Below, piece after piece: positions 1 through 64,000 of a DNA stretch of 64,000 nt. Positions within the stretch are counted from its first letter, which is position 1; every line of letters begins with the position of its first letter. Both the position numbers and the translations under genes were made by a program. The DNA lies in the IMG/VR virus record IMGVR_UViG_3300025141_013870, positions 32,001 through 96,000 of that record; one strand, written 5' to 3'. The DNA is from a virus. The notes beneath the pieces were generated by a model. That model saw nothing but the letters and a program-made list of their open reading frames with translations. It had not been told where the DNA came from and searched no databases.

Positions 1-1
1 G

Positions 2-1465
2 GGATCTCTTTCAAATTCTATCTTCGATACAAACGTTTCAAGTGAGATTAATGACATCTTTAGAAACTATGCCAAGCTCATTGGAATACTAAAGCTTGAC
101 AACCTTGTCACTGGATCTGGTGCGGATGCGTTTAATAATAACAAATTTACGCTAGCAAGAGTTGCTCTTTCAAATGGAATTGCAAACGATAGTAGTGGAA
201 ATCCAAGCATATCAGCTACAGCAAACTCTGTAATAACAGGTTCTGCAAAGGAGCATATGCTTGAGACTTCGTATATTAGAAATGCTACGCCAGATGCAAG
301 TAACTACACTGTATCTGATGGCGTCGCATCTAGAAGTAGAATGACAATGGCATCTCTATCTGCTTTAACGTCATCTGTCTACTTCAATAGATTTACAGAT
401 TATAACAAGTTTACCAACTTCATGTATGGCGGATTTGACGGTCTGAATATTCTTGATACGAATATGGGGCGGATGGACGATAAGTCAACATCATCTGACA
501 CTGGAGGATTAGCTGTCGGAGGAGACCTCGACATAGGCTTGAGTGATACAAATGAGTTTGGAGCGGGAAGCAGGAATAATATAGTCGCTTCTTATAGGGT
601 TGGTGCGGAGATCCTAACAGATCCAATGGCATCAAGGGTGAACATACTATTGGTTCCAGGAATAAGAGATGGTGCGTTAACCGACTTTATTCAGTCTCGT
701 CTATCTAGCTATAGCAAGGCATTCTTTGTCATGGATCTTCCTGCATATGATGCTGACCAGAAGAGATTATTTGCTGATAGCGCAAAGGCGCCAAATGTTG
801 CTAAGACATCAGAACAATTTGACGGAAGGGCACTGAATAATAACTACTCAGCGACGTATTTCCCAGATGTTACAATAGAGGATCCCATTAATAATCAACC
901 TGTTAAGGTTCCTGCATCCGTTGCAGTATTGGGAGCGCTAGCATATAATGATAATGTTGCATACCCCTGGTTCGCACCAGCGGGATTCAACAGGGCAGCT
1001 CTGGACTTTGTTTCAAATGTAAAGGTGAGGTTGAATCAATCAGATAGAGATACTCTCTATGATGCAAGGATTAATCCCATAGCAACCTTCCCATCAGCAG
1101 GGTATGTGATATTTGGGCAGAAGACCCTACAGCTTGCAAAGAGCGCGCTAGATAGGGTTAATGTTAGAAGGATGCTCCTCGAGGTTAAGAGGCTTGTTGT
1201 AGATGTTGCAAACAAGATCGTCTTCGAGCAAAACACACCTGAGACACGGGCTAGATTCGTCTCACAGGTGACACCTCTTCTTGCAACCATCCAGAGTCAG
1301 CAAGGAATAGATCAGTTCAAGGTAGTGATGGATGCAAGTAATAACTCACAGGATGATGTTGAGAACAACATATTAAACGGAAGAATCGTTCTTGTTCCCA
1401 CAAGAGCTGTTGAGTTCATAGCAATGGACTTCATCATAACCAACGCTGGCGTAAGCTTCGAGTAG
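2..1465 (+). CDS. Contractile tail sheath protein 1 (5' truncated by window edge)
   Basis: Frame is open from base 2, upstream of the listed ATG at 257. C-terminal sheath signatures YPWFAPAGFNR, INPI, FGQKTL, LDRVNVRRML, IVFEQN and IVLVPTRAVEFIAMDF. Confidence 0.93.
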   Translation, partial: GSLSNSIFDTNVSSEINDIFRNYAKLIGILKLDNLVTGSGADAFNNNKFTLARVALSNGIANDSSGNPSISATANSVITGSAKEHMLETSYIRNATPDASNYTVSDGVASRSRMTMASLSALTSSVYFNRFTDYNKFTNFMYGGFDGLNILDTNMGRMDDKSTSSDTGGLAVGGDLDIGLSDTNEFGAGSRNNIVASYRVGAEILTDPMASRVNILLVPGIRDGALTDFIQSRLSSYSKAFFVMDLPAYDADQKRLFADSAKAPNVAKTSEQFDGRALNNNYSATYFPDVTIEDPINNQPVKVPASVAVLGALAYNDNVAYPWFAPAGFNRAALDFVSNVKVRLNQSDRDTLYDARINPIATFPSAGYVIFGQKTLQLAKSALDRVNVRRMLLEVKRLVVDVANKIVFEQNTPETRARFVSQVTPLLATIQSQQGIDQFKVVMDASNNSQDDVENNILNGRIVLVPTRAVEFIAMDFIITNAGVSFE

Positions 1466-1504
1466 GGAATAGATATTCATGACTATGCATTTTGGAGATA
1501 ATAA

Positions 1505-4500
1505 ATGGCTGAGGTAACTTATAGTAGCGCTGGGGTCTACACCACAGAGATAGATCAAACCGGCCCAACAACATCTGTTCCTTCCGGTGTGCCCGGCGGA
1601 ATCATAGGAACTGCAGACGAAGGTCCTGCATATGTACCGATAACAATTGGAAGCTATAGTGATTTTGCTCGTATTTTTGGAGCGACAGATGGAGAGAAGT
1701 TTGGACCGCTTGCAGTTCATCAGTTTCTAAAGAATGCTCAGTCTCTAACGTATACTAGGGTCCTTGGGATAGGAGATGGCAAGAAGAGAGATACCGGAAC
1801 TGGAAAGGTTACAAACGCTGGATTTGTGGTAGGCGCAAAGACAGTTCAGGATAATGGAAATGTTGGTAGGAATCCCTACGCAATAGATGATGGTGTTCCA
1901 GGAAAGACATACTTCCTCGGCTGTTTCATGTCAGCATCAGCGGGATCAACACTATTCACTGACGCTGGAATTCAGAAGTCGAATGAAAATCAGGCACGAC
2001 CAATCGTTAGAGGCGTGCTAATGGCTCCATCCGGAGTTCTTCTCAGGCTGTCTGGAGCAGGCGCCGTAGGAAACTCACAGGGTGCTCCTTCTGCAATACT
2101 TTCTGCAGTTAATCCAACAGCTGCAGGTGACGAAGGCACTGGCATGGTAGGAGGAATAACTGGGTCTGTAAACATAGCAACGAAACGATTTGTCATGCTC
2201 TTAAACGGTCACCTAAAGACAGGCGACGCTCCCAATGTTATAACAGCGTCATTCGACCTAGAAGACGCCAGCTATTTTGCAAACGTCTTAAATACAGATC
2301 CCGCAAAGATCGAAGAGAAGGGACACCTCCTATATTCTCACTATGACATCCACCCAGCCCTTGCTGCTGTGACAGGAACTGGCGTGTTTGTGGCAACTCA
2401 CGCTTTTCCAAGCGCAAGCGCAGGCGGCCCTGCCTTAGAGCCTCTAGCATTCCTAACAACGGGATCAGCTGGTAGAAATACAGGCACATCCACTGCTCCA
2501 GATTATGAGTCATTTGAGGAGAGATTTACTCACGCAAAATCTCCATTTGTGATATCACAGACGTTCGGTGGAACAAAGTATAGCATAGTGAGAATTCACG
2601 CTCTTGGAGATGGAAGATATACAAATACAAACATAAAGATCTCTATAGAGAACATAAAGCCATCCACATCTGACGCATACAAGTATGGAACATTTGATCT
2701 TCTCGTTAGGAAGTTTGAAGACACAGATCTTGAAAAGAAGGTCTTAGAAGCGTATAGAGGAGCAAATCTTGATCCAAGTAGTGACAAGTTTATAGCAAGA
2801 ATTATCGGAGATATGTATTCATACTTTGACTTCGATCAAGCATCCTCGTCACAAAAGCTTGTGCTTGCAGGAGATCACCCTGTTCGATCAAACTACATCA
2901 GAGTTGAGCAAAGTACTCATCTCAAAAACGGACAGGTTCCAAAGGATGCACTTCCATTTGGATTTAGAGGACCTGATCACCTAGTCACGTCAGGAAGCGC
3001 GCCGCTAGAGGGTGGATTCTATTCAGGTGCTCTCCTCCAGGCTGGCTTTAACGACCGGTCCCTGCTTAACATGGCAGTTGAGCCTCCAGTCCCCCTAAGA
3101 AAGAATATTGTGATGGGATCTTTGCCAAACCTGATCCAGGATGCCACGTGGTATTGGGGAGTCAAGTTTATGCAGACTGTGGCTATTGCAGACGGCGTTA
3201 ATAACACTATAACCCTGAAGAATCTAACAGTTGATAATTTTACAAAGTTCTTCCCGTCTTACGGAGGGTCTAATAGAGACGTTTCAGTTGGAAATAACCC
3301 AGGAGTAGCAGACTCTGGTGGGACAGTATTAGATTGTGATAGGTTTAATAACAATATATTCACACTTGAGAGACTGACTATTAGAACAGGATCTGATGGA
3401 AAAGCAGATCCTAATGAGTGGGTTAGTGCATCATACACGAGAACTGGGAATATAACTGCAAATGAGACAAACAAGACTAGGGCACTAAAGTCATCAGATC
3501 TGTCTGTGCAGGGAAATAGAACCTTCTGCAAGTACTCATTCTTCCTCCAGAGAGGATTTAACGGTAGCAATATTTTCGATAAGGATAAGGAGAAGATGCT
3601 TAATGCAGCAGTTCGTCGAGAGATGGATGACTCAACTGCTCAAGGCGGAACATCAGGACCAACAGTATCAGCCTATAGAAAGGCACTGGATATAATGGGA
3701 ACCAAGTCTGATGTTGACATCAAGCTGCTAGCGATTCCCGGAATAAGACACTCATCTGTGTCAGATTACGCTATTGACACTGTTGAAAGTAGATTTGACG
3801 CCATGTATGTGATGGACATCGAGGAGAGAGACGAGATGAACTCTGTCATAACATCCTCAGTGGGATCATTTGCAAATGTCTCAAACACTGTCACGGAGTT
3901 TAAGGGAAGAGCGCTAGATACATCTTTTGCAGCAGCATATTTCCCTGACGTCATTATGACAGATCCCACGACGCACACAAACGTTCAGTGTCCGCCATCA
4001 GTTGCTGTTATGGGTGCAATGTCGCTGAATGACGCTGTGGGATATCCGTGGTTCGCACCGGCAGGATTCACACGAGGAGCGCTGGGAGACGTTCTCTTTG
4101 CAGACGTTAGTCTAAACAAGACCAATATGGATGATCTTTACGATGCAGATATCAACCCTCTCACAGCATTCCCGAATACAGGTGTGATGGTATTTGGACA
4201 GAAGACACTTCTAGCAGCTGCATCAGCTCTTGACAGGGTTAACGTTAGAAGGCTGTTAATAGACATAAGGAGAAAGGTTAGAAATATCGCTAATCTCATG
4301 CTATTTGAACCTAACAGGCAGGAGACGCTTGACAAGTTCAGTGCTCTAGTTCAGCCGGTCCTTCAAAGCATACAGGAAAAGAGCGGCGTGGATAGATTCA
4401 AGGTTGTTATAGATGCAACAACTACCACACAAACAGACATTGAGAATAACACTCTTCGTGGAAAGATCTTCTTACAACCCACGAGAACTGCAGAGTTTGT

Positions 4501-4552
4501 TGCACTGGACTTCGTCCTAACAAATGCTGGAGATGCATTTGAGAATGCATAA
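1505..4552 (+). CDS. Contractile tail sheath protein 2
   Basis: N-terminal SAGVYTTEIDQT and GTADEGPAYVP; C-terminal YPWFAPAGFTRG, DRVNVRRLL, FEPN, LQPTRTAEFVALDF. GGAG RBS upstream. Confidence 0.95.
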   Translation: MAEVTYSSAGVYTTEIDQTGPTTSVPSGVPGGIIGTADEGPAYVPITIGSYSDFARIFGATDGEKFGPLAVHQFLKNAQSLTYTRVLGIGDGKKRDTGTGKVTNAGFVVGAKTVQDNGNVGRNPYAIDDGVPGKTYFLGCFMSASAGSTLFTDAGIQKSNENQARPIVRGVLMAPSGVLLRLSGAGAVGNSQGAPSAILSAVNPTAAGDEGTGMVGGITGSVNIATKRFVMLLNGHLKTGDAPNVITASFDLEDASYFANVLNTDPAKIEEKGHLLYSHYDIHPALAAVTGTGVFVATHAFPSASAGGPALEPLAFLTTGSAGRNTGTSTAPDYESFEERFTHAKSPFVISQTFGGTKYSIVRIHALGDGRYTNTNIKISIENIKPSTSDAYKYGTFDLLVRKFEDTDLEKKVLEAYRGANLDPSSDKFIARIIGDMYSYFDFDQASSSQKLVLAGDHPVRSNYIRVEQSTHLKNGQVPKDALPFGFRGPDHLVTSGSAPLEGGFYSGALLQAGFNDRSLLNMAVEPPVPLRKNIVMGSLPNLIQDATWYWGVKFMQTVAIADGVNNTITLKNLTVDNFTKFFPSYGGSNRDVSVGNNPGVADSGGTVLDCDRFNNNIFTLERLTIRTGSDGKADPNEWVSASYTRTGNITANETNKTRALKSSDLSVQGNRTFCKYSFFLQRGFNGSNIFDKDKEKMLNAAVRREMDDSTAQGGTSGPTVSAYRKALDIMGTKSDVDIKLLAIPGIRHSSVSDYAIDTVESRFDAMYVMDIEERDEMNSVITSSVGSFANVSNTVTEFKGRALDTSFAAAYFPDVIMTDPTTHTNVQCPPSVAVMGAMSLNDAVGYPWFAPAGFTRGALGDVLFADVSLNKTNMDDLYDADINPLTAFPNTGVMVFGQKTLLAAASALDRVNVRRLLIDIRRKVRNIANLMLFEPNRQETLDKFSALVQPVLQSIQEKSGVDRFKVVIDATTTTQTDIENNTLRGKIFLQPTRTAEFVALDFVLTNAGDAFENA

Positions 4553-4606
4553 AAAATATGGAACACAATACTTATAGCTGAATAGTTATCTTTAGGAGAA
4601 ATATAA

Positions 4607-5098
4607 ATGGCTGAAACACTTTCCGTCACCGACATGCTTCCCAATAAGTTCGAACCGAAAAGACAATTTCGGTGGATCTTTGCCATAGAGGGAATAGACG
4701 CATTCTTGATGAAGACAACAAATAGACCCCAGGTAACTTTCCAGGTGTCAACACTTAACTTTATCAACGCTAAGAGATACCTAGCAGGAAGAATGGAATT
4801 TTCCACAATGGGACTCACGCTCTACGACCCAATAGCACCATCTGGTGCGCAACAGGTTATGGAGTGGATTAGAACCGCATATGAATCAGTATCTGGTAGA
4901 GCAGGATATGCAGATTTCTATAAGAGAGACATTCAGTGTAAACTTCTTGATCCAATTGGAACGGTTGTTGAGCTTTGGGATATAAAGGGAGCGTTTATCA
5001 CAGATGCCAACTTCAACGCACTTGATTATGGTAATGAGGAAGCACCCATAGAGATATCACTAACACTTCGGTATGACAACGCTGTTCTTCAATTCTAA
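4607..5098 (+). CDS. Tail tube protein (T4 gp19-like)
   Basis: 163 aa directly after the sheath; FEPKRQFRW, LYDPIAPSGAQQVMEW, WDIKGAFIT, ISLTLRYD pattern typical of myovirus tube proteins. Confidence 0.88.
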   Translation: MAETLSVTDMLPNKFEPKRQFRWIFAIEGIDAFLMKTTNRPQVTFQVSTLNFINAKRYLAGRMEFSTMGLTLYDPIAPSGAQQVMEWIRTAYESVSGRAGYADFYKRDIQCKLLDPIGTVVELWDIKGAFITDANFNALDYGNEEAPIEISLTLRYDNAVLQF

Positions 5099-5120
5099 TA
5101 AATTTTTACATTCATTGATT

Positions 5121-5152
5121 AAAAGACCCGTTTATCGGGTCTTTTTTATTTT
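5121..5152 (+). terminator. Rho-independent terminator after the sheath-tube operon
   Basis: AAAAGACCCG-TTTAT-CGGGTCTTTT perfect 10-bp stem followed by a T-rich tract. Confidence 0.85.
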
Positions 5153-5203
5153 ACTTATTTACTTTTTTGTATAATGATTATATGAATAAAAATCGGAGAT
5201 AAA

Positions 5204-6010
5204 GTGTCTAGTAATATTCCAATGCAAAACGTCATGAAGGAAACATTTAACTGGGATGTGCCAGTTGAGGCAATCCCCATCCCATCAGAGGGCAGGGTGT
5301 ATCATCCTGATACGTCTCTATACGGAAAGCAAATGCTTGAAATAAAGGCAATGACAGCACAGGAGGAAGACATACTTGCATCACGTGCGCTTATAATGCA
5401 AGGAACTGTCATAACACATCTAATCCAGTCATGTCTTGTGGATAAAACTGTAAATGTTAGAGACATGTTGATCGGGGATAGAAATGCTCTAATGATAGCA
5501 GTTAGGATCACTGGGTATGGAAGTAACTATAGCGCAGAGTCTGTTTGCCCAGAGTGCGATGAGAAAAGTGTTCAGGATTATAACCTTGGAGAGCTTGAGA
5601 TTAAAAGGCTAGACTTGTCACCTGCAAGAGATGGAGAGAATCTATTTTCATTTAAGTTACCAATAACAAAAAAGACAGTTGAGTTTAAGTTTCTTACCGG
5701 CGCAGATGAGGAAGAGAGATCTCTCGTCATGGAGAGAAAGAAGAAGATGATGCCCAACATGAAGGTTGACTCCACTGTGACGTCCAAGCTGGGTCAGACA
5801 ATCGTATCTGTTGACGGAGTGATTGAAAAGAATAAGGTTAATAGCTTTGTTAAGAACATGCCGGCTAGGGATTCTAGATCGCTTAGGACTTATGTTCAAA
5901 AACACGAACCTGGCATAGATATGAATGTGTGGATGAAATGTCCACACTGTTCTGAGTCATCTAAGGTATCACTCCCGATCGGAGGCAATTTTTTTTGGCC
6001 TGATGAGTAA
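5204..6010 (+). CDS. Tail assembly chaperone / baseplate hub assembly protein (gp26-like)
   Basis: Lies between tube and tape measure; IKAMTAQEEDIL, GDRNALMIAVRITGYG, two CxxC pairs (CPEC, CPHC), ends NFFWPDE. Confidence 0.7.
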   Translation: MSSNIPMQNVMKETFNWDVPVEAIPIPSEGRVYHPDTSLYGKQMLEIKAMTAQEEDILASRALIMQGTVITHLIQSCLVDKTVNVRDMLIGDRNALMIAVRITGYGSNYSAESVCPECDEKSVQDYNLGELEIKRLDLSPARDGENLFSFKLPITKKTVEFKFLTGADEEERSLVMERKKKMMPNMKVDSTVTSKLGQTIVSVDGVIEKNKVNSFVKNMPARDSRSLRTYVQKHEPGIDMNVWMKCPHCSESSKVSLPIGGNFFWPDE

Positions 6011-6260
6011 TTGGAGAGAGTCTTTTTTAGAAGAGGCATTTCTATTACAATATCACCTAAAAATGAGTTACTCTGATGTGAGAAGTCTACCTGTACCTTA
6101 TCGTAGGTGGTTTTTAGATAGGCTAGCGACAGAGTTCAACAATCAAGCAGAGGCTGCTAAAAAGTCTCGCAACAGTGATCCAGGAAGAACGTCAGTCACA
6201 CAGGACATCCCAATGGGTGAGGTGATGGAAAGATTAGCCTCTAGAGAAAAGAAGTTTTAG
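6003..6260 (+). CDS. Second tail chaperone ORF (possible frameshift extension of the upstream gene)
   Basis: Overlaps the upstream stop in the +1 frame; LLQYHLKMSYSDVRSLPVPYRRWFL resembles the short ORFs that precede tape-measure genes. Confidence 0.6.
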   Translation: MSNWRESFLEEAFLLQYHLKMSYSDVRSLPVPYRRWFLDRLATEFNNQAEAAKKSRNSDPGRTSVTQDIPMGEVMERLASREKKF

Positions 6261-6305
6261 GGGACTTTCACCTGCCTAATATGTATAAGAGAAGGGTAGT
6301 GTCGC

Positions 6306-9300
6306 ATGGGCAAAGACGATCTTAAATCTCAGTTAGAATTTACAAAACAGATTAAGGCGAACATAGGAGCCATAAATCTTAAGCTAGCTGATCAGATAAA
6401 GATGCAAAATCTTGTTAATCTATCCCTAAAGGGCCAGCTTGACAAGGCAGCTGAAGCAGGAAACATAACCGACGAGGCTATGAAAAAGGCGGGCATAAGT
6501 GCAACAACTGCCTCGGGAGCAGTGGGATCAGTAGCGGGATCTCTTGATGCAACAGGTGTAGCTGCTGATGAGGCTGGCGCAAAGACAGAGGGACTGGCTG
6601 CAAAGGCTATTAACGCTGCAGACGCCACCATGCAGGCGTGGGATGCCACAGGAGATTTTTTTAATGGTCTCATCTCAAAACCTGTTGCGAATGAGCTAGA
6701 CACCATACAGACCCTGTATGGCGGACTTACTGGTCCAGGTGGTCCGTTTGCATCAAGAAATCAACTCTCAAAAAAGCTTGTAGATACAACTATGGGTCTG
6801 AATCGTGAGATGACGGACATGGATGGGAAGTGGGCCAAGCTTTTCGGAAGAGATCCGAGAGATTCAATTGGTGAACTTTCCGATGTAATGGGTGAATTCA
6901 ATACGCTAGTAACAGGAGATCAGGGAGTCGTTGATGGCCTTCGCATAGTCAATGACCTTTCAGCTGATAATGTAATAGCGATGAAGGCATACTCAAAGGC
7001 AGCCATGCTTGACATAACTGATGTACAAAACATCATGTCACGTGAGATAAGCCGGACAGGAAAAGCAGGAACTTCGATGATTGAAGAGGTAGCTGTCTTC
7101 TCTAAGAAGCTAGCTGCAGCAACAGGCGATTCAGCCAAGCAGATATCACAAAACATGGTCAAGATAATTGACGATACAGATAATTTTGCCAATGTCACTG
7201 TCGCCCAGGCTGCAAGAATTAGCGTCACGCTCCGACAATTGAGCCTAAGCTATGAAGATCTCGCTGGAGCAACTGGTCAATTCATGGACTTTGAGGGAGC
7301 TGCTGATAGTGTGTCAAAGCTAACGTCAGTGTTCGGCATACAGATGGATGCAATGGATATGATGATGGCTGCGCAGGAGGATGAGGATACGCTTCTAATT
7401 AAGATGAGAGACTCATTCCTCAATGCAGGAATCTCAGCTAGAGATCTCACAAAGTCGCAGAAGGCAGTCATAAAGGAGGCACTGAACCTGACAGACATCC
7501 AATCTGTCGAAAGATTGCTTGATCCAACAAAGGCCATATCAGGAATGGCAGACCTCGCAGCTGTCACAGATGAAGGTGTAGGCTCCATGGAGGAGAATAT
7601 GGAGCTCCTTCGAGAGGACATCAACGACCTTGACTCGGCTATGCGTCACACGTCGAAGAAGATGGCTGCTCACATAAAGGAAAGCTTCCTAGCTCCTACA
7701 CAGCAGAGTCTAATTGAGTTTGATGTCGCGATGGGAGGTGTAGGACGAACAATAAAGTCAGCTATTCCAAAGTCTGCTGCAATGTCGATGAAGTTCTTTG
7801 GAAAGAGTCTATCAGAGGTTGCTGGGATAGATGAGGCCAAGCTCAAGATGCTCAAGGAGAACCTCGGCGGAATAGCTAATCTACTTAAGGAGGCTGGAAT
7901 AGCCCTTAAGGATAGTGATCTAGGAAAGGAGCTTGGAGGGCTGTTAGAGAAGACAGGCATGAAGAAGGACATGGAGTCCATAACTGGCGGAATCCAGAGC
8001 TCTCTTGGTGAGATGACAACGGCATTCTCAAAGTCAGTTGATAACATGATCAAAGCTCTCGATAAGGCGGGTCTTCTAGGGGAATCTCCGTCTCCTATCG
8101 GTAGAAACATAGCCGGAGGAATTGAGACTCCGTTTACGATGGCTTTTGAGTCGATGAAGGTAACACAGCTCAAACACGCAAAGTGGACAGAGAAGCAGAT
8201 AGCAGTAGGAATGCTTGACGCAAATAAGGACAAGGACTACAGAGAAAAGCTTGTTAAAAAATATTATAAGAAAATACAGAAGGAGCAGACAAAGTCTGAA
8301 AATGTACACAAAAAGGCTAAAGAGAAGCTGCAAAAGGCAGATGCAAAGCTTGCTGGTGATGCGGATAATAAGAGGCTCCAGGAGGCAGCCAAGGTAGCCA
8401 AGAAAAAGGCAGATATAACTGGCAATGCCATGCACGATGCTCAAAAGGCAGTGCAACTTTTCGAGAACAGGAAGGCAACCACAGACTGGAAGGATGCATC
8501 AAGATCATATGAGGTAGCAAAGGCTAAGATCGACGCAGAGCAGGAGCTCACGAGGGGGATCATTGACCAGAGCAAGGAACAGCTCAAGGTCAAGAAGAAG
8601 ACTGATTTGCAGATTATTGAGTCAGCAAAGGCTAAGGCTGCTGCGGAGAAAAAGGATGCCCAGGTAGCTGTGAAGAGACGGTCTGCTATGCTTGGTCGAG
8701 AACTTAAGGATAGAGAGAGCTTCTACGGAGCTGAGGCTAGAAAGCTCGGAGCTTCTGGCAAGACATATGATCAGCTATCAGAGAAGGATAGGGAGTTCTA
8801 TAGAGACAAGCTCAACCTTGGAAAGAACTATCAGGCTGAGCTCCAGAAGATAATGTCTGGAGAGACATTCCAGGAGGGACAGGCTGAGTTCAAGCAGAAG
8901 CAAAAGTCAGTGAAAATTCTTGAAGGTATGAAGGCTCGCGCTCTGAAAGGAGATTTCGATGCCGACAAGCTTAGTGAAAAACAGCTAAAAGATCTGAAAG
9001 AGAAACACGGACTAACAAAGGAGATGATTAAGGAGGCGACGGCGAAAGGAAGCAACATCACAGATATCGCCACCACGGGAGCATCAGCGAAACACGCATC
9101 TCTAATATCGAAGGAGAAGGAGAAGACAGAGGAGAAGGGAGAGAGTAAGTCATCAAAGGCTGCTGCCCGTGCGAGTCGTGCCCAGGCAAAACAGTTACAG
9201 GCGCTTACTGAGGTAACCGAGCATAACGGGAAGCTGATAGAGATCGTGGCTACAGAGATCGATAAGCTTTACACCATGCTTGATAAGAAACAGTTCACTC

Positions 9301-9395
9301 AGGATGTTGAGGTTCAGCTAGGAGGAAAAGATATCGTAGACTATATAGTAGATAATTCACGGGGAAACAAGGGCCAGATCGCTCTAGTCACATAA
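6306..9395 (+). CDS. Tape measure protein
   Basis: 1029 aa, Ala/Gly/Lys/Asp-rich and predicted helical, at the canonical position after tube and chaperones. Confidence 0.8.
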   Translation: MGKDDLKSQLEFTKQIKANIGAINLKLADQIKMQNLVNLSLKGQLDKAAEAGNITDEAMKKAGISATTASGAVGSVAGSLDATGVAADEAGAKTEGLAAKAINAADATMQAWDATGDFFNGLISKPVANELDTIQTLYGGLTGPGGPFASRNQLSKKLVDTTMGLNREMTDMDGKWAKLFGRDPRDSIGELSDVMGEFNTLVTGDQGVVDGLRIVNDLSADNVIAMKAYSKAAMLDITDVQNIMSREISRTGKAGTSMIEEVAVFSKKLAAATGDSAKQISQNMVKIIDDTDNFANVTVAQAARISVTLRQLSLSYEDLAGATGQFMDFEGAADSVSKLTSVFGIQMDAMDMMMAAQEDEDTLLIKMRDSFLNAGISARDLTKSQKAVIKEALNLTDIQSVERLLDPTKAISGMADLAAVTDEGVGSMEENMELLREDINDLDSAMRHTSKKMAAHIKESFLAPTQQSLIEFDVAMGGVGRTIKSAIPKSAAMSMKFFGKSLSEVAGIDEAKLKMLKENLGGIANLLKEAGIALKDSDLGKELGGLLEKTGMKKDMESITGGIQSSLGEMTTAFSKSVDNMIKALDKAGLLGESPSPIGRNIAGGIETPFTMAFESMKVTQLKHAKWTEKQIAVGMLDANKDKDYREKLVKKYYKKIQKEQTKSENVHKKAKEKLQKADAKLAGDADNKRLQEAAKVAKKKADITGNAMHDAQKAVQLFENRKATTDWKDASRSYEVAKAKIDAEQELTRGIIDQSKEQLKVKKKTDLQIIESAKAKAAAEKKDAQVAVKRRSAMLGRELKDRESFYGAEARKLGASGKTYDQLSEKDREFYRDKLNLGKNYQAELQKIMSGETFQEGQAEFKQKQKSVKILEGMKARALKGDFDADKLSEKQLKDLKEKHGLTKEMIKEATAKGSNITDIATTGASAKHASLISKEKEKTEEKGESKSSKAAARASRAQAKQLQALTEVTEHNGKLIEIVATEIDKLYTMLDKKQFTQDVEVQLGGKDIVDYIVDNSRGNKGQIALVT

Positions 9396-9408
9396 GAGGT
9401 ATATAAAA

Positions 9409-9651
9409 GTGGGATTGATTGACGATGTATTACAAGGTGAGCTATTTACTCACTACGCAGACCAGCTCACCGAGGAGGAAAGGGCTCTCGTGGAGGATAA
9501 TGTGAGAAAGATGTTGTCAACCGCTGAAGGTGTCTATTCTAATCTAAGGTCAGTCATGGCAGATGAGCAAGGAAGAAATGCCATATCTGACGCATTGGAA
9601 TATTTAATCTCTGAAGAGGGACAGAAGACGTGGCAACAAGACAAAAGCTAA
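9409..9651 (+). CDS. Hypothetical protein (tail module)
   Basis: GTG start with GAGG RBS, coupled between tape measure and the next gene. Confidence 0.55.
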   Translation: MGLIDDVLQGELFTHYADQLTEEERALVEDNVRKMLSTAEGVYSNLRSVMADEQGRNAISDALEYLISEEGQKTWQQDKS

Positions 9652-12600
9652 AGGACTTCCTTAGCGACCAGGGATATGTCACAACAGTTGATCGAATCGG
9701 TATAACAATCGACGCTGAGGATATGGGTCCAGCCGACCAATTCAACGAGGGAGACGATCTTGGTGTTGATCCCGCTACAGGGCAGGAGCTCTTAGGCCTA
9801 AATCCAGAGACGACTGGCGGTCTAATAGGAGACTTCCTTAAGTACATCGTAGACCTAACTGACAATGCATATAAGCTAAAAGGAGGAAACACGCTCGCAA
9901 TAAAGCTTGGAAAGGAACTTGAGGGAGCTGATCAACAAGGTGCAGAGGACGTATTCGTCAAGACGTCGGAGTCAGAGAGAAACACTCTCGGATCCGTGAT
10001 GGCCTCGTACTCAAATGGGTATTTCCCTCCCCAGGATCTTCAAAATATAATCAGCAAAGATAGCTCAAATCCCGAAGCAAGCGGAAAGCACACACAGGAG
10101 CTTCTGTCGAATATTGAGGGATCTACCAGTCTCCCAGGGACTGGTCGTACATATGGAGGAAATGCTGGGACAGATGGTCAGGGAGCACCGTTCGCTAAGC
10201 TTTCTGCACAAACAATGCTTATCAATAATAGCAGATTTTCTCCAGGACTATCTGACGGCGAGCAGGGAGCTGCATATGTTCCAGCATATGATTCAAATGT
10301 ATCTCAGTTTGAGTCTGGTGAAGATAAAAGGGGAACCACGACAGAGCAGAGCGGATATGGCGGATACGACAAAGATGCGCAGGCTGTAATTCTTGATGAT
10401 CTTAAGGATGTGGGAAAGTCTCTTCTCTTGAGATCTGCAAACTGGGACAAGGGAGAGGTCGCACAAGATCCTAGCACATTTACATATGATGATACATCAA
10501 ACATATACGAGGCTGGCGATTTCTCTGTGGGCAACAACCAGGCAAAAATCCGTCGCGGGCAGCTTAGAGCAAAAGAAGCGTATGGCGCACCCGATACAAC
10601 TCTTACTGGTGAGAACTACGTCACACTAGATCCAAGCGAGTCATCCAGGTCATTTGGATCCATGACGACAGATGGAGTAATGTTCAATAGCGAGACCAAT
10701 AAGACTATATTGATCGCCCAGGCTGCAGCAGCAATAGCGGCTATGATAACCATATGCAAGGAAACCTGGGATCTAATTGATACGGGTGTCAACTCAATGG
10801 TCAATCTTGAGAGAGGTCCGTATTTTAAAGGCCAGCCAACAGCAATTCCAAAGAAAGCAAAATTCGCTCTTCTTAGAAATATGGCTCTTGTGCCAACTAA
10901 AAATCCATACACAGACTGTGTTGATGTGGGATTTAAGGTGTTGTTTGACACAGGGATATCAAGCCCAGACGCAGATAAGTCTGCAAAATATCAGCAGGTG
11001 GTAGAAGCTCCGGGATTTTGGTTTGGCGTAGCTAGAAAGATTCTTAGAGGGTTTGTCGGGCTGAGCTCTGGGGGTGATGAGCTGGCACAGACTTTTGTCT
11101 CAACAAGCACAGCATCGGGCGGAATGTCAACAATTCTTCACCAGCTTCAAAATAATGACATTATAAGGATCATGAATGTTGCAGCGATGATAGGGGATGT
11201 ATCAATAACGATTGGTGGAAAGATCGGTGTTCCATCTGGAGGTGATGAGATCGGACCCTGGAATATTGATAGGCTTCCTGACGGACCGGCAACAATCATA
11301 TCAAAGAGTAGAACACAAAAGGGAATGACATCCAGTGCTCTGGCGTGGAGAGGAAACTCAGTTCCAGCTCTATATATGATACCTCGAAATGTTATGATAG
11401 CGGCTATACAGATGGGAACGCTAGCTAACGGTTCGAATCCTCTAAAAGGAATGCTGGGGTCTACACTTGCTAAAAATACGTATATAGACGTTTCCGGTGA
11501 GGGTCCTGCAGCTAGAATTCCAGGAGACGTTGTTGAGAGATTCGAGAATCTATTGGATTCTGAGTACGTTCCATTTTACTTTCACGACTTGAGAACAAAT
11601 GAGATAGTGACATTCCACGCGTTCTTAGATAGTCTGTCTGATAGCTTTAACGCGGAATATACCGAGGCTTCAGGTTATGGAAGAATTGATTCTGTTAAGA
11701 TATACAGGGCGACGACTAGAAAGATAAGATTCACCTTTAACGTAGCTGCCACGTCAAAGGAAGATTTCAATGAGATGTGGTGGAAGATAAACAAGCTGAC
11801 AACTCTTGTCTATCCATCGTGGACAGAGGGAACAAAGCTATCAACAAATGAGGGGAAGTCCACATTCATTCAGCCCTTTAGTCAGGTACTTGGCGCGTCA
11901 CCTGTTATTCGACTGAGAATAGGTGACGTCATCAAGTCCAACTTTTCAAATTTCAATTTAGCGAGGATATTTGGAATAGGAAACTCCGGAATATGGCCGA
12001 CTATAGACGAGTATGGATTTACGGATATGCTCTCTCAGACGATGACAATGTTACAGTTTGAGTCTATATTTGCTCTCTTATACGGGTCTCCTATGGCGAC
12101 GCTTTTAGGAGGTGCTGATAGGGCTATACGTGCGGTTGGAGCTCAGCTTTTAAAGAATGGTTTCGCCAATCCTCTTGGCCTTTTAATTCTTATGCGTGAG
12201 CTCTCCGACCCTGACTCTGATATCAATCCCACACCCATGAGCATAACTGCAGCTGGTGCTCTAGGGGGAGTCTTCGGAGGAGAGGGGACAAATAACATTA
12301 GGGGATACACAGTTCTATCATTCCCATACCTTAAAGCAAGCATAAATGATGGCTACGTAATGGAGAAGGATGGAATAACAAAGTGGAGAATAACTAGACC
12401 AATTAGAGTTATGGTTCTTAAGAGGGATCAAGTCATACTTGTAGATGGTCCTGGAAGAGAGTCCTGGAAAAACTGGTCTTCACTACGTTCAGCCGGATCA
12501 TCAGTTCAAAAGACTCAGTACACTGTGATGATCATGGATTTCAATGCTCCGGCTAGCATATTCGGAAGAAAGTTTATTGTCGGTCACTCTGATCTCATGC

Positions 12601-13115
12601 CAAATCCAGATACACTATTCAACACATATGTTCTACCTGCTATATCACTAGCTGGTCTTTTAGATGCGCTAGTCCAGGGATTGGCTAACGAGGTTGCAAC
12701 AGTTACAGGTATCCCTGCAGACACACTTGATGTCTTTGTCTCAAAGCAGGCTGAGTTCATGCACCCTGACAATAACCCGTTAGCTAAGTCGTTTGAATCA
12801 ACAGCAGGTAGAGGGCTTGCCGGAGTGATAAGAGCCATAAACTATGAGTGGCTAGATGGCTCTAATGTCTGGGAAATAGATTGGAATTCTAGAGCTCCTA
12901 AATTTTTCAAGGTAAGCATTGATTTTGATCCAATTCACGACATTCCGCCAGGGCTCGACTACTCTGGATACAACAGAGCCCCGCTCTACAATGTTGGAGA
13001 TACTATGCAGAAGATAGCTGGAGATCCCTACCGCGATGAGGGTCGGGCATCTCACGATAGCTATAAGAATCAAGGCAGGCTGGCAGCACAGTCTAACAAC
13101 CCAGATGAGGATTAA
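9630..13115 (+). CDS. Large baseplate / tail-tube-initiator-like protein
   Basis: Contains YVPFYFHDLRTNEIVTFHAFLDSLSDSF...GYGRIDSVKIYRATTRKIRFTF...INKLTTLVYP, a tube-fold segment typical of gp48/gp54-like proteins; position after tape measure. Confidence 0.6.
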   Translation: MATRQKLKDFLSDQGYVTTVDRIGITIDAEDMGPADQFNEGDDLGVDPATGQELLGLNPETTGGLIGDFLKYIVDLTDNAYKLKGGNTLAIKLGKELEGADQQGAEDVFVKTSESERNTLGSVMASYSNGYFPPQDLQNIISKDSSNPEASGKHTQELLSNIEGSTSLPGTGRTYGGNAGTDGQGAPFAKLSAQTMLINNSRFSPGLSDGEQGAAYVPAYDSNVSQFESGEDKRGTTTEQSGYGGYDKDAQAVILDDLKDVGKSLLLRSANWDKGEVAQDPSTFTYDDTSNIYEAGDFSVGNNQAKIRRGQLRAKEAYGAPDTTLTGENYVTLDPSESSRSFGSMTTDGVMFNSETNKTILIAQAAAAIAAMITICKETWDLIDTGVNSMVNLERGPYFKGQPTAIPKKAKFALLRNMALVPTKNPYTDCVDVGFKVLFDTGISSPDADKSAKYQQVVEAPGFWFGVARKILRGFVGLSSGGDELAQTFVSTSTASGGMSTILHQLQNNDIIRIMNVAAMIGDVSITIGGKIGVPSGGDEIGPWNIDRLPDGPATIISKSRTQKGMTSSALAWRGNSVPALYMIPRNVMIAAIQMGTLANGSNPLKGMLGSTLAKNTYIDVSGEGPAARIPGDVVERFENLLDSEYVPFYFHDLRTNEIVTFHAFLDSLSDSFNAEYTEASGYGRIDSVKIYRATTRKIRFTFNVAATSKEDFNEMWWKINKLTTLVYPSWTEGTKLSTNEGKSTFIQPFSQVLGASPVIRLRIGDVIKSNFSNFNLARIFGIGNSGIWPTIDEYGFTDMLSQTMTMLQFESIFALLYGSPMATLLGGADRAIRAVGAQLLKNGFANPLGLLILMRELSDPDSDINPTPMSITAAGALGGVFGGEGTNNIRGYTVLSFPYLKASINDGYVMEKDGITKWRITRPIRVMVLKRDQVILVDGPGRESWKNWSSLRSAGSSVQKTQYTVMIMDFNAPASIFGRKFIVGHSDLMPNPDTLFNTYVLPAISLAGLLDALVQGLANEVATVTGIPADTLDVFVSKQAEFMHPDNNPLAKSFESTAGRGLAGVIRAINYEWLDGSNVWEIDWNSRAPKFFKVSIDFDPIHDIPPGLDYSGYNRAPLYNVGDTMQKIAGDPYRDEGRASHDSYKNQGRLAAQSNNPDED

Positions 13116-13130
13116 TGATAGGAGGTTTAT

Positions 13131-13427
13131 ATGGCACTAAGTAGATATGCATTTACGCCGAGGGTGAGCGGAAGAACGAGAATCGCTACATCTGCTGTGG
13201 GTGCTAGAATATATAACGCAGTCGCAAATGGAAATGTTTCATTCTCTTCGCACATCCTTAAGGGTGGAGAGAGAATTGAGCACATAGCTGGACAGGCATA
13301 TGGTTCTGCAAGCTATTGGTGGGTCATAGCAGCTGCATCTGGGATAGGATGGTCTCTACAGGCTCCTCCTGGCACAATTCTAAGAGTTCCAAAAAGACTT
13401 GGTGAAGTCTTGGCACTTATACGATAA
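13131..13427 (+). CDS. LysM-like baseplate wedge protein (gp53/gpX-like)
   Basis: GERIEHIAGQAYGSASYWWVIAAASGIGW...PGTILRVP is the LysM-like baseplate pattern; GGAGG RBS. Confidence 0.8.
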   Translation: MALSRYAFTPRVSGRTRIATSAVGARIYNAVANGNVSFSSHILKGGERIEHIAGQAYGSASYWWVIAAASGIGWSLQAPPGTILRVPKRLGEVLALIR

Positions 13428-13449
13428 AACGTGATAATATAGGATAGAC

Positions 13450-16400
13450 ATGGCAGACGTACCAGTAAGCACCGTAGATCTAGAGATAGCAGCATCTAAC
13501 AATCTTGCTGCAGCGATGCGCTTGCTCAGACAATATTACACCATGACGGGAAGACGCGACCTAACAGAGACACCCGCAAATCTAGAGCTGTCAATTAGAC
13601 AGGGGCAGAGAGAGCCCGACCCTGCAGATGAGCCAGCAGGAGAGACAATAACTCCAGTTGTTCCAGCCGGGGTTGTCGAGGATTTAATGTTTCTTCTTAT
13701 GGACAATACTGAAGGTGCTTATTTCACTAGAGATCTCATACTCACACAGGAGATGCGTTCAAAATTTACGTCAGAACCGGGAAAGGAGAATTATGCGGGA
13801 GTTGAGAACTATGTCCAGATATTTTACGAGCCCGTTGTTGGTGACGCTCCAGTGGGAGACATGGATTTTTATAGAGATACGACAAATTCTACGACACCGG
13901 CACCACCCGTTGTAGATCCTGATAATCCTCCTCCTGCTCCATCAGGAGCGCCTCTAAGCATAAAGGAGATGGTTGCTCACGGAGAGACTGCAACAAAATT
14001 CAATGTCAATGAAGACCCTCTAGTGTCTGATCGGTATGTCCAACCAACACTCTCAGCGTTTGTGTTTCCTAATCACAGGCTATCCCCCTCCACCCGAGCT
14101 GCTGGTGCAGTGTCACTATTTGTTAATGCAATACCAAGCGTTGAGATGTCTAGATGTGTTCCTCACATAAAGGTCACATTTATCTCTGCTGTTCCGTATG
14201 GTGTGGGACAAAAACAGAGACAGATGGGAATCTTAAGATTTCTTGGAATGCATGGATCAGACGGAGAATACGATAAGATCAACATGAGAAATTCCAGACC
14301 AGAGAGAGCTGGAAAGACTGGAACCACACTAGAGGAATATGTGGATAGGGTGATGGATGCAATAATGCCAGGAGATGATATCATCACGCTGTCTGATCAG
14401 ATCACAGCTGCTGGAATGGAGCTCTTTGCATCTCCGCAGACTATGGTCAATGCCAATATAAACAATGAGGAAGGCGCATTCAGCGGAGCATCTGGAACCG
14501 TTCTTGATCCATTTCTACCGTTAATGACGCTAGAGAAACTAAGCATTAGAGTGGCAGGTCTTGGATCTGCATTGCACTCTAACAAGACAGGGAATCTTAG
14601 TTTTGTTCTTCACGATAGATCGAGAATGGCAGACATAGCACCCCTTCTAGCTGTTGATGCCTTCTCACAGACACACCTTGTTATCGAGTGGGGGTGGAAT
14701 CATCCAGACGGAATGGTTGCCACAGGCAATGCGTATGGATCACTGCTTAACTCAATGAAATCAGTAGGGGCATTTAACATAGTTGCATCTAATTTCACAA
14801 TAGGCAATGATGGACAGGTGAGAGTTGACATGCAGCTTGCATCAAGAGGGTCTAGTGAGATACAGGTGTTCCCAATAGCCACGGGTGCTCTCATGCCAAT
14901 CACTCCGTTTAAAAGCATGCTAACGTCTTACCTTGCAAAGAAGCTAGAGAAGATAAATGCTGAGGCGGCTGGAACGGGATCTTCTGAAGCTGAAAAGACA
15001 AAGCTAGCTGAGATAAGATCAAGCCTGACTCTCACAATGAACAATGCATCCTCACCATCAACAGTTATAGGAAGAGATAAATTTTTAAAATTTCTTAATA
15101 TTTTAAACCCTCCTCCTGATACAGAGATAGTTCCCACAGAGCTGACAGAGCTTCTCGCAGAGCTTGTGGGAGATCCCGGAAAGTCTGCGGGTTTGATATC
15201 CACTAGCAACCAGAGCCTAACTGCAGAGGTCAGCAAGAAGACGAGTGATATGATGCTCACTCTTGATCCATTCTACCCAGCTGTGATTAATAAGCACATA
15301 GGTGAATCTATGAAGAAGGGGACTGAGAAGGATTACATATCTCTTGGAAAAATCCTCATGACATTTGTTGGTGCACCTTTAGCTGGATCTTCTAGATTCG
15401 ATGAGGTTCAGATGATGTTTTATAGGTTTAATCTCAATTCTGGATCAGCTAGCAAGCTAGATTCAGTAGCTAGCTTTCTAGTAAGTAAGACTGACTTTGA
15501 TATTACCATGCAGGATCTAGCTGTTGAGAATCCATCTCTATCAATTCAGGGATTCATAAACACAATAAATCAGCTTATCATAAGTGTCCCGTCAGACGTA
15601 AATTATGGACTAACATCACTTTCAAATGAGCTATCTGCTTTAGATAAGAAATCTGCAGAAGAGAATAAAAATCCAACGGAGGTTGTAAAGACAGACCTTC
15701 AGCAGCAGACCCAAGAGCTGAACGATAAGGTTGAGGCACGGCTCAAGGCCATCTACATGGATGGCCCACCTGTAGAGCCAACGTTTAGATTGCCAAAGCT
15801 ATCAATGCTATTTGAGGCAGTTCCAGCATTTGTCCCTTCTGATCCGCCTGATGAAAAACCACAGTTTGAGATAGACAATAGCAAGGTAATACTAAGGGTT
15901 CACCTATTTGATCAGAATGCGTCTCCTCACACAAATGAGATGTTTCTCATAAATTGCATGAATGATAGCGACCTTGCTATTCACTTTAAGACAGCAAGTG
16001 ATACAACAACAGCTGAGGCTGTGACGGGAGAGGGAAATACAAAGGGCGGCGGCGAGTCAGGTGAGGTTGATACCCAAACAGAGGCTGGAAATCTCAATGC
16101 TCTTGAAGGTGACGACTATCTGGTATACACGTCAAATATTCCAAATACTGAGATAAAGAGGGTGATAAAAAATACTGTGCCAAGTCTGACATATGGAATG
16201 GGATGGTCAGCGTTAACAAATTTTAGCATGAGATCAACAACAGGAGGAGCAGTTGGTACAGCTATGCTTGTTAGCGCTGTGAAAAACAAACCTTCAAAAC
16301 CCGGAGAGTCAAAAGGAGCTACGAATAGTCTTGAAGATATTACAGTTATTCCTGCAAATGCTACCATGTCTCTTTTAGGCTGCCCTCTATTTGAGTACGG

Positions 16401-16614
16401 ACAGCAATTCTTTATAGACCTTGGAACTGGGACAACAGCTGATAATATGTATCGCGTTATAGGTATCGAGCACAGTCTATCTCAAGGTGAGTTCACCACA
16501 AATATAACGCTAGGGTTTAATGGAACGGGAACCATGAAGGTGTTTAGAAGCATAATAGCAGCAGCCATGCCCGCACTTGAGGCAGATGTCACTGAGGAAG
16601 AGTCAGAAACTTGA
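13450..16614 (+). CDS. Baseplate hub protein (gp27/gpD-like) with insertions
   Basis: LVIEWGW segment and C-terminal MSLLGCPLFEYGQQFFID...YRVIGIEHSLSQGEFTTNITL typical of hub proteins; follows the LysM gene. Confidence 0.65.
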   Translation: MADVPVSTVDLEIAASNNLAAAMRLLRQYYTMTGRRDLTETPANLELSIRQGQREPDPADEPAGETITPVVPAGVVEDLMFLLMDNTEGAYFTRDLILTQEMRSKFTSEPGKENYAGVENYVQIFYEPVVGDAPVGDMDFYRDTTNSTTPAPPVVDPDNPPPAPSGAPLSIKEMVAHGETATKFNVNEDPLVSDRYVQPTLSAFVFPNHRLSPSTRAAGAVSLFVNAIPSVEMSRCVPHIKVTFISAVPYGVGQKQRQMGILRFLGMHGSDGEYDKINMRNSRPERAGKTGTTLEEYVDRVMDAIMPGDDIITLSDQITAAGMELFASPQTMVNANINNEEGAFSGASGTVLDPFLPLMTLEKLSIRVAGLGSALHSNKTGNLSFVLHDRSRMADIAPLLAVDAFSQTHLVIEWGWNHPDGMVATGNAYGSLLNSMKSVGAFNIVASNFTIGNDGQVRVDMQLASRGSSEIQVFPIATGALMPITPFKSMLTSYLAKKLEKINAEAAGTGSSEAEKTKLAEIRSSLTLTMNNASSPSTVIGRDKFLKFLNILNPPPDTEIVPTELTELLAELVGDPGKSAGLISTSNQSLTAEVSKKTSDMMLTLDPFYPAVINKHIGESMKKGTEKDYISLGKILMTFVGAPLAGSSRFDEVQMMFYRFNLNSGSASKLDSVASFLVSKTDFDITMQDLAVENPSLSIQGFINTINQLIISVPSDVNYGLTSLSNELSALDKKSAEENKNPTEVVKTDLQQQTQELNDKVEARLKAIYMDGPPVEPTFRLPKLSMLFEAVPAFVPSDPPDEKPQFEIDNSKVILRVHLFDQNASPHTNEMFLINCMNDSDLAIHFKTASDTTTAEAVTGEGNTKGGGESGEVDTQTEAGNLNALEGDDYLVYTSNIPNTEIKRVIKNTVPSLTYGMGWSALTNFSMRSTTGGAVGTAMLVSAVKNKPSKPGESKGATNSLEDITVIPANATMSLLGCPLFEYGQQFFIDLGTGTTADNMYRVIGIEHSLSQGEFTTNITLGFNGTGTMKVFRSIIAAAMPALEADVTEEESET

Positions 16615-16653
16615 AAAGTGATACAATTGTCATTATGGCAATATACTTTCATT

Positions 16654-17844
16654 ATGCACATTGTAGTATCTAAAAATACACTTGGAACTGATGATAATCT
16701 TGTATATGATGGAAAAAACTTTCACTGGAGCAAGTCAGCTCCACTAGATTCATGGAAACTAGGGTTTGACGATGAGATTAAAGATATTTCAATTATTGCA
16801 TCTGCAATTGGTGAGTCACTTTTAACATTTGACTCGACACCCGGCGGCAAAGCTGCTCGGTTTGTGTATGGAGACGCAACAATACCGTGGGCGTATGTAT
16901 TGCCTCGAGATGTATTTCAAAAGCAGCTGATACGGCTTCTAGATCAGCTCTGGTTGATTCTTAATGATGAATCCAACGGTTACTATATGGATCAGTTTTT
17001 GATTAACAGAGAGGTTCTTATGTCACTTTCTCCTCCAAGGGTAGATCTAAGAAAAGCAAACAATATAATCAATCGTGATGATAGCCCAAAGGCCCTAGAG
17101 ATAGAAAGGTTTTTACCAATATCAGGAGAAATAGCGCCAAAGACGACGTATAGCCAGACTGGATCAGTGACAGGCAGATTAACTGTTAAATCTGGCCCAA
17201 ATATCCTTACACTTAAGAAGGAATATAGAAAAATATTAAAATCTAGATTCAAAGGCGGAAAGATAATTCAGATAGATATTTCATCTCTTGAGCCAAGGAT
17301 AGCGCTTGCTATCGCAGAAAAAGCAGCCCCTCTCGATATATACGACCATATAGGAAATACAGTTCTTGAGAAAAACCTTTCTAGAGATGAGGTAAAGATA
17401 GCTGTCTTTAACTGCATATATGGAGGATCTGAGTGGTCTCTTTCACAACGTCTCCCTAAATGTCTTGATGCCAAGTCAATCATGTCATCAATTATAAAAT
17501 ATTTTAAAATAGACAGCTTAAAGACAAAGCTAGAAAAAGAAGCAAACAGCAGCGGATTTATTGAAAACTTATACGGTAGACGAATTGATTCAAATAGTGC
17601 AGTTGTAAATCACTATCTACAATCCTCTGGAGTTGATGTATCTTTTAACGTTTTCTCACAATTAATTAAAAAAATTGCAGATAAAGATGTGGGATTTTAT
17701 CCCATTTATATCATTCATGATGCCATAGTTGCAGACATATCAAAAGACTCATACAGAGAAATCAAAGAGATCTGCTCAGAAGGCTTTAACATTGACAAAC
17801 TGGATTGTAAATTTCCAGTCAAAATTGAAATCATTAAGGAGTAA
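16654..17844 (+). CDS. Short family A DNA polymerase-like protein (polymerase domain only)
   Basis: TGRLT motif, motif A QIDISSLEPRI, motif B RDEVKIAVFNCIYG, motif C IIHDAI. No recognisable exonuclease domains. ATG at 16654 preferred over the listed GTG at 16618. Confidence 0.75.
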   Translation: MHIVVSKNTLGTDDNLVYDGKNFHWSKSAPLDSWKLGFDDEIKDISIIASAIGESLLTFDSTPGGKAARFVYGDATIPWAYVLPRDVFQKQLIRLLDQLWLILNDESNGYYMDQFLINREVLMSLSPPRVDLRKANNIINRDDSPKALEIERFLPISGEIAPKTTYSQTGSVTGRLTVKSGPNILTLKKEYRKILKSRFKGGKIIQIDISSLEPRIALAIAEKAAPLDIYDHIGNTVLEKNLSRDEVKIAVFNCIYGGSEWSLSQRLPKCLDAKSIMSSIIKYFKIDSLKTKLEKEANSSGFIENLYGRRIDSNSAVVNHYLQSSGVDVSFNVFSQLIKKIADKDVGFYPIYIIHDAIVADISKDSYREIKEICSEGFNIDKLDCKFPVKIEIIKE

Positions 17845-17846
17845 AA

Positions 17847-18428
17847 ATGTCAATATCTTTAGAAAAATTAGAAAAAAACTGGGAGACCTTTCAAAGTCTC
17901 ATAATAAAATCTTGTGGTGATTCGGGAGAGAAGCTTCTTAGTGAGCTTGGTGAAAGAATGATAATGTGTCCTTCATCTATGAAATTAGATCAGCACGGAG
18001 CATATCCCGGAGGAATGATCAAGCATGTTCTTGACGTGACAATGCAAATGAGAAATTTAAATGAGTCTGTTGGTCTATGCAAAGATCCTATGTCTATTCT
18101 TAAGGTAGGCCTTTTACATGATCTAGGGAAGGTAGGAGATGAAAGTTCTGACCTGTTTCTAGAGCAAGATTCAGAGTGGCATCGCGATAAACTGGGTCAG
18201 ATGTATAAGTACAACGAAAACCTTAGAAAGATGTCAATTTCTCATAGAACGCTATGTCTTCTTCAAAAATATGGCATACCTCTTTCACAAGACGAGTGGA
18301 TATCAATTCAGCTTTCGCAAGGGTCTCATTTTGAAGAAAATAGATTCTATGTAGGACATGAACCTTCACTTGGAATACTTTTACAGCAGTCTAAATCTCT
18401 AGTCATACACAAAGAAAAAAATCTATAA
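17847..18428 (+). CDS. HD-domain phosphohydrolase
   Basis: HGAYPGGMIKH and LLHDLGKVG motifs. Confidence 0.8.
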   Translation: MSISLEKLEKNWETFQSLIIKSCGDSGEKLLSELGERMIMCPSSMKLDQHGAYPGGMIKHVLDVTMQMRNLNESVGLCKDPMSILKVGLLHDLGKVGDESSDLFLEQDSEWHRDKLGQMYKYNENLRKMSISHRTLCLLQKYGIPLSQDEWISIQLSQGSHFEENRFYVGHEPSLGILLQQSKSLVIHKEKNL

Positions 18429-18473
18429 TAAGCACCGGTATGTAATTACTTTGTTCACATAGTTATTACTAAC

Positions 18474-19199
18474 ATGGCACGTTTAAAATCTAAACAATTT
18501 AAGAAAAAATATGCTACCACGATGGATAACATACCTGAAAAGGGTGTTTGGTCAGGTAGGGGAATTGGAATTCCTGCGGCTGGAGCCATCGGCGGCGGAG
18601 ATGACTATAAGCAAAAGATAGGAAGAGGAAAGCTACCTGACTTTAGAACTGGAAGACCCACGCAGGGTGCAGATTCTACATTTTCATCATATCTTGCAAG
18701 GGTGAATACTGGATATGATGACTATGATAAGTCTATTGAATATATGCCAATGTTTCCTGAGCAAGAACCTGAGTTAGAAGATACTTATTATGGAGATGAT
18801 GATGATATTTCTAGAAATAGAAAGCTTCCAAAAGATTTTAAGGTTTCAAGACCCAGGATAAAAGGACTTAAAGAGATGAGTTTTGATGATGAAAGTCTAG
18901 ATGAAATTATGGCATTCATTCAGGAATCTATATATCCTGACTATGAATCATACCACCCTCCTCTTCCAGCGGGATATGAATACAGAGGAGTTCCAACTGT
19001 AGTTTCTAAAGATTCTGAAAAAGATGATTTTGATGTGCTAGAGGATTATGGTGATACAGCTGTTTCTTATAAGGCAGACGGCGGAGTTACAACGTATCAA
19101 GATAGAAACAAGCTTGTCAAAGAGATGGCACTTAGAAGAATTATCAGAGAGGATATTGCAGCTATATTTGAATCGAGCACAAAAAAAAACAGGTACTAG
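18474..19199 (+). CDS. Hypothetical protein, probably virion-associated
   Basis: 241 aa ORF preceded by ATAGTTATT; C-terminal LRRIIREDI motif shared with other ORFs in the window. Confidence 0.6.
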   Translation: MARLKSKQFKKKYATTMDNIPEKGVWSGRGIGIPAAGAIGGGDDYKQKIGRGKLPDFRTGRPTQGADSTFSSYLARVNTGYDDYDKSIEYMPMFPEQEPELEDTYYGDDDDISRNRKLPKDFKVSRPRIKGLKEMSFDDESLDEIMAFIQESIYPDYESYHPPLPAGYEYRGVPTVVSKDSEKDDFDVLEDYGDTAVSYKADGGVTTYQDRNKLVKEMALRRIIREDIAAIFESSTKKNRY

Positions 19200-19468
19200 A
19201 TAGTATAGATGATAACGATGAAGACGAAAGAGAAGATGAGCAATCAACCCTCGCAGGAGGAAGCATCACAGGCTGGACAGGTCCGATGGGATCTGGTCCA
19301 AATTATACAAAGCTCGCTCAGCAAAATGCTAAATTTTTTGGCGGCGGGAGTCTCGTTAATCCAGGAGAACCTGCACGGATTGTTAAACGTGCAAAGGAAT
19401 TTGCAACCGGTGCGGCTGGATTCAAATCGAAAAAGAAAAGAATTAAAAAAAAGAAATCTAAGAAATAA
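19181..19468 (+). CDS. Open -1 frame continuing the 18474 gene (or a separate ORF from ATG 19286)
   Basis: Stop-free from 19172 to TAA 19466-19468; reads KKKQVLDSIDDNDEDEREDEQSTLAGGSITGWTGPMGSGP; entered through an A9 run. Confidence 0.5.
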   Translation, partial: KKKQVLDSIDDNDEDEREDEQSTLAGGSITGWTGPMGSGPNYTKLAQQNAKFFGGGSLVNPGEPARIVKRAKEFATGAAGFKSKKKRIKKKKSKK

Positions 19469-19471
19469 TTT

Positions 19472-19500
19472 TTGAACATTAGAATATAATAAGTTAAACT
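19472..19500 (+). promoter_or_regulatory. Sigma70-like promoter upstream of SSB
   Basis: TTGAAC-N17-TAAACT in an AT-rich intergenic gap. Confidence 0.5.
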
Positions 19501-19570
19501 TACCTGTGCTTGGTGCACAGAATAAAACAAATCAAATTGAACATTACAAACTAAAAAATTGGAGGTTAAG

Positions 19571-20347
19571 ATGGCAGTTGATTTTGATGCAATTCGCAAG
19601 AAGCTAGATCGATTAAGTGGGAATAACAGGAATCGATCGGTGATGTGGCGACCAACGGAGGGAGAGGAACATACAGTTCGACTTCTTTCCTTTCCGGATA
19701 ATGATGGTCAGCCATTTAAGGAACTTTGGTTCTACTATAACATTGGAAAGGAGAGAGGACTTCTAGCTCCAAATCAGTTTGGAGATCCTGATCCTATTCA
19801 AGAGCTCATTACAAAACTTCGCGAGGAAGGTTCTAAGGAGTCTTATGAGCTTGCGAAGAAGCTATATCCGAAGATGCGGACATACGCTCCTGTGATCGTA
19901 CGAGGCGAGGAAGATAAAGGTGTCCAGGTCTGGGGATTTGGAAAGATGGTGTATCAAGCACTATTGGGACTTATGCTTGATGAAGACTACGGAGATATCA
20001 CTGATCCTCTCAGCGGTCGTGACGTGAAGGTGGTTTGCTCAAAGCAGCCAGGAAAGATGTGGGCAATGACAGAAGTTAGGCCGAGAGGAAAACAGTCAAA
20101 GTTGACTGATAATGCCAAGGAGGCAACTGAGTGGCGAGATTCCATACCTAATCTTGATGATATTTTCCAATGCAAGAGCTATGATGAACTCTCAAAGATC
20201 ATAAATGACTGGCTCGGAGGGGAAGACAATGCCTCAGATACAGCTCCTAGCTCATCTGGAGTATCTTCAACTGAATCTGATCAATCTGGAACAGCGTCTG
20301 GGTACAAGAGCATCGATGATGCCTTTGCAGATCTTATGTCTGATTGA
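19571..20347 (+). CDS. Single-stranded DNA-binding protein (T4 gp32-like)
   Basis: WRPTEGEEHTVRLL, PFKELWFYYNIG, DYGDITDPLSGRD; acidic tail ending DDAFADLMSD; GGAGG RBS before ATG 19571. Confidence 0.88.
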   Translation: MAVDFDAIRKKLDRLSGNNRNRSVMWRPTEGEEHTVRLLSFPDNDGQPFKELWFYYNIGKERGLLAPNQFGDPDPIQELITKLREEGSKESYELAKKLYPKMRTYAPVIVRGEEDKGVQVWGFGKMVYQALLGLMLDEDYGDITDPLSGRDVKVVCSKQPGKMWAMTEVRPRGKQSKLTDNAKEATEWRDSIPNLDDIFQCKSYDELSKIINDWLGGEDNASDTAPSSSGVSSTESDQSGTASGYKSIDDAFADLMSD

Positions 20348-20373
20348 TAGAAGCGATCTATCTTTATAAATTT

Positions 20374-20402
20374 ATCAAGGGACGATTCGTCCCTTGATTT
20401 TT
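20374..20402 (+). terminator. Rho-independent terminator after SSB
   Basis: ATCAAGGGACG-ATT-CGTCCCTTGAT 11-bp stem followed by Ts. Confidence 0.85.
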
Positions 20403-20459
20403 ATAAAATGTAATTGAACATCACAGCAAAGTTTTAGTACCTTATATTAAAGGTAAATT

Positions 20460-21623
20460 ATGTCAAAAAAAAATAATGAAATAGAGGACTTTACATCTGA
20501 ACTGATATCTTCACTAAACAAGGAGCACGGATCAAGAGTTGCATATAATCTTAGTCAAGATGAATCGCCCACGCACGTAAAGCGATGGATATCAACTGGA
20601 TCAAAATTATTAGATTATATTTGCTCTAATAGAAGAAATGGTGGACTTCCTGAAGGAAGAATAGTAGAGATATTTGGTCCACCATCTATTGGAAAGTCGC
20701 ACATAGCAACACAAATAGCGAGATCTACCCAGAAAATGGGAGGAATAGCTGTCTACATAGATACAGAAAACGCAACATCAGTGGAAAATCTACAAATGCT
20801 GGGAGTTGATGTATCTAATAGATTCGTGTACGTAGACACACATTGTACAGAAGAGGTTTTTAAGGTAGCAGAATCTGTGATTCTTAAGTCAAAAGGAATG
20901 CACAAGGATGTTCCTGTTACTATCATTTGGGATTCTGTGGCAGCATCGTCACCTAAGGCAGAACTTCTTGGGGATTATGATAAGGAATCTATTGGCCTTC
21001 AAGCAAGATCAATATCTAAAGGCATGAGAAAGATAACAGGTGTTATTGGCGATCAATGTGTTTTATTTGTGATATTAAATCAAACAAGAATGAAGATAGG
21101 TGTGATGTTTGGTGATCCAACAACTACACCTGGCGGCAAGGCGATTCCATTTCATGCATCTACAAGAATAAAGCTAGGAGCTGGACAGCAGATAAAGGAT
21201 GGTGATGATGTGATTGGAATTCACGTTTCAGCAAAGACTATCAAGAACAAGGTAGCTGCACCTTTTAGAACTGCTAATTTCGAGATTCACTTTGGAGTCG
21301 GAATAAAAGAGCACGAGCAGATCTTTGATCTTTTGAGAAAGCACGGTCCAGAAACTTTGAACAATAAGGAGATATCTCTTTCAGGAACCGGAGCGTGGAA
21401 AACACTTAATGTTGTAGATACAAATACTGGCGAGATTATAATAGAAAAGAAATTTAGAAAAAATGAATTTTATCAGATATTAGAGAGCGATGAATACGGA
21501 AAATATATAGATGACTTTTTAGAGATGGCTATGGTGAAGAAATTTGCATCTGAACCTCCTGACATAGATAACGAATCATATATAGAGATCGAAGCCCTAT
21601 CTGATAGTTTGAGAGGAGACTAG
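20460..21623 (+). CDS. recA: RecA/UvsX recombinase
   Basis: GLPEGRIVEIFGPPSIGKS Walker A, IIWDSVAA Walker B, NQTRMKIGVMFGDPTTTPGGKAIPFHASTRI. Confidence 0.95.
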   Translation: MSKKNNEIEDFTSELISSLNKEHGSRVAYNLSQDESPTHVKRWISTGSKLLDYICSNRRNGGLPEGRIVEIFGPPSIGKSHIATQIARSTQKMGGIAVYIDTENATSVENLQMLGVDVSNRFVYVDTHCTEEVFKVAESVILKSKGMHKDVPVTIIWDSVAASSPKAELLGDYDKESIGLQARSISKGMRKITGVIGDQCVLFVILNQTRMKIGVMFGDPTTTPGGKAIPFHASTRIKLGAGQQIKDGDDVIGIHVSAKTIKNKVAAPFRTANFEIHFGVGIKEHEQIFDLLRKHGPETLNNKEISLSGTGAWKTLNVVDTNTGEIIIEKKFRKNEFYQILESDEYGKYIDDFLEMAMVKKFASEPPDIDNESYIEIEALSDSLRGD

Positions 21624-21630
21624 ACTGAAA

Positions 21631-22593
21631 GTGAATAAAACAAATTGCGAGTTTGTCTTATTAGTTGATGGGTTGAATTTGTTTACAAGACACTTTGTAG
21701 CGCATCCCGCAACAGCTTCAACTGGAGAACATGTCGGCGGAATAGTTGGATTCCTATACGCTATTATTGAATTTGCAGAGAGGTTTAAGCCCAATCAGAT
21801 TTTTGTGGTATGGGAAGGCGGCGGCTCATCTCGAAGAAGATCCATCTATAGCGAATATAAACAAAAGAGAAGGCCAGAAAAATTAAATAGATTCTATGAT
21901 GATGACATTCCCGATACAATTGAGAATAGAAATAACCAGATATCAACAATAGTTGATATTCTTAAACAGTCTCCAGTTAACCAGATTTATGTTCCAGATT
22001 GTGAAGCAGATGATGTGATAGGGTATCTCTGCAAGTATAGATTTAAAAACAATAGAAAGCTAGTAGTTTCTTCTGATAAGGATTTTTATCAACTTTTAGA
22101 TAGTAATACGATAATATATTCTCCAACATGGAAGAAGCTTGTTACATCAAAAGATGTCGTAGAGAAGTTTGGAATATCACCTGAAAACTTTTGTTTGGCA
22201 AAATCTATTTGTGGTGATGCATCTGACAATATCAATGGTGTAAAAAATGTTGGATTTAAAACTTTATCAAAAAGATTTCCAGATTTTTCAAAAAGAACGC
22301 CACTCATGATACAGGACATAGTAGATTTGTGCGATGACATGATCAAAGAGGGCGTAAAGCTAAAAGCCATCACTAACATATCAGAGTCAAAAGATCTAAT
22401 TAAGAGAAATTGGAAATTGATCTATCTAGATACAATAAGCTTATCATCAGATCAAATTTCTAAAATAAACTATTTGATTGATAATTTATGTGTCTCTAGA
22501 GATAAAGTTACTATGATGAGAATTTTCATAAGAGAAGGAATTCAAACATTCAATGTGGATAGATTTTTTCTATCTTTAAATCATATTAGGTAG
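21631..22593 (+). CDS. 5'-3' exonuclease / flap endonuclease (T4 RNase H-like)
   Basis: LLVDGLN, WEGGG, CEADDVIG, SSDKDFYQL, GDASDNINGV motifs. Confidence 0.92.
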   Translation: MNKTNCEFVLLVDGLNLFTRHFVAHPATASTGEHVGGIVGFLYAIIEFAERFKPNQIFVVWEGGGSSRRRSIYSEYKQKRRPEKLNRFYDDDIPDTIENRNNQISTIVDILKQSPVNQIYVPDCEADDVIGYLCKYRFKNNRKLVVSSDKDFYQLLDSNTIIYSPTWKKLVTSKDVVEKFGISPENFCLAKSICGDASDNINGVKNVGFKTLSKRFPDFSKRTPLMIQDIVDLCDDMIKEGVKLKAITNISESKDLIKRNWKLIYLDTISLSSDQISKINYLIDNLCVSRDKVTMMRIFIREGIQTFNVDRFFLSLNHIR

Positions 22594-22596
22594 GGT

Positions 22597-23985
22597 ATGA
22601 GCGAGACAACATCACATTTCAGTAGATATGGAAAGTCCTTTCAGGAAAAGATTTTCCAAGCATTTATCACAGATCAAAACTGGGCAGCACAAATGACAGA
22701 GGTGATGGACTCTTCATTTTTTGAACAGAAATATTTACAATATTTATCTAAAAAATATTTTGATTATTACTGTAAATACAAGTCATTTCCAACTCTTCCG
22801 CTATTGATAACAATAATAAGAGATGACCTTAGAGAGGGAAGTGACATTATCTTAAGAGATCAAATTATTGAGTTTCTTCATAGAATTAAGGTAAATCCTG
22901 ATGTGGGAGATCTTGAATTTGTTAAAGAGAAGTCACTTGATTTTTGTAAAAAACAAGCTCTTAAAAATGCCCTTGAGGTATCTGTTGATTTGATAGCAAC
23001 AGAGAAATATGAGTCAGTCATAGAAGTTATGAAAGATGCCATATGCAAAGGGATGCCTTCATCTATTGGTCATAACTTTTTTGAGGATTATGAATCACGA
23101 TTTACGAGATTTAGTCGTGTCACTTGCCCAACTGGGATACCAGAAATAGATAAAAAAGATATATTAAATGGCGGTCTCGGAAGAGGCGAGATAGGTGTCA
23201 TAACTGCTCCCACAGGTGTCGGGAAATCTCATTTTTTGGTTCATGTTGGATCTGAGGCACTAAGAGTTGGTAAAAATGTCATACATTATACGTTTGAACT
23301 ATCAGAGAGAGCTGCAGGATTAAGATATGATAGTAATCTTTGCGACATACCCAGCAATGAAGTGATAGATAGAAAGGATGAGGTCTTAAAAAAGTATGAT
23401 GATTCAGATTTTGGAAGGCTTATTATCAAGGAGTACCCTACTGGATCTGCTACAGTTACAACTATTAGAAATCACATTGAAAAACTTTTACTCAAGTCTT
23501 TTGTTCCCAGCTTGATAATTATTGATTATGCAGATATCATGCGATCATCAAGAAAATATGACTCTCTTCGTCACGAGCTAAAGTTAATTTATGAGGAATT
23601 GAGGAATCTCTCTATGGATATGAATATACCAATCTGGACAGCAAGTCAGGCGAATAGAGATGCAGCAAATGCGTCAGTTGTCGGATTAGAAAATATGGCA
23701 GAGGCGTACGGGAAAGCAATGGTGGCAGATGTAGTTTTATCGTTATCTAGAAAACCTATGGAAAAAGCATCTGGCTGCGGAAGGTTGTTTGTTGCCAAGA
23801 ATAGAGCAGGAAGAGATGGAATACTTTTTCCTATTCACCTAGATACAGCAAGGTCAAAAATCTATGTTGTAGAAAATGGTGATGAGATGTCATTAAGCGA
23901 TGTTGTCAAAACTGACGCTAATGCCATGAAAAATCTTTTAAAGCAGAAGTGGAAAGAAGTTAACGGTGACAGCCGCACGCAGTAA
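22597..23985 (+). CDS. Replicative DNA helicase (DnaB/gp41-like)
   Basis: GGLGRGEIGVITAPTGVGKS, LIIIDYADIM, IPIWTASQANR, VAKNRAG. Confidence 0.93.
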   Translation: MSETTSHFSRYGKSFQEKIFQAFITDQNWAAQMTEVMDSSFFEQKYLQYLSKKYFDYYCKYKSFPTLPLLITIIRDDLREGSDIILRDQIIEFLHRIKVNPDVGDLEFVKEKSLDFCKKQALKNALEVSVDLIATEKYESVIEVMKDAICKGMPSSIGHNFFEDYESRFTRFSRVTCPTGIPEIDKKDILNGGLGRGEIGVITAPTGVGKSHFLVHVGSEALRVGKNVIHYTFELSERAAGLRYDSNLCDIPSNEVIDRKDEVLKKYDDSDFGRLIIKEYPTGSATVTTIRNHIEKLLLKSFVPSLIIIDYADIMRSSRKYDSLRHELKLIYEELRNLSMDMNIPIWTASQANRDAANASVVGLENMAEAYGKAMVADVVLSLSRKPMEKASGCGRLFVAKNRAGRDGILFPIHLDTARSKIYVVENGDEMSLSDVVKTDANAMKNLLKQKWKEVNGDSRTQ

Positions 23986-24006
23986 AAATTATTATCGGAG
24001 AATTTT

Positions 24007-26466
24007 ATGAAAGTGTCTTTTAATAAAGCTCTGTCAGAAAGTATTGAATATTTTGGTGGTGATGAACTTGCTGCTAATATTTTTGTAACAAAATACGCAC
24101 TTTGTGATGAAGCTGGAAATTTTTATGAAAAGACGCCTGATGATATGCATAAAAGACTTGCATCTGAGTTTCATAGAATTGAAAAAAATTATCCCAATCC
24201 GATGACAGAGGATGAAATATATCATCTTTTTAAAGATTTTAAATATGTTATTCCACAAGGAAGCCCGATGGCTGGAATTGGAAATAACTTTAGAATTCAG
24301 TCTTTGTCAAATTGTTTCGTCATAGAGTCTCCACATGACTCATATGGTGGAATTCTTAAGTCAGATCAAGAGCTAGTACAAATAGCAAAAAGAAGAGGAG
24401 GAGTAGGCTTTGACATTTCGACAATACGACCAAAAGGGTGCACGACATCAAATGCTGCCAGAACTACTGACGGCATCGAAGTATTTATGGATAGATTTTC
24501 AAATTCGTGCAGAGAAGTGGCTCAGGGTGGACGCCGCGGAGCCCTTATGCTTACTATCTCTATTCATCATCCTCAAGTTAGAGATTTTATAAGAATTAAA
24601 AGAGATCTTTCTCGAGTGACAGGTGCCAACATATCAGTAAGACTAACAGATGAATTTATGAATGCTGTAGAAAATAAATCTGAAGTTGAGCTAAGATTTC
24701 CAGTTGATAGTGAATTTCCTGAAATGTCAGAGTCTGTAGACGCATCCGAGCTTTGGGATGAGATAATAGAGTCAGCACATGAATCTGCTGAACCAGGAAT
24801 TCTTTTTTGGGACACGGCGAAAAGATTAACACCTTCCGACATCTATGAAAAAGAAGGGTTTGGGTCAACATCTACAAATCCTTGCGGCGAGATAATTTTA
24901 AGCCCTGGAGATTCGTGTCGACTGATGCTAATAAATCTACTTTCATTTGTTGTCAATCCATTTAAAGATGATGCATTTTTTAATTTTAACAAGCTATCAG
25001 ATATCACCACAAAGGCGCAGAGGCTCATGGATGATATGGTCGATCTTGAAATAGAACAGGTTGATAAGATACTTGAAAAAATATTTGCTGATCCCGAACC
25101 TGAAAAAGTAAAAAAGATAGAAAAAGATCTATGGAAAAACATCAAAGAGCAGGCAATTAGAGGCAGAAGAACAGGATTGGGAATAACAGCTGTAGGTGAT
25201 ACACTCGCAGCGCTTAATGTAAGATATGGTTCAGATGAGTCAATTGATATAATTGAAAACATATACAAGACTCTTTGTGTCAATGCATATAGATCATCAT
25301 GTGTGATGGCAAAAGAGAGAGGGGCATTTCCAGTTCATGATTTTGCAAAAGAGACATATCATCCATTTTTAAGAAGAGTGTGGGAAGAAGATCCAGAACT
25401 CTTACAAATGAATGAAAAGTGGGGAAGAAGAAATATATCTCTTACAACTACCGCACCTGCAGGATCTGTGTCTACATTAACGCAAACAACATCCGGAATA
25501 GAGCCTGCCTATCTTCTTAAGTACACTAGAAGGAAGAAGATAAACCAATCTGATGAATCTGCATCTGTTGATTTTGTCGATGCTGTGGGAGATTCATGGC
25601 AAGAATATGATGTTTATCATCACGGATTCAAAAAGTGGATGGACATAACAGGAAAAACATCAGTTAAAAAATCACCATATTGGAAATCTACATCAAATGA
25701 TATTGACTGGGTCTCTAAAATAAAAGTTCAAGCTGCAGCACAGAAATGGGTATGCCATGCAATATCAAATACAACAAATGTTCCAGCAGACATAGACGTT
25801 GACACTGTTAAAAAAATCTATATTGATGGATGGAAGCTAGGTTGCAAAGGCGTAACAGTATATAGAGAAGGATGTAGATCGGGCGTTCTTGTTCCTACGG
25901 TTAGAGAAGATAAAAGTTTTGAATCTCATGATGCTCCATCTAGACCCGATGAGCTAGATTGTTCTATTCACCACGCGACAATTAAAGACGAGGCATGGAC
26001 AATTCTTGTAGGATTACTAGATGGAAGGCCATATGAGGTAATGGGAGGTCTCCAGAAGTATATTGAAATTCCGCGCAAGTACAAAGATGGAACAATTATC
26101 AAGCATCACTATAAGACAAAAAATTCTAGATATGATCTTCGTATTGGAAAAAACGGAGATGAAATTTTGATAAAGGATATTGTTTCAGTTTTTGATAATC
26201 CTAATCATGCTGGGTATACTAGGACGATATCCCTTGCACTTCGTCATGGAGCAAACATACATTATGTTGTTGAACAGCTGCAAAAAGACAGAGAGATGGA
26301 CATGTTCTCATTCTCAAAGGTTATTGCTAGAGTTCTTAAGAATTACATCAAGGATGGAACAGTACCAGGAAAGACGACATGTCAAAATTGTGGCGCTGAA
26401 GATACGCTGAGATATCAAGAAGGGTGTGTCATGTGCACAGCATGCGGATCATCCAAGTGTGGATAA
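24007..26466 (+). CDS. nrdJ: Class II (adenosylcobalamin-dependent) ribonucleotide reductase
   Basis: SLSNCF, RRGGGVG, QGGRRGALM, TNPCGEI, RRTGLG, TTAPAGS, KGVTVYREGCR; C-terminal CxxC...CxxC domain; no beta-subunit gene nearby. Confidence 0.9.
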   Translation: MKVSFNKALSESIEYFGGDELAANIFVTKYALCDEAGNFYEKTPDDMHKRLASEFHRIEKNYPNPMTEDEIYHLFKDFKYVIPQGSPMAGIGNNFRIQSLSNCFVIESPHDSYGGILKSDQELVQIAKRRGGVGFDISTIRPKGCTTSNAARTTDGIEVFMDRFSNSCREVAQGGRRGALMLTISIHHPQVRDFIRIKRDLSRVTGANISVRLTDEFMNAVENKSEVELRFPVDSEFPEMSESVDASELWDEIIESAHESAEPGILFWDTAKRLTPSDIYEKEGFGSTSTNPCGEIILSPGDSCRLMLINLLSFVVNPFKDDAFFNFNKLSDITTKAQRLMDDMVDLEIEQVDKILEKIFADPEPEKVKKIEKDLWKNIKEQAIRGRRTGLGITAVGDTLAALNVRYGSDESIDIIENIYKTLCVNAYRSSCVMAKERGAFPVHDFAKETYHPFLRRVWEEDPELLQMNEKWGRRNISLTTTAPAGSVSTLTQTTSGIEPAYLLKYTRRKKINQSDESASVDFVDAVGDSWQEYDVYHHGFKKWMDITGKTSVKKSPYWKSTSNDIDWVSKIKVQAAAQKWVCHAISNTTNVPADIDVDTVKKIYIDGWKLGCKGVTVYREGCRSGVLVPTVREDKSFESHDAPSRPDELDCSIHHATIKDEAWTILVGLLDGRPYEVMGGLQKYIEIPRKYKDGTIIKHHYKTKNSRYDLRIGKNGDEILIKDIVSVFDNPNHAGYTRTISLALRHGANIHYVVEQLQKDREMDMFSFSKVIARVLKNYIKDGTVPGKTTCQNCGAEDTLRYQEGCVMCTACGSSKCG

Positions 26467-26505
26467 ATTTTCAAAAAATAATACATAGTGCTAGGGGGAA
26501 AATTT

Positions 26506-26892
26506 ATGTCGTATTCAGATAAGGTATTAGATCATTTTAGCAACCCCCGTAATGTCGGAGCGATGGATAAAGATGATATCAATGTAGGCACAGGTATGGT
26601 CGGTGCTCCAGCGTGCGGCGATGTGATGAAGCTTCAGCTCAAGATCAATGACAGCGGCATCATCGAGGATGCCAAGTTCAAGACATTCGGCTGCGGTTCT
26701 GCTGTTGCATCAAGCTCTTTAATAACAACATGGGTAAAAGGATTGAATATAGCAGAGGCTGAGAAGATAAAAAATTCATCAATTGCAGAGGAGCTTTGCT
26801 TGCCGCCTGTGAAGATTCACTGTTCAGTTCTTGCTGAAGATGCTATAAAGGCTGCGATTAAAGATTACCGGATCAAGAATGACAAGAAGTGA
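26506..26892 (+). CDS. iscU: Fe-S cluster scaffold IscU
   Basis: YSDKVLDHFSNPRNVG, GAPACGDVMKLQ, FKTFGCGSA, LPPVKIHCSVLAEDAIKAA. Confidence 0.96.
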   Translation: MSYSDKVLDHFSNPRNVGAMDKDDINVGTGMVGAPACGDVMKLQLKINDSGIIEDAKFKTFGCGSAVASSSLITTWVKGLNIAEAEKIKNSSIAEELCLPPVKIHCSVLAEDAIKAAIKDYRIKNDKK

Positions 26893-27145
26893 TATACAAA
26901 AGCTCATTGATGAAGAAATCAACTCTGCCTTATCAATGCACGGAGGCCATGTTTCAATTCATGAATTTGACGAAGAGAGCAAATCTTTGAAATTAAAAAT
27001 GGGCGGTGGGTGTCATGGATGCTCATCATCAAGAATGACTATGAAAGTGGGAGTTGAAAATCTTCTCAGGGAGGTGTTTCCTGATATTGGAGAAATTGAG
27101 GATGTCACTGATCATTCAACAGGTGAAAATCCATACTATGACTAA
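26879..27145 (+). CDS. NfuA/NifU C-terminal domain Fe-S carrier
   Basis: HGG...MGGGCHGC and the C-terminal DVTDHSTGENPYY characteristic of NfuA. Confidence 0.88.
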   Translation: MTRSDIQKLIDEEINSALSMHGGHVSIHEFDEESKSLKLKMGGGCHGCSSSRMTMKVGVENLLREVFPDIGEIEDVTDHSTGENPYYD

Positions 27146-27154
27146 GGAACAAAT

Positions 27155-27481
27155 ATGGCAATAACAGTTACAGAGAAAGCAAGAATCAAAATAAAATCTC
27201 TGCTTAATCAGCGTCAAACTCCTGATCATTTTCTAAGGATAGGGTTAAGAGGAGGTGGCTGCTCTGGGTTTATGTATAAATATGAATTCATCGACAAGAC
27301 AGATGAGAAAGATAAGATATTTGAATTTGATGACATTAAAATTTGCATCGATATAAAATCCTATTTATTTCTTAATGGAATAGAGATAGATTATCAAGAA
27401 GACTTACTAAAGTCAGGCCTTGTGTTTAATGCTCCGGGAGCATCGCGAACGTGTGGCTGTGGTGAGTCAGTAACATTTTGA
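27155..27481 (+). CDS. iscA: A-type Fe-S carrier IscA/ErpA (HesB family)
   Basis: LRIGLRGGGCSGFMY and FNAPGASRTCGCGESV. Confidence 0.93.
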   Translation: MAITVTEKARIKIKSLLNQRQTPDHFLRIGLRGGGCSGFMYKYEFIDKTDEKDKIFEFDDIKICIDIKSYLFLNGIEIDYQEDLLKSGLVFNAPGASRTCGCGESVTF

Positions 27482-27485
27482 GGTA

Positions 27486-28091
27486 TTGATGAAGTGGATT
27501 ACAAAAGTATCTCCATTAATTAAGGAAATTGAATTAAGAAAAAATCCAGTAGTCATACGTGTTAATAAGTTTGATGAAAAATCATCAAAAGAATTTGATA
27601 ATCAAGTTGCTTTAGCGCATAATACTGGGCAAAAGGTTATTCCTATTGTCATTGACTCTTACGGCGGACAGGTTTATAGCTTGATGTCAATGATAAGTGC
27701 CATTAATCATTGTGAGATTCCAGTTGCTACAATAGTAGAAGGGAAGGCAATGTCATGTGGAGCTATACTTTTTTCATGCGGTGAGCAAGGCTTAAGGTTT
27801 ATGGATCCTGATGCGACAGTCATGATTCATGATGTTTCATCTATGGAGTATGGAAAAGTTGAAGAGATAAAAGCGTCAGCTGAAGAAACAGAGAGGCTTA
27901 ATCAAAAAGTCTATACAATTATGGCTAGAAACTGTGGAAAAAAAGACGATTATTTTTTAAAGCTCGTTCATAAAAAAGGACACGCAGATTGGTTTTTAGA
28001 TTCAACAGCTTGCAAAAAACACGGACTGGCTAATCAGATTCGTGTACCAAAGTTTAATATCAGCATTTCTGTTGATATAGATTTCGAATAA
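27486..28091 (+). CDS. clpP: ClpP-like ATP-dependent protease proteolytic subunit
   Basis: IDSYGG, GKAMSCGAIL (catalytic Ser), VMIHD (His), DWFL pattern. Confidence 0.8.
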   Translation: MMKWITKVSPLIKEIELRKNPVVIRVNKFDEKSSKEFDNQVALAHNTGQKVIPIVIDSYGGQVYSLMSMISAINHCEIPVATIVEGKAMSCGAILFSCGEQGLRFMDPDATVMIHDVSSMEYGKVEEIKASAEETERLNQKVYTIMARNCGKKDDYFLKLVHKKGHADWFLDSTACKKHGLANQIRVPKFNISISVDIDFE

Positions 28092-28101
28092 GGTAATATA
28101 A

Positions 28102-29649
28102 ATGTTATTTCAAGATTTGAATATAGAAAAACAAGATACAGATATTTTAAGCGACGACGCTGTAAAATTTTTATCTGATCTAACAAGAATGTTTAGACAA
28201 AGTCTGATATCACTTCTTCAAAGAAGAAACCTGCGTCAGGCATTTTATGATGAGAATCACTTTCCTAATTTTTTATCTGAGACAGTAGCTGTTAGACAGG
28301 GTGACTGGTCTGTTTGTGACATTCCAAATAGCATAAAAGATCGTCGAGTTGAGATAACGGGCCCTCCCGATAGAAAGATGATAATCAACGCTTTAAACTC
28401 TGGAGCAAAAGTGTATATGGCGGACTTTGAAGATTCAATGTCACCAACATGGGAAAATGTCGTCGATGGTCATGTAAACTTAATAGATGCAACAAGAAAG
28501 ACCATAACATACGAACACCCAAAAAAAGGAATGTATGAACTTAATGACGACGTAGCAGTGCTCTTTGTAAGGCCAAGGGGTCTTCACTTAAATGAATCTA
28601 ATTTTATAGTTGACAATAAGCCGATTCCAGCATCATTATTTGATTTTGGATTATTTTTATTTTACAATGGGAAGCTTCTAGCTGATAAAGATGAAGGACC
28701 ATATTTTTACATACCAAAATTAGAACACTATCTTGAAGCTAGATGGTGGAATGAGGTATTCACATGGTCACAAGAGGCTTTGGGCATACCGCATGGATCG
28801 ATAAAGGCAACAGTTCTAATAGAGACTCTACCGGCAGCATTTCAGATGGATGAGATACTATATGAGCTAAGAGACCATTCAGCTGGCTTAAACTGCGGAA
28901 GGTGGGATTATATCTTTAGCTATATAAAGACATTGAGAAATCATGATAACAGAATTCTACCAGATAGAAATACTGTCACGATGAATACACATTTTATGAA
29001 CTCATATGCAAAATTGTTGGTAAAGACATGCCACAAGCGCGGTGCACATGCTATGGGTGGAATGGCTGCACAAATTCCCATAAGAGGAGATCAGGAAAAG
29101 AATATTAAGGCATTGAACAAAGTCCGCGGAGATAAGATAAGAGAGGTTAATCTTGGACACGATGGAACGTGGGTCGCTCATCCAGGACTTGTAAAAATTG
29201 CAAAAGATGTATTTGATGAATATATGCCAGATGAAAACAATATTGAAAAGAAGATAGATTTTGTATGCTCAAGAGAAGACCTTCTTGATACACCCCAGGG
29301 TGAGATAACAGAGGAATGTTTAAGAAGCAATATCAATATCGGTATTCACTATATAGCAGCGTGGCTATCTGGCCAGGGATGCGTTCCTCTTTATAATCTA
29401 ATGGAGGATGCAGCAACTGCAGAGATATCTCGGGCTCAAACTTGGCAGTGGCTAAAACATGACAAGATTAGTATTGATAGATTTGAAGAAATTTTTATTG
29501 AAGAAATTAATAAAATAAGACATGAAGTTGGTGATTTAACATTTAAAAATTCTAATTATGAAAGCGCTTCACAGCTATTCGAACGCTTATCTGTATCTGA
29601 TGAGCTTGATAATTTTTTAACCTTAAAGGCCTATGAGCTAATATCCTAA
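28102..29649 (+). CDS. aceB: Malate synthase A
   Basis: [95 protein letters not shown]. Confidence 0.97.
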
Positions 29650-29660
29650 GGATCGTCTAT

Positions 29661-30899
29661 ATGACAACAGTCAAAAGAGATTTACCCCCCATTAAGAGAA
29701 CCTGGAACCAGGAAGATGTCAACAACCTCAGGGGTAATGTTAAAATTGAATATTCACTAGCCAGGTCAGGAGCTAACAAGCTATGGAATCTACTTCTAGA
29801 AGATGATCCCGTTACTGCGCTAGGAGCGTTAACTGGAAACCAGGCAATTCAACAAGTCAGAGGCGGCTTAAAGTCAATATATCTTAGCGGATGGCAGGTA
29901 GCAGCTGATGCAAATCTTTCTGGTAACATGTATCCAGATCAAAGCCTATATCCGGCAAATAGCGTGCCATCAGTCGTGAAGAGAATAAATCAAGCTCTGC
30001 AAAGAACAGATCAGGTTGAGAGCGTTGAAGGGAATATAACTAGAGACTGGATGGTTCCCATAGTTGCAGATGCTGAAGCTGGATTCGGAGGGCCTCTAAA
30101 CGCGCATGAGCTTATGAAAGGAATGATCGAAGCCGGCGCAGCAGGTGTACACTTTGAGGATCAATTATCTTCAGAAAAGAAATGTGGGCACCTGGGCGGA
30201 AAGGTTCTAGTTCCAACATCACAGTTTGTAACAACGTTAAAGGCTGCTCGTCTAGCTGCTGATGTTATGGACGTACCGACCGTTTTAATTGCAAGAACAG
30301 ATGCAAATAGCGCAAGATTAATGACATCTGACATAGATCCATATGATCACCAGTTTATGACAGGAGAAAGAACGCAGGAAGGATTTTATCGAATCACAGG
30401 CGGAATCAATCAGGCAATATCCAGAGGGCTGGCATACGCACCATACGCAGACTTGCTTTGGTGTGAGACATCTACTCCTGATCTTCACGAAGCTAAACTG
30501 TTTGCAGATGCAATTCATGAGAAATTTCCAGGAAAGATTCTAGCATACAATTGTTCACCATCGTTTAATTGGAAGAAAAATCTTGATGATGAGACAATAG
30601 AGATATTTCAAAGAGAGCTAAACGGTATGGGATATAAGTTTCAATTTGTAACTCTTGCTGGATTCCACTCACTTAACTACTCAATGTTTGATTTGGCTGA
30701 TAGATATCGAGATGGCGGAATGACAGCGTACGTTCAGCTTCAGGAGAGAGAATTTTCAGCAGAGGAAAGAGGATACACGGCGACAAAGCACCAGAGAGAG
30801 GTAGGGACTGGATATTTTGATGCAGTTAAGAATGCTCTGTCTGGGGGAGACTCTTCAACTCTTGCTATGACTGAATCTACAGAGTCTGATCAGTTTTAA
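29661..30899 (+). CDS. aceA: Isocitrate lyase (short type)
   Basis: [66 protein letters not shown]. Confidence 0.97.
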
Positions 30900-30901
30900 T
30901 T

Positions 30902-31834
30902 ATGGATAAGGACTTTTACAACAAGTCGAGCTCAGACAGCCTTGGGTGGAAACCTGAGTGGTTCGGGTGTAAATATTTCGATGAGGATCTTGTTAAAGCT
31001 GTAAGAAAGTGGCAGCGGGAGAACGGATTAACAGGCGACGGTCTTGTTGGTCCGATGACATATAGAAGAATATGGACAGAGAGAGAATCTCAAATTGATG
31101 AATTTAGACCCTATATCTATAGCCCCAAAGACAGTGCTTTCATAGTTCATAATGGAAAATTTATTCCTATAGACTGGGGAAAGGTGATTCTATGGTCTGA
31201 TACGGGTGGTCTCAAAGCTGCACCAGGAGCCTACTATAGCTATGGGGGATCAGAAGATAGAAATCCAACAATGTTTGTAAACCACTGGGATGTCTGTCTA
31301 TCAGCTGAGAGCTGTGCGAAGGTTCTTGCTAGAAGGGGCGTCTCAGTTCATTTCTGCATAGACAATGATGGAACGATCTATCAACTTCTTGATACACAGC
31401 ATGCAGCGTGGCATGCTGGAAATTCAAAGGTAAACAGAGCTAGTGTAGGTGTGGAAATCTCAAATGCATATTACACAAAATATCAGGACTGGTATGAGAG
31501 ACACGGGTTTGGAGAGCGACCACTATGGACAGACGCAGAGGTCCACGGAAAGACGCAGAAACCATTTTTAGGATTCTATGACGTTCAAATAGAGGCAGCT
31601 AAAGCTCTATGGAGAGCTATTCATGACGGGCTAGGCATTCCGCTAGAGTGCCCAGTAGATTCTTCTGGAGATATGGTTACAACAACAGTGAGCGAAGTGG
31701 CTTCTGGTAAGTTTAAAGGATTTATTCATCACTTTCATGTAACAAGAGGAAAGATCGACTGCGCAGGATTCGATCTAAAGAATCCTCTTGATGAAGTTAG
31801 AACAAGTAGAAAATATTGTATTGATAAGGAATAG
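30902..31834 (+). CDS. Endolysin: peptidoglycan-binding domain plus N-acetylmuramoyl-L-alanine amidase
   Basis: VRKWQRENGLTGDGLVGPMT (PG-binding domain); HW, SVHFCIDNDGTIYQ, AWHAGN, SVGVEI, HFHVTRGKIDC (amidase_2). Confidence 0.88.
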   Translation: MDKDFYNKSSSDSLGWKPEWFGCKYFDEDLVKAVRKWQRENGLTGDGLVGPMTYRRIWTERESQIDEFRPYIYSPKDSAFIVHNGKFIPIDWGKVILWSDTGGLKAAPGAYYSYGGSEDRNPTMFVNHWDVCLSAESCAKVLARRGVSVHFCIDNDGTIYQLLDTQHAAWHAGNSKVNRASVGVEISNAYYTKYQDWYERHGFGERPLWTDAEVHGKTQKPFLGFYDVQIEAAKALWRAIHDGLGIPLECPVDSSGDMVTTTVSEVASGKFKGFIHHFHVTRGKIDCAGFDLKNPLDEVRTSRKYCIDKE

Positions 31835-32884
31835 ATGAAAATGAGACATATGAAGATAGAATATGTGTGGATCGATGGTTGCAACCCATGGGGATTAAGA
31901 TCAAAGGTGAAGGTTTTAAAATTGTCAGATGCCAACTTTAATGACACAATAGAAGGGAGCATTGATAACATTCCTGAGTGGGGGTTTGATGGATCGTCAA
32001 CTGAGCAGGCGTCTGGCGGCGACTCTGATTGTCTTCTACGGCCTGTCAGGTGTGTCGTAGACTCAATAAGAAACGACTACACCTCAGCAATAGTCTTATG
32101 TGACGTTCTTATGGGAGATGGATTTCCCCACCCAACAAACAATAGGTCGTCACTACTAGAGACATCAAGGCTGTGTGAAAGTCACAAGCCTTTCTTTGGT
32201 ATCGAGCAGGAGTATACAATAATGAAAGATGAGAGGCCTCTCGGATTTCCTCCGTCTGGATACCCGGCTCCCCAAGGAAAGTATTATTGCTCAGCGGGCG
32301 GAGATAGATCATATGGAAGGAACATATCAGATGAGCATCTAGATGCGTGCATAGCATCTGGTCTCAATATTACAGGAACAAATGCCGAGGTCATGCCAGG
32401 ACAGTGGGAATATCAGATAGGGGGACCAGGCGTAGGGCCCGTGGAAGCGAGTGACGAGCTCTGGATATCTAGATGGATTCTATTAAAGGTAGCAGAGAGA
32501 AATGGAATGACTGTCACGTTTGAGCCAAAGCCCATGCTTGGTGACTGGAATGGCGCAGGATGTCACACAAATTTTAGCACAGAGAAGATGAGAGAGGAAG
32601 GCGGCATGAGACACATTGAGCAGGCATGCAAGAAGATGTCAAATAACATCCAGCCTCATCTTGACGCGTATGGTGACGGCATAGAGTTTAGACTGACAGG
32701 AATGCACGAGACCTGCTCATATAGTGAGTTTAAGTGGGGCGTGGCTGATAGAACAGCGTCAATAAGAATACCAAGGGGTGTATCAAATGATGGTCGAGGA
32801 TATCTCGAGGATAGAAGACCCAATGCCAATTGTGATCCATATCAGGTCTGTAAGGTGATATTAGAATCGACGTGTATAGATTAA
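31835..32884 (+). CDS. glnII: Glutamine synthetase type II (GSII)
   Basis: EYVWIDG, WGFDGSST, FGIEQEY, NAEVMPGQWEYQIG, PKPMLGDWNGAGCHTNFS, RLTGMHET, GVADRTASIRIP, YLEDRRPNANCDPY; 349 aa. Confidence 0.94.
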   Translation: MKMRHMKIEYVWIDGCNPWGLRSKVKVLKLSDANFNDTIEGSIDNIPEWGFDGSSTEQASGGDSDCLLRPVRCVVDSIRNDYTSAIVLCDVLMGDGFPHPTNNRSSLLETSRLCESHKPFFGIEQEYTIMKDERPLGFPPSGYPAPQGKYYCSAGGDRSYGRNISDEHLDACIASGLNITGTNAEVMPGQWEYQIGGPGVGPVEASDELWISRWILLKVAERNGMTVTFEPKPMLGDWNGAGCHTNFSTEKMREEGGMRHIEQACKKMSNNIQPHLDAYGDGIEFRLTGMHETCSYSEFKWGVADRTASIRIPRGVSNDGRGYLEDRRPNANCDPYQVCKVILESTCID

Positions 32885-32929
32885 ACGACTTGGATAAGAT
32901 ACATCATCTTATCCCATATACTTATTAAC

Positions 32930-33157
32930 ATGAAAACGTATATCACCTCTGATCTGCCCGTAGCAGCTTTTCTCATGATGAGAGGCCTGGCATTAGTCCG
33001 CGCTGATAGGCAGTCTGGTAGGTTTGTATTCGAGCTAGAGGATCCTGACGGAAAGGCTGCAAAGTTTGCAATAGAGTATCTAAACAGCGACTTTTGTAAG
33101 TTTGATAACTACATAAGAAATTTAAAAAGTGTGCTGTATCAGAATAAAAAACCTTGA
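32930..33157 (+). CDS. Small conserved hypothetical protein (resembles DUF5659)
   Basis: YITSDLPVAAFL...GRFVFELED pattern recalled from small phage proteins; preceded by ATACTTATT. Confidence 0.55.
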   Translation: MKTYITSDLPVAAFLMMRGLALVRADRQSGRFVFELEDPDGKAAKFAIEYLNSDFCKFDNYIRNLKSVLYQNKKP

Positions 33158-33332
33158 GTAGATTCTCGGCTCACGAATATATAATACTAAATCAGTCAGT
33201 ATTGTAGGTATTCCTTAGAAAGTTAAAAAATGTTAATGATGGTTTGATCTGTTTATCTTGCGTGTGTGATAGAAAGAAACGGTCAGTAAAAAAACTTAAA
33301 CCATTTTTTTAATAACAAAAAGGAGATAAATA

Positions 33333-35777
33333 ATGGCTATAAAATCACAAATTAGAGTACAGCAGGTAACAGGATCTATTATAGATATTGCATACTCTGG
33401 CTCACAAACATCGGCTACAAGCCTCACATCCGTCGATGATGGGGATCTTGGTAGTCTTTTAGGTCAGTTTGCTGGCGCAATCGGTAGAATATCCGGTTAC
33501 AACGGTTCGGCGGCGACTGGGTTCACAAACGCAGCAGCCGGTACATTTGCTCAGGATATTATTCCGGAAGCAGACGGAACACGTGACTTAGGTTCCTCTA
33601 CGAGAGAATGGGCAGAGGTTCACGCTAATGCGATTAACTCTGCTGCTACACTTGTCATCAGCGGCACTACTGGTCTTACACTTGATGCAACAACAGTGTC
33701 AATCGATGGTATTGACGATTCTAACATCACTGTAACAGCATCTGGAAAGGACTTAAATATCGGCGTTGCTGGCGGCGGAGCTCAAGTACTCAAGCTAGAT
33801 TCAGCTGGTACAGGTACTGACGCTATTGACGTTAATGCTTCTGCTGGCGGAATTGACATCGACGCATCCGGTGCAATCAGTTTAGACTCTTCAGCTGGAT
33901 CAATCGACATCAATGTAGTGGACGGCCAGACGGTGAGCGTCGGCCTAAACGGGGCAGTCGAGACAATATGGACGCCACATGCCACTGCAGGTAACGAGAA
34001 GTGGTCAACGACCAACACTGCTGGTACCGCGACTGATGCAATTGCGCTCACTGCGACTGCTGGCGGTGTTACAGTTGATGGCGGAGGTGGTGTCAATATT
34101 GTTGGTAACACTGCTGAGGTTGATATTACGACGACAGGTGCACTTGACCTAAATTCAGGCGCTTTTACCTTGAATGGATCTACTGTTGGAATTGATGGTA
34201 CAAGTGTCTTGACTCTGGGTGCAGCTTCAATGAATATTGATTCTGATGGTGGAGCAATTGATATGGATGCATCAACCACAGTTACCATTGGTGGCTCCAA
34301 CGCAACCGGCGTTACAATCGGTCGAGCAGATAAGAACGTTACAATTCCTGGAAACCTGATAGTTAACGGTACTGCAACTTACATTAATACAAGCGAGTTG
34401 ATGGTAGAAGATAAGCAGGTGGTCATCGGTATTCCTGGTGGCATGACAGACCCCGGAACTGCTACATACGCTCTAACTTCAGATGTTGTCACGGTAACAA
34501 GCGAAGCCCACGGGTTGACGAACGGACAGTATGTTCTCATATCTGATCCAGCCGCAACGCCACTTATCCCTGAGGGAGTCTATCTGATTACCTCTGTTGC
34601 TGATGCTGATACATTCACATTTGCATATGTCAGGGCTAATGTTCCCGCTGGTACTGCTATCGATCACTCAGTGAACGATGTAACAGACGCTACTGCTAGT
34701 GGATCTGGAATAATGCTTGCACCTGCATCAGCTGTACCGACCTTGCTTAAGTGGGATTCGACGACTGGTTGGCTCTTAGGCGGACCTGCTTCGTCAACTG
34801 CTGGCCTTTCACCAAATGTCGACGGCTCAGGAGCTCTTGGTGCTCCAGCTAAACGATGGGCAGATCTCTTCCTCGCGGAAGGTGGTGTTATCAACTGGGA
34901 TAATGGTGATATGACCATGACTCAGGCTAGCGATGTTCTTACTGTTGCTGGCGGCGATATCCTTATGGATACCACTCAGAAGATTACTTTTGGTAACGCT
35001 AATAACGCTATCAATCTTAATACTGATCTCGTCATTGATGCTGCTGCTGACATCACTCTTGATGCCGCTGGTGGAAATGTTAAACCTGCTTCGAATGATC
35101 AGGCTGCTCTCGGTGTTAGTGGAACGGGTTGGTCAGACCTATTCCTTGCTGATGGTGCTGTGATTGACGTTAATGCTGGTAACTCCACTCTCACGGGTGG
35201 AAGTGCTGCTTGGGTTTCAAACGTTAAGTTCCAGGCTACAAGACTACAAGTTGATGGTGCTAATGACTATCTTGATGTCAACACTGATTTCACTATGACT
35301 GCTGCTGCAGATATTCGCCTTGCGGCGGGTGGTGCAGATGTTCAGCTTCGAGGCAGTGGAACCAATGACTTCATCTCCTTACAGAGAGCTAGTACAACAA
35401 TTCAATACATGAACTTTGCAGCTGATGATTCTTCTGCAGCTCCTGGTGTTGCTGCAGCCGGTTTCGGTTTCCGCAACAATGCTGGGACCATGCAGTTCAA
35501 GAATAGCGCTGGATCATGGCAGAACATCGCTGCTGGAACAGGTGAAGCTCGTGTTAAGGATGTCGTAACAGTTGCAGCGACAGCGACAGCAGTTACATCC
35601 ACATCTAGTGGATTCCTAGCATTGGCTCCAAATGATCTTGATGTCTACCTAAACGGACAGCTGATGGCATCTGGATCTGGAGGTACTGGTAATGACTATA
35701 ACGTCACAGCAACAAGTGTGGTTACATTCACATTTAATGTTGAGCCAGATGACACCGTAACGTTTGTCAAGCCCTAA
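33333..35777 (+). CDS. Fibre-like / beta-rich structural protein
   Basis: 814 aa rich in G/A/T/D/S, beta-strand repeats, three copies of a P-x(3)-D-x(3)-LG-x(5)-W-x-(D/E)-(L/V) motif; strong AAGGAG RBS and its own terminator. Confidence 0.65.
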   Translation: MAIKSQIRVQQVTGSIIDIAYSGSQTSATSLTSVDDGDLGSLLGQFAGAIGRISGYNGSAATGFTNAAAGTFAQDIIPEADGTRDLGSSTREWAEVHANAINSAATLVISGTTGLTLDATTVSIDGIDDSNITVTASGKDLNIGVAGGGAQVLKLDSAGTGTDAIDVNASAGGIDIDASGAISLDSSAGSIDINVVDGQTVSVGLNGAVETIWTPHATAGNEKWSTTNTAGTATDAIALTATAGGVTVDGGGGVNIVGNTAEVDITTTGALDLNSGAFTLNGSTVGIDGTSVLTLGAASMNIDSDGGAIDMDASTTVTIGGSNATGVTIGRADKNVTIPGNLIVNGTATYINTSELMVEDKQVVIGIPGGMTDPGTATYALTSDVVTVTSEAHGLTNGQYVLISDPAATPLIPEGVYLITSVADADTFTFAYVRANVPAGTAIDHSVNDVTDATASGSGIMLAPASAVPTLLKWDSTTGWLLGGPASSTAGLSPNVDGSGALGAPAKRWADLFLAEGGVINWDNGDMTMTQASDVLTVAGGDILMDTTQKITFGNANNAINLNTDLVIDAAADITLDAAGGNVKPASNDQAALGVSGTGWSDLFLADGAVIDVNAGNSTLTGGSAAWVSNVKFQATRLQVDGANDYLDVNTDFTMTAAADIRLAAGGADVQLRGSGTNDFISLQRASTTIQYMNFAADDSSAAPGVAAAGFGFRNNAGTMQFKNSAGSWQNIAAGTGEARVKDVVTVAATATAVTSTSSGFLALAPNDLDVYLNGQLMASGSGGTGNDYNVTATSVVTFTFNVEPDDTVTFVKP

Positions 35778-35814
35778 TAAGATCTCTTCTAATTAGATTA
35801 GATTTTAGTTTCCT

Positions 35815-35856
35815 GGCGGGGTCCTTTTTATAAGGACCCCGCCTTTTTATTTTTTC
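35815..35856 (+). terminator. Rho-independent terminator
   Basis: GGCGGGGTCCTT-TTTAT-AAGGACCCCGCC perfect 12-bp stem followed by TTTTTATTTTTTT. Confidence 0.92.
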
Positions 35857-35890
35857 TATCGTTAGTGTTATTATATGCCTGTTGTTATAA

Positions 35891-36415
35891 ATGCCTGGAG
35901 TAAACATGACTTTTGAATTGGATGAGATAGGATTATTAATAGAAAAGCTTAGTAATGAAAGAAATGAGCTAGATGATAACGTGGTTACATTGTCTTCATC
36001 TGTTATTCAATTAAGTAACCTGGCCTCTGCGGCGGGAAATATTTCTAATAACTTGCAGGTCTCACTTAGTGAATCAGATAATGAATCTGAGACATTAAAT
36101 ATACTGTTAGCTGGATTTAACAATCTTTCATCTCTAGTGAGTTCTCATCCTAACGTAATATCACAATCGATAATTAGGATGCAAGCACAGCGCGAGAAGA
36201 TAGAATCTGTGATAGAAAGTTTAAAAGAATCTCAAGAAAAAATTAACGTAAGAAATGCTGCACAAGATAAATTAATTAAAAAGCTCAAAGATGAGGGTAC
36301 CTCATCTGGTGATAGAGAAGTAGGAACACACCCAGATGGTCTTTCAAAGATAAGAAAAGCTAAGTCAAAAATGAACAAAAAAGACGAGAAGGCCAATACA
36401 CAGCTTGATACATAA
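35891..36415 (+). CDS. Hypothetical coiled-coil protein
   Basis: 174 aa with heptad-like Leu/Ser/Asn/Glu periodicity. Confidence 0.55.
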   Translation: MPGVNMTFELDEIGLLIEKLSNERNELDDNVVTLSSSVIQLSNLASAAGNISNNLQVSLSESDNESETLNILLAGFNNLSSLVSSHPNVISQSIIRMQAQREKIESVIESLKESQEKINVRNAAQDKLIKKLKDEGTSSGDREVGTHPDGLSKIRKAKSKMNKKDEKANTQLDT

Positions 36416-36433
36416 TATTAGGAGATATCTATC

Positions 36434-36655
36434 ATGTGTGAACTTTTATTTGTCTACATAGTCTCTTCTATTCTATTTCTCTCTCTTTGTGTAGGAAGAA
36501 TATCTGATTTAAAAACTATAGAGGCAACCACAAGAAATAGGGATACAAAGCTTTTCTGCAAGAGACTGCATGAAAAAGAAGTTGCTAGGTGTAAGACTTT
36601 TATTTTTTGGCCAGCTGCTATGTTCTACGAGGTCTGGAAGATTTTTAAAAAATAA
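36434..36655 (+). CDS. Small hypothetical membrane protein
   Basis: Hydrophobic N-terminus, GGAG RBS, coupled to the next gene. Confidence 0.55.
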   Translation: MCELLFVYIVSSILFLSLCVGRISDLKTIEATTRNRDTKLFCKRLHEKEVARCKTFIFWPAAMFYEVWKIFKK

Positions 36656-37344
36656 TGTCTCAAATAAAAAATCTTCTTTTAAAGTTCAGATATCTTAAAA
36701 GTGAGCTTGAGAGAGTTGACACAATAGTTTCTGAATCAAAGAAGCAATTTTTAGACAGATCAAGAAAAATTCAGAAGGATCTAAACGTTTATGACTCTGA
36801 TTTTGATAGACCTTTTGAGAAAAGATCCGATGAATCTGATTATAAAAAAGACGATTCACCAGAGATAAATTGCGATCTCAATGATGATGTGGTTAAATCT
36901 GAAAAGCCAGCGTGGTCGAAAAAGCTTTTTAGAAAGATAGCCACTATAACACATCCAGATAAGATACCAGAAAATCTAAGCGATGTAGTTAAGGATAAAT
37001 TTTTAAATTTTTATAAATCTGCCACTGAATCATATGAATCTAATTCATTTTTAGATCTCATAGATATTGGCGAGAATCTGGGAATAAAGATAGAAGACAT
37101 GGGCAACATCGATATCTCAAGTTTAAACTCTAAAATTAAAACAATCGAAGATAGGATATTTGAATTAAAAAGCACAATTTTCTGGGAGTGGTGGCACATG
37201 AGCAAAGAACAAAAAAGGGAAGTCATCAAAAAATTTGTGAAAGATAGAGGGTGGGAAAGCGCTAGAGCACAATCTAAAAAATCTCGCCCCGGGCATCCGG
37301 GAACATCTATATCCCAGAGTAGGAAAAAGATGCAAAAAGATTAA
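36655..37344 (+). CDS. J-domain-like protein
   Basis: KKLFRKIATITHPDK contains the HPD motif in J-domain context, located internally. Confidence 0.6.
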   Translation: MSQIKNLLLKFRYLKSELERVDTIVSESKKQFLDRSRKIQKDLNVYDSDFDRPFEKRSDESDYKKDDSPEINCDLNDDVVKSEKPAWSKKLFRKIATITHPDKIPENLSDVVKDKFLNFYKSATESYESNSFLDLIDIGENLGIKIEDMGNIDISSLNSKIKTIEDRIFELKSTIFWEWWHMSKEQKREVIKKFVKDRGWESARAQSKKSRPGHPGTSISQSRKKMQKD

Positions 37345-37428
37345 TTTACGTTCTGGCGGATAGGTATTAATATCCGGGGCTGAATTATTGATTTTTGTTC
37401 TCTAGCTTCTATTAAGTCGTTTAGATTC

Positions 37429-37746
37429 ATGTTAAAGATGATTTTGATTATGAATCTTATAGACGCTCTTGCCACCTTGGTGTGGATTAGGCTAGGGCTC
37501 GCTGAGGAAGAAAATCCAATGATGGCATTTGTTTTAGAAAATAATGAATCAGCATTCATCATCATTAAGACAGCCTTGGTGATATTATCAATATTACTAT
37601 TGTGGAGAATAAGAACAGAGATGCTGGCAAGAATTTTAATCATTCCTGTTTTTTTATCTTATGTGTATGTCATGATTTTGCATACATCTGCCACGATTAA
37701 CGTTATTACCGGAGGTGCGTTATGGAATCTTTTAATATTGCACTAG
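37429..37746 (+). CDS. Small multi-pass membrane protein (resembles DUF5658)
   Basis: NLIDALATL...EENPMM motif and three hydrophobic segments. Confidence 0.6.
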   Translation: MLKMILIMNLIDALATLVWIRLGLAEEENPMMAFVLENNESAFIIIKTALVILSILLLWRIRTEMLARILIIPVFLSYVYVMILHTSATINVITGGALWNLLILH

Positions 37747-38114
37747 CATTTTTAGTGGGCTGCATTGTATCATGCATATTTTTTACGATTGGAAGATTCA
37801 TAGGAAAAATAGAAAAAGAATCTAAAGATAGAGATGACAGGGTACAGGATCTATTTGACGGAATCATTCATAATAATGAAGATGAATATGAACAAAGTTT
37901 TAAAAATTCATTTTCTGATGAGATGATAATTGACGCAGAGTATGAAGATGTGGTTTTAGATCTTCAGGAATATAGAAAGAGAAAAATATCACAAGAAGAA
38001 AATTTTGATAGTCTTCTTGGCTATGAAATCATGTACCATAAGAAAAATAATGAGTATATTAAAGTACCACGTGAGATTGCAGATCTCATAAAGTATCTTA
38101 AAAAGCACACATAA
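37722..38114 (+). CDS. Hypothetical protein with N-terminal membrane anchor
   Basis: GGAGG RBS, hydrophobic N-terminus, acidic remainder. Confidence 0.55.
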   Translation: MESFNIALAFLVGCIVSCIFFTIGRFIGKIEKESKDRDDRVQDLFDGIIHNNEDEYEQSFKNSFSDEMIIDAEYEDVVLDLQEYRKRKISQEENFDSLLGYEIMYHKKNNEYIKVPREIADLIKYLKKHT

Positions 38115-38116
38115 TT

Positions 38117-38362
38117 ATGAATGAGAAAAATGTAGGAGAAATAGCAAGGGCTACATCTAAGGTTCTTGTCATAATCACATTGTGTATATTTTGTGGCTGG
38201 TGGATAAAGGAGAGGACTCTAACTCCAGATATCATGAAAGAGTGTAAGCTAACATGCGGAAACTTTTCAGGTTATGTCGAAGAGGTAACTGTGACAAGAT
38301 GTGAATGCTCTCAAGAAAGAGCTAAAATTATTGAAAGTCCATGGGTTTTGCCAAAAAAGTAA
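38117..38362 (+). CDS. Small hypothetical membrane protein with four Cys
   Basis: One TM segment followed by ECKLTC...CEC. Confidence 0.5.
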   Translation: MNEKNVGEIARATSKVLVIITLCIFCGWWIKERTLTPDIMKECKLTCGNFSGYVEEVTVTRCECSQERAKIIESPWVLPKK

Positions 38363-38371
38363 TACTTATTA

Positions 38372-38737
38372 ATGATGCGCATCTCTAGAAAAATACTCAG
38401 ATCACTAATATTAAGAGAAGTTAAGCTGTCTTTAAATAATCTAGACAGACTTATGGAGTCTGCGCTGGTATCTAAGATGATATCTGGGAAGGACCCTGCG
38501 GAAATAGCTAGCGGAATATCTAAGATAAAGGATCTTGATGGAATGATTTTGAATGCGCTAAAAGATAAAAGCGGGTTCAAGTCTGCTATATCAAAACTAG
38601 ACGATGAACAATCTAACCTGCTTGTTAGTGTGCTTGGACAACTACGAGGTTCGCTGGCCCCAAGCACATTTACTAAATTAAAGAAAGAAATAATTGCATC
38701 TAAACCAGATTTAAAAGATAAGCTGTCTGCCATGTAA
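38372..38737 (+). CDS. Hypothetical protein with shared N-terminal LR-x-LI motif
   Basis: MMRISRKILRSLILRE; preceded by ATACTTATT. Confidence 0.6.
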   Translation: MMRISRKILRSLILREVKLSLNNLDRLMESALVSKMISGKDPAEIASGISKIKDLDGMILNALKDKSGFKSAISKLDDEQSNLLVSVLGQLRGSLAPSTFTKLKKEIIASKPDLKDKLSAM

Positions 38738-38766
38738 ATTAGATCTTATACTTGTATTATTGTATA

Positions 38767-39207
38767 ATGATGAATTGGCGTCCTCCTAAATCACCGTACA
38801 ATCTTATTCAGGAACATCTTTGGGAAGATCCCTGGAAGATATTTGTCGCGTGTATATTTTGCAATCTAACAAGAAGAGTCGACGCTGAACCGTATATGTG
38901 GAAATTCTTTGAGAGATATCCCACGCCAGACTCTGCATCAGAGGCTGATGTCGATGACATAGCAGATATGATAGGCCCGCTCGGACTCTCTCAGAGACGA
39001 TCTAAGACCCTGGTTAAGATGTCCTATGATTATATCAACGAGGACTGGAGAAGCGATCCTGCAGTTCTCTATGGGATCGGAAAGTATGCATCTGATGCGT
39101 ATCGAATCTTTTGCCTCGGTGAATGGAGAGATGTTCGACCAAAGGATCACGCATTAAATGATTATCATAACTGGTTAAAAAAAGAGAATCATAATACGTT
39201 GTTATAG
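38767..39207 (+). CDS. MBD4-like HhH-GPD DNA glycosylase (T:G / U:G mismatch type)
   Basis: WRPPKSPYNLIQEHLWEDPWKIFVACIFCNLT, LYGIGKYASDAYRIFC and KDHALNDYHNWL closely parallel the MBD4 catalytic domain. Confidence 0.85.
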   Translation: MMNWRPPKSPYNLIQEHLWEDPWKIFVACIFCNLTRRVDAEPYMWKFFERYPTPDSASEADVDDIADMIGPLGLSQRRSKTLVKMSYDYINEDWRSDPAVLYGIGKYASDAYRIFCLGEWRDVRPKDHALNDYHNWLKKENHNTLL

Positions 39208-39234
39208 ATCAGTATTGATAGTATATTTAATATC

Positions 39235-39396
39235 ATGCTGATAACAGAAAGAAGTCTAAGAGCTCTCATTAGAAACGAGCTACGCCTATATTCAAATAAA
39301 ATACTTGAGGCGAGATTTAAGGGCTGGAGTCCAAGGGGAGATATTGGGGATTTGATTGACCAGAATCTTGAAGCTAAAGAAGATGACATAGCATGA
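39235..39396 (+). CDS. Small hypothetical protein (53 aa, not in the ORF track)
   Basis: MLITERSLRALIRNEL...; preceded by ATATTTAAT; its TGA overlaps the next ATG. Confidence 0.55.
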   Translation: MLITERSLRALIRNELRLYSNKILEARFKGWSPRGDIGDLIDQNLEAKEDDIA

Positions 39397-40250
39397 TTCT
39401 TTCAAGAAAAAATCTTAGGATGCTCATACACGATGTCATGCTTAAGGAGTCAAAGTATTTTGGCATGTCTGTGGAAGAGGTTCTTTCATTTTTTGATAAG
39501 TTTAGTCAAAATACGTGGATATTTTTTGATACAGAGACCACTGGTCTTCCACGGGATGTACAAAAGGGACAGATAACAGAGATAGGTGCGGTTGCTGTAA
39601 ATCCTAAAAACTGGAATGACGATGCTGAAATTCTTGGTGAATTCAACGAGAAGATCACGTTAAATCCGGACACACTTGCAACAATTGAAAGACAGAGGCC
39701 TGATACAGAAAGTACACATACTAGTAGCAGGGTGTGGACAGTGGAAAAGGCACTTGAGATGACACGATATCATGAGTGGGATAGAGAATATAAAGATGAG
39801 CAGGATGTTATCAAAGGGTTTATAGAGTTTGTACAGTCATTTTCCAATCCGGTTCTTGTAGCGCAGAACGCATCATTTGACATGAAGTGGATCTTCGCAC
39901 GGTCAGAGACAAAGATGAATAGATACCCTGTTATAGACACAATGAAGATAATGCAGCTATTTTTAATTCCGCTTCTTAAGACTTTGCGTGATAAGCATGG
40001 AGACGTTGAGGCTAGAGAATTTTTACAGCTGATTAGAAAAGGTAGAATGTATTCGTCGTCTCAGGGCGTTGTTTCAGCTGCATATGGAATATCTACGGAT
40101 AACTGGCATAGTGCAATTGGAGATGTTGAGATGCTCATGGATCTCTTTCAGCACGTAGTTGACACCCTTAGAGAGGGAGAAGGTGTGGACATAAGCGGAG
40201 AGCATGGAAAGACAGCTGCGTATGCGATGAAGAGAAAGAGAAGAAGATAA
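39393..40250 (+). CDS. DEDDh 3'-5' exonuclease (Pol III epsilon-like)
   Basis: WIFFDTETTG (ExoI), LVAQNASFD (ExoII), WHSAIGDVE (ExoIII). Confidence 0.85.
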   Translation: MILSRKNLRMLIHDVMLKESKYFGMSVEEVLSFFDKFSQNTWIFFDTETTGLPRDVQKGQITEIGAVAVNPKNWNDDAEILGEFNEKITLNPDTLATIERQRPDTESTHTSSRVWTVEKALEMTRYHEWDREYKDEQDVIKGFIEFVQSFSNPVLVAQNASFDMKWIFARSETKMNRYPVIDTMKIMQLFLIPLLKTLRDKHGDVEAREFLQLIRKGRMYSSSQGVVSAAYGISTDNWHSAIGDVEMLMDLFQHVVDTLREGEGVDISGEHGKTAAYAMKRKRRR

Positions 40251-40251
40251 C

Positions 40252-40908
40252 TTATTCGTGTTTCTTTAGTCTAGCAACTCCATCTACTATCGTCACATAT
40301 GTCTGATGTGTGACCCAGTCTCCAGCATTTATATATGTTTTAATATCTTCGTCTGAATTAATCCACACGAGAGCTTCAGGAATATGCGTATGACCCATGA
40401 TAAATACATCAACATCAGGATTATGTCTTAGTATATGAATCACGCTTCTAAGCTTGTGCTTTTTGATTTGCTTTTCTGTCCACCATGTAGTAAAGTCAAA
40501 ATTAAAAGTAAATTCTAGTATATTTTGAATTACCGAAAGAATTATAACAAATATTTTGTTGTGAAGGACACCCTTATCATATTCGTCACCATGCTCAATT
40601 CTAAAATTTCTACCGTGAGATTCAAAGTCATATCTCTTTACAAACTCTACATTGTGAACATTTTTTCCTACAAGATTTAAAAGGCTCTGATCATGATTGC
40701 CTACAACATATATTATTTTTTTATTGTAATTGACTGCGCTTATAATCTCTAGACACCTTTCAGTGAATATAGGAATTTTAATAAAGTCTATGATATCACC
40801 TGCAAGTATTAATTCATCATAGCTTTCTGACTTTAAAAATGACAGAAGCTGCTCTGATTTGTAGAATTTACTTCCAATGTGTGTATCAGAGACGACAATT
40901 CTTTTCAT
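40252..40908 (-). CDS. Calcineurin-like metallophosphoesterase (LpxH-like)
   Basis: SDTHIG, AGDIID, VGNHD, IEHGD, MGHTH motifs; the only convincing minus-strand gene. Confidence 0.85.
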   Translation of the reverse strand: MKRIVVSDTHIGSKFYKSEQLLSFLKSESYDELILAGDIIDFIKIPIFTERCLEIISAVNYNKKIIYVVGNHDQSLLNLVGKNVHNVEFVKRYDFESHGRNFRIEHGDEYDKGVLHNKIFVIILSVIQNILEFTFNFDFTTWWTEKQIKKHKLRSVIHILRHNPDVDVFIMGHTHIPEALVWINSDEDIKTYINAGDWVTHQTYVTIVDGVARLKKHE

Positions 40909-41039
40909 TGAATAAGCGCCTTTATAATATGATTATAATCAAAATTTTGCCCTTGTTTTTCTATAAAAACAGAGAGATACACTTATAGTTTCAGTGTTTA
41001 TAATAATGAATATCCGAAAGGAATTAACAGGAGAAAAAA

Positions 41040-41285
41040 ATGTATAGAATGTCAGACGAAGTTATTTCACAAATTGCAAAGCTTGTTCAGCTTGCAATTA
41101 TCACTGGAACAGATGTCGTAGATAATCTTAGAATGATAAGAGTTGAACCGTCTGAGGAAGATGGCGCATGTCTTTCACTGACACAAGAGTACAGAGAGAT
41201 TGGTGAAAATCAGATTAATAGTTTGCTGTCTGAGCTTGACAATGTCAATACTTCAGATGAGGAAGTAGATGTCGAAATCGAGTGA
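41040..41285 (+). CDS. Small hypothetical protein
   Basis: AGGAG RBS; 81 aa acidic protein at the head of an operon. Confidence 0.6.
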   Translation: MYRMSDEVISQIAKLVQLAIITGTDVVDNLRMIRVEPSEEDGACLSLTQEYREIGENQINSLLSELDNVNTSDEEVDVEIE

Positions 41286-41652
41286 TAATCTAAAACACAT
41301 GTTTGATCTAAGAGAGTCATTTATGGTATCTCTTAGAAAGAAGTTTTCTACTGAAAATCCTGAATGGCCACTAGATCTTTCTACAAAAGAACATCAACAA
41401 TATTGCAGAGACATAGCACTGAGAGGTGTTGAAGAGATGTTTGAAGCTCTGCAGCATTTAAAAAACTGGAAGCCACATCGGACAACTGAGATAACTGAAT
41501 TTGACAGAGATGAGTTTTTAGAAGAGGTAGTAGATGCTTTTAATTACTTTTTATCTTTGTTAGTTTTGACAGGCTTTTCATCAGAAGATTTTTACAAGAT
41601 GTATGTCAAGAAGGATAAGATTATACATGAAAGACTCAAAGGCGACTATTAG
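41269..41652 (+). CDS. All-alpha dimeric dUTPase/dCTPase-like (MazG superfamily) pyrophosphatase
   Basis: VEEMFEALQHLKNWKPHR and EFLEEVVDAFNYF match the two acidic metal-binding helices. Confidence 0.75.
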   Translation: MSKSSDNLKHMFDLRESFMVSLRKKFSTENPEWPLDLSTKEHQQYCRDIALRGVEEMFEALQHLKNWKPHRTTEITEFDRDEFLEEVVDAFNYFLSLLVLTGFSSEDFYKMYVKKDKIIHERLKGDY

Positions 41653-42580
41653 AGATTTATTTGAATTACAAAAAAGATTTAATGATATTTTCTATGATAT
41701 GGATGATATCGGATCAAGAGAACGAGAAGAGATCACAAAATCTTTAGCGCTAGCATTACACACTGAGGTTAGCTCTCTTATATCTGCAATAAACTTTAAA
41801 GATCACAGGCAGAATAAAAAAGATGCTGATGAATACAAGATCTTGTTTGAAAGTGTAGATATATTTCGATATCTTATTTCTATTCTAAACATCTGGGATA
41901 TCACGCCAGAAAGATTTACAGAGGCATTTCTTGATAAGGATTTGTTTCTTCATGCAAGATACAAGATCAATTCTAGCAAGTGGTCGGGACAGGATGTAAT
42001 CATAGTAGATCTTGATGATGTAGTAATAGAATTTAGGAATGGTTTTCTAGAGTGGCTTAGTGATACATATAAAATATTTGTTGACCCTGATAGCAAAGAA
42101 TACTATACAACTGCTGAATTAAAAAATGCTGGTGTTAATCCTGAAAAGGTATTTTCTAATTTTATTAAGAGTAGAGGATTAAGATCTTTAGAAAAAAATC
42201 AAGATATGATTGATGTAATTAACAAGCTGAGTGCAGACGGATATTGGATTCAGCTTTTAACAGCTAGACCGCAAGATAATCTTGTGTGCCATTACGATAC
42301 GTTTAGATGGATAGAAAGCTCTAATTTAAAATATGATAGATTAGATTTCAGCAATGAAAAATATAGATGGTGTACCCAGTCTGATTATTTTGATAGCAAC
42401 AGTATCGTGTGTGCTATAGATGACTCAGCTAAGCATAGTGCTGAATATGCAAAACACGGAATTCCAGTTTTTCTTCCTTCAAAAAGTTACAACACTGAAG
42501 TACACAATATGACCAATGTAACAGTGTTTGATGATCCGAGAGACGTGTGGGAAAAAGTTAAATCTCTTAAGAATAAGTAG
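41627..42580 (+). CDS. Fusion of a MazG/dUTPase-like domain and a HAD 5'-nucleotidase-like domain
   Basis: N-terminal HTEVSSL...KDHR...FESVDIFRY; C-terminal IIVDLDDVV, LLTARP, AIDDS (HAD motifs I, II, IV). Confidence 0.7.
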   Translation: MKDSKATIRDLFELQKRFNDIFYDMDDIGSREREEITKSLALALHTEVSSLISAINFKDHRQNKKDADEYKILFESVDIFRYLISILNIWDITPERFTEAFLDKDLFLHARYKINSSKWSGQDVIIVDLDDVVIEFRNGFLEWLSDTYKIFVDPDSKEYYTTAELKNAGVNPEKVFSNFIKSRGLRSLEKNQDMIDVINKLSADGYWIQLLTARPQDNLVCHYDTFRWIESSNLKYDRLDFSNEKYRWCTQSDYFDSNSIVCAIDDSAKHSAEYAKHGIPVFLPSKSYNTEVHNMTNVTVFDDPRDVWEKVKSLKNK

Positions 42581-42600
42581 AATAGGATGGCTTACCTCAA

Positions 42601-43662
42601 ATGATAGATAGAAAATCACTAAGAGATATGATACATGAGATGTCTAAATCATCACTATTTGAACAGGATGATACAAATGAAAGAATATCAGCAAGTGATT
42701 ATGAAAAGATATATTCAGATTCACAGCAATACTTTAGAATCACGCTTAACAAGTATGTGGAGAGAATTTCTTCAGAACAATATAAGAAAAAAATAAAAAA
42801 TCAACTAAGGAAAGATGGATTTAAAGATAGCGAAATAGATGAATTTTTAGATGATAGTGACTTTCTAGACAGGGTTTCATCTGCAATAGAAAATGCTTCT
42901 ATTGTTGTTGTCACAAACTCATCTTTTAATTATGACAGACTTGACAGGTGGTACGGGGCCGTACTTTCAGAAAGAAGCGAAAAATCATGGGCGCCAGATT
43001 TTAATAAGCTAAAGGATTCAATTAAAGATTCTGGAAGGATAGCGCAACTACTTTTAAAGGTAAAAACATCTATAGGTGATTTTGTAAATCAGACTAGATC
43101 ATTTGATAGTCCGATTATTCTTATAAGTTTTGAAAATTTTAAAGATGGAAAAGGAGATCTGAAAGGAACAGTTGAACATGAGGTAGACCATATTCAAGGC
43201 TTAATGGTTTCGAAAGCTAGAAAGATTATTAAAAAATCTCCTGATGAGCCAGAGACATTTTCATCTGCAGTGATATCTCTCGTAAGAGACCCGAGGATTG
43301 GAGGATGGGACGAGTGGGTGATTGATAGATTCCAAGGAGATAAAAGAGAAGCGTTTAATTTTTTAAAAGATTCATTTCAAGGAAATTTAGATCCTTCAAA
43401 TCCTAGAGGAGTAGAGGAGTCCAGAAATAGATTTCGCGAGCTAAATGATAAGCTCGGTGAATCTGAAGCTGCATTAAAAAAATTTCTTAGCAATGAAATT
43501 TCTAACCCTACGCCGCACATCCAGCTTGTCTCTAAGTACGGTAGAAGAATTGCTCAGATAGTTCCGTTAATAAATTATGACTTGGGTGTGGATGAACTTG
43601 CGTCTATGATTTATGGAATAGCTTCTGCAGAAATGCCAGAAAAAAAATCTAAAATAGTTTGA
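42601..43662 (+). CDS. Hypothetical protein with HExxH motif and shared N-terminal motif
   Basis: MIDRKSLRDMIHE N-terminus; TVEHEVDH zincin-like motif. Confidence 0.55.
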   Translation: MIDRKSLRDMIHEMSKSSLFEQDDTNERISASDYEKIYSDSQQYFRITLNKYVERISSEQYKKKIKNQLRKDGFKDSEIDEFLDDSDFLDRVSSAIENASIVVVTNSSFNYDRLDRWYGAVLSERSEKSWAPDFNKLKDSIKDSGRIAQLLLKVKTSIGDFVNQTRSFDSPIILISFENFKDGKGDLKGTVEHEVDHIQGLMVSKARKIIKKSPDEPETFSSAVISLVRDPRIGGWDEWVIDRFQGDKREAFNFLKDSFQGNLDPSNPRGVEESRNRFRELNDKLGESEAALKKFLSNEISNPTPHIQLVSKYGRRIAQIVPLINYDLGVDELASMIYGIASAEMPEKKSKIV

Positions 43663-43670
43663 TATTTTAA

Positions 43671-43698
43671 TGTAATTCAGTCGGTTATGAGGTATATT
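43671..43698 (+). promoter_or_regulatory. Sigma70-like promoter
   Basis: TGTAAT-N16-TATATT; the same architecture occurs at 38733, 47016 and 62871. Confidence 0.5.
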
Positions 43699-43723
43699 TG
43701 TTATGCATATAAAAGGAGGCTTT

Positions 43724-43981
43724 ATGCGCTATCTTCTCGTTTCTATTTTTCTAACTTTTACCTCAACTGCGCATGCAGACGACAAGATCAAGGAGGATCC
43801 CAAGGTTGTTTACAAGCAGCGTACTGAGATCGACTTTGAAGGTGTTGAAATCGCAGGCGAGCTTGTTCGGCCGCAAGGATCTCTCATCCACGAGCGGCGC
43901 CATGCAACTTTTAACCCTTTAATCAAGCTTCGTACTGACTTTGACGCAGAAATGTCACAGTCTGTAGACGAGATCAAGTAA
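43724..43981 (+). CDS. Secreted protein resembling gliding-motility protein CglF/GltF
   Basis: Signal peptide ending AHA, then VVYKQRTEIDFEGVEIAGELVRPQG...FNPLIKLRTDFDAEMSQSVDEI; AAGGAGG RBS. Confidence 0.65.
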   Translation: MRYLLVSIFLTFTSTAHADDKIKEDPKVVYKQRTEIDFEGVEIAGELVRPQGSLIHERRHATFNPLIKLRTDFDAEMSQSVDEIK

Positions 43982-43999
43982 AATATAAAGGATAAAGGC

Positions 44000-44980
44000 A
44001 TGCCGCAAAATTTTGACTTAGATCCTATTGTACTACCAATGGATTTAAAGTTTGATCAAGATCCTACTACAGAGTTTTATAATAATCTACAAGCACTAAA
44101 GGTAGAGCTGATTGATTATCCAACCAGAACTCAGGCTTTAAAGGTTGCATGGCAATATGTCAAGGCTACGTGGGCTGATCATCATGATGAAACAACCACT
44201 GCTGGAATTGATCCAGCAGAGCTATCAAAAAATCTTGAAGATGTTATGTGCTTTAGAGCTCTTCCCACTCCAATGGAGTGTCTTGGGTTCACGTTTAAAT
44301 TGAGCGGGCTTTCATTTCAAGAGGTCACGCATATTATTCGTCACAGAGCAGGATCTTTTGCTGCTCAATGCACGGGAGATAGAGATCTTAGAAGTGATCC
44401 GGCTGTAATTCCCGAGGCTGTTCAAAATTCTCCTGAGTTTCTTGAGAGATGGAAGAATCTTGTCTTAGAGTCTAAACAGTTATATGCAGACATGACTGAT
44501 AGTAAAGATGTTTCAATGATGGATGCCAGGATGGTTCTTCCAAAGTGTATGACTTCTTTTTATCTTATGAGAATGAATTTAAAAGATTTGCTTGGATTTA
44601 TTCGACAGAGGCAGGATAAGCAGATTCAGCCAGCTGCTGACAACATTCTCGCCGCATATATGGCTAGAGAACTAATTAATGTGCTACCAGAAGCATCTGT
44701 AGCTATTAGATTCGACTCACCTGACATGCACTATATCAAGACATTTAGAGTTAAAGAAGCAGGAAGATGGACAAGTAAGGGGACAAATCTATACTGGCCT
44801 GAGCCAAAGAATGATACATTTGAGTATCATCCAGACGACACCATATATCAGGCTCGAAGAGAATCAATTAACGGAACAAAGAAGCCAGACGGTCCTACAG
44901 TTTTTGAAAGATTATGGGACGATGTTATGAATGATATTAGTTTCATGAAGACAGAATATAATAAAAACAAATTAGAATAA
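44000..44980 (+). CDS. Divergent ThyX-like flavin-dependent enzyme
   Basis: TPME..FTF, RHRAGSFAAQC, DARMVLP and NLKDLLGFIRQR align with ThyX motifs, with substitutions. Confidence 0.75.
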   Translation: MPQNFDLDPIVLPMDLKFDQDPTTEFYNNLQALKVELIDYPTRTQALKVAWQYVKATWADHHDETTTAGIDPAELSKNLEDVMCFRALPTPMECLGFTFKLSGLSFQEVTHIIRHRAGSFAAQCTGDRDLRSDPAVIPEAVQNSPEFLERWKNLVLESKQLYADMTDSKDVSMMDARMVLPKCMTSFYLMRMNLKDLLGFIRQRQDKQIQPAADNILAAYMARELINVLPEASVAIRFDSPDMHYIKTFRVKEAGRWTSKGTNLYWPEPKNDTFEYHPDDTIYQARRESINGTKKPDGPTVFERLWDDVMNDISFMKTEYNKNKLE

Positions 44981-45050
44981 TAAATTTTAAAACAATCATA
45001 AAAATCTTATCAAGTTTTGATTATAATAATAGGCCAGATTTGGAGGAAAT

Positions 45051-45491
45051 ATGAAGGCATATATAGCAAGTTCGTGGTTTAATCCTGTAGCTAATCAGGA
45101 GGTAAACGATATTATTAGCTCTCTAGCAGAAAATAATTTTGAATTTTTTTCACCTAGAGATTTTTTTGTGTGTCCACCAGGCGCTGACCTAGAGACTCAA
45201 AAATCAACATATGAAGGAAATCTTGAACATCTTCACAATTGTGATTTCATGATATGTAATACGCACGGAAAAGACATGGGATCAATTTTTGAGGCAGGAT
45301 ACTTTAAGGCACTAGATAAGCCTATTGTTTACTTTTGTGCAGGGTTGCCAGAGGGAGCATCATTTAATCTTATGCTAGCTCAAAGCGGTGTGACTGTGTG
45401 CACGTCAAAAGATCAACTAAGTGACTATCTATCTAGGTGTAGTGATCAAGAGCAGCTTCTTTTTGAGCCATATTACGGCAGTATTGAATGA
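45051..45491 (+). CDS. Nucleoside 2-deoxyribosyltransferase / nucleotide N-hydrolase family protein
   Basis: AYIASSWF, FFSPR and KDMGSIFEAGY (D-x-G-x3-E-x-G-Y catalytic motif). Confidence 0.8.
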   Translation: MKAYIASSWFNPVANQEVNDIISSLAENNFEFFSPRDFFVCPPGADLETQKSTYEGNLEHLHNCDFMICNTHGKDMGSIFEAGYFKALDKPIVYFCAGLPEGASFNLMLAQSGVTVCTSKDQLSDYLSRCSDQEQLLFEPYYGSIE

Positions 45492-45961
45492 TATTTGCTT
45501 TTTTGCAAATTATCTCTACATGGATTTATGGCCACGTACTAGAGTACTCAATTCATAGATGGCTTTTGCATAAGCTTGGAACTAAAAAAGGTAGAATTTT
45601 TTCATTTCACTTCTATGGTCATCATAGCTTTGCAAGACTAAATGAATTTTTTGATAAATCATATTCTGGTTTTCCACTTAGGTGGGATCCCGCTGGAAAA
45701 GAATTGCTATCACTTTTATTCTTGATGGCAATTCATATTCCTGTTATGATTTATTTACCATGGTCTGCACCCGTTATAGTATTTTCACTAGCACAATATT
45801 ATTATGTTCACAGGAAATCTCATAACAACCCACATTGGGCAAGATCTAGTCTTATATGGCATTATGAACATCACATGGGATTAAATCAAAATAAAAACTA
45901 TGGAGTCAGAACAGATATTATAGATAGGATTGTTGGAACTAGAGTAAGGTACTATAGATAA
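45488..45961 (+). CDS. Fatty acid hydroxylase / sterol desaturase family membrane protein
   Basis: Four His boxes: EYSIHRWLLH, HFYGHH, YVHRKSH, WHYEHH, then NYGV. Confidence 0.8.
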   Translation: MIFAFLQIISTWIYGHVLEYSIHRWLLHKLGTKKGRIFSFHFYGHHSFARLNEFFDKSYSGFPLRWDPAGKELLSLLFLMAIHIPVMIYLPWSAPVIVFSLAQYYYVHRKSHNNPHWARSSLIWHYEHHMGLNQNKNYGVRTDIIDRIVGTRVRYYR

Positions 45962-45970
45962 TAGCTAGGT

Positions 45971-47020
45971 TTGTTTATGAAAAAAGATTATTATGAAATA
46001 TTAGGAGTTAATAAAGATTCTACGCCAGATGAGATCAAAAAGGTGTATAGAGGACTTGCTTTAAAATATCATCCTGATAAAAATCCAGATGATAAGGATG
46101 CAGAGCAGATGTTTAAAAATATCTCTGAGGCATATGCAGTTTTATCAGATAAAGAAAAACGATATAACTATGATAATTTCGGGCATCATGGGGACCAACA
46201 GTTTCCAGGAGGCTTTGAAGATATATTTGATCACTTTTCTGGAATGTTTGGAGGTACATTTGGATCTGAATTTTTCAATAGACAAAGAAGATCTGCACCT
46301 GTTGGGAACCCTGTTGCGATAAAAGTTCCTATTACTCTTGAAGAAGTTCTTTCCGGAACAGTAAGAGATATAAATTTTTCTAGAATAGATTCATGCGAAG
46401 AGTGTAGCGGGCGTGGATTCATCAACGATCATGATGTTGGAATTTGTGAAGGGTGTAGCGGAAGCGGTCAATCTCATCACAGTGTCGGGTTTGTCAAGGT
46501 CCAGATGACATGTGGTCAATGCGGCGGCACAGGAAAGAAAATAACTAATCCATGTTCATCTTGTAATGGAAAAGGATTAAATCATAAGAAAGATAATGTG
46601 ACTATAACAATTCCCCCTGGCGTCTTAGAGGGTGACCAGCTATGTATCTCTGGAAAAGGAAACAGGCCATCTAACAATCACGCACCTGGAGATCTTGTTT
46701 TAATCATGTCAATAGTAGGTGACAATAGATTTGAAAGAGATGGACCTCATCTTTATAGCAGAGAGTCTATATCGTTCCCGCAAGCAGCACTCGGCACGTC
46801 TATTATAGTAGATTTAATAGACGGAAAGATAAACCTCGCGATACCGCCTGGTACACAACCAAACTCTATGATGAGCATTCCAAAAAGAGGGTTGCCCATC
46901 GATACGCAAAATTCCGAAAGGGGTCACCACTATGTCAGAATTTCAGTAGAAGTTCCAAAGTCATTAAGCGCCAGAGAGAGAGAAATAATAGAGAAACTTA
47001 GAGACATTGAAAGCGTGTAA
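45971..47020 (+). CDS. dnaJ: DnaJ chaperone (type I)
   Basis: KDYYEILGV...LKYHPDKN J-domain, G/F region, four CxxCxGxG repeats, C-terminal substrate-binding domain. Confidence 0.95.
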
Positions 47021-47043
47021 AATTCTTTATTTAAGCCTATAAT
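47016..47043 (+). promoter_or_regulatory. Sigma70-like promoter upstream of dnaE
   Basis: TGTAAA-N16-TATAAT. Confidence 0.6.
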
Positions 47044-47066
47044 AAAATAACAAACTAAGGTTTTAA

Positions 47067-50000
47067 ATGTCAGAGAAAAAGAATTTTATACTTCCTAAGA
47101 GATTTGTCGGCTTACACGCTCACAGCGGAACTGGATCTCCGTATGACGGTCTGGGATATCCAGATCAGCATATAGATTTTGTTCTATCTAATGATATGGA
47201 TGCATGGGCATTAACTGATCACGGAAACGGAAATGGTCTTGCACATGCTCATGCGTATGCCAAGAAGTTAAAAAACAAGGGACAAAAATATAAACAGCTG
47301 TATGGTGTAGAATTTTATTTTGTTCCTTCTCTTTTTGACTGGAGAATACAATATGAGAATCATAGAGAGGAAGTTCGTCAAGCTAGAACAGAAAAAAAGT
47401 CAAAAGAGAGAACAGATATCGATTCTGAAGACGAGGTGTCAGGCGGACTTATTATAGAAAACGAAGAAGAGACAAAAGGTGATTTTGATAAAAATGTGTG
47501 GAAAAGACGATATCATCTCGTTGTCTTAGCTAAAAACAGCCAGGGTCTAGAGAATTTATTTACTCTTGTAAAAAGATCATACACAGATGGTTTTTATAGA
47601 TTTCCAAGAATTGATTTTGATCTTCTTAATAAGTATGGTGATGGCCTTATAGTAAGCACAGCATGCATTGGCGGATACCCATCATCGTTAATAGCAAGAG
47701 GTGAATCACATGGAAAGTCAAGCAAAGATATCATTCTTGATTTAGAAAACATGTCTGATAGATTTATTGACGCAGTAGGAAGAGAAAATTTTAATCTCGA
47801 GATTCAATTCAATTCATTGTCTATGCAACATAAGACAAACAAATATCTTATAAAGCTTCATGAAAAAACAGGAATTCCTCTAGTTGCAACTGCTGATAGT
47901 CACTACTATAGCAGAAACATGTGGGAAGCAAGAGAGCTTTACAGAAAGCTTGGCAGAATGGGAGCTAGAGGAGATTCAATGCCTACACTTCCTTCTTTTG
48001 AAGATCTTAAATGTGAGCTTTATCCTAAGAATGCTAACCAGATGTGGGATGAATTTAACGTTCACCTTCCTGAATATGAGTTTTATAAAGGAAAAGAACA
48101 GATTATTTCCGATGCAATTGAGAGAACATATGACATTGCATGGGAACAATGTGAAGAAATATGGTTTGACGAAGATGCAAAATTACCAAATTTTGACTTG
48201 CCTGACAATCCTGCTATTACTCAGCTAGTATTTAGAGTCAAAAAAGCACTTATTGATGAAGGTCTTCACGAAAAGAAAGAGTATGTAGAAAGAGCAACGA
48301 TGGAGCTGAGCGACATCAAGCACCTTGGTTTTGAAAATTATTTTCTCACAATGACAAAGGTTTTTGATCTAGCTTCAAAGAAAACTATTATTGGACCAGG
48401 AAGAGGTTCTGGAGCAGGATCTCTTGTAAATTATCTCTTAGGAATCACTACGACAGATCCCATCAAGTATGGTCTTCTATGGGAGAGGTTTTTGCATAGA
48501 GCAAAAGCAGGATGGCCAGATATTGATACAGACGCTGGTGATAGAGATGTCTTGATAAATGCGTCTAGAGAATTATTTGGAGATGAATCAGTTGTACCTG
48601 TTTCAAATTTTAATACTTTAAAATTAAAATCTCTAATAAAAGATGTTTCAAAATTTTATGGCATTGATTTTGGTGAGGTCAATGCAATGACAAATAAGCT
48701 TGAAAAAGAAGTCATGCATAAGGCAATGGGAGACCATGAAGAAAAATCGACTTATGTTCTAACTCATGAAGACTGTTTGAAATATTCTGATAACTATGTT
48801 GACTTCATGTCAAAATATCCAAAGGTATCCGAACAGGTTCAAAAGCTTTTTATGGAATCAAGATCTATTGGAAGACATGCAGGCGGAGTCCTGATATGCC
48901 CAAATCTAGAAAAATATATGCCACTTATTAAGGTAAGAGGAGAGCTCCAGACGCCATGGTCAGAAGGCATGAACTTTAGGCACTTAGAGCCTAATGGCTT
49001 TCTTAAGTTTGATTTTCTAGGTCTAACAACTTTAAAAATGGTTGAAGATTGTATTCGACTTGTCTTGAGAAAACAGGGAAACACATCACCTTCATTTGAT
49101 GACATTAGTAAATTTTTTGATGATAATATAAACTGTAGATATAATGACTTAACTGATGATAAAGTTTGGGAACATGTTTATCACAAGGGAAGATTTGTAC
49201 AGGTGTTTCAATTTACGCAGCAGGGCGCAAGAAATTTTTGCAGAAGAGCAAAGCCAAGAACCATAGAAGAGCTAGCAACAATTACGGCAATATATAGGCC
49301 GGGCCCGCTGGCAGCAAATGTTGATAAGAAATATGTCAAGACGAAAAGGGAGGCAGAAAATGGAAGCCCTATTCGCTATGATCATCCAGTGATTGAAGAG
49401 ATACTGAGTGAAACATATGGTTTTATATCATTCCAAGAGCAATTCATGCTCTTAGCACAGAGGCTATCAGGATTTGACAAGGGGGAATCAGACAAGATGA
49501 GAAAGACACTTGTCAAGAAGTCTCTTGATTCAAATGCAGCAAAGGTGCAGGAAAGAATTGACTTAAGAAAGAAGTTTGTTGATGGAGCAGTTGAGCTATC
49601 TGGAATGAAAAGAGATATAGCAGAGACTCTTTACGAGACAATTGAGTATTTTTCTGGATATGGATTTAATAAATCACATGCGATTTCGTATGCGATCGAT
49701 TCGTATTATTCTGCGTGGCTGCATACTCATTATGAAAAAGAATGGCTAGCCACATGTCTTCAGACTCAAAACGGAACAAATAAGTTTGGAAAGGTTATCA
49801 ATGAGATCAAGTCTTTGGGATACAAAATACTTCCTCCTGACATTAATATTTCTTCTGATGTCTGGGTGTATAGTGATGAAAGAAACGGTTTTGTTCCGCC
49901 TTTAACTGCGATCAAAGGTGTTGGATCAGCTGCAGTTGAAGAGATCATTGATCGCAGACCGTTTTCTAATATAGATGAAATGCTTTTTACAGAGGACGGA

Positions 50001-50633
50001 AAATGGAAGCCTTCTAAGATGAATAAAACATGCTTTGATTCATTGTGCAAGGTAGAAGCTTTTGGATCACTTGATGAGATGAAAAATAGAGCAATTAAGA
50101 ATCATAGACAGCTATATGAAACAATTGTTGGAAATTATGATCTTTTAAAAAAAGGTCGATACGGAATAACAAAAACTGCGTATAAAAAGACTATTAAAGA
50201 AAGAGGTGATATTCCAAGATTTATAGATGAAAAAACAATAGAGAATTATGATCTTCAAGATTGGACTCGTGAATCTAAAATATTATTTAGTGTTGACTTG
50301 ATGGCAGGAGCAGATGAAACTCTTATCTTTCCTCCAAAGATAATGGAGAAGATTGAAAATGCCAATGTGAGACCTGCCTCTAGCCTGATGGGAAAGGAGA
50401 AAGATATAGTCTGGTTCTGTATTCAAACACTAGAGGAGAGAACAACGAAAAATGGAAAAATTTTCTACAGGATGAAAGTTATAGATAATAACTTCGAAAG
50501 TACGTGGATTCGTGTTTGGGGTGCATTTAGAGATATTCCAGATCTTTACACCATGTGGATCGCTGAGGTTGCATCTACAGATTCATGGGGCTGTTCTACA
50601 TCGTCATATAAAATGAAAAGGATTGATGTATAG
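47067..50633 (+). CDS. dnaE: DNA polymerase III alpha subunit (family C) with PHP domain
   Basis: LHAHS, ALTDHG, GVEFY, STACIGG, VATADSHY, GPGRGSGAGSL, WPDIDTD, GRHAGGV, KFDFLGL, FSGYGFNKSHAISY. Confidence 0.96.
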   Translation: MSEKKNFILPKRFVGLHAHSGTGSPYDGLGYPDQHIDFVLSNDMDAWALTDHGNGNGLAHAHAYAKKLKNKGQKYKQLYGVEFYFVPSLFDWRIQYENHREEVRQARTEKKSKERTDIDSEDEVSGGLIIENEEETKGDFDKNVWKRRYHLVVLAKNSQGLENLFTLVKRSYTDGFYRFPRIDFDLLNKYGDGLIVSTACIGGYPSSLIARGESHGKSSKDIILDLENMSDRFIDAVGRENFNLEIQFNSLSMQHKTNKYLIKLHEKTGIPLVATADSHYYSRNMWEARELYRKLGRMGARGDSMPTLPSFEDLKCELYPKNANQMWDEFNVHLPEYEFYKGKEQIISDAIERTYDIAWEQCEEIWFDEDAKLPNFDLPDNPAITQLVFRVKKALIDEGLHEKKEYVERATMELSDIKHLGFENYFLTMTKVFDLASKKTIIGPGRGSGAGSLVNYLLGITTTDPIKYGLLWERFLHRAKAGWPDIDTDAGDRDVLINASRELFGDESVVPVSNFNTLKLKSLIKDVSKFYGIDFGEVNAMTNKLEKEVMHKAMGDHEEKSTYVLTHEDCLKYSDNYVDFMSKYPKVSEQVQKLFMESRSIGRHAGGVLICPNLEKYMPLIKVRGELQTPWSEGMNFRHLEPNGFLKFDFLGLTTLKMVEDCIRLVLRKQGNTSPSFDDISKFFDDNINCRYNDLTDDKVWEHVYHKGRFVQVFQFTQQGARNFCRRAKPRTIEELATITAIYRPGPLAANVDKKYVKTKREAENGSPIRYDHPVIEEILSETYGFISFQEQFMLLAQRLSGFDKGESDKMRKTLVKKSLDSNAAKVQERIDLRKKFVDGAVELSGMKRDIAETLYETIEYFSGYGFNKSHAISYAIDSYYSAWLHTHYEKEWLATCLQTQNGTNKFGKVINEIKSLGYKILPPDINISSDVWVYSDERNGFVPPLTAIKGVGSAAVEEIIDRRPFSNIDEMLFTEDGKWKPSKMNKTCFDSLCKVEAFGSLDEMKNRAIKNHRQLYETIVGNYDLLKKGRYGITKTAYKKTIKERGDIPRFIDEKTIENYDLQDWTRESKILFSVDLMAGADETLIFPPKIMEKIENANVRPASSLMGKEKDIVWFCIQTLEERTTKNGKIFYRMKVIDNNFESTWIRVWGAFRDIPDLYTMWIAEVASTDSWGCSTSSYKMKRIDV

Positions 50634-51538
50634 TGTTATTGTTTCCTACAAATACTCTTTTTATAGAAGGTCCTGACTGTTCTGGAAAGACAACTTTAAT
50701 AAAGAACATTCACAATCTATCAAATTATTTGTGGCATATTCACGATAGATCTCAAATATCAAGAAGCATATTTAATGAGCTTTATAATAGAGAAAATGAT
50801 AACATAGAGTCAGATTTACATCTTGAAATTTCAAATCTCAATAATAGATTCGTCTTGTTACTACCTGATATAAGGGTTGTTAGTGAAAGATTTATTAAAA
50901 GAGGAGATGACTTTCATAAAGACATGAAATCAATAGAAAGTGTTTATAATATCTTTGAGAGAAAATTTAAATACCTAAGAGATTTTCCAAATACTATGAT
51001 ATATTCAAAAAGTCATCCAGATGAAATAGCATCAATTGTGCTCGCCAGGCTTCATCTTGTTGAACGATGCATGATTAGAGAGGTATCAGATCAGGTATTA
51101 AGATTTGTAGAGTGTAATAATAATGAGGCTTATCCCGTTAAGTTTACATTATATGATGATGGTGAATTTGAAGAGGCTAGTGAATCAGTACTTGACTATA
51201 AGCCAGAAAGCGATTATTACAATTCCATATTTAATAAACTGCACACAAAAATAAGTGATGAGCTAGCGGGAAATAATGAATATAGCAGGGTTGAAGATAC
51301 AACCTCTAGAAGATTTATTTATACAGATAATACATGTATATCGCTTATTCATGTCGCAATTAGAGACAGAGTTATGGATTTTCATACAGTGATTAGATCA
51401 TCTGATGTCGAAAACATTTTTCCTCACGATCTAAGATTTTTGTATTATCTAGCTGCCACTTGTTATAATAGATTTTCAGATGAATGTGATAAGGTTAGAA
51501 TGAGATTTAATTTAAACTCTGCTCACATAATATGTTAA
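50633..51538 (+). CDS. Fusion of a dNMP kinase and a minimal thymidylate-synthase-fold domain (dCMP-type Asp)
   Basis: IEGPDCSGKTT P-loop and HDRS; C-terminal SRRFI...TC...IRSSDV...FPHD...NSAHI aligns with ThyA SRRII/PCH/QRSCDV/LPFN/GDTHLY. Confidence 0.75.
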   Translation: MLLFPTNTLFIEGPDCSGKTTLIKNIHNLSNYLWHIHDRSQISRSIFNELYNRENDNIESDLHLEISNLNNRFVLLLPDIRVVSERFIKRGDDFHKDMKSIESVYNIFERKFKYLRDFPNTMIYSKSHPDEIASIVLARLHLVERCMIREVSDQVLRFVECNNNEAYPVKFTLYDDGEFEEASESVLDYKPESDYYNSIFNKLHTKISDELAGNNEYSRVEDTTSRRFIYTDNTCISLIHVAIRDRVMDFHTVIRSSDVENIFPHDLRFLYYLAATCYNRFSDECDKVRMRFNLNSAHIIC

Positions 51539-51564
51539 AATTTTGAAGTTAAAACGGAGAGACT

Positions 51565-52572
51565 ATGAAAAGAGCACTAGTAACAGGAGGATGCGGATTT
51601 ATCGGATCCAATCTTTCAAAGAGACTTGTAAAAGACGGATGGGTTGTTGACATTGTAGATGATCTATCAAGTGGACATTTAGAGCTAGTTCAAGAATTAA
51701 AGATTAGAGTTATACCGGTAGACTTGTTATCACAATTTTATGATAATTTTGATAGAGATGAAGGAACAGTTCACATTTTGCAAGGTGATTTTTCACATGA
51801 CAATGTGTTAAAAAATATCATTGATCAAAAATATGATTATGTTTTTCATCAGGCTGCGATACCAAGGGTCCTTTTTTCTGTTGAAAACCCATCTTTAACA
51901 ACAGAAGTGAATATAGCAGAAACGGTTAGGTTGTTTGAGGCATGCATAGGAAGTGTCAAGAGAGTCATATTTGCATCATCATCATCTGTTTACGGAGGCG
52001 CGGATGTTCTTCCCACACGTGAAAGTATGTCAAAAAATCCTAAGTCACCATATGCGTGGCAAAAGAGCGCAGTTGAAGATATAGCGGAATTATTTTGTCA
52101 ATTATACGATATTGATATCGTATGCTTAAGATACTTTAACGTCTTTGGACCAGGCCAGTATGGCGACTCTCCGTACTCCACAGCAGTTTCTGCCTGGTGT
52201 CACGCACTTAAAAATGGATCGCCTATGAGAAGTGACGGTGATGGATCACAAACAAGAGATATGTGCTATATTGACAATGTTATCCACGCTAACGTACTAG
52301 CTGCTGAATCTGATCGAACGAGATTTGATGGATTTAATGGAAGATGCTATAATATTTCATGCGGAGATAGAACATCTAATTCTGAAATATTAGAATACTT
52401 TACAAAGAGATATTCTCACGCAGCTGTTGTCAATGCTCCCTGGAGACCTGGTGATGTAATGCACACCCAGGCAGATATATCAAGAGCAAGCGAAGAGATT
52501 GGATATGAACCTCTTGTGAGATTCTGGGACGGACTAGAAAAGACTATTGAATGGTGGGGTATAGATTCTTGA
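51565..52572 (+). CDS. NAD-dependent NDP-sugar epimerase/dehydratase (extended SDR)
   Basis: LVTGGCGFIGS, VFHQAA, FASSSSVYG, SPYAWQK (YxxxK), LRYFNVFGP, GDGSQTRD. Confidence 0.93.
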   Translation: MKRALVTGGCGFIGSNLSKRLVKDGWVVDIVDDLSSGHLELVQELKIRVIPVDLLSQFYDNFDRDEGTVHILQGDFSHDNVLKNIIDQKYDYVFHQAAIPRVLFSVENPSLTTEVNIAETVRLFEACIGSVKRVIFASSSSVYGGADVLPTRESMSKNPKSPYAWQKSAVEDIAELFCQLYDIDIVCLRYFNVFGPGQYGDSPYSTAVSAWCHALKNGSPMRSDGDGSQTRDMCYIDNVIHANVLAAESDRTRFDGFNGRCYNISCGDRTSNSEILEYFTKRYSHAAVVNAPWRPGDVMHTQADISRASEEIGYEPLVRFWDGLEKTIEWWGIDS

Positions 52573-53003
52573 TGCTTTCTAAAAAACACGTAAAATCTTC
52601 CTGGGTTGTTAGAAAAAAAACAAACAGTGTTATAAACAAACCTTGGGGAACTGAAACAATATGGTCAGGATTTTTTGGAATTCATGGAAAAACATGTTTT
52701 ATTAAAGCCGGTGCCAGATCAAGTTTTAAATATTTTCCAATAAAATCTGAAGTTTTATTTTTAAGATCTGGAAAGGCAGAGGTGACGTTTGGGGCTGAGG
52801 AGACACTATTGGATCCCATAGGCTATCCGTTAAAGAGTGAGATACTTTGCGAGGGAGACGTGCTAATGGTTCAATCTGGCTGCCCGTATAGGGTTAAAGC
52901 CATAACTGATTGTGAGATAATTGAGATAGGAAATAATTCTACAGATAAGCCAGTTAGAATAGAGGATGACTATGGAAGAGCTACAGCTAAAAAGAAATCC
53001 TGA
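52572..53003 (+). CDS. Cupin-fold protein (sugar isomerase-like)
   Basis: KPWGTE start and VRIEDDYGR end, as in the cupin domain of type II mannose-6-phosphate isomerases; metal-binding His residues not evident. Confidence 0.65.
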   Translation: MLSKKHVKSSWVVRKKTNSVINKPWGTETIWSGFFGIHGKTCFIKAGARSSFKYFPIKSEVLFLRSGKAEVTFGAEETLLDPIGYPLKSEILCEGDVLMVQSGCPYRVKAITDCEIIEIGNNSTDKPVRIEDDYGRATAKKKS

Positions 53004-53553
53004 GTTTATAATTTTTACAGGGCCGATGTTTAGCTCTAAAACAACTAGACTTCTTGCTACAATAGATCGATTCAGATATCAAAATAGAAATGTCGTCGCA
53101 TTCAAGCCTTCTCTTGATGAACGATACTCGCAATCTAAAATTTGTACACACAACGGAGGAGAAATAGAAGCACATGTAGTTAAGTCAGGTGACGATATAA
53201 TTAAGTTAGTGAAAAACTACGATAAAAATATAGATGTCATCGCAGTTGATGAAGCGTTTATGATAGAAGGAGTAGCTGTGTCGCTACTCGATCTTTTTAG
53301 ATCTGGAAAAACAATAGTCATATCTTCTTTACAGCTTTCTGCAACTGGCAATGTATTTGAAGAGATTAGAGATATGATGCCGTGGGCAACAAAAATAGAA
53401 GTTTGCCCAGCAGTATGTACTATTACTGGTCTTGACGCATATTACACTCATAGAAAATTTAACAATATGGAAGAGATAACAGTCGGAGGTTCTGATTTAT
53501 ATGAACCTAGATGCTGGTTTTACCATAGTTTTATGAACCAGTCAGACATTTAG
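52966..53553 (+). CDS. tdk: Thymidine kinase (type II)
   Basis: GPMFSSKTT, FKPSLDERY, VIAVDEAF, VGGSDLYEPRC. Confidence 0.92.
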   Translation: MTMEELQLKRNPEFIIFTGPMFSSKTTRLLATIDRFRYQNRNVVAFKPSLDERYSQSKICTHNGGEIEAHVVKSGDDIIKLVKNYDKNIDVIAVDEAFMIEGVAVSLLDLFRSGKTIVISSLQLSATGNVFEEIRDMMPWATKIEVCPAVCTITGLDAYYTHRKFNNMEEITVGGSDLYEPRCWFYHSFMNQSDI

Positions 53554-53559
53554 GAGATT

Positions 53560-54642
53560 ATGATGCTAGAGCCAACAAGTGTCGATTACGTTATTTATCA
53601 CGCTAACTGTTCTGATGGATTTGGTGCAGCATATGCTGCATGGAAATGTCTAGGCAATAAGGCAACTTATCTCGCTGCAAAGCATGGTTCAACGCCTCCA
53701 GACATCACAGATAAGAATGTAGCTATTCTTGATTTTTCTTATGATAACACGACTATAAAAGGAATGATCGAAGAGGCAAATGATCTAATAGTTATAGATC
53801 ATCATAAATCTGCGGTGGTAGAGCTTCATGATATTTCTAATACTCGCTTCGATATGACAAAGAGCGGTGCAATGTTATCTTGGGAGTATTTTCACCCTGG
53901 AAAAGAACCCCCGAAGTTCATACGATATATTCAGGATCGCGATCTCTGGAAGTGGGAATTAGATTATTCCAAGGAATTTAGTGCAGCATTTGATATGGTT
54001 CCGTTTGAATTTGAAGAATTTGTGAAATTTGAAGATGATTCAGTTTTTGATGACGCTGTAAAGCGTGGCTCATTTATTCTTGCGTATAGCAAAACAGTTG
54101 TAAAGAAAGTTTGTGAAAAGGCACGGCCCAGAAAGTATGGTGGTCTTGATGTACTAGTCGTAAATTCATCTCACTGGATGTCTGAGATTGGTGCAAGATT
54201 ATCCGCAGAGTGTGACTTTGCTGTAATATGGTATTATGATCATGAGGAAAGAAATATTCGAGTAAGCCTCAGATCATTTCATGATAATGTAGATGTATCA
54301 GAAATAGCTAAAAAATTTGGCGGCGGCGGCCACAAGAAGGCAGCTGGCTTTACACTGTCTGGTGAGACGATTGTAGATGATCTATTTGATAGAATCGAAG
54401 AACCTTTAGTTGATACTACTCCTGCCAGAGAGGAGCTTAAGAAAATTCGAGAAGTTCTTGAGGAAAAAGGCGATATTGACAAAGAGGAGGCGGTTGATCA
54501 AATGGAAGCTCTTTTAGATGGGCTTGAGGTTAAGGAAACAGATGAATCAGAAAAATTGCAAGAAGATAAGGGAGACGATACAGGAGTCAGCGAAGAAGCT
54601 AGAGGGAAAATTACCCTCATCCAGTCGTCATCCCAAGGGTAG
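53560..54642 (+). CDS. DHH/DHHA1 phosphoesterase
   Basis: YHANCSDG, ILDF, IDHH, QDRDLW, SLRS, FGGGGHKKAAGF; acidic C-terminal tail. Confidence 0.88.
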   Translation: MMLEPTSVDYVIYHANCSDGFGAAYAAWKCLGNKATYLAAKHGSTPPDITDKNVAILDFSYDNTTIKGMIEEANDLIVIDHHKSAVVELHDISNTRFDMTKSGAMLSWEYFHPGKEPPKFIRYIQDRDLWKWELDYSKEFSAAFDMVPFEFEEFVKFEDDSVFDDAVKRGSFILAYSKTVVKKVCEKARPRKYGGLDVLVVNSSHWMSEIGARLSAECDFAVIWYYDHEERNIRVSLRSFHDNVDVSEIAKKFGGGGHKKAAGFTLSGETIVDDLFDRIEEPLVDTTPAREELKKIREVLEEKGDIDKEEAVDQMEALLDGLEVKETDESEKLQEDKGDDTGVSEEARGKITLIQSSSQG

Positions 54643-54769
54643 AAACCCATACGCACACCTACCAAAAGTTATAAAGTCATTTTTTGGAAAGTCATATAAA
54701 GATTTATCAGATGATAAAATAGATGAAGTGATGTATATAATTGAATATTGCACGGAGAATCCATTTTAA
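54542..54769 (+). CDS. Small hypothetical protein
   Basis: HPKGRNPYAH motif; overlaps the end of the DHH gene by about 100 nt. Confidence 0.55.
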   Translation: MNQKNCKKIRETIQESAKKLEGKLPSSSRHPKGRNPYAHLPKVIKSFFGKSYKDLSDDKIDEVMYIIEYCTENPF

Positions 54770-54770
54770 T

Positions 54771-55520
54771 ATGTCATATCTTGGTTATATAAAATGCTTA
54801 TCAAAGCTAATGTCACATATTAATGATCCTGTTATATTAGAGATAGGCGTTGACTATGGGCAATCTACTCTTCCTCTTGTTCATAACCTTATCTCATCTT
54901 GCGATCGTTTTTTATATACAGGTGTCGATATAAAGTTACGACAAGAGGTAATTGAACAAGCTGTTCAGATGAACGATGTTTTACTTTTAGGAAAGCCGGG
55001 CGTGCCTAAAGATTCTGCAAATGTTGTATTTTATACAGCTAACAGTCTTGAATTATTACCAAAGCTTAAAAGTCACGGTGCAAAATATGATTTAATTCTT
55101 ATCGATGGAGATCACAATTACTTCACTGTTAAAAATGAACTTGATCACATAAAGGATATCGTGTATCCAAGCACAATAATTATGTGTGATGACTATAACG
55201 GTAGATGCGCTGAGTCAGACATGTTTTATTCTGATAGAAAAGAATATGAATCTATTGAAATCGCCACACCAAGAAAGCATACTGAGAAACAAGGAGTGCG
55301 CACGGCTGTCTCTGACTTTCTAAGTGAAAACCCTACGTGGGCAATTCTTGATCATGGTCTGGATCCTTGTTTTTTATTCCAGAAAGACTACGTTGATTTT
55401 AATATTTTTTCTCCTGAAGGCTCAACATCTCTTAGCGATTGTATTTTAGAGTTTAATCTCAAGTCACCTTCAGCATTGGCAAGGTTCAAGGAGAGCACAA
55501 TTGCGTCCATCATGGAATAA
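54771..55520 (+). CDS. Class I SAM-dependent methyltransferase
   Basis: ILEIGVDYGQST (motif I), YDLILIDGDHNY, IMCDDY. Confidence 0.8.
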   Translation: MSYLGYIKCLSKLMSHINDPVILEIGVDYGQSTLPLVHNLISSCDRFLYTGVDIKLRQEVIEQAVQMNDVLLLGKPGVPKDSANVVFYTANSLELLPKLKSHGAKYDLILIDGDHNYFTVKNELDHIKDIVYPSTIIMCDDYNGRCAESDMFYSDRKEYESIEIATPRKHTEKQGVRTAVSDFLSENPTWAILDHGLDPCFLFQKDYVDFNIFSPEGSTSLSDCILEFNLKSPSALARFKESTIASIME

Positions 55521-55914
55521 AGTATGGATGGAGTTTGCGTATATAATATCCAAAAGATCATATGATCTACGACATCAGGTGGGTGCTGTGATTGTGACTG
55601 ATGATAACACTCAGGTTCTTGCAGTGGGATATAATGGAAACTATGCAGGAGGGCCAAATGAATCTGAATCACTTGAGCCAGGTCAGTCTGGAATGATACA
55701 CGCAGAGATAAATGCTCTTTTAAAATGTGATTATAATTGCCCAAAAAGAAAAATAATGTATATCACTTTGTCTCCTTGCAGGATGTGTGCAAAGGCAATA
55801 ATCAATGCGGGAATAAGTGCTGTAATTTATGATCAAGAATATAGAGATTCATCAGGAATAGACTTGCTTCATAATGCAGGCATCTCTGTTGTTTCATTCA
55901 AAAATATTAGATAA
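55501..55914 (+). CDS. dCMP deaminase
   Basis: VGAVIV, GYNG, IHAEINAL, TLSPCRMC zinc-binding motifs. Confidence 0.92.
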   Translation: MRPSWNKVWMEFAYIISKRSYDLRHQVGAVIVTDDNTQVLAVGYNGNYAGGPNESESLEPGQSGMIHAEINALLKCDYNCPKRKIMYITLSPCRMCAKAIINAGISAVIYDQEYRDSSGIDLLHNAGISVVSFKNIR

Positions 55915-55945
55915 TCTACATCATATTTAAATATGAGGTGTATCT

Positions 55946-56218
55946 ATGAAGACCTTTTCCTCAAAAGATATCTTAGAGATCGTAAAAAAAATACATAATC
56001 AAAATGAAAATATTGATGTATTTGCAGGAAAAGGATCAGATAGAAAAATAATAGTTAAAAAGGGCCTGAAGATACGTCACAAGCCATCAGGCCTAGTTTA
56101 TACTGTTTTAAAGGTAATAATTCCAGATGGTAGCTCTGAACCTAAAATTTTATGCAGAAGGCCTGGAAAGGAATTACTTATTACGAGAAATGAGTTTAAA
56201 GACTACGAGAGGCACTAA
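55946..56218 (+). CDS. Hypothetical protein
   Basis: GAGG RBS, preceded by ATATTTAAA; coupled to the SOD gene. Confidence 0.6.
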   Translation: MKTFSSKDILEIVKKIHNQNENIDVFAGKGSDRKIIVKKGLKIRHKPSGLVYTVLKVIIPDGSSEPKILCRRPGKELLITRNEFKDYERH

Positions 56219-56928
56219 TGTCAGATAATAAGGATAAAGGATTGTTCACACATAAAGATTTGAGAAAAAACATCAGAAAAAGCTTGAATCTTTGTGATGA
56301 GAGGCTAGATGAATCCTATGTTGCACAAGTGAAACAATTTAATCTACCAACAGAATTACTTAGCAAGTCAAGTAAAAAAAATCATATAGTGCTCTACGAC
56401 AATTATGTAGCTGTATTTAATAGAATTAGCGCTGAGCTTGATACCGCAGATAGAGCTAGTTCAAATTCTGATCATTCTCAATTTAGAGATCTTAAAGTTG
56501 ATGAGACATATAATATGAATTCATCTTACTTACATGAATTATACTTTTCTAACATTAGTGATCTTCATAGCGAGATATCGATGGATTCACTGTCTTATAT
56601 GCGTCTCGCTAGAGACTTTGGCTCTTTTGATGATTGGCAAAAAGATTTTGTCGCTTGCTGCTTGGCTTCTAGGTGCGGCTGGGCGATTACATATTTTAAT
56701 ACTTTCATGCAAAGATACATGAATTGCTCTATTGATCTGCATAGTCTTAATGTTCCCGTGGGTGCTTATCCCGTCATAGTGATGGATGTGTGGCAACATG
56801 CTTATTATAGAGACTATCTTAAGGATGTAAAGACATATGTATATGGCATGATGAAGCAGCTAAATTGGAAAGTTATAGAAAAACGATTTGAGAAAGCTGA
56901 TGAAATTCAAAAAATACTAAGGGCATAA
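56218..56928 (+). CDS. Fe/Mn superoxide dismutase-like protein
   Basis: NHIVLY, LHELYF, FGSFDDW, GW, PVIVMDVWQHAYY, LNW. Confidence 0.85.
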   Translation: MSDNKDKGLFTHKDLRKNIRKSLNLCDERLDESYVAQVKQFNLPTELLSKSSKKNHIVLYDNYVAVFNRISAELDTADRASSNSDHSQFRDLKVDETYNMNSSYLHELYFSNISDLHSEISMDSLSYMRLARDFGSFDDWQKDFVACCLASRCGWAITYFNTFMQRYMNCSIDLHSLNVPVGAYPVIVMDVWQHAYYRDYLKDVKTYVYGMMKQLNWKVIEKRFEKADEIQKILRA

Positions 56929-56929
56929 T

Positions 56930-57586
56930 ATGAAAAATTCAGTTACTAGAACTATTAGATCTTTGATACTGGAACAGGTAGAAGATCTGTTTGTCAACCC
57001 TGCAGCTGCTGAGGAAACAACTCGACTCGAGGTAGATTCAGCAGATGATCAAATTGATTCATTTATTTTGAAATTTGAAAAAGATTCAATATCAGAGGAT
57101 GACAATGAGATCAATAGTCTAAATGAGTCATTATATAATCTGTCTTTAAAAGCTCTCCTAGAGCAGGAAGAGGACGAAGAAGCTGTTGAAGTAGATGAGG
57201 AAGAACCTGTCGAGGATGAGGGTGAAGAGTCTCCGGCTGGTGATGACGCTGCACCAGAAGATCCTGAACCTGCAGGAAGCGAAGATACAGATGTTGAACC
57301 TGCTGAATCTCTTCCAAGACCGCCACTAGACGTTGATTCCTTTACTAAGCGAGTCGCAAGACTGGCAATGAATCATGAAAACCTTTTAGATATAAAAACA
57401 GTTATCATAAACAGAGCTATGAATTTTCTTAAGGAGAATTATGATGACGCACACGCCCTTGAGATGAAAGACATTCTTGATTCACAGTTTGATTTTGATC
57501 TAGACGGAGGGAAGGAAATACCTTCTGCACCATTTGCTGTAGGCGCCAATCCTGCGGGTGCTGGAACTATGGGCGGCGGGGCGTGA
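56930..57586 (+). CDS. Acidic hypothetical protein, probably virion/head-associated
   Basis: IRSLILEQ N-terminal motif; Glu/Asp/Pro-rich linker. Confidence 0.6.
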   Translation: MKNSVTRTIRSLILEQVEDLFVNPAAAEETTRLEVDSADDQIDSFILKFEKDSISEDDNEINSLNESLYNLSLKALLEQEEDEEAVEVDEEEPVEDEGEESPAGDDAAPEDPEPAGSEDTDVEPAESLPRPPLDVDSFTKRVARLAMNHENLLDIKTVIINRAMNFLKENYDDAHALEMKDILDSQFDFDLDGGKEIPSAPFAVGANPAGAGTMGGGA

Positions 57587-57876
57587 TGGCTAAGAAGACG
57601 TACATAGATTTCGAAACAAAGAAGACTATTCACTTTAACATAACAAGAGAAACCCATAGCAAAATTAGAATTATGTGTTTTAAAAATAGGCTTTCTTTAC
57701 AAGAGGTATATGAAGAAATCTCACAAAGAATAGCATCAGAATCTCCTGAAATGATTTCTTTTTTAGAAGATCTTTCTCAAAAGAAAAGAGACAAGATTGT
57801 TAAAAAATTATCAGAAACGGATGCAGAATCACTATTTAATATTATAGAAAAAGAAAACCCGTTACGTGATGAGTGA
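57583..57876 (+). CDS. Small hypothetical protein, possibly DNA-binding
   Basis: KKTIHFNITRETHSKIRIMCFKNRLSLQEVYEE has a ribbon-helix-helix-like pattern. Confidence 0.5.
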   Translation: MMAKKTYIDFETKKTIHFNITRETHSKIRIMCFKNRLSLQEVYEEISQRIASESPEMISFLEDLSQKKRDKIVKKLSETDAESLFNIIEKENPLRDE

Positions 57877-58156
57877 GATGATTAAATATATTAAAAATTT
57901 ATTTCGTAGAAGGAGAAGGCATCTCGATCATATCGAGACGCTAGAGGAGAGAATAATCTCTCTTGAAAAACATCTTTTAGAATCACAGCATATGCTTGCA
58001 AAACAGTCAGAGCTTCTATCAGTTGTAGCAAGCATTCAGTGTGATATTATCGGAGTAATGTTTAAAGAATCTCCCAAGGCTATAAAGAAAGATAAAAAAT
58101 CTTCGCAGAAAAGAACGCTTATAGTCATACCATCTGATGATGACTTTATAAATTAA
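57866..58156 (+). CDS. Hypothetical coiled-coil protein
   Basis: Coupled ORF in the operon; heptad segment. Confidence 0.5.
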   Translation: MMSEMIKYIKNLFRRRRRHLDHIETLEERIISLEKHLLESQHMLAKQSELLSVVASIQCDIIGVMFKESPKAIKKDKKSSQKRTLIVIPSDDDFIN

Positions 58157-58183
58157 TCCTCCTATTTATATTAGGAGGATCAA

Positions 58184-58378
58184 ATGCGAACTGGACTTGT
58201 AGATAGAATTCTAGGTAAAATCATTTCTAGAAAATTTACTGTCTTTGTAACAGCTACAGCATTAATGCTTTGGGCCGATCTCACTTCAGATACGTGGGGA
58301 ATGATTGCGATAGTTTATATCGGGGGCCAAAGTGTTATTGATGCAGCGCTTTCTTGGAAGCACGGTAAAGATGACTAG
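58184..58378 (+). CDS. Small two-TM membrane protein (holin-like)
   Basis: 64 aa, ISRKFTVFV...GMIAIVYIGGQSVID; AGGAGG RBS. Confidence 0.5.
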   Translation: MRTGLVDRILGKIISRKFTVFVTATALMLWADLTSDTWGMIAIVYIGGQSVIDAALSWKHGKDD

Positions 58379-58787
58379 TAGTTTAATATGGCTATCGATT
58401 AAAGCTCGATTAAGAAAAACATACGCGTGGTGCAAGAAGTACTGGCAGATACTTGTTGGTGCTGCGATTCCGATTATTCTGATGATAATATTTAAAAAAA
58501 ATAACGAAGCTGGAAAAATCTTAGACAGAGCAAGAGATGATTATAAAAAAGAGATAGACGTTATTAATAAGTCTCATAATAAGGAAATAGAAGATATAGA
58601 GGTCGCAAGAAAAATATATTTAAAATCATTAAAAGAAATAGAAGAAAAATATATTGATGCCAAAGAGAGCCTCGACGATAAAAAGAAAAAAGAGATAGAG
58701 AAAGTCATACTAGAAAATGTTAATAATCCTGATGAGATAACAAGAAGAATTTCAGAGATTACAGGATTTGAAATTCATGTATCATAA
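58371..58787 (+). CDS. Membrane-anchored coiled-coil protein (i-spanin-like)
   Basis: TM segment WQILVGAAIPIILMIIF followed by a charged coiled coil. Confidence 0.45.
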   Translation: MTSSLIWLSIKARLRKTYAWCKKYWQILVGAAIPIILMIIFKKNNEAGKILDRARDDYKKEIDVINKSHNKEIEDIEVARKIYLKSLKEIEEKYIDAKESLDDKKKKEIEKVILENVNNPDEITRRISEITGFEIHVS

Positions 58788-58828
58788 ACGATATTTTTTT
58801 AAAATGATATTATCTTTAAGGGAAAGCT

Positions 58829-59293
58829 ATGAATAAAAAAATTAATATTATAACGGGACACTTCTCATTACTGTTTTTTATTTTCAATATATTATTTTTT
58901 CCATCTTTATCATACGCTGATGAAAAAGTTGTTACTGTTACAAAAGGTGAATCAGCTCCATTTTCCGGCACTCTTTTTAACACTGAGGCTGCAGCAAGGC
59001 TTTTAATAGATCTCGAATCAAATACCGAGCTTTGTGATATTGAATGTGGCAAGAAGATAGAGAAAAAAGAAGCAGAGTTAAAATTTGATTATGATATTTT
59101 AAAAGCGTCTCATGATGCATTGCAAATAAAATATGACGAGACACTTATAATAAAAAATAATCAAATAGAATTTTTAGAAAAGCAGGCAACAAAGCCCAAG
59201 CTAGGTGGAGAATTAGTTTTTATTTTAGGTGTTCTGGGAGGCGTAGGAATAACAATGGCGTCAGCGTATACTTTAAATCAAATTTCTAATTAG
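58829..59293 (+). CDS. Exported protein with signal peptide and C-terminal TM segment
   Basis: Signal ending SYA, KGESAPFSGTL motif, coiled coil, hydrophobic C-terminus. Confidence 0.5.
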   Translation: MNKKINIITGHFSLLFFIFNILFFPSLSYADEKVVTVTKGESAPFSGTLFNTEAAARLLIDLESNTELCDIECGKKIEKKEAELKFDYDILKASHDALQIKYDETLIIKNNQIEFLEKQATKPKLGGELVFILGVLGGVGITMASAYTLNQISN

Positions 59294-59336
59294 AATACTT
59301 TGGGTAGATGAGATATTTATTTGTGTGGAGCGATTC

Positions 59337-61223
59337 ATGAAAGTCATCGTTAATAGAAATGCATTAGAAACAGCTATCAAAAGCATGGTCGAGTCTCGAA
59401 GCATACAGTCAACAAGTATAGACACTATAGCTGGAGACATAGATGCCGACGAAACTGATGAGCCAATACAGGCATCTGACATGATGTCTGTTCAGCTCGC
59501 AGTTGATAAGCCCCCTGTTGAAGATCCAGAGTTTGTTCCAACAACCCGACAAGCGCTAGGAAGATCAGCATCAGCGATATCTCAAGAGGTTCCAGATGAT
59601 CAGATAGATTTTTTCTATAGGAAGCTACATGATCTTTTAGATCAATCCCTAGATAGGCATGATGCTTCTAAATGGGAGGAGCCCACAGTTGAACAGGAAG
59701 ATGAAGAAGCCGTGGAGGCACAAGATGAAGCCATACCAGAGGAAGAGGATTCTATAAGAGAAGCTAAGTTTAGAAAAGCTGTGTCATTAATGCTTGAGGA
59801 AGATGATTCTTTTACAGAAGACGAACATGACAAGATAGTTGTTGCCACAGAAGAGATAGTAGAATTTCTTGAGTCAATTAAATTTGGATATTCTACTAGA
59901 GAAAGAGTTTTAACTGCTGGAGAAATTCAGACATATTTTGCTGATGGTCTTATGAGACGAGCATTAGACGACATTCTTGATACAAATGATATGCTTCCAG
60001 AGATATCGTCAGCTATAGCTGACTTGTCAGATATCGAAAAAGACCGTGTGCTATCAAATGTAAGGGATCACTACATGAAGCTTTCAAGGTCAATTCCAAC
60101 TCAGCAAGATGTTGACCAGATAGATGCGAATAAAGAAGTTGACATGGTTGCAAATTCAATGTTAAAATCTATGTCATCTGACGATGTTGCAAAATTCCTA
60201 TTAAACAAGGCTAAATCTGAAAAAGATCCCTTAAAGAAAAATGCTTATAATAATATAGCAACATTACTCTTGAAGAAGGGCGAGACAGCATTTGTTGATC
60301 CTGGGTACTATGGTGAAAAAGAAGAAGAGGAAGCACAATTATCTCCAGAAGATGCAGCACAAGTTGCACAAGAGAAGCTCGAGAGAGATTTAAAGAAGCT
60401 AGATGCTCTTGCAGCTGTCTTCGGTTTCAGCGCAGCAAGCGGGTTTAGACAGTGGAGGATGAAATTTCCCGAACCTATTTTTAAAGCTGTCCTTGGATCA
60501 GAAGGTGGGATCTCTGAGTATAGAGGATTTTCTAATGAAGTCTATAAATCTATGATACTTGCAATGAAAAAGGTGTCTGAGATGGTCGGTCTTCTCGTCG
60601 AAGAGGTTGAGGATGATTTAGAAGAAAACCCTGGAGACAAAGATCTTGAACAGATGGTAGAGGTGCTTCAGAAGATTGATATAGAGTTACTTGAAATTGG
60701 AGAGACAGTAACAGAGGATGGCGACTTTGACAGTGAAATGATTCACAATACTCTTGGAGGAAAAGTTTTAAAACAGATATTTAGCACTCATTTTTATAAG
60801 CCTCCGTTTACTGAGTATGCTAGAACAATTAAAAAACACATGATATCGTTTCTTACCGGCCAGGGAATAGATCAGAAAACTGCATCAACGTTTGCCAAGA
60901 TGTTCAACGGAGAGGTTGATCTGCTTCCTTATAATTCTCCAAAAATGCAAATGAATAAGGTTCGGCTGGGCGGTGTGACGATTCAAATTTATAGAGCTTC
61001 GCTAGCAGAGGCACAAAAATTTAATAGAGTATTTTTTGGAAAAGAAAATAGAGAAAAAATTAGTGCTAATTTTGAAAAGATGCTAAGAGATCCACAAAAA
61101 ATCACTCGAGCAATATTTGATTCAATTCCTGATGTATTAGAATGGTCATCTACTGAGAGTGAAAATCCCCAATTACAGGTAACTGAAACTCGCATAAGAG
61201 ATCTTATCTCAGGAATGATTTGA
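59337..61223 (+). CDS. Large acidic hypothetical protein, probably virion-associated
   Basis: Preceded by ATATTTATT and GGAG; C-terminal RIRDLI motif. Confidence 0.6.
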   Translation: MKVIVNRNALETAIKSMVESRSIQSTSIDTIAGDIDADETDEPIQASDMMSVQLAVDKPPVEDPEFVPTTRQALGRSASAISQEVPDDQIDFFYRKLHDLLDQSLDRHDASKWEEPTVEQEDEEAVEAQDEAIPEEEDSIREAKFRKAVSLMLEEDDSFTEDEHDKIVVATEEIVEFLESIKFGYSTRERVLTAGEIQTYFADGLMRRALDDILDTNDMLPEISSAIADLSDIEKDRVLSNVRDHYMKLSRSIPTQQDVDQIDANKEVDMVANSMLKSMSSDDVAKFLLNKAKSEKDPLKKNAYNNIATLLLKKGETAFVDPGYYGEKEEEEAQLSPEDAAQVAQEKLERDLKKLDALAAVFGFSAASGFRQWRMKFPEPIFKAVLGSEGGISEYRGFSNEVYKSMILAMKKVSEMVGLLVEEVEDDLEENPGDKDLEQMVEVLQKIDIELLEIGETVTEDGDFDSEMIHNTLGGKVLKQIFSTHFYKPPFTEYARTIKKHMISFLTGQGIDQKTASTFAKMFNGEVDLLPYNSPKMQMNKVRLGGVTIQIYRASLAEAQKFNRVFFGKENREKISANFEKMLRDPQKITRAIFDSIPDVLEWSSTESENPQLQVTETRIRDLISGMI

Positions 61224-61618
61224 TGAAACTAGTAGAGCTACTAGAGAAATCACAAGGCACTCAGTTGCCCACGACATCTGTTGGAATGGCTCTAGGAAAT
61301 TTGCAAACAACGATTCCGGATACTGAACCTCCAATCAAAGCTGAGAGCTCTGACTGGACCACATTCACAGACCCTGAGAGGATATCTAGAACTTTTAATT
61401 TTGATAAATCTAATCATTTGAAATATTTTATCACAGAATTATTATCATACCAGGAAAAAGTTCAGCACCATGCAAAGATTACAATAGAACACGGAAGCGT
61501 TAGCGTAGAGACTTATACACATGATATTAACTCTGTTACACAACAAGATATATCACTTGCAAAGTTTTGTGACGAGATATATGATGATGTAACTTTTCTT
61601 GACTGGTCTAGAAGATGA
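61220..61618 (+). CDS. Pterin-4-alpha-carbinolamine dehydratase-like protein
   Basis: W...ISRTFNF, QHHAKI, YTHDINSVTQQDISLAKFCD. Confidence 0.8.
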   Translation: MMKLVELLEKSQGTQLPTTSVGMALGNLQTTIPDTEPPIKAESSDWTTFTDPERISRTFNFDKSNHLKYFITELLSYQEKVQHHAKITIEHGSVSVETYTHDINSVTQQDISLAKFCDEIYDDVTFLDWSRR

Positions 61619-61998
61619 AAGAGATAGAATACGAAAATTCTAAAGTAATGATTAGCGACTCTCTGGTAGACAAGATAGATCCCAGACAGTTCTATGATGA
61701 CCCTGACAAGATAAGCGACTTAACAGTTATTGTCTATTTTGACTCTACGTCGCTATCTGCATCAGTTAATAAAATAAAAATATCAAAAAATTTAATTCGT
61801 TTAAATTTTGTGTGTGAGTCTAAAGATGTGTGGCCTATAGTCTCTGGAGAAAAAATTAATAATTTTTCAATTTTAATGAACGATAATGATATAATTTTAA
61901 AGGATTATGAAGCGTTTGATATCTTGACAAGATCTGTAGCTGCGACACAAGATAGTGTGTATGAATGTGATTTAGTTGTAAAGATGCATAATACATAA
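61615..61998 (+). CDS. Hypothetical protein
   Basis: ATGA-coupled 127 aa ORF. Confidence 0.55.
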   Translation: MKEIEYENSKVMISDSLVDKIDPRQFYDDPDKISDLTVIVYFDSTSLSASVNKIKISKNLIRLNFVCESKDVWPIVSGEKINNFSILMNDNDIILKDYEAFDILTRSVAATQDSVYECDLVVKMHNT

Positions 61999-62013
61999 TA
62001 ATAGAGGTTTAAG

Positions 62014-62193
62014 ATGAAAAATCCCAAGTTTAAGTTTGATAAATTTATTGAAGATATTGATAAAAAAGAAAACGAAGGAAGGCAGAGGGTAAAGGACCAC
62101 GCCGACAGAGATGAATTTCTCCCACAGCGAAGATACAATAGGCTTTATAGGGAACATTGGCAAAATTCAACAAGATTTAGAAGTAAAAAATGA
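62014..62193 (+). CDS. Small hypothetical protein (59 aa, not in the ORF track)
   Basis: GAGG RBS; MKNPKFKFDKFIEDI...; its TGA overlaps the next ATG. Confidence 0.55.
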   Translation: MKNPKFKFDKFIEDIDKKENEGRQRVKDHADRDEFLPQRRYNRLYREHWQNSTRFRSKK

Positions 62194-62867
62194 GTACAAT
62201 AAAACTAGATACGTCAGATGATATCGTAACCTTTTTAAGGTTGCTGGCTGAGGAAAGCGTAAAAGATGCAAAAAAAACGATAGAGTCAGATCCAAAACAA
62301 GAATATTTTACTAGCAACATGAACAAAGACAACAAATTTTTTCATTCTCTTTCTGAACAGCCAGAGGCTGAGGAAGAGACTGAAGGGGAGCCTACAGAGG
62401 AAACAGAGGAGGAAGTTGAAGTTGAGGAACCGGAAGGTCCCCCAACACTTGAAGTTTCTCTTGACAGTATATCAGATACAATCAAACAACTTAGAAGCGG
62501 TCGATCTGTAGATGATAGTAAGGTTAGAGATCAGCTTCGTACTTATTTTGATAGACTTGACGAGACTGAAAGACAGGCACTTCTTATATTTTTAAGGGCA
62601 TTTTCTGGAATTTTAACTGGATCTCTACAAGGGGATGATGCTCCTGATCCTGGAGATCCTCCATCGAGTATAACTATGGGTTCTGGCTCTGATGAAGTAG
62701 AAGAAGTCGAAGAAGAGGTTGAGGAAGAGTCTGGTGAGGAGACAGAAGAGGAAGGATTCGAAGAAGAGGAAGAAGAGGAAGAAGATACAACGCCGCCGAT
62801 AAAAGCTGGTGAACCAGCTGAGCTTGCAGAAATAAGAAAGCGAGTCCGAGCGTTAATGATAAAATAG
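62190..62867 (+). CDS. Highly acidic hypothetical protein
   Basis: Two poly-Glu tracts flanking a folded core. Confidence 0.6.
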   Translation: MSTIKLDTSDDIVTFLRLLAEESVKDAKKTIESDPKQEYFTSNMNKDNKFFHSLSEQPEAEEETEGEPTEETEEEVEVEEPEGPPTLEVSLDSISDTIKQLRSGRSVDDSKVRDQLRTYFDRLDETERQALLIFLRAFSGILTGSLQGDDAPDPGDPPSSITMGSGSDEVEEVEEEVEEESGEETEEEGFEEEEEEEEDTTPPIKAGEPAELAEIRKRVRALMIK

Positions 62868-62904
62868 ACGTGTATTTTTAGTTATTTTTTGATAGAATAT
62901 ATAC

Positions 62905-63165
62905 ATGGAAAAAAGAATAATAAAGCTACCAAAGGGTGGAGATCTTGAGGTCGATATGACTCCAAGGTTTTTAGATATTATCAAAGAGTATTTTGATCTC
63001 GATAGTACTGAGTCTATTACAGATGATCAAATTAGGATGTTTGTATATGGAAGCACAAAGTCTGCTTTAGATACTGTTCCAGAGCATGGGTATGTTCCCG
63101 TACCAGGCCCTCTAGACGGTTTGGATGAGGACATAGATGCTGTTTCAGATGAGCCTTTGAAATAG
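62905..63165 (+). CDS. Hypothetical protein
   Basis: 86 aa ORF preceded by TGTATT-N16-TAGAAT. Confidence 0.55.
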   Translation: MEKRIIKLPKGGDLEVDMTPRFLDIIKEYFDLDSTESITDDQIRMFVYGSTKSALDTVPEHGYVPVPGPLDGLDEDIDAVSDEPLK

Positions 63166-63222
63166 AGATATCCTTTGTCATCATTTAGATTTTAAAATGA
63201 TATTTATAATCAAGGATTTTAA

Positions 63223-64000
63223 ATGTTCGCCATGTCTTTATCTGAATTTCTTTTTGACAAGGATGCAGCTGTCCTTTTTGAGGGAGGGCTTAAGCTACCC
63301 GTCAACCAGAGGCATAGGCTAGCAGAGCTTACTCCTGACGTTGCAGATCAAGCTATAAAGATATATGAGGATTTAATTAATAGGTGGAATGGATATCTTA
63401 TCTCTATTGGAGAAGAACCCGTTAAAGCGCTTAGACCAACAGGTTCAGTTAGCTATTACCAGCTTGATATCTCGCAGAGCAAAGATAACGTGTATGGCGA
63501 CATAGATTATCTTGTTGAGTTTCCTTTGGCAGTAGAAGGAAATGAATCTGAGATAAGGCAAGCAGATAGAAGAGCAGACAAAAAATACACAGAACTATTT
63601 ATTAATTTTTTAAATACAAAGATGCCTGATATTGTAGATGTAGAAGCAACCTTGGAGGGCAGGACACCCATGATGGTGATGATACGTCTGCCAGATAACA
63701 AGCTAGTTCAAGTTGATACTGTAAAAACATTTCCTAGATATTCATCTTGGATGGAGGGGCGCTATACGCCAGAGAGAGGATTAAAAGGATATACAACAGG
63801 AAATCTCTATAAGGCACTAGGGGACTACCTAGTAATGTCAATTGGAACAGAAGGTGTAATAGTTAGATCAAAGATGGGTCAAAGAGTCCAGTCTAAGTTT
63901 TCACGAAGTAAAGGAGTCGAAACATCAAGCATTAGTCTTGATATAAGAAACTTTCTAAGAGATATAGCTAGATATATCATAGGATCCGATGACATAGAAG
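63223..64000 (+). CDS. Nucleotidyltransferase-fold protein (3' truncated by window edge)
   Basis: Open to the window end; RPTGSVSYY...YGDIDYLV (GS...DxD) and a later VQVD third-Asp strand. Confidence 0.6.
   Translation, partial: MFAMSLSEFLFDKDAAVLFEGGLKLPVNQRHRLAELTPDVADQAIKIYEDLINRWNGYLISIGEEPVKALRPTGSVSYYQLDISQSKDNVYGDIDYLVEFPLAVEGNESEIRQADRRADKKYTELFINFLNTKMPDIVDVEATLEGRTPMMVMIRLPDNKLVQVDTVKTFPRYSSWMEGRYTPERGLKGYTTGNLYKALGDYLVMSIGTEGVIVRSKMGQRVQSKFSRSKGVETSSISLDIRNFLRDIARYIIGSDDIE

Follow-up and report, generated by a model that had tools for sequence, protein, structure and literature searches.

Two genes of the glyoxylate shunt, aceB for malate synthase A (MS) and aceA for isocitrate lyase (ICL), lie next to each other among phage-type genes in this DNA, which raises the question of whether they truly belong to a phage and, if so, what an infecting phage might gain from them. 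The window analysed here, the whole stretch of 64,000 nucleotides, is part of a 118-kb IMG/VR myovirus contig that CheckV rates as 37% complete. An earlier note, made from the letters alone, had described both enzymes as intact, adjacent in the bacterial order aceB-aceA, and with the motifs GRWDY and KKCGH preserved; this description is borne out in full, as equivalog cut-offs are passed, the catalytic residues are present, and both motifs are found (Table 1).

Table 1. Features of the aceBA region and related genes (positions in the window)
Feature	Position	Strand	Basis or remark
Stretch without strong terminators	20374-35843	+	bounded by terminator-like hairpins at 20374-20398 and 35815-35843
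NrdJ, class II (adenosylcobalamin) ribonucleotide reductase (RNR)	24007-26466	+	TIGR02504, 467 bits (cut-off 400)
IscU	26488-26892	+	Pfam NifU_N; TIGR01999, 221 bits (cut-off 192)
NifU C-terminal domain	26879-27145	+	Pfam NifU
IscA-type carrier	27155-27481	+	Pfam Fe-S_biosyn; TIGR00049, 110 bits (cut-off 58.8)
ClpP-like serine protease subunit	27486-28091	+	Pfam CLP_protease, E 3e-27; conserved left anchor of the variable slot
aceB, malate synthase A, 515 aa (P0001)	28102-29649	+	Pfam, TIGR01344, PDB 3cux, catalytic residues
aceA, isocitrate lyase, 412 aa (P0002)	29661-30899	+	Pfam, NF011645, TIGR01346, PDB 6lrp
Endolysin-like N-acetylmuramoyl-L-alanine amidase	30902-31834	+	Pfam Amidase_2 and PG_binding_1; usual right anchor of the slot
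GlnII-like (type II) glutamine synthetase	31835-32884	+	Pfam Gln-synt_N and Gln-synt_C
Fe/Mn superoxide dismutase (SOD) domain protein	56218-56928		about 25 kb downstream of aceBA

The product of aceB is confirmed as a predicted full-length malate synthase A (EC 2.3.3.9), the activity in question being the conversion of glyoxylate and acetyl-CoA to malate and its assignment here being made from sequence. The malate synthase A domains MS_N (residues 8-61), MS_TIM-barrel (153-396), and MS_C (401-514) all exceed the Pfam gathering scores, with a best E-value of 9e-110, and the malate_syn_A equivalog TIGR01344 reaches 730.2 bits (cut-off 594.5) in a match that takes in positions 1-510 of the 511 in the model; malate synthase G, with its own model, yields only 24.8 bits. 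The protein scores about 620 bits against PDB 3cux, and in an alignment with 3cuz its residues R157, E241, D269, and D436, invariant in 13 phage orthologues, correspond to R166, E250, D278, and D447 of the E. coli enzyme. From the malate synthase A structures, we take R166 and D447 to be the catalytic arginine and aspartate, and E250 and D278 the two Mg2+ ligands.

The product of aceA is likewise confirmed as a predicted full-length isocitrate lyase (EC 4.1.3.1). Pfam ICL matches with an E-value of 1e-100, NF011645 gives 732.2 bits against a cut-off of 562, TIGR01346 gives 564.7 bits against 275.9, and PDB 6lrp is matched at about 638 bits. The prpB models give 102.9 and 88.3 bits, under their cut-offs of 354 and 353; by model scores, the enzyme is thus distinct from 2-methylisocitrate lyase (PrpB), although it may have a side activity on methylisocitrate. 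The catalytic loop KKCGH, with its active-site cysteine, occupies residues 173-177 and is invariant in 14 phage orthologues, as are S76-G77-W78, D137/E139, E166, R212, E269, N297/S299/S301, and T331, conservation being judged by motif and the residue numbers being those of the phage protein. In the alignment with PDB 6lrp, the residues of these active-site, Mg-, and substrate-binding motifs are identical; we take their roles to be those assigned in the structures from M. tuberculosis and E. coli.

The pair is carried by a marine jumbo myovirus that is uncultured and bears a distant resemblance to T4. Given that the 118-kb contig is estimated at 37% of the whole, the full genome would measure roughly 270-320 kb, and further relevant genes may be missed; related MS proteins (P0063 and P0018) are encoded on contigs of 288-309 kb. 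Coding sequence fills 96% of the contig, and 120 of its 125 ORFs share one strand. Upstream of aceBA come the genes for TerL, the portal, and MCP together with two for the sheath, and downstream those for DNA polymerase, ThyX, and DnaJ, so that viral hallmark genes stand on both sides; with UvsX, DnaB, a gp32-like protein, DNA polymerase, and ThyX around it, the pair is placed in a block for replication and nucleotide supply, outside the virion block. Judged by TerL and MCP, the nearest relatives in culture are Flavobacterium phage immuto (44-46%) and Microcystis phage Mel-JY01 (42-44%), which are too distant for a host to be named from this similarity. No tRNA is found in the window or in the 118-kb contig.

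Around aceBA, the neighbours are of the phage type that the earlier note had named, that is, a class II RNR, a ClpP-like protein, and an endolysin-like protein, although the ClpP-like protein scores under all NCBIfam ClpP cut-offs; the glutamine synthetase similarly reaches 435 bits with NF041605 (GlnII), under the cut-off of 500. The tight spacing also described there extends from ClpP through GlnII, with gaps of 10 nt (ClpP-MS), 11 nt (MS-ICL), 2 nt (ICL-amidase), and 0 nt (amidase-GlnII), and aceB and aceA each have an AAGG(A) ribosome-binding site ahead of them. The two hairpins that bound the region, with stems of 11-12 bp, are the only strong terminator sites on the + strand in a terminator scan, and the genes between them, for UvsX, a 5'-3' exonuclease, DnaB, NrdJ, the Fe-S proteins, ClpP, aceBA, the amidase, GlnII, and an 814-aa ORF, are presumably co-transcribed. 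Sigma-70-like promoters are not in excess (55 seen versus 49.6 in the shuffled expectation), nor is the T4 late-promoter motif TATAAATA enriched (4 seen versus 4.9 expected). In keeping with the reported lack of mobile-element marks, repeats flanking aceBA are limited to short, imperfect matches at chance level, and Rfam families have zero matches between 19 and 37 kb of the window.

Is the pair, then, a bacterial aceBA wrongly joined to a phage contig by assembly or host contamination? Each protein is of a typical bacterial kind and shares 55-72% identity with many homologues from bacteria, and the order aceB-aceA is common in bacteria, ICL standing beside MS at 51 of 80 loci. However, the survey of viral databases for the pair that had been called for recovers the same gene order in 12 or more IMG/VR contigs, divergent and from different samples, in which MS is 53-76% and ICL 68-85% identical. 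Contigs from the independent marine run X3, covering 27948-29476 and 30320-31825, bridge both flanks, 5.5-kb contigs from X1 and X2 reach from ClpP to GlnII and from RNR to ICL, and read depth is even over the aceBA block. The two genes are also phage-like in composition, with GC3 of 0.291 and 0.334 against 0.309 +/- 0.053 for the genome and codon-usage z-scores of +0.75 and -0.04; they lie 2-11 nt from the phage genes on either side, and the proteins fall into phage-specific clades of their own in both the MS and the ICL tree (SH-aLRT 98 and 95), the phylogeny of both having likewise been proposed as a check. Recurrent synteny, the bridging X3 contigs, and native composition together exclude a chimera or contaminating host DNA, to which we assign almost no probability. 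That both genes are intact and carried by a phage is established, and they are very probably a true auxiliary metabolic gene pair.

Within the phage family, the pair comes and goes. Among relatives surveyed with NrdJ (class II RNR) as the marker, 178 in IMG/VR, aceBA stands at the slot between ClpP and the amidase in 15 of 54 informative loci, and at least six gains or losses are required on the RNR tree. ClpP is present at 52-85% identity wherever the relatives' DNA extends that far downstream of RNR, and the amidase follows within about 1.5 kb where aceBA is absent. Given that about two thirds of the related phages lack the pair at this slot, it is not essential; it is an optional (accessory) cassette within the variable island that ClpP and the endolysin-like amidase enclose, and GlnII is a second optional cassette beside it, a close relative (L171) having neither. 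The Fe-S genes adjoin aceBA in several relatives but not in all.

The phylogenies place 13 viral MS on one side of a branch (SH-aLRT 98; FastTree 98) and 14 linked viral ICL on one side of another (SH-aLRT 94.9), although monophyly of the phage MS drops to SH-like 76 in a larger FastTree. In neither tree are the phage clades nested in any sampled bacterial phylum. Among the 600 pattern matches compared, from sampled genome representatives, the closest bacterial genome match to the phage MS is only 59% identical; a closer cellular donor may lie beyond this sample. The phage aceBA clade comprises at least 70 clusters at 90% identity. Both genes are under strong purifying selection, with pN of 0.13-0.30 and dN/dS of about 0.03-0.16, values that are only upper-bound-like because synonymous sites are saturated (pS of at least 0.69). 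Capture of the two genes, together as one aceB-aceA unit, probably happened a single time.

As for function, the phage brings only the two enzymes specific to the shunt, and citrate synthase, aconitase, and malate dehydrogenase must be supplied by the host. The phage ICL would split host-made isocitrate into succinate and glyoxylate, and the phage MS would join the latter with acetyl-CoA into malate. No aconitase, isocitrate dehydrogenase (IDH), or AceK is found in five records of the aceBA phage family, and PF06315 (aceK) has no match in the 118-kb contig and four relatives, all of them fragments; with neither AceK nor IDH encoded, flux would be diverted because the phage lyase presumably competes with the host IDH. 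The most likely benefit would be C4 skeletons made from acetyl-CoA without loss of CO2 and feeding nucleotide synthesis, through oxaloacetate to aspartate and, with GlnII, glutamine. At the same time, NADH production would fall, which would lower the demand on iron-rich respiration. We infer a physiological benefit of this kind (anaplerotic provision of C4 compounds, sparing of iron and redox capacity, or both), as we do the timing of expression. In HP1-infected Pseudoalteromonas, no TCA genes are induced more strongly than the host's aceA and aceB (PMC7082346), and in iron-limited marine heterotrophs the glyoxylate shunt is induced, with a bypass of Complex I having been proposed (PMC11069385).

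The suggestion in the earlier note that the phage redirects acetate- or lipid-derived carbon into biosynthesis is to be weighed against other benefits. It is plausible, yet iron and redox sparing suits the gene neighbourhood at least as well. Skipping two NADH-yielding decarboxylations would lower electron flow through iron-rich Complex I and oxidative damage, and, together with the phage IscU, NifU, IscA, and SOD, would allow a host short of iron or under oxidative stress to stay productive up to lysis. The Fe-S assembly genes are directly upstream of aceBA in the same terminator-free block, an Fe/Mn SOD domain protein is encoded on the same contig, the shunt is up-regulated in iron-limited marine heterotrophs (PMC11069385), and a phage Fe-S-related gene is co-expressed with host aceAB in virocells (PMC7082346). 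The Fe-S genes and aceBA are nevertheless found independently of each other, with aceBA but no IscU in three relatives (L004, L020, and L073) and IscU-IscA but no aceBA in others (L171 and L232-L235), and the RNR needs B12, not iron. That sparing, rather than carbon conservation, is the main selected benefit is a possibility that we entertain only tentatively; the two are compatible, and both could hold. A different role, in which the pair would serve a lysogenic or pseudolysogenic carrier state by promoting host growth on C2 compounds, was put forward by Nishimura et al. for their own aceBA virus (PMC5332604), and one relative here (G002) is labelled a provirus by IMG/VR. The label may merely mirror host-like metabolic genes, no tyrosine integrase, the one type of integrase looked for, occurs across 571 kb of five family records, the genome, of the large T4-like myovirus type, encodes replication machinery of its own, and the pair is located among replication genes; such a role is very unlikely.

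A broader reading, which we regard as rather doubtful, is that aceBA, GlnII, the Fe-S genes, and SOD form a mix-and-match 'starvation tool-kit' island in a cosmopolitan marine jumbo-phage family, where aceBA, captured once long ago, would have been repeatedly lost or exchanged among family members as the iron or carbon regime differed from place to place. If this were true, the presence or absence of aceBA would indicate nutrient stress in the host population that is being infected. Because the cassette is optional within the family, natural comparisons of phages with and without it are at hand, which makes the ecological hypothesis testable in metagenomes. More generally, phage shunt genes imply that some abundant marine phages may rewire the host carbon branch point between respiration to CO2 and biosynthesis, which is of relevance to modelling how carbon flows through infected cells.

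Phage aceBA pairs have already been published, and the present contig is a well-documented further case. The statement that both genes together are rarely reported in bacteriophages therefore holds only in part and overstates the novelty: a 2013 paper already reported aceAB reads from viromes (PMC4053976), an aceBA operon was found in 2017 in the complete 178.6-kb marine viral genome TARA_ERS478052_N000008 (PMC5332604), and a preprint from 2025 counts 98 genes for ICL and 22 for MS among huge phages, 20 of which have the two side by side, with MS carriers from marine, soil, and plant-related habitats and glutamine synthetase in 247 huge phages (10.1101/2025.02.27.640493). The 118-kb contig matches the description in this preprint, which gives counts only; a phylogeny, a selection analysis, and a within-family map of presence and absence are provided here for one family. 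What is added is a conserved phage-specific clade, an optional cassette at a defined slot, and a separate acquisition of ICL in ICL-only phages.

TARA_ERS478052_N000008 is likewise a marine, uncultured, large phage of T4-like structure, with about 37.5% GC and adjacent genes for MS A (502 aa) and ICL (411 aa) in the order aceB-aceA, 15 nt apart. Its context, compared by gene table, differs and comprises small hypothetical ORFs, NinG/HNH, UvdE, and a DnaQ-like gene, in contrast to the ClpP-amidase slot and the block with NrdJ, Fe-S genes, and GlnII found here, and it is complete at 178.6 kb, whereas the aceBA family described here is estimated at about 270-320 kb. Phage C48C1 (OQ984149, Kyanoviridae) is the only GenBank phage record, evidently bacterial DNA records aside, with such a full-length ICL, which is 57% identical and annotated as hypothetical. 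Close to its ICL gene, C48C1 encodes DnaB and a NifU-like protein as well, but it has no malate synthase, and its ICL forms a long branch among bacterial sequences, outside the aceBA-phage clade; the tree thus shows that ICL-only phages evidently took up their ICL separately.

With the bacterial aceBA and aceBAK operons (E. coli type; PDB 3cuz for MS A and 1igw for ICL), the phage locus shares both enzymes, their order, and the catalytic residues, and the aceB-aceA adjacency is common to many bacterial phyla. In contrast to enterobacterial aceBAK, the phage records have neither aceK nor IDH, so that the known phosphorylation switch is absent, and the amidase and GlnII come after aceA. The phage proteins also form clades apart from bacterial aceBA proteins, and the intergenic gap is 11 nt in the phage compared with about 70-250 nt in the sampled bacterial loci.

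The two adjacent plus-strand open reading frames (ORFs) that the earlier note read as malate synthase A (MS, aceB) and isocitrate lyase (ICL, aceA) lie exactly where it placed them, and their domains and equivalog scores match these enzymes. MS passes the NCBIfam malate synthase A equivalog (730 bits vs a cut-off of 594.5), and ICL passes two isocitrate lyase equivalogs (732 vs 562 and 565 vs 276 bits); methylisocitrate lyase was rejected as an identity for the ICL gene, the NCBIfam models failing at 103 bits against a cut-off of 354. When compared with solved bacterial structures, MS scores 620 bits (3cux) and ICL 638 bits (6lrp). The catalytic motifs are kept, as claimed: in an alignment to 3cuz, MS residues R157, E241, D269, and D436 correspond to R166, E250, D278, and D447 of E. 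coli malate synthase A, of which R166 and D447 are the catalytic arginine and aspartate, and E250 and D278 the Mg ligands, while the KKCGH loop occupies ICL residues 173–177 and the remaining ICL active-site motifs are also found. The spacing is indeed tight, with gaps of 10 nt (ClpP–MS), 11 nt (MS–ICL), and 2 nt (ICL–next gene), and an AAGG(A) ribosome-binding site precedes both MS and ICL. The observation of the pair is correct and robust.

Features of the window and of the whole record, with supporting matches
Feature	Position (window unless stated)	Strand	Details
Tail-sheath paralogue	30271–33465 of the whole 118-kb record (G000)		1064 aa
Tail-sheath paralogue	1505–4552		1015 aa
ClpP-like protein	27486–28091		87 bits vs 249 (NCBIfam ClpP); 62 vs 120 (head-maturation ClpP-related)
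aceB, malate synthase A	28102–29649	+	515 aa; Pfam MS_N, MS_TIM-barrel, MS_C
aceA, isocitrate lyase	29661–30899	+	412 aa; Pfam ICL domain
GlnII-like (type II) glutamine synthetase	31835–32884		directly after amidase; 435 bits, under GlnII equivalog cut-off of 500
814-aa ORF	33333–35777		no Pfam, PHROG, or NCBIfam match
GDP-mannose 4,6-dehydratase/NAD-dependent epimerase family protein	51565–52572
Fe/Mn superoxide dismutase (SOD) C-terminal domain protein	56218–56928		236 aa; E 7e-18; no N-terminal SOD domain reported

An assembly chimera, named beforehand as the refuter, was tested by synteny, independent assemblies, and composition. An ICL scan of IMG/VR returned 82 viral loci, and no fewer than 12 different contigs, drawn from separate samples, carry the order UvsX, exonuclease, DnaB, ribonucleotide reductase (RNR), (Fe–S genes), ClpP, MS, ICL, and amidase, with ICL directly preceded by MS in every one and identities to the window's proteins of 53–76% for MS and 68–85% for ICL. 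The stretch was found in several marine metagenome runs: a 5,553-nt contig of one matches 27812–33364 with zero differences, and a 5,541-nt contig of another spans 24477–30017; these two runs may be the source samples. An independent third run holds contigs at 27948–29476 and 30320–31825 that bridge both flanks of the pair. Read depth is even across the block. MS has a GC3 of 0.291 and ICL one of 0.334 (genome mean 0.309, sd 0.053), with codon-usage z-scores of +0.75 and −0.04, respectively. Conserved synteny, flank-bridging contigs, even depth, and phage-like composition together rule out a chimera.

In the 13 MS and 14 ICL sequences compared from phages, no catalytic position varies. With pS of 0.69 or more, synonymous sites are saturated, whereas pN is 0.13–0.30; the resulting dN/dS of roughly 0.03–0.16 indicates that both enzymes are under strong purifying selection. 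Among 5.8 billion proteins, the nearest matches are metagenomic (82, 77, 76, and 65% identity), with named bacterial proteins starting at ~57–58%; for MS, the best bacterial genome match among the 597 matches listed is 59%. In phylogenies, viral MS and MS-linked ICL are each split off by a supported branch: 13 of 13 viral MS fall on one side (FastTree 98, IQ-TREE SH-aLRT 98), as do the 14 MS-linked ICLs (SH-aLRT 94.9). Of the 119 nearest metagenomic clusters, 72 fall within the viral MS clade in a larger FastTree, and no bacterial genome representative does; support for the clade drops to 76 in that tree. Since aceB adjoins aceA in 51 of 80 sampled bacterial loci, capture of aceBA as a single unit fits. 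ICL-only viral contigs form clades of their own, one of which neighbors ICLs of gamma- and betaproteobacteria; ICL has therefore been acquired by phages several times. More than 60 IMG/VR contigs listed as viral (L010–L082), some of 200–360 kb, have ICL without MS, and in several members of the large clade next to the proteobacterial ICLs, the ICL gene is immediately preceded by IscU and IscA. In one relative (L006, 6446–9206), MS groups with L027/L039 (53% identical to the window) and the adjacent ICL with L003 (80%), which suggests that recombination among phages of the family has swapped out one of the two genes.

Within this family, the pair is an optional cassette of a variable island. 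A scan with the neighboring RNR yielded 178 relatives, 80 of which were fetched; among the 54 loci with enough downstream sequence, aceBA is present near ClpP in 15 and absent in 39, absence referring to the slot between ClpP and amidase only. On the RNR tree, at least six changes are needed, five of them forced by well-supported branches. The nearest relative without the pair (L171, RNR 83% identical) has IscU, NifU, IscA, ClpP, a 135-aa ORF, amidase, and homologs of the genes at 32930 and 33333; both aceBA and GlnII are missing from its locus. The pair has either been repeatedly lost or been exchanged between related phages, and one member of the family (L022) carries it in another context. 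The GlnII-like gene is optional too, being found in only some relatives. The ClpP-like gene is highly conserved in the family's replication block, distant from the head genes, though it scores far under every NCBIfam ClpP cut-off. The 814-aa ORF has the highest GC of the block (0.48), and its codon usage deviates most (z −2.7); L171 has a counterpart (58%).

Because no aconitase, isocitrate dehydrogenase (IDH), or AceK was found in the window's contig and four relatives, all of them fragments, the phage is predicted to contribute just the two bypass enzymes to the host TCA cycle, and isocitrate would be diverted through competition with host IDH. The pair shares a 15.4-kb stretch lacking strong terminators with recombination, replication, and RNR genes, outside the virion genes, which suggests expression with the DNA-synthesis program; no promoter for it could be assigned from motif scans. 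That the shunt is useful in infection is supported by HP1-infected Pseudoalteromonas, in which no TCA genes are induced more strongly than the host's aceA and aceB (PMC7082346). The benefit may be carbon conservation, whereby two acetyl-CoA would give one C4 acid and then aspartate, with glutamine via GlnII, for nucleotides. It may also, or instead, lie in sparing iron and redox capacity, as iron-rich respiration would be under less demand if fewer steps yielded NADH; the IscU, NifU, and IscA genes next to the pair, the Fe/Mn SOD domain protein, and the induction of the shunt by iron limitation in marine heterotrophs (PMC11069385) fit this reading. Fe–S genes and aceBA assort independently in relatives and thus form no obligate unit.

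The earlier interpretation holds in substance, with redirection of lipid- or acetate-derived carbon into biosynthesis as a plausible role, but its claim of rarity overstates the novelty, as phage aceBA is already known. aceAB was reported in Pacific viromes (Hurwitz et al. 2013, PMC4053976), and an aceBA operon, with a proposed lysogenic-phase role, in a Tara viral genome that is complete at 178.6 kb and has T4-like structural genes (Nishimura et al. 2017, PMC5332604), in a local gene context unlike the window's. [quoted passage not shown] True GenBank phage records contain no MS, as every match there is either a bacterial record or a fragment placed among the phages although its sequence is evidently bacterial; a full-length ICL of the window's type occurs, among true phage records, only in Phage C48C1. 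What is added here is a phage-specific clade, strong constraint, and, as new, the distribution of aceBA within one phage family, where it is accessory at a defined slot.

The source record (118,248 bp, linear, 37% complete by CheckV), of which the window forms bases 32001–96000, has a coding density of 96% and no tRNA; 120 of its 125 ORFs share the same strand. Upstream of the pair lie an SbcC-like nuclease, large terminase, portal, major head protein, and two tail-sheath paralogs; around and downstream are gp32-like, UvsX, 5′–3′ exonuclease, DnaB, class II RNR, DnaJ, ThyX, and large DNA polymerase genes. By terminase and capsid, the closest cultured relatives are distant (Flavobacterium phage immuto, 44–46%; Microcystis phage Mel-JY01, 42–44%), and T4-like cyanophages reach ~33%. 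Since a 201.6-kb relative (capsid 68% identical) is rated 73% complete, genomes of the family are probably ~270–320 kb. No tyrosine integrase was found in the window's contig and four relatives, all fragments. One 102-kb contig (G002, that of L059), with a family capsid gene (64% identical) and without tyrosine integrase, is classed as a provirus by IMG/VR, a label that may be an artifact of host-like metabolic genes. Like the window, with its GDP-mannose 4,6-dehydratase/epimerase family protein, the Tara aceBA virus of Nishimura et al. carries Gmd and other polysaccharide genes. The tail-sheath paralogs are adjacent and very long, and the C-terminal parts of both match PHROG tail-sheath families.

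Follow-up and report, generated by a model that had tools for sequence, protein, structure and literature searches.

A conserved DNA-precursor gene block of an uncultured marine giant phage includes a kinase-thymidylate synthase fusion that probably modifies cytosine

The cytosine modification of T4 is pre-replicative and involves the dCTPase gp56, the dCMP hydroxymethylase gp42, the dNMP kinase gp1, and alpha/beta-glucosyltransferases. In mildiomycin biosynthesis, MilA is a CMP hydroxymethylase and MilB is an hmCMP hydrolase of the nucleoside 2-deoxyribosyltransferase (NDT) family. The 5-hydroxycytosine clusters of phages DLP3, RB69, and RL38J1 are experimentally proven, and the 'nucleotide kinase' found there beside a thymidylate synthase (TS) homologue has YorR/TMPK structural neighbours (PMC13326640); RB69 gp48 was expressed in E. 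coli in that study. Clusters with a 5-hydroxy-dCMP synthase are those of RB69, DLP3, HY126 (AfhB, PDB 9iqu/9iqc), and RL38J1 (PMC13326640).

The window analyzed here is a stretch of 64,000 nucleotides (positions 32,001 to 96,000 of IMG/VR virus record IMGVR_UViG_3300025141_013870), of which positions 38,767 to 55,914 are under study; features are on the + strand unless noted. The region under study consists mostly of ordinary DNA-precursor supply genes of an uncultured marine giant phage. Its 17 kb form a nucleotide block that is linked to replication and conserved in a widespread lineage of marine jumbo phages, and a kinase-TS fusion is the sole gene of the region pointing toward a modified base. 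A first-pass annotation had read the same genes as one complete cytosine-modification system. This reading is partly supported: the fusion is a probable cytosine modifier, but the complete single pathway is not supported. Each enzyme listed in that annotation was recovered at its given coordinates by Pfam, tblastn, PHROG, or structure modelling; its inventory had passed over a DnaJ protein, a DHH phosphoesterase, a DEDD exonuclease, a metallophosphoesterase, and a fatty-acid-hydroxylase-like ORF.

The fusion gene (50633..51538; ORF call and structure model) has a GTG start that overlaps the dnaE stop codon by one base. A Pfam search of the window ORFs yielded no match for its product, which comprises a YorR/TMPK-like P-loop nucleotide kinase (residues 1-146) and a 155-aa minimal TS fold (residues 147-301); the 395 homologues recovered by homologue search are all approximately 301 aa in length. 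The AF2 model has a pLDDT of 94. The best Foldseek PDB neighbours of the TS half are the dCMP hydroxylase AfhB (9iqu, E 7.5e-7; the top match of the fusion), T4 dCMP hydroxymethylase, and MilA, and VIA gives Z scores of 14.3 for the kinase half against YorR and 12.2 for the TS half against MilA. The mini-TS is shorter than a normal TS by approximately 100 residues, and the missing portion takes in most of the folate- or flavin-contacting part. It contains R226-R227, C235, R255-S256, D266 (at the position of ThyA Asn177), and H298; these RR, Cys, RS, Asp, and His residues do not vary among the 34 fused and 17 stand-alone sequences compared, at identities down to approximately 22%. In an hhalign comparison with PF00303-positive dCMP-type TS homologues (probability 82%, E 1e-5), the Cys, RSxD, Asp, and His of the mini-TS fall in register with theirs. 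Sequence comparison thus supports the assignment to the TS half of the catalytic set, invariant in the family, of a dCMP-acting TS homologue. Three positions ahead of the Cys, the family carries an acidic or polar residue (D/N/E), and the D169N-equivalent site is Asp258 here and D, N, or E in relatives. Canonical ThyA was not found in the 118-kb record or in five long relatives; since ThyX is present, the TS-like domain of the fusion is not the thymidylate synthase. As a kinase is fused to a stripped-down TS-like enzyme with a cytosine-type active site, an altered cytosine is probably built into the phage DNA. The first-pass assignment of the fusion to cytosine modification is upheld by the invariant dCMP-type catalytic set, the kinase type shared with proven clusters, and the contexts of mini-TS genes elsewhere.

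These contexts support the view that stand-alone mini-TS genes sit in cytosine-hypermodification-like clusters of unrelated phages: in three such contexts, the gene adjoins a dCMP-type TS as well as a kinase of the type seen in the fusion. At locus L179, the kinase ORF overlaps the stand-alone mini-TS, and the neighbours are a dCMP-type TS, ThyX, and PolB. Loci L176-L178 encode the kinase, a dCMP-type TS, the mini-TS, a HAD phosphatase, a C5-methylase-like gene, and an NTP-transferase/APH bifunctional enzyme. Sugar-activation genes accompany the mini-TS in one of the unrelated contexts only. Because a larger dCMP-type TS accompanies it in both independent contexts (L179 and L176-L178), the modification itself may not be the work of the mini-TS, which may instead act in a second step or do no more than hold nucleotide for the kinase.

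The region was compared with 160 related IMG/VR loci anchored on ThyX or on the fusion, with denominators that differ by gene (63, 66, or 80). The same gene order recurs in these loci, indicating that the clustering is not due to chance. Two blocks are conserved: an 81-aa ORF, MazG, MazG-HAD, ThyX-like, and NDT (a near-universal cassette among ThyX-anchored loci), and DnaE followed by the fusion and then usually by an SDR epimerase, thymidine kinase (TK), DHH phosphoesterase, and dCMP deaminase. The fusion is found in 24 of 25 assessable relatives, the lone exception being an artefact of range; with the fusion in every assessable relative, co-occurrence within the lineage cannot part function from shared descent.

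In the second block, the DnaE-type replicative polymerase (47067..50633; tblastn match with DnaE-like pol III alpha of phages) is upstream of the fusion in 80/80 loci. Downstream, an extended-SDR NDP-sugar 4-epimerase/dehydratase (51565..52572; Pfam Epimerase, E 1e-46) follows in 51/63 assessable loci with a median gap of 52 nt and is missing from 12/63; in NCBIfam it comes closest to TviC and GalE, scoring far under both equivalog cut-offs. A small cupin (52551..53003; PHROG 7851), present in 24/63 loci and always preceded by the SDR gene, shows weak likeness to the C-terminal barrel of type-II phosphomannose isomerase, and 13 of 17 members of its family weakly match PF01050 and Cupin_2. An NDP-sugar for decoration at a later stage may come from the epimerase, alone or together with the cupin. 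TK (TK1 type; 52966..53553; PF00265, E 1e-33) is found in 57/63 loci, the NrnA/RecJ-like DHH/DHHA1 phosphoesterase (53560..54642; Pfam DHHA1 and DHH) in 46/63, and dCMP deaminase (55501..55914; PF00383, E 9e-22) in 61/63. Two genes are sporadic accessories: a class-I SAM methyltransferase (54741..55520; Methyltransf_24, PF13578, E 1e-12) in 2/63 loci and a 157-aa fatty-acid-hydroxylase-like ORF (45488..45961; PF04116, 33.8 bits) in 2/66. The DnaJ co-chaperone (45971..47020; Pfam DnaJ, DnaJ_CXXCXGXG, and DnaJ_C) occurs in 13/66 loci and has no relation to nucleotide metabolism.

The first block is headed by the 81-aa acidic ORF (41040..41285), which has no family match in Pfam or PHROG and immediately precedes MazG in the majority of ThyX-anchored loci. 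The small all-alpha NTP pyrophosphatase of MazG/dimeric-dUTPase type (127 aa; 41269..41652; Pfam dUTPase_2, PHROG NTP pyrophosphohydrolase) has an intact metal-binding ExxE...EExxD motif, with E56, E59, E85, E86, and D89 invariant. Removal of dCTP or dUTP had been suggested for this enzyme; its nearest annotated relatives, from cultured phages, are dimeric dUTPases, not dCTPases, and its weak PDB profile matches do not separate dUTPase from DCTPP1. The next gene (41603..42580, its real start probably lying a few codons further in) encodes a second, partly degenerate MazG-like domain (dUTPase_2, residues 16-118) fused to an NT5C-type HAD 5'(3')-deoxyribonucleotidase (NT5C, residues 131-254) with intact DxDxV, T, and DD motifs; 16 of the 17 long records from relatives carry this MazG-HAD fusion. 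A 353-aa ORF (42601..43662) is specific to this phage, with no Pfam, PHROG, or PDB match and no counterpart in 80 related loci. The flavin-dependent thymidylate synthase (ThyX-like, 326 aa; 44000..44980; Pfam Thy1, E 1.4e-19) is divergent, scoring 44 bits against an NCBIfam thyX cut-off of 87.9 and carrying a C-terminal extension of approximately 95 aa. It retains RHR, R177, and R204, has Cys in place of Ser88, and has lost His53; RHR and the equivalents of Tm R147 and R174 (uracil-contacting arginines) are invariant, and its relatives are 57-80% identical. The NDT family protein (45051..45491; Nuc_deoxyrib_tr, PF05014, E 1.5e-15) directly follows ThyX in nearly all 80 ThyX-anchored loci and is conserved approximately 6 kb upstream of the fusion. 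Its motifs, including the DxGSxFEAGY catalytic-Glu motif, are of the classical transferase type, so its earlier designation as a hydrolase is unsupported.

Upstream of this cassette, a 151-aa HhH-GPD base-excision glycosylase-like ORF (38752..39207; PF00730, 27.9 bits, cut-off 26.2) is an optional neighbour outside the core (20/80 ThyX-anchored and 4/66 fusion-anchored loci). A DEDD (RNase_T-type) 3'-5' exonuclease (39393..40250; PF00929, E 6e-9) is within range in 3/80 loci, and a calcineurin-like metallophosphoesterase (40252..40908, - strand; PF00149, E 4e-13) is found in 11/80. The RNR large subunit is encoded at 24007-26466 of the window.

The searches for sugar-transfer and other modification genes covered the whole 118-kb record, which represents 37% of the genome. 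Consistent with the first-pass observation that the window has no visible glycosyltransferase, PF00534 and PF00535 had no match in this record, nor did the record contain U32 or radical-SAM genes, AfhE/AfhF-type sugar-activation genes, or arabinosyltransferases. A system lacking DNA glycosyltransferase, U32, and radical-SAM genes in the record does not appear complete. Nor does it appear to be one system: the two blocks recur across relatives, but the methyltransferase (2/63), the hydroxylase (2/66), and the 353-aa ORF (0/80) do not, and in Geobacillus phage GR1 the ThyX-like, NDT, DHH, DnaE, and dUTPase genes occur together without the fusion. The GR1 ThyX-like copy is 44.6% identical over its full length and adjoins a glycosyltransferase, an HD protein, and a flavin reductase. 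A GT-B (Glycos_transf_1) gene pair, 56-66% identical, is conserved in four long relatives approximately 100 kb from the fusion; it is unlinked to the fusion and missing from an 87%-complete relative and from a 70%-complete one.

We give roughly an even chance to an explanation in three layers, in which thymidylate supply, a cytosine-modifying fusion, and optional passengers lie side by side. For a genome of approximately 36% G+C, the simplest reading of TK, dCMP deaminase, ThyX, and dUTPase taken together is dTTP supply. Going by established family activities, the MazG dUTPase-like enzymes, HAD nucleotidase, ThyX-like protein, NDT, TK, dCMP deaminase, and DHH phosphoesterase would funnel host deoxynucleotides to dTTP; a housekeeping role is an assumption for the ThyX-like protein, given its divergence (sub-threshold score, loss of His53, Cys for Ser88). 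The fusion, presumably coupled translationally to dnaE, would form the second layer: Cys235 of the mini-TS would attack C6 of dCMP, Asp266 would read the cytosine N3/N4 edge like Asp179 of T4 dCMP hydroxymethylase, and a substituent would be placed on C5. The YorR-like kinase half would phosphorylate the product toward the triphosphate for incorporation by DnaE. It is from the observed fold, invariant residues, and genomic associations that we infer this chemistry and incorporation. The SAM methyltransferase, FA hydroxylase, HhH-GPD, DnaJ, and 353-aa ORF would be optional passengers with no common pathway.

It is possible, though rather unlikely, that the block only boosts dTTP/dNTP supply, with canonical DNA and a TS half that modifies nothing but serves a dCMP/dTMP kinase as a module for nucleotide binding or regulation. 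The ordinary salvage roles of TK, dCMP deaminase, ThyX, dUTPase-like MazG, NDT, and DHH fit this, as do the same set minus the fusion in GR1, the truncated mini-TS without a demonstrable cofactor site, and the blank searches of the 118-kb record for glycosyltransferase, U32, and radical-SAM genes. A binding module, however, would need no invariant nucleophilic Cys, RR, RS, His, and cytosine-type Asp across hundreds of clusters; moreover, the mini-TS family is found in hypermodification-like clusters elsewhere, and dTMP synthesis is already served by ThyX. The full pathway of the first-pass annotation, with most genes leading to a substituted, glycosylated cytosine, MazG as dCTPase, a sugar made by the SDR, cupin, and methyltransferase, and a glycosyltransferase elsewhere in the genome, appears improbable. 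The SDR gene does directly follow the fusion in 51/63 loci, the cupin weakly resembles sugar-phosphate isomerase barrels, and the GT-B pair of the four long relatives is of the same broad type as the DNA arabinosyltransferases of DLP3 and RB69. Against these stand the sporadic methyltransferase and hydroxylase, the SDR-less loci, the patchy and unlinked GT-B pair, and the dUTPase annotation of the MazG relatives; cell-surface sugars also commonly use GT-B enzymes and SDR epimerases.

We consider it very improbable that the modification is instead on the thymine side, with the ThyX-like enzyme making a non-methyl C5 derivative of dUMP and MazG and MazG-HAD excluding dTTP/dTMP, as in hydroxymethyluracil phages. 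The sub-cut-off score and altered residues of the ThyX-like protein would suit such a role, as would the presence in its fixed cassette of an NTP pyrophosphatase plus a deoxyribonucleotidase, the enzyme pair induced by thymine-excluding phages (phi-e, PBS2), and the glycosyltransferase, HD protein, and flavin reductase beside the GR1 copy. Yet RHR and the Tm R147/R174-equivalent arginines are invariant, the conserved TK and dCMP deaminase fit the making of dTTP and not its avoidance, and the literature searched yielded no ThyX homologue with other dUMP chemistry.

The locus resembles several known systems in part. Like phage dTTP-supply modules (ThyX or ThyA, dUTPase, dCMP deaminase, TK, and RNR), it has a ThyX-like protein, dUTPase-like MazG, dCMP deaminase, TK, and the RNR large subunit; here, however, ThyX belongs to a divergent subfamily with a C-terminal extension, and the pyrophosphatase is duplicated, with one copy fused to a HAD nucleotidase. 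Its TS-superfamily enzyme resembles that of T4 in having Asp at the Asn177 position. A dedicated nucleotide kinase and neighbouring all-alpha NTP pyrophosphatases are further points of likeness, and dCMP deaminase and TK coexist with the enzyme in both. It differs from T4 in its TS domain of only about 155 aa, fused to a YorR/TMPK-like rather than gp1-like kinase, in MazG relatives annotated as dUTPase rather than dCTPase, in the lack of a DNA glycosyltransferase in the record, and in its DnaE rather than family B polymerase. VIA ranks MilA first for the TS half, and an NDT-family gene is conserved approximately 6 kb upstream of the fusion, as in a MilA/MilB pairing; the phage NDT, in contrast, has nucleoside-transferase-type motifs and belongs to a ThyX cassette that also exists without the fusion, and no antibiotic pathway genes are present here. 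Relative to the 5-hydroxy-dCMP synthase clusters, the fusion's TS enzyme falls short of AfhB by approximately 60 residues, its family varies at the diagnostic D169N site (Asp258 here; D, N, or E in relatives), and the record is without AfhE/AfhF-type sugar-activation genes or arabinosyltransferases. In common with these clusters, the kinase half resembles their nucleotide kinase in being YorR/TMPK-like, the D/N/E three residues before the Cys resembles the L143D/E change, and AfhB is the best Foldseek match of the fusion.

The kinase-TS fusion of the window (50633-51538, + strand; 301 aa) lies directly 3' of the DnaE gene (47067-50633): the final base of the dnaE stop codon is also the first base of the fusion's start codon. 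The protein matches no Pfam domain, and PF00303 matches neither the fusion nor anything else in the 118-kb record. Searching PDB with the fusion sequence returned nothing useful, a profile of the whole fusion reached YorR and other kinases but not TS, and a tblastn search of cultured phages gave a single partial match, to the kinase part, in a Pelagibacter phage. A structural model built from a 34-sequence alignment (pLDDT 94) separates the protein into two halves. Residues 4-146 form a P-loop nucleotide kinase fold of the NMP/dN-kinase type, as determined with VIA-align: the best match is YorR of a B. subtilis prophage (Z 14.3), followed by deoxyadenosine kinase and the thymidylate kinases (TMPK Z 10.7-12). 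Residues 146-301 form a thymidylate-synthase fold (the mini-TS), approximately 100 residues shorter than ThyA. For this half, the top Foldseek match is AfhB, the dCMP hydroxylase from phage HY126 (E 7.5e-7), and T4 dCMP hydroxymethylase and the CMP hydroxymethylase MilA come next; VIA-align gives MilA a Z of 12.2 and both AfhB and ThyA a Z of 11.2. The 395 homologues of the fusion are of near-constant length, and the kinase is joined to the TS domain in all 395.

Residues E192, R226, C235, R244, R255, S256, D266 and H298 are invariant in fused relatives (down to 29% identity) and in stand-alone relatives (down to 22%), with R227 and Y196 nearly so. The fusion thus keeps the set that is characteristic of the TS superfamily: a nucleophilic Cys, a His near the C terminus, and RR and RS for binding phosphate. 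When aligned by hhalign with three PF00303-positive dCMP-type TS homologues from other phages (probability 82%, E 1e-5, 66 columns), C235 falls on the catalytic Cys, RSSD on RSND/RSID, H298 on the His of NLH, and D266 on the Asp that these homologues carry at the ThyA-Asn177 position. PF00303 is itself weakly matched by one stand-alone mini-TS relative (E 0.0023). An Asp at the Asn177 position directs preference towards dCMP, an acidic residue at the L143 position accompanies non-methyl products, and D169N has been proposed as the signature of 5-hydroxy-dCMP synthases (PMC13326640). The window fusion has an Asp three residues ahead of C235; the D169N signature is absent (Asp258), the column being D, N or E in relatives. 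Judged by its predicted fold and conserved residues, the C-terminal half would be a TS-superfamily C5 modifier of dCMP of the T4 type, with a catalytic Cys and Asp in place of Asn177, and the N-terminal half is a candidate dedicated kinase for the modified dNMP. Canonical ThyA is absent from the record and from five long relatives, and a ThyX-like enzyme is present, so the TS-like domain is probably not needed for dTMP.

When the TS half was used by itself as the query of an exhaustive profile search, about 400 clusters were recovered. Most are fusions of 300 aa; some, 164-200 aa long, contain nothing but the mini-TS and carry the same invariant residues. As a single alignment of all stand-alone forms was too diverse for a locus scan, two sub-alignments were used, and four IMG/VR loci encoding a stand-alone mini-TS (L176-L179) were found. 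In L179:6051-12832 (IMGVR_UViG_3300033148_006757), a 155-aa thymidylate-kinase-like ORF with the same P-loop as the fusion, EGPDxxGK(S/T)T, overlaps the start of a 215-aa mini-TS by 13 nt; this pair is a split form of the fusion. It is flanked by a family-B polymerase at one end and, at the other, by a dCMP-type TS and ThyX. NrdD is also found nearby.

The remaining three loci, represented by L176:8708-16304 (IMGVR_UViG_3300012933_000323) and including L177 and L178, hold a cluster from an unrelated phage lineage. Its order is a YorR-like kinase, a 223-aa dCMP-type TS (PF00303 E 8e-22; RSND...D, NLHVY), the mini-TS, a small HAD phosphatase, an NTP-transferase/APH bifunctional enzyme, two proteins of 400-470 aa with no assigned family and a C5-cytosine-methylase-like gene. 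The HAD and nucleotidyltransferase-kinase pair has the domain make-up of AfhF/AfhE, which activate the sugar of arabinosyl-5-hydroxycytosine, on the strength of weak Pfam matches: the HAD domain (E 7.4e-4, 20.1 bits) falls short of the Pfam cut-off of 27.6 bits, and the APH half, at 23.8 bits, only just passes its own of 23.2. The whole looks like an undescribed cytosine hypermodification cluster. The kinase and mini-TS are thus found fused, overlapping and one gene apart, three arrangements which indicate that they are partners; two of the three adjoin cytosine-type TS genes, and one is in a cluster with sugar-activation genes. A YorR/TMPK-like 'nucleotide kinase' also sits beside a TS homologue in DLP3, RB69 and RL38J1, the three phages whose glycosyl-5-hydroxycytosine has been examined by experiment (PMC13326640). 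Since L176 and L179 each encode a larger dCMP-type TS as well, the mini-TS may serve for a second step, or for passing nucleotide to the kinase, rather than for the primary modification. In the window lineage, the mini-TS is the only TS-type protein.

To follow the neighbouring genes, all window proteins were mapped onto two sets of 80 IMG/VR loci each, one anchored on the fusion and the other on the ThyX-like gene. Downstream counts refer to the 63 fusion-anchored loci whose sequence runs for 8 kb or more and upstream counts to 66 loci. The genes downstream of the fusion are dCMP deaminase (61 of 63), TK (57), the SDR epimerase (51, at a median gap of 52 nt), DHH (46), the cupin (24) and the SAM methyltransferase (2). 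Upstream, DnaE is found in 66/66, DnaJ in 13/66, HhH-GPD in 4/66 and the FA hydroxylase in 2/66; the 353-aa ORF, for which a PDB sequence search gave nothing useful, occurs in 0/80 related loci. Around the ThyX-like gene, a near-universal cassette is made up of an 81-aa ORF, MazG, MazG-HAD, ThyX-like and NDT genes, and the MazG-HAD fusion is present in 16 of the 17 long records that carry the kinase-TS gene. Other genes are found in this block in relatives: a GMP-reductase/IMPDH-family gene between SDR and TK (L006:5105-6127 and 14 other fusion-anchored loci), and sulfotransferase-like or phosphoribosyltransferase genes.

The first-pass annotation proposed testing whether its listed genes co-occur, and they do. 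This holds, however, inside one lineage (some 400 protein clusters at 50% identity; IMG/VR loci numbering at least 129) in which nothing varies, so the pattern is as well explained by common ancestry as by a common function. Of the 25 loci that cover the 3' end of DnaE plus a further 1.1 kb, 24 have the fusion next, and the lone exception stops 200 nt short of an already mapped fusion gene; every relative that can be assessed thus has the fusion after DnaE, leaving none without it for contrast. What tells the gene sets apart is evidence from outside the lineage: the stand-alone mini-TS loci above, and a cultured phage. Geobacillus phage GR1 has a full-length ThyX-like protein that belongs to the same subfamily (99% of the length aligned at 44.6% identity), and within 10 kb of its gene are NDT, a DHH phosphoesterase, a PHP/DnaE polymerase, dUTPase, an HD protein, a nitroreductase-type flavin reductase and a 459-aa glycosyltransferase. 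Tblastn against cultured phages detected no kinase-TS fusion in GR1, and the ThyX/NDT/DHH/DnaE set is therefore a separate module. The GR1 region is possibly a base-modification locus and, as GR1 is an isolate, can be tested directly; our literature search found no description of this phage. The same locus of this thermophile phage (L175, OK896991.1 19752-38699) also has a NUDIX gene and guanylate kinase by the ThyX-like gene.

Family, PHROG and tblastn searches place every enzyme of the first-pass list where it had been reported, although the list omitted a DEDD exonuclease, a metallophosphoesterase, an FA-hydroxylase-like ORF, DnaJ and a DHH/DHHA1 phosphoesterase. Two ORFs have MazG/dimeric-dUTPase-like domains, candidates for the dCTPase by which a T4-type system clears canonical dCTP; the second is joined to an NT5C-type HAD nucleotidase with intact motifs. 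The metal ligands of the small MazG are intact and its nearest annotated relatives are actinophage dimeric dUTPases; in PDB, the matches of the MazG profile to dimeric dUTPase (E 0.04) and DCTPP1 (E 0.5-1) are similarly weak. Within 41269-42580, the MazG-like domain joined to HAD has lost part of its acidic metal ligands (TEVSS for ExxE), and the small MazG keeps all of them. These residues suggest a catalytic plus degenerate pair, which might form a heterodimer. The first gene of the MazG/ThyX cassette is always the 81-aa ORF (41040-41285), strongly acidic and without a family match; small acidic proteins of phages frequently act as enzyme inhibitors. The ThyX-like protein is divergent: its 71 bits on Pfam pass the cut-off there, but it scores only 44 bits where the NCBIfam equivalog requires 87.9. 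RHR, R177 and R204 are invariant, Cys occupies the Ser88 position, and His53, Arg74 and Gln75 are lost. Searching PDB with its sequence gave nothing useful, and no ThyX with other chemistry was described in the literature that we searched. NDT matches PF05014 (57.8 bits) and has the catalytic Glu in its DxGxxxExGY motif.

Glycosylation of a modified base is no more than a possibility here. The first-pass annotation, having seen no glycosyltransferase in the window, looked to the rest of the genome for one, or for U32 or radical-SAM enzymes: we found no glycosyltransferase (PF00534/PF00535), radical-SAM or peptidase-U32 domain in the 118-kb record, which is 37% of the genome. With two thirds of the genome missing, this is weak negative evidence. 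The position of SDR and cupin right after the fusion is suggestive; SDR is missing from 12/63 loci. The SDR epimerase is generic, its best matches (TviC, GalE) both being far under the equivalog cut-offs. Of 17 members of the cupin family, 13 weakly resemble the barrel of type-II phosphomannose isomerase, and the cupin profile has only chance-level and generic cupin matches in PDB. A pair of GT-B (Glycos_transf_1) genes is found in 4 of the 17 long records, approximately 100 kb from the fusion and 56-66% identical between relatives, making it more conserved among distant relatives than the fusion itself; it is missing from one 87%-complete and one 70%-complete relative. The pair consists of adjacent genes of approximately 400 aa each (G005:C1:6720-9100, locus L091), with orthologues in long records G001, G002 and G015. 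Countless surface-sugar enzymes share this broad GT-B type. The DNA arabinosyltransferases of DLP3 and RB69 belong to it as well (PMC13326640).

The record as a whole (118,248 bp, G+C approximately 36%), of which the window spans bases 32001-96000, is 37% complete by CheckV, which implies a genome of roughly 300 kb. It encodes a tail sheath, a UvsX-like recombinase, DnaB helicase and the RNR large subunit. No close relative was found among cultured phages (megablast with 12 kb gave no match; tblastn), and marine metagenomes, including Tara, are the main source of homologues. Host-like genes are numerous: DnaJ, a SOD-like protein, pterin-4a-carbinolamine dehydratase, GroEL, DnaK, sigma-70, peptide deformylase and asparagine synthase. 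The last five of these are in G000:C1:96001-118248 (L002, L003) of the window's own record, together with a small cytidylyltransferase. The "accessory region" is a general assemblage of host-like genes. The SOD-like protein (56218-56928; 236 aa) has the C-terminal Fe/Mn superoxide-dismutase domain only and is present in 54 of the 63 fusion-anchored loci; no aromatic amino-acid hydroxylase partner is visible for the pterin-4a-carbinolamine dehydratase (61220-61618). Two further proteins were considered as hidden transferases and dropped. In the 632-aa protein (59325-61223), only the N-terminal 110-180 residues are common to relatives (375-1087 aa), neither PDB nor the protein atlas gave a match, and conservation of this kind is usual for structural or host-recognition proteins built of modules. 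The conserved downstream 218-aa protein is of low complexity with just 4 invariant columns, and its protein atlas matches are unnamed viral clusters only. Palindromes are not strongly depleted over the 118-kb record (GATC O/E 0.87, CGCG 0.64; mean O/E 0.96 for 4-mers with C/G versus 1.02 for AT-only 4-mers), counts that fit a protected and an unrestricted genome equally well.

The first-pass claim of one complete cytosine-modification system over 38767-55914 is not supported for the block: most of these 17 kb read as ordinary dTTP supply and several of the listed genes are passengers, and for this reason the label "complete system" should not spread as annotation. What stands is cytosine modification as the best single reading of one gene, the kinase-TS fusion, from its residues and modelled fold. 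We read the region as three layers. In one, the small MazG (dUTPase-like), ThyX, dCMP deaminase and TK would form a standard dTTP route for a genome of approximately 36% G+C, with the HAD nucleotidase, NDT and DHH, from what is known of their families, recycling host deoxynucleotides. In another, for which fold, residues and associations speak, the fusion would make and phosphorylate a C5-modified dCMP, then used by DnaE. The third would be passenger genes. We consider improbable a far broader scheme in which all members of this marine jumbo-phage lineage replace cytosine with an undescribed C5-modified cytosine, made by the smallest known thymidylate-synthase-type enzyme (one lacking the folate-binding half) and channelled into the fused kinase, while MazG-HAD clears dCTP/dCMP and SDR/cupin and the distant GT-B pair add a sugar.

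If the fusion does make a modified dCMP, very abundant giant phages of the ocean would contain non-canonical cytosine, with consequences for how well sequencing recovers them, for nucleotide cycling in the sea and for their escape from restriction and CRISPR. A TS core of 155 aa joined to its own kinase would also be a compact new enzyme for modified nucleotides. T4 differs in having DNA glycosyltransferase(s), compared with no PF00534/PF00535 match in the 37% of the genome represented here. The proposed working of the fusion otherwise follows the logic of T4, RB69 and DLP3, in which a TS-superfamily enzyme acts on dCMP and is served by a dedicated kinase. The literature search found no description of a kinase-TS fusion, and the coupling of a 155-aa TS core and a YorR-like kinase to a DnaE polymerase would be a new implementation of this logic.

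What the first reader, a model, noticed from the sequence alone, without database searches (positions are those of the whole stretch)
50633..51538. dNMP kinase fused to a stripped-down thymidylate-synthase fold with a cytosine-type specificity residue
Seen in sequence: an N-terminal P-loop kinase (GPDCSGKTT) is joined to a C-terminal ~110 aa that aligns to the ThyA catalytic core: SRR, Cys, RSSD, FPHD, NSAHI. Established: the Asn in ThyA LPFN selects dUMP, whereas dCMP-modifying homologues such as T4 gp42 carry Asp there and Ser before the His. This protein has Asp (FPHD) and Ser (NSAH). It lacks most of the ThyA N-terminal and C-terminal elements linked to folate binding. Inference: it modifies dCMP at C5, possibly by non-folate chemistry such as hydroxylation, and the fused kinase phosphorylates the modified dNMP, the role T4 gp1 plays. 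The gene is translationally coupled to dnaE.
Basis: partly seen in the sequence, partly recalled or inferred. Interest (0 to 1): 0.85.

Follow-up and report, generated by a model that had tools for sequence, protein, structure and literature searches.

The report
Phage kinase fused to mini thymidylate-synthase
An uncultured marine giant phage encodes one protein that joins a small nucleotide kinase to a stripped-down thymidylate-synthase-like domain with a cytosine-type active site, so this phage and hundreds of relatives probably make an altered cytosine nucleotide for their DNA, but the alteration is still unknown.

Summary
Residues 1-~150 form a YorR/TMPK-like P-loop kinase (Z 14.4). Residues ~145-301 form a minimal thymidylate-synthase (TS) fold. 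All seven PDB hits with Z >= 8 are TS-superfamily enzymes, and profile alignment to T4 gp42 gives 94.7%, E 6e-8.

The nucleotide-binding and catalytic residues are invariant in 81 relatives: Arg226/227, Cys235, Arg255-Ser256, Asp266 (the Asn177-to-Asp cytosine switch), Ser296 and His298. A homodimer model places Arg226 of one chain in the other chain's site, as in TS.

The TS segments that hold folate are absent. These are the internal W80/W83/Y94 block and the C-terminal tail.

Split forms exist, with a kinase gene next to a stand-alone mini-TS gene. Complete relatives have no other TS-fold gene.

The chemistry is unresolved. AfhB (flavin dCMP hydroxylase) ties with ThyA as nearest structure. 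The published hydroxylase marker (D169N) is Asp in this protein and varies N/D/E in the family.

This is a new variant of a known kind. I found no paper describing it. This scan met the same family earlier on other genomes, and those follow-ups reached the same reading.

The parts
50633..51538 (+). Whole gene: 301-aa kinase/mini-TS fusion. The GTG start overlaps the dnaE stop by 1 nt.
   Evidence: 395 homologues of about 300 aa; 80 viral loci
50633..51073 (+). N-terminal P-loop (d)NMP-kinase-like domain, residues 1-~147. YorR/TMPK/dNK fold.
   Evidence: VIA Z 14.4 to YorR 3kb2, 13.4 to deoxyadenosine kinase, 12.2 to dTMP kinase. PDB profile hit to YorR, E 5.7e-6. PHROG 761 'thymidylate kinase', E 9e-9.
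50669..50695 (+). P-loop GPDCSGKTT (residues 13-21). G13, D15, G18 and K19 are >=95% conserved.
51065..51535 (+). Minimal thymidylate-synthase-fold domain, residues 145-301.
   Evidence: Domain model pLDDT 97.0. VIA wide: 9iqc Z 11.6 (143 aligned), ThyA 11.0, MilA 10.1, T4 dCH 8.9, next unrelated chain 5.7. Foldseek top 50 hits are all TS superfamily.
51305..51313 (+). Ser225-Arg226-Arg227, the equivalent of E. coli S125-R126-R127 (phosphate-binding arginines lent to the partner subunit).
   Evidence: hhalign. R226 in 81/81 and R227 in 80/81. In the dimer model R226 touches S256 and S296 of the other copy.
51335..51337 (+). Cys235, the equivalent of the catalytic nucleophile (E. coli C146, T4 gp42 C148).
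   Evidence: hhalign; PDB profile register; 81/81 conserved; 16/16 in stand-alone forms
51395..51406 (+). Arg255-Ser256-Ser257-Asp258, the equivalent of E. coli R166-S167-C168-D169. Position 258 varies N39/D31/E10 in the family.
51428..51430 (+). Asp266, at the position of E. coli Asn177 and T4 gp42 Asp179 (uracil/cytosine selector).
   Evidence: hhalign; 80/80 Asp
51518..51526 (+). Ser296-Ala297-His298, the equivalent of gp42 S-L-H216, RB69 gp48 S-A-H and E. coli D-T-H207. The protein ends 3 residues later, so the TS C-terminal tail is absent.
47067..50633 (+). dnaE (Pol III alpha), upstream on the same strand. This is the conserved partner gene of the fusion.
   Evidence: Present within 10 kb upstream in 80/80 loci. 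It abuts or overlaps (<=12 nt) in 27/80 and lies within 100 nt in 38/80.

Best explanation
The gene encodes a bifunctional homodimeric enzyme of nucleotide metabolism.

**C-terminal domain.** This domain is a minimal thymidylate-synthase fold. It binds a cytosine mononucleotide, most likely dCMP, using Asp266 for the base, Arg255/Ser256 plus Arg226'/Arg227' from the partner chain for the phosphate, and His298 for the sugar. Cys235 attacks C6, which activates C5 for addition of a substituent.

**N-terminal domain.** This YorR/TMPK-type P-loop kinase then phosphorylates the altered dNMP, which host kinases would not accept. The modified nucleotide can then reach the triphosphate level and be used by the phage's DnaE replicase. 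This matches what T4 gp42 plus gp1, or RB69 gp48 plus gp159, do as separate proteins.

**Shown.**
- The two folds.
- Retention and invariance of the TS nucleotide-site and nucleophile residues.
- The cytosine-type Asp.
- Loss of the folate-holding segments.
- The fusion and fission link between kinase and mini-TS.
- Conserved placement in a dnaE/nucleotide-metabolism module.

**Inferred.**
- The substrate.
- Covalent catalysis.
- The order of the two reactions.
- The dimer, which rests on a model only.
- That virion DNA is modified.

**Open.**
- The chemistry is undetermined. It could be hydroxymethyl, hydroxyl, methyl or something new.
- The cofactor is also undetermined.
For: **Fold.**
- The AF2 model has pLDDT 94.5 and pTM 0.90.
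- The kinase half matches YorR at Z 14.4.
- The TS half matches MilA at Z 12.2, AfhB at 11.2-11.4 and ThyA at about 11.
- The domain-only search gave only TS-superfamily chains at Z >= 8.

**Sequence homology.**
- hhalign gives gp42 94.7%, E 5.9e-8. RB69 5hodCMP synthase gives 90.7%, E 1.2e-6. ThyA gives 55%.
- Motifs align one-to-one, with spacings Cys-x19-Arg-Ser-x-Asp-x7-Asp as in TS.

**Conservation.**
- R226, R227, C235, R244, R255, S256, D266, S296 and H298 are invariant or nearly so across 81 members, down to 29% identity.
- The same residues are conserved in 16 stand-alone mini-TS proteins.

**Branch signature.** The residue 3 before the Cys is acidic (Asp232), and the Ser-x-His motif is present. 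Both match the phage dCMP-modifying branch and not ThyA (criteria from PMC13326640).

**Dimer.**
- The complex prediction score is 0.87, and the best of 3 controls is 0.00.
- That mark was reached by 20 of 30 proteins solved as pairs of one chain and by 1 of 23 proteins solved as single chains.
- The runs agree in >=96% of contacts, and the partner pLDDT is >=90.
- The interface is the TS-type sheet, and R226 contacts S256/S296 of the other copy.
- TS dimers are solved, so this pass may partly reflect likeness to known structures.

**Functional link of the two halves.**
- In L083, a kinase gene (hhalign 95.5%) overlaps the start of a stand-alone mini-TS gene (95.8%).
- In L088, a kinase gene (93.6%) lies just upstream of a mini-TS gene.

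**Context.**
- dnaE lies upstream in 80/80 loci.
- Nearby genes in the 80 loci: TK in 67, dCMP deaminase in 68, DHH phosphoesterase in 49, ThyX-like in 39.
- NTP pyrophosphohydrolases are present in the window.
- No PF00303 TS occurs in the window's record or in four long relatives, one of them 100% complete by CheckV. The mini-TS is therefore their only TS-fold protein.
- This gene is the only TMPK-like gene in the 118-kb record.

**Precedent.** 5hodCMP synthases need a cognate dNMP kinase for incorporation into DNA (PMC13326640).
Against: **No biochemistry exists.** No product, cofactor or modified DNA is known for any member.

**Missing catalytic parts.**
- The domain lacks the TS block that carries W80, W83 and Y94, and it lacks the C-terminal tail.
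- It is therefore unclear how folate or flavin could be held, or how the C5 proton is removed.

**The Asp169 position is unstable.** The position equivalent to E. coli Asp169 is invariant within each known class but switches N/D/E inside this one syntenic family. The active site may work differently from both known classes.

**Evidence for full cytosine replacement is thin.**
- The phages also keep dCMP deaminase, TK and two ThyX copies.
- No gp56-like dCTPase was recognised.

**Glycosyltransferases.** No glycosyltransferase was found in the 118-kb record, which is only 37% of the genome.

**Kinase type is unresolved.** Pfam hits of family members split between dNK (4) and TMPK (3).

**A second candidate enzyme.** One split-form virus (L083) also carries a separate PF00303 TS-like gene with Asp at the selector position. 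The mini-TS is therefore not always the only candidate modifier.
Confidence: 0.55

Rival explanations
1. The order is reversed (salvage coupling). The N-terminal domain is a deoxynucleoside kinase that makes dCMP from deoxycytidine released from host DNA. It hands the dCMP to the mini-TS domain for C5 modification, and another kinase makes the diphosphate.
For: - Structural matches to deoxyadenosine kinases are nearly as good as those to TMPK (Z 13.4 against 12.2).
- Four of 38 members hit Pfam dNK, against three for TMPK.
- The BFVD top hit is annotated as deoxyguanosine kinase.
- The module holds TK, a DHH phosphoesterase and an NT5C nucleotidase, which fits a salvage setting.
Against: - The P-loop has the TMPK-type Asp (EGxDxxGK), where dNKs carry Asn. 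This rests on established motif knowledge and was not tested here.
- The split orthologue P0269 passes Pfam Thymidylate_kin (36.9 bits, cut-off 27).
- A modified dNMP would still need a dedicated kinase, and no other one is seen in the record.
Confidence: 0.15
2. The mini-TS domain does not install a substituent. It may be a dCMP-binding regulatory or scaffolding module of the kinase or of a dNTP-synthesis complex. Alternatively it may perform cofactor-free Cys chemistry, such as C5-H exchange, dehalogenation-type reactions or Cys-assisted deamination.
For: - The folate-holding segments and the Tyr94 block are absent.
- The Asp169-equivalent position is not fixed.
- No cofactor site can be named.
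- L083 has a separate full-length TS-like gene.
- L086 has two tandem mini-TS genes, which hints at roles other than one simple enzyme.
Against: - The nucleophile Cys and every nucleotide-site residue are invariant down to 29% identity, and also in stand-alone forms. That is the pattern of an active enzyme.
- Other residues are invariant too (E165, E192, Y195, Y196, R244), which suggests a conserved catalytic apparatus.
- A zinc dCMP deaminase is already present.
Confidence: 0.2
3. It is a thymidylate synthase/thymidylate kinase pair on one chain (dUMP to dTMP to dTDP).
For: - PHROG 761 'thymidylate kinase' matches the N-terminal half.
- It is the only TMPK-like gene in the record.
- The fold is TS.
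Against: - The selector residue is Asp in 80/80 members, where ThyA has Asn. In ThyA the N177D change switches preference to dCMP (PMC13326640).
- The folate site is gone.
- The phages carry ThyX, two copies in long relatives.
- The closest sequence relatives are gp42 and RB69 gp48, not ThyA.
Confidence: 0.04

Closest known systems
Flavin/O2-dependent 5-hydroxy-dCMP synthases of the TS superfamily (phage HY126 AfhB, PDB 9iqu/9iqc; RB69 gp48; DLP3 gp80) with their separate dNMP kinases
   Same: - TS fold. AfhB is the top Foldseek hit (E 1.2e-7) and the top VIA hit (Z 11.6, 143 of 157 residues aligned).
- Profile homology to RB69 gp48 is 90.7%.
- Cys nucleophile, the Arg pair, Arg-Ser, Asp at the 177 position, an acidic residue 3 before the Cys, and the Ser-Ala-His motif.
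- A short C-terminus.
- The same need for a phage kinase to pass the product on.
   Different: - This domain is about 155 aa against 217-238 aa, so roughly 75 internal residues are missing.
- The diagnostic D169N is not met here (Asp258) and varies N/D/E in the family.
- The kinase is fused, and it is YorR/TMPK-like rather than gp1-like.
- No flavin evidence exists.
- The Z advantage over ThyA is under 1, so the two are tied.
T4 gp42 dCMP hydroxymethylase (with gp1 dNMP kinase)
   Same: - Best profile match (94.7%, E 5.9e-8).
- The signature is identical: Asp 3 before Cys, Cys, Arg-Ser-x-Asp, Asp179, Ser-x-His.
- The pathway logic is the same: modify dCMP, then phosphorylate it with a phage kinase.
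   Different: - gp42 is 246 aa and has a complete folate site, including the W82/Y96 block and the C-terminal part. Those parts are absent here.
- The structural Z is lower (8.9).
- The kinase is a separate gene in T4.
ThyA thymidylate synthase (E. coli, L. casei)
   Same: - Core sheet and helices A, B and J.
- The equivalents of C146, R126/R127, R166/S167 and H207.
- A dimer through the sheet, in the model.
   Different: - Asn177 is Asp.
- L143 is Asp.
- D205 is Ser.
- Y209 is Ile.
- Residues of roughly 66-122 and 210-264 have no counterpart.
- Pfam PF00303 does not detect the domain.
B. subtilis SPbeta YorR (PDB 2axp/3kb2), an uncharacterised phage P-loop kinase-like protein
   Same: - Best match of the N-terminal half (Z 14.4, 22% identity; profile E 5.7e-6).
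- Shared EGPDC..K.T P-loop, DR motif and RGDE lid motif.
   Different: - YorR stands alone and has no assigned substrate.
- Here the domain is fused to, or encoded next to, a mini-TS.

Membership tests
Thymidylate synthase / dCMP hydroxymethylase superfamily (fold level) | The TS alpha/beta fold, supported by significant structural and profile similarity | tested here: met
   VIA wide: 7 of 7 chains with Z >= 8 are TS-superfamily, top Z 11.6 with 143/157 residues aligned, next unrelated chain 5.7. hhalign to gp42: 94.7%, E 5.9e-8.
Thymidylate synthase / dCMP hydroxymethylase superfamily (fold level) | Catalytic Cys, plus phosphate-binding Arg-Ser and a trans Arg-Arg pair | tested here: met
   C235, R255-S256 and R226-R227 align to C146, R166-S167 and R126-R127. 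They are invariant.
Thymidylate synthase / dCMP hydroxymethylase superfamily (fold level) | Obligate homodimer through the beta-sheet, with arginines reaching the partner's active site | tested here: met
   This rests on a model only. Complex prediction scored 0.87, with the best of 3 controls at 0.00. That mark was reached by 20 of 30 proteins solved as pairs of one chain and by 1 of 23 proteins solved as single chains. The runs agree in >=96% of contacts, and the partner pLDDT is >=90. R226 contacts S256/S296 of the other copy. The pass may partly reflect memory of solved TS dimers.
Pfam PF00303 Thymidylat_synt | Score above the gathering threshold (24.3 bits) | tested here: not met
   No hit at E <= 10 for the protein or the domain. 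No hit in the six-frame search of the record. No A1 member hits at E <= 0.01.
ThyA (dUMP to dTMP) | Asn at position 177 (uracil selector) | tested here: not met
   Asp266, in 80/80 members.
ThyA (dUMP to dTMP) | Folate-binding segments (W80/W83 block, C-terminal tail) and Tyr94 | tested here: not met
   Only about 141 residues align across TS residues 1-262. The chain ends 3 residues after the His207 equivalent. There are about 13 residues between the long helix and the SRR motif.
T4-type dCMP hydroxymethylase | Signature of Asp179, an acidic residue at the L143 position, and Asp at the 169 position | tested here: met
   D266, D232 and D258 in this protein. In the family, the L143 position is acidic in 49/81 members and the 169 position is N/D/E.
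T4-type dCMP hydroxymethylase | Use of CH2-THF (a complete folate pocket) | not testable with these tools
   The segments that form the pocket in gp42 and ThyA are absent. Whether the kinase domain substitutes for them needs coordinates with ligands, or an assay.
Flavin-dependent 5hodCMP synthase (AfhB / RB69 gp48) | D169N diagnostic residue (PMC13326640) | tested here: not met
   Asp258 in this protein. The family splits Asn 39, Asp 31, Glu 10.
Flavin-dependent 5hodCMP synthase (AfhB / RB69 gp48) | N177D and L143D/E | tested here: met
   D266 and D232.
Flavin-dependent 5hodCMP synthase (AfhB / RB69 gp48) | Bound flavin and O2-derived hydroxyl | not testable with these tools
   Needs purified protein (UV-vis at 370/455 nm) and 18O2 labelling.
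(d)NMP kinase, TMPK/YorR type | P-loop, DR motif, lid arginines and the kinase fold | tested here: met
   G13, D15, G18, K19, D38, R39, R86, R90, G91 and D92 are >=95% conserved. Z is 14.4 to YorR and 12.2 to dTMP kinase.
(d)NMP kinase, TMPK/YorR type | Pfam PF02223 above threshold; phosphate acceptor is a dNMP | tested here: inconclusive
   The window protein scores only 8.5 bits. Three of 38 members have E < 0.01, against four for dNK. The split orthologue P0269 passes at 36.9 bits. The acceptor was not testable.

The most novel reading that the evidence does not exclude
The mini-TS core is a new catalytic class of the TS superfamily. It works without the classical folate pocket, and the kinase domain packed against it closes a composite site. 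Alternatively, the kinase may phosphorylate the new C5 substituent rather than the 5'-phosphate. On this reading it makes a cytosine derivative not yet described, and that derivative is built into the DNA of a whole clade of abundant marine giant phages (hundreds of contigs).
Probability: 0.2. Interest if true: 0.88.

Novelty: new variant of a known kind. Interest (0 to 1): 0.66.

Why it matters
**A likely unknown DNA chemistry.**
- TS-fold enzymes that modify dCMP are the entry points to phage DNA hypermodification, such as hydroxymethyl-C and the recently found hydroxy-C with sugars.
- Here the same active-site core appears in its smallest known form, without the parts that hold folate. It is welded to the kinase needed to pass the product on.
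- It is conserved next to the replicase gene in several hundred uncultured, mostly marine, large phages.
- If it is active, these phages carry a modified cytosine that nobody has looked for.

**Consequences if true.**
- It would affect how their DNA is sequenced.
- It would affect how they evade restriction and CRISPR.
- It would affect how viromes are quantified.

**Enzymology.** The protein is a compact model for how the TS scaffold changes cofactor and chemistry.

**Testability.** One cloned gene and nucleoside LC-MS would test the idea directly.

Tried and rejected
**Library and database searches.**
- Pfam gave only a weak AAA_28 hit for the whole protein and nothing for the C-domain.
- PDB sequence search with the single protein gave nothing useful.
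- tblastn against 50,697 phage records found only a 33% partial kinase match in Pelagibacter phage HTVC119P. No cultured phage carrying the fusion was found.
- Stand-alone mini-TS queries found only weak matches to full-length TS or dCMP hydroxymethyltransferase genes of Tenacibaculum and Bacteroides phages, or nothing.

**Context of stand-alone forms.**
- The A3 alignment had no usable pattern, and P0256 gave no locus.
- Only one IMG/VR contig and four metagenome contigs were recovered.

**Looking for a pathway.**
- I searched for a gp56-type dCTPase. The two NTP-pyrophosphohydrolase-like genes show no BLAST similarity to RB69 gp56.
- I searched for glycosyltransferases (GT1, GT2). None is in the 118-kb record. 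Two of four long relatives have them, but far from the module. A sugar hypermodification is therefore not supported.
- I tested whether the D/N/E state at position 258 goes with particular neighbour genes. There is no pattern beyond relatedness.

**Discriminating hydroxylase from synthase by structure.** This failed. The Z values are 11.6 against 11.0, which counts as tied.

**Literature.**
- The He et al. paper on AfhB is not in the library, so flavin-contacting residues could not be checked.
- Searches for a described kinase/TS-like fusion found none.

**Residue-level mapping.**
- The N-terminal half of the mini-TS (E165, E192, Y195, Y196) could not be mapped onto TS Glu58 or Tyr94.
- The model coordinates are not readable in the script box, and hhalign aligns only the C-terminal half.
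Full report
**1. The observation**

The ORF at 50633-51538 (+) encodes 301 aa. Its GTG start shares one base with the TAG stop of the upstream 1188-aa dnaE gene. An AAAGGA sits about 12 nt upstream. Homologues begin with Met at the same position.

- P-loop, residues 13-21
- SRR, residues 225-227
- Cys235
- RSSD, residues 255-258
- FPHD, residues 263-266
- NSAHI, residues 295-299

**2. Fold**

Pfam does not see a TS domain. The whole protein gives only a weak AAA_28 hit, and the C-terminal part gives nothing. A six-frame search of the whole 118-kb record with PF00303 is also empty.

An AlphaFold2 model built on 38 homologues is confident, with pLDDT 94.5 and pTM 0.90.

| Region | Best structural matches |
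|---|---|
| Residues 7-151 | SPbeta YorR Z 14.4; deoxyadenosine kinase Z 13.4; dTMP kinase Z 12.2 |
| Residues 144-301 | MilA Z 12.2; AfhB dCMP hydroxylase Z 11.2-11.4; ThyA about Z 11, with about 141 residues aligned across L. casei TS 1-262 |

The C-domain modelled alone has pLDDT 97.0. I searched it against 48,161 PDB representatives without Foldseek. It gave seven chains with Z >= 8, all from the TS superfamily:
- 9iqc, Z 11.6, 143 of 157 residues aligned
- Brucella ThyA, Z 11.0
- MilA, Z 10.1
- T4 dCH, Z 8.9

The next chain was unrelated, at Z 5.7. The top 50 Foldseek hits are all TS-family.

The TS-like domain is therefore about 155 aa, not about 110 aa. It retains the N-terminal helix and strand of TS. 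What it lacks is an internal block and the C-terminal tail. The internal block is the E. coli segment of about residues 66-122, which carries W80, W83 and Y94. The chain ends three residues after the His207 equivalent.

**3. Sequence-level homology and residue mapping**

I built a 61-sequence profile of the C-domain (A2) and aligned it to three references.

| Reference | hhalign probability | E-value |
|---|---|---|
| T4 gp42 | 94.7% | 5.9e-8 |
| RB69 gp48 (experimentally shown 5hodCMP synthase, PMC13326640) | 90.7% | 1.2e-6 |
| E. coli ThyA | 55% | 1.2e-4 |

A PDB profile search also placed T4 dCH in the same register, though weakly.

| This protein | E. coli ThyA equivalent |
|---|---|
| S225-R226-R227 | S125-R126-R127 |
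| D232 | L143 |
| C235 | C146 |
| R255-S256-S257-D258 | R166-S167-C168-D169 |
| D266 | N177 |
| S296-x-H298 | D205-x-H207 |
| I300 | Y209 |

Across 81 family members, down to 29% identity, conservation is very high:
- R226 in 81/81
- R227 in 80/81
- C235 in 81/81
- R244, R255, S256, D266 and H298 each in 80/81 members; the one exception is an alignment gap
- S296 in 79/81

Position 232 is Asp or Glu in 49 of 81 members. Position 258 is Asn 39, Asp 31, Glu 10.

By the criteria in PMC13326640, this protein carries the N177D and L143D/E changes of the dCMP-modifying branch. It does not carry the D169N marker of the hydroxylases. Its signature matches T4 gp42. The N/D/E switching inside one syntenic family suggests this position does not play the role it plays in either known class.

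**4. Dimer**

TS needs a dimer because the Arg pair serves the partner's active site.
- A two-copy prediction scored 0.87, and the best of 3 controls scored 0.00.
- That mark was reached by 20 of 30 proteins solved as pairs of one chain and by 1 of 23 proteins solved as single chains.
- The runs agree in at least 96% of contacts, and the partner pLDDT is at least 90.
- The interface is the TS-type sheet (residues 229-256 and 289-296).
- R226 of one copy touches S256 and S296 of the other.
- Kinase residues 31-64 also meet across the axis.

TS dimers are well represented among solved structures. The pass therefore shows likeness to them, not proof that this protein dimerises.

**5. Family, fusion and fission**

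There are 395 homologues of about 300 aa, almost all from marine metagenomes, on contigs up to 280 kb. In IMG/VR, 131 stretches encode a relative, and I kept the best 80 loci.

A library-wide HMM search with the C-domain alone gave 442 hits.
- Most are fusions of about 300 aa.
- Some are stand-alone proteins of 164-218 aa that keep the same invariant residues.
- These stand-alone forms touch PHROG 160 'thymidylate synthase' at 1e-5 to 1e-6, and the unannotated PHROG 35203.
- The ESM Atlas places the domain beside viral 'hypothetical protein' clusters of 144-183 aa. One of these clusters has PF00303 on 18% of its members.

| Contig | Arrangement |
|---|---|
| L083 | A 155-aa kinase homologous to the N-domain (95.5%) overlaps the start of a stand-alone mini-TS (95.8%) |
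| L088 | A homologous kinase (93.6%) lies just upstream of a mini-TS |
| L086 | Two mini-TS genes in tandem |

This fusion and fission pattern links the two activities functionally.

L083 also has a separate PF00303 TS-like gene with Asp at the selector position, a ThyX and an NT5C nucleotidase. In that virus the mini-TS is not the only TS-fold protein.

**6. Genomic context**

The window lies in a 118-kb IMG/VR record estimated to be 37% complete, so the phage is a giant one. Genes around the fusion:
- two NTP pyrophosphohydrolase-like genes, one fused to an NT5C nucleotidase
- a divergent ThyX
- a nucleoside deoxyribosyltransferase-family protein
- DnaJ and DnaE
- an NDP-sugar epimerase/dehydratase
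- a cupin
- thymidine kinase
- a DHH/DHHA1 phosphoesterase
- a methyltransferase
- dCMP deaminase
- an SOD-like protein

dnaE is on the same strand within 10 kb upstream in 80/80 loci. It abuts the fusion (<= 12 nt) in 27 loci and lies within 100 nt in 38.

| Neighbour gene | Loci of 80 |
|---|---|
| Thymidine kinase | 67 |
| dCMP deaminase | 68 |
| Epimerase | 55 |
| SOD-like | 57 |
| DHH phosphoesterase | 49 |
| NDT-like | 47 |
| ThyX-like | 39 |

Four long relatives (202-284 kb, one 100% complete by CheckV) have no PF00303 gene. Each has two ThyX homologues. GT1 and GT2 genes occur in two of the four, far from the module, and none occurs in the window's record. This gene is the only TMPK-like gene in the record.

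**7. Interpretation**

The most economical reading is a fused functional analogue of T4 gp42 plus gp1, or of RB69 gp48 plus gp159. A Cys-dependent enzyme modifies a cytosine mononucleotide at C5, and its own kinase moves the product towards the triphosphate.

The nature of the substituent cannot be read from sequence.
- The gp42-like signature points to hydroxymethylation, but the folate pocket is largely missing.
- The nearest structure is the flavin hydroxylase, but only by a tie with ThyA, and its marker residue is absent here.
- The conserved extra residues (E165, E192, Y195, Y196, R244) and the tightly packed kinase domain may form a different cofactor site.

Rival readings remain open:
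- a non-modifying dCMP-binding or cofactor-free role
- a nucleoside-kinase-first order of reactions
- a plain TS/TMPK pair (unlikely)

**8. Novelty and earlier notes**

I found no paper describing a kinase/TS-fold fusion or a TS domain of about 155 aa.

Earlier follow-ups in this scan examined members of the same family in other genomes. They reached the same reading and named the same closest known enzymes. I saw those notes only after my own analysis.

New in this report:
- the split kinase/mini-TS gene pairs
- the tandem mini-TS pair
- the dimer model with the trans-arginine contact
- the N/D/E count at the 169 position
- the absence of any PF00303 gene in a complete relative
- the second, divergent ThyX with a Cys in the ThyX motif

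Noticed in passing
window 44000-44980 (+); also L105, L106, L107, L108: Each long relative (G001-G004) has two ThyX genes. One is canonical (PF02511 E about 1e-50, 224-254 aa, motif RHR-x7-S) and lies elsewhere in the genome. The other is a divergent 322-328-aa paralogue near the dnaE/kinase-mini-TS module. Its ThyX motif reads RHR-x7-Cys, and it has a C-terminal extension of about 90 aa. The window's copy is the divergent type. It could be a second pyrimidine-C5 enzyme of the same pathway.
   Followed up: partly
L083:2051-2797 (+), 2794-3774, 4671-5336, 5381-5848, 5836-6483: A 57.7-kb viral contig carries, in a row, a PF00303 TS-like gene with Asp at the selector position, a ThyX, an unannotated 332-aa ORF (3752-4750), an NT5C nucleotidase, a small YorR-like kinase and a stand-alone mini-TS. 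PolB and NrdD follow about 0.4 kb further on. That puts three thymidylate-synthase-type genes in one module.
   Followed up: partly
L086:28-612 and 614-1159 (+): Two mini-TS paralogues sit in tandem, 1 nt apart, on a metagenome contig. This suggests a possible heterodimer.
   Followed up: no
window 56218-56928 (+): An Fe/Mn superoxide-dismutase-like protein (Sod_Fe_C, E 7e-18) is conserved downstream of the module in 57 of 80 loci. This is unusual for a phage nucleotide-metabolism block. It might relate to oxygen-dependent chemistry.
   Followed up: no
window 51565-52572 (+) and 52551-53003 (+): An NDP-sugar epimerase/dehydratase (55/80 loci) and a cupin (PHROG 7851 'cysteine dioxygenase', 25/80 loci) directly follow the fusion. 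No glycosyltransferase was found in the 118-kb record, so a link to DNA glycosylation is unsupported.
   Followed up: partly
window 41603-42580 (+) and 41269-41652 (+): One gene fuses a dimeric dUTPase/MazG-like NTP pyrophosphohydrolase to an NT5C-type 5'-deoxynucleotidase. A second, stand-alone NTP pyrophosphohydrolase lies just upstream of it. Neither shows BLAST similarity to RB69 gp56 dCTPase.
   Followed up: partly
window 45051-45491 (+): A protein of the nucleoside 2-deoxyribosyltransferase/DNPH1/MilB family (PF05014, E 1.5e-15) occurs in 47/80 loci. In mildiomycin biosynthesis a member of this family (MilB) works with the TS-fold enzyme MilA. That pairing is from my own knowledge and was not tested here.
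   Followed up: no
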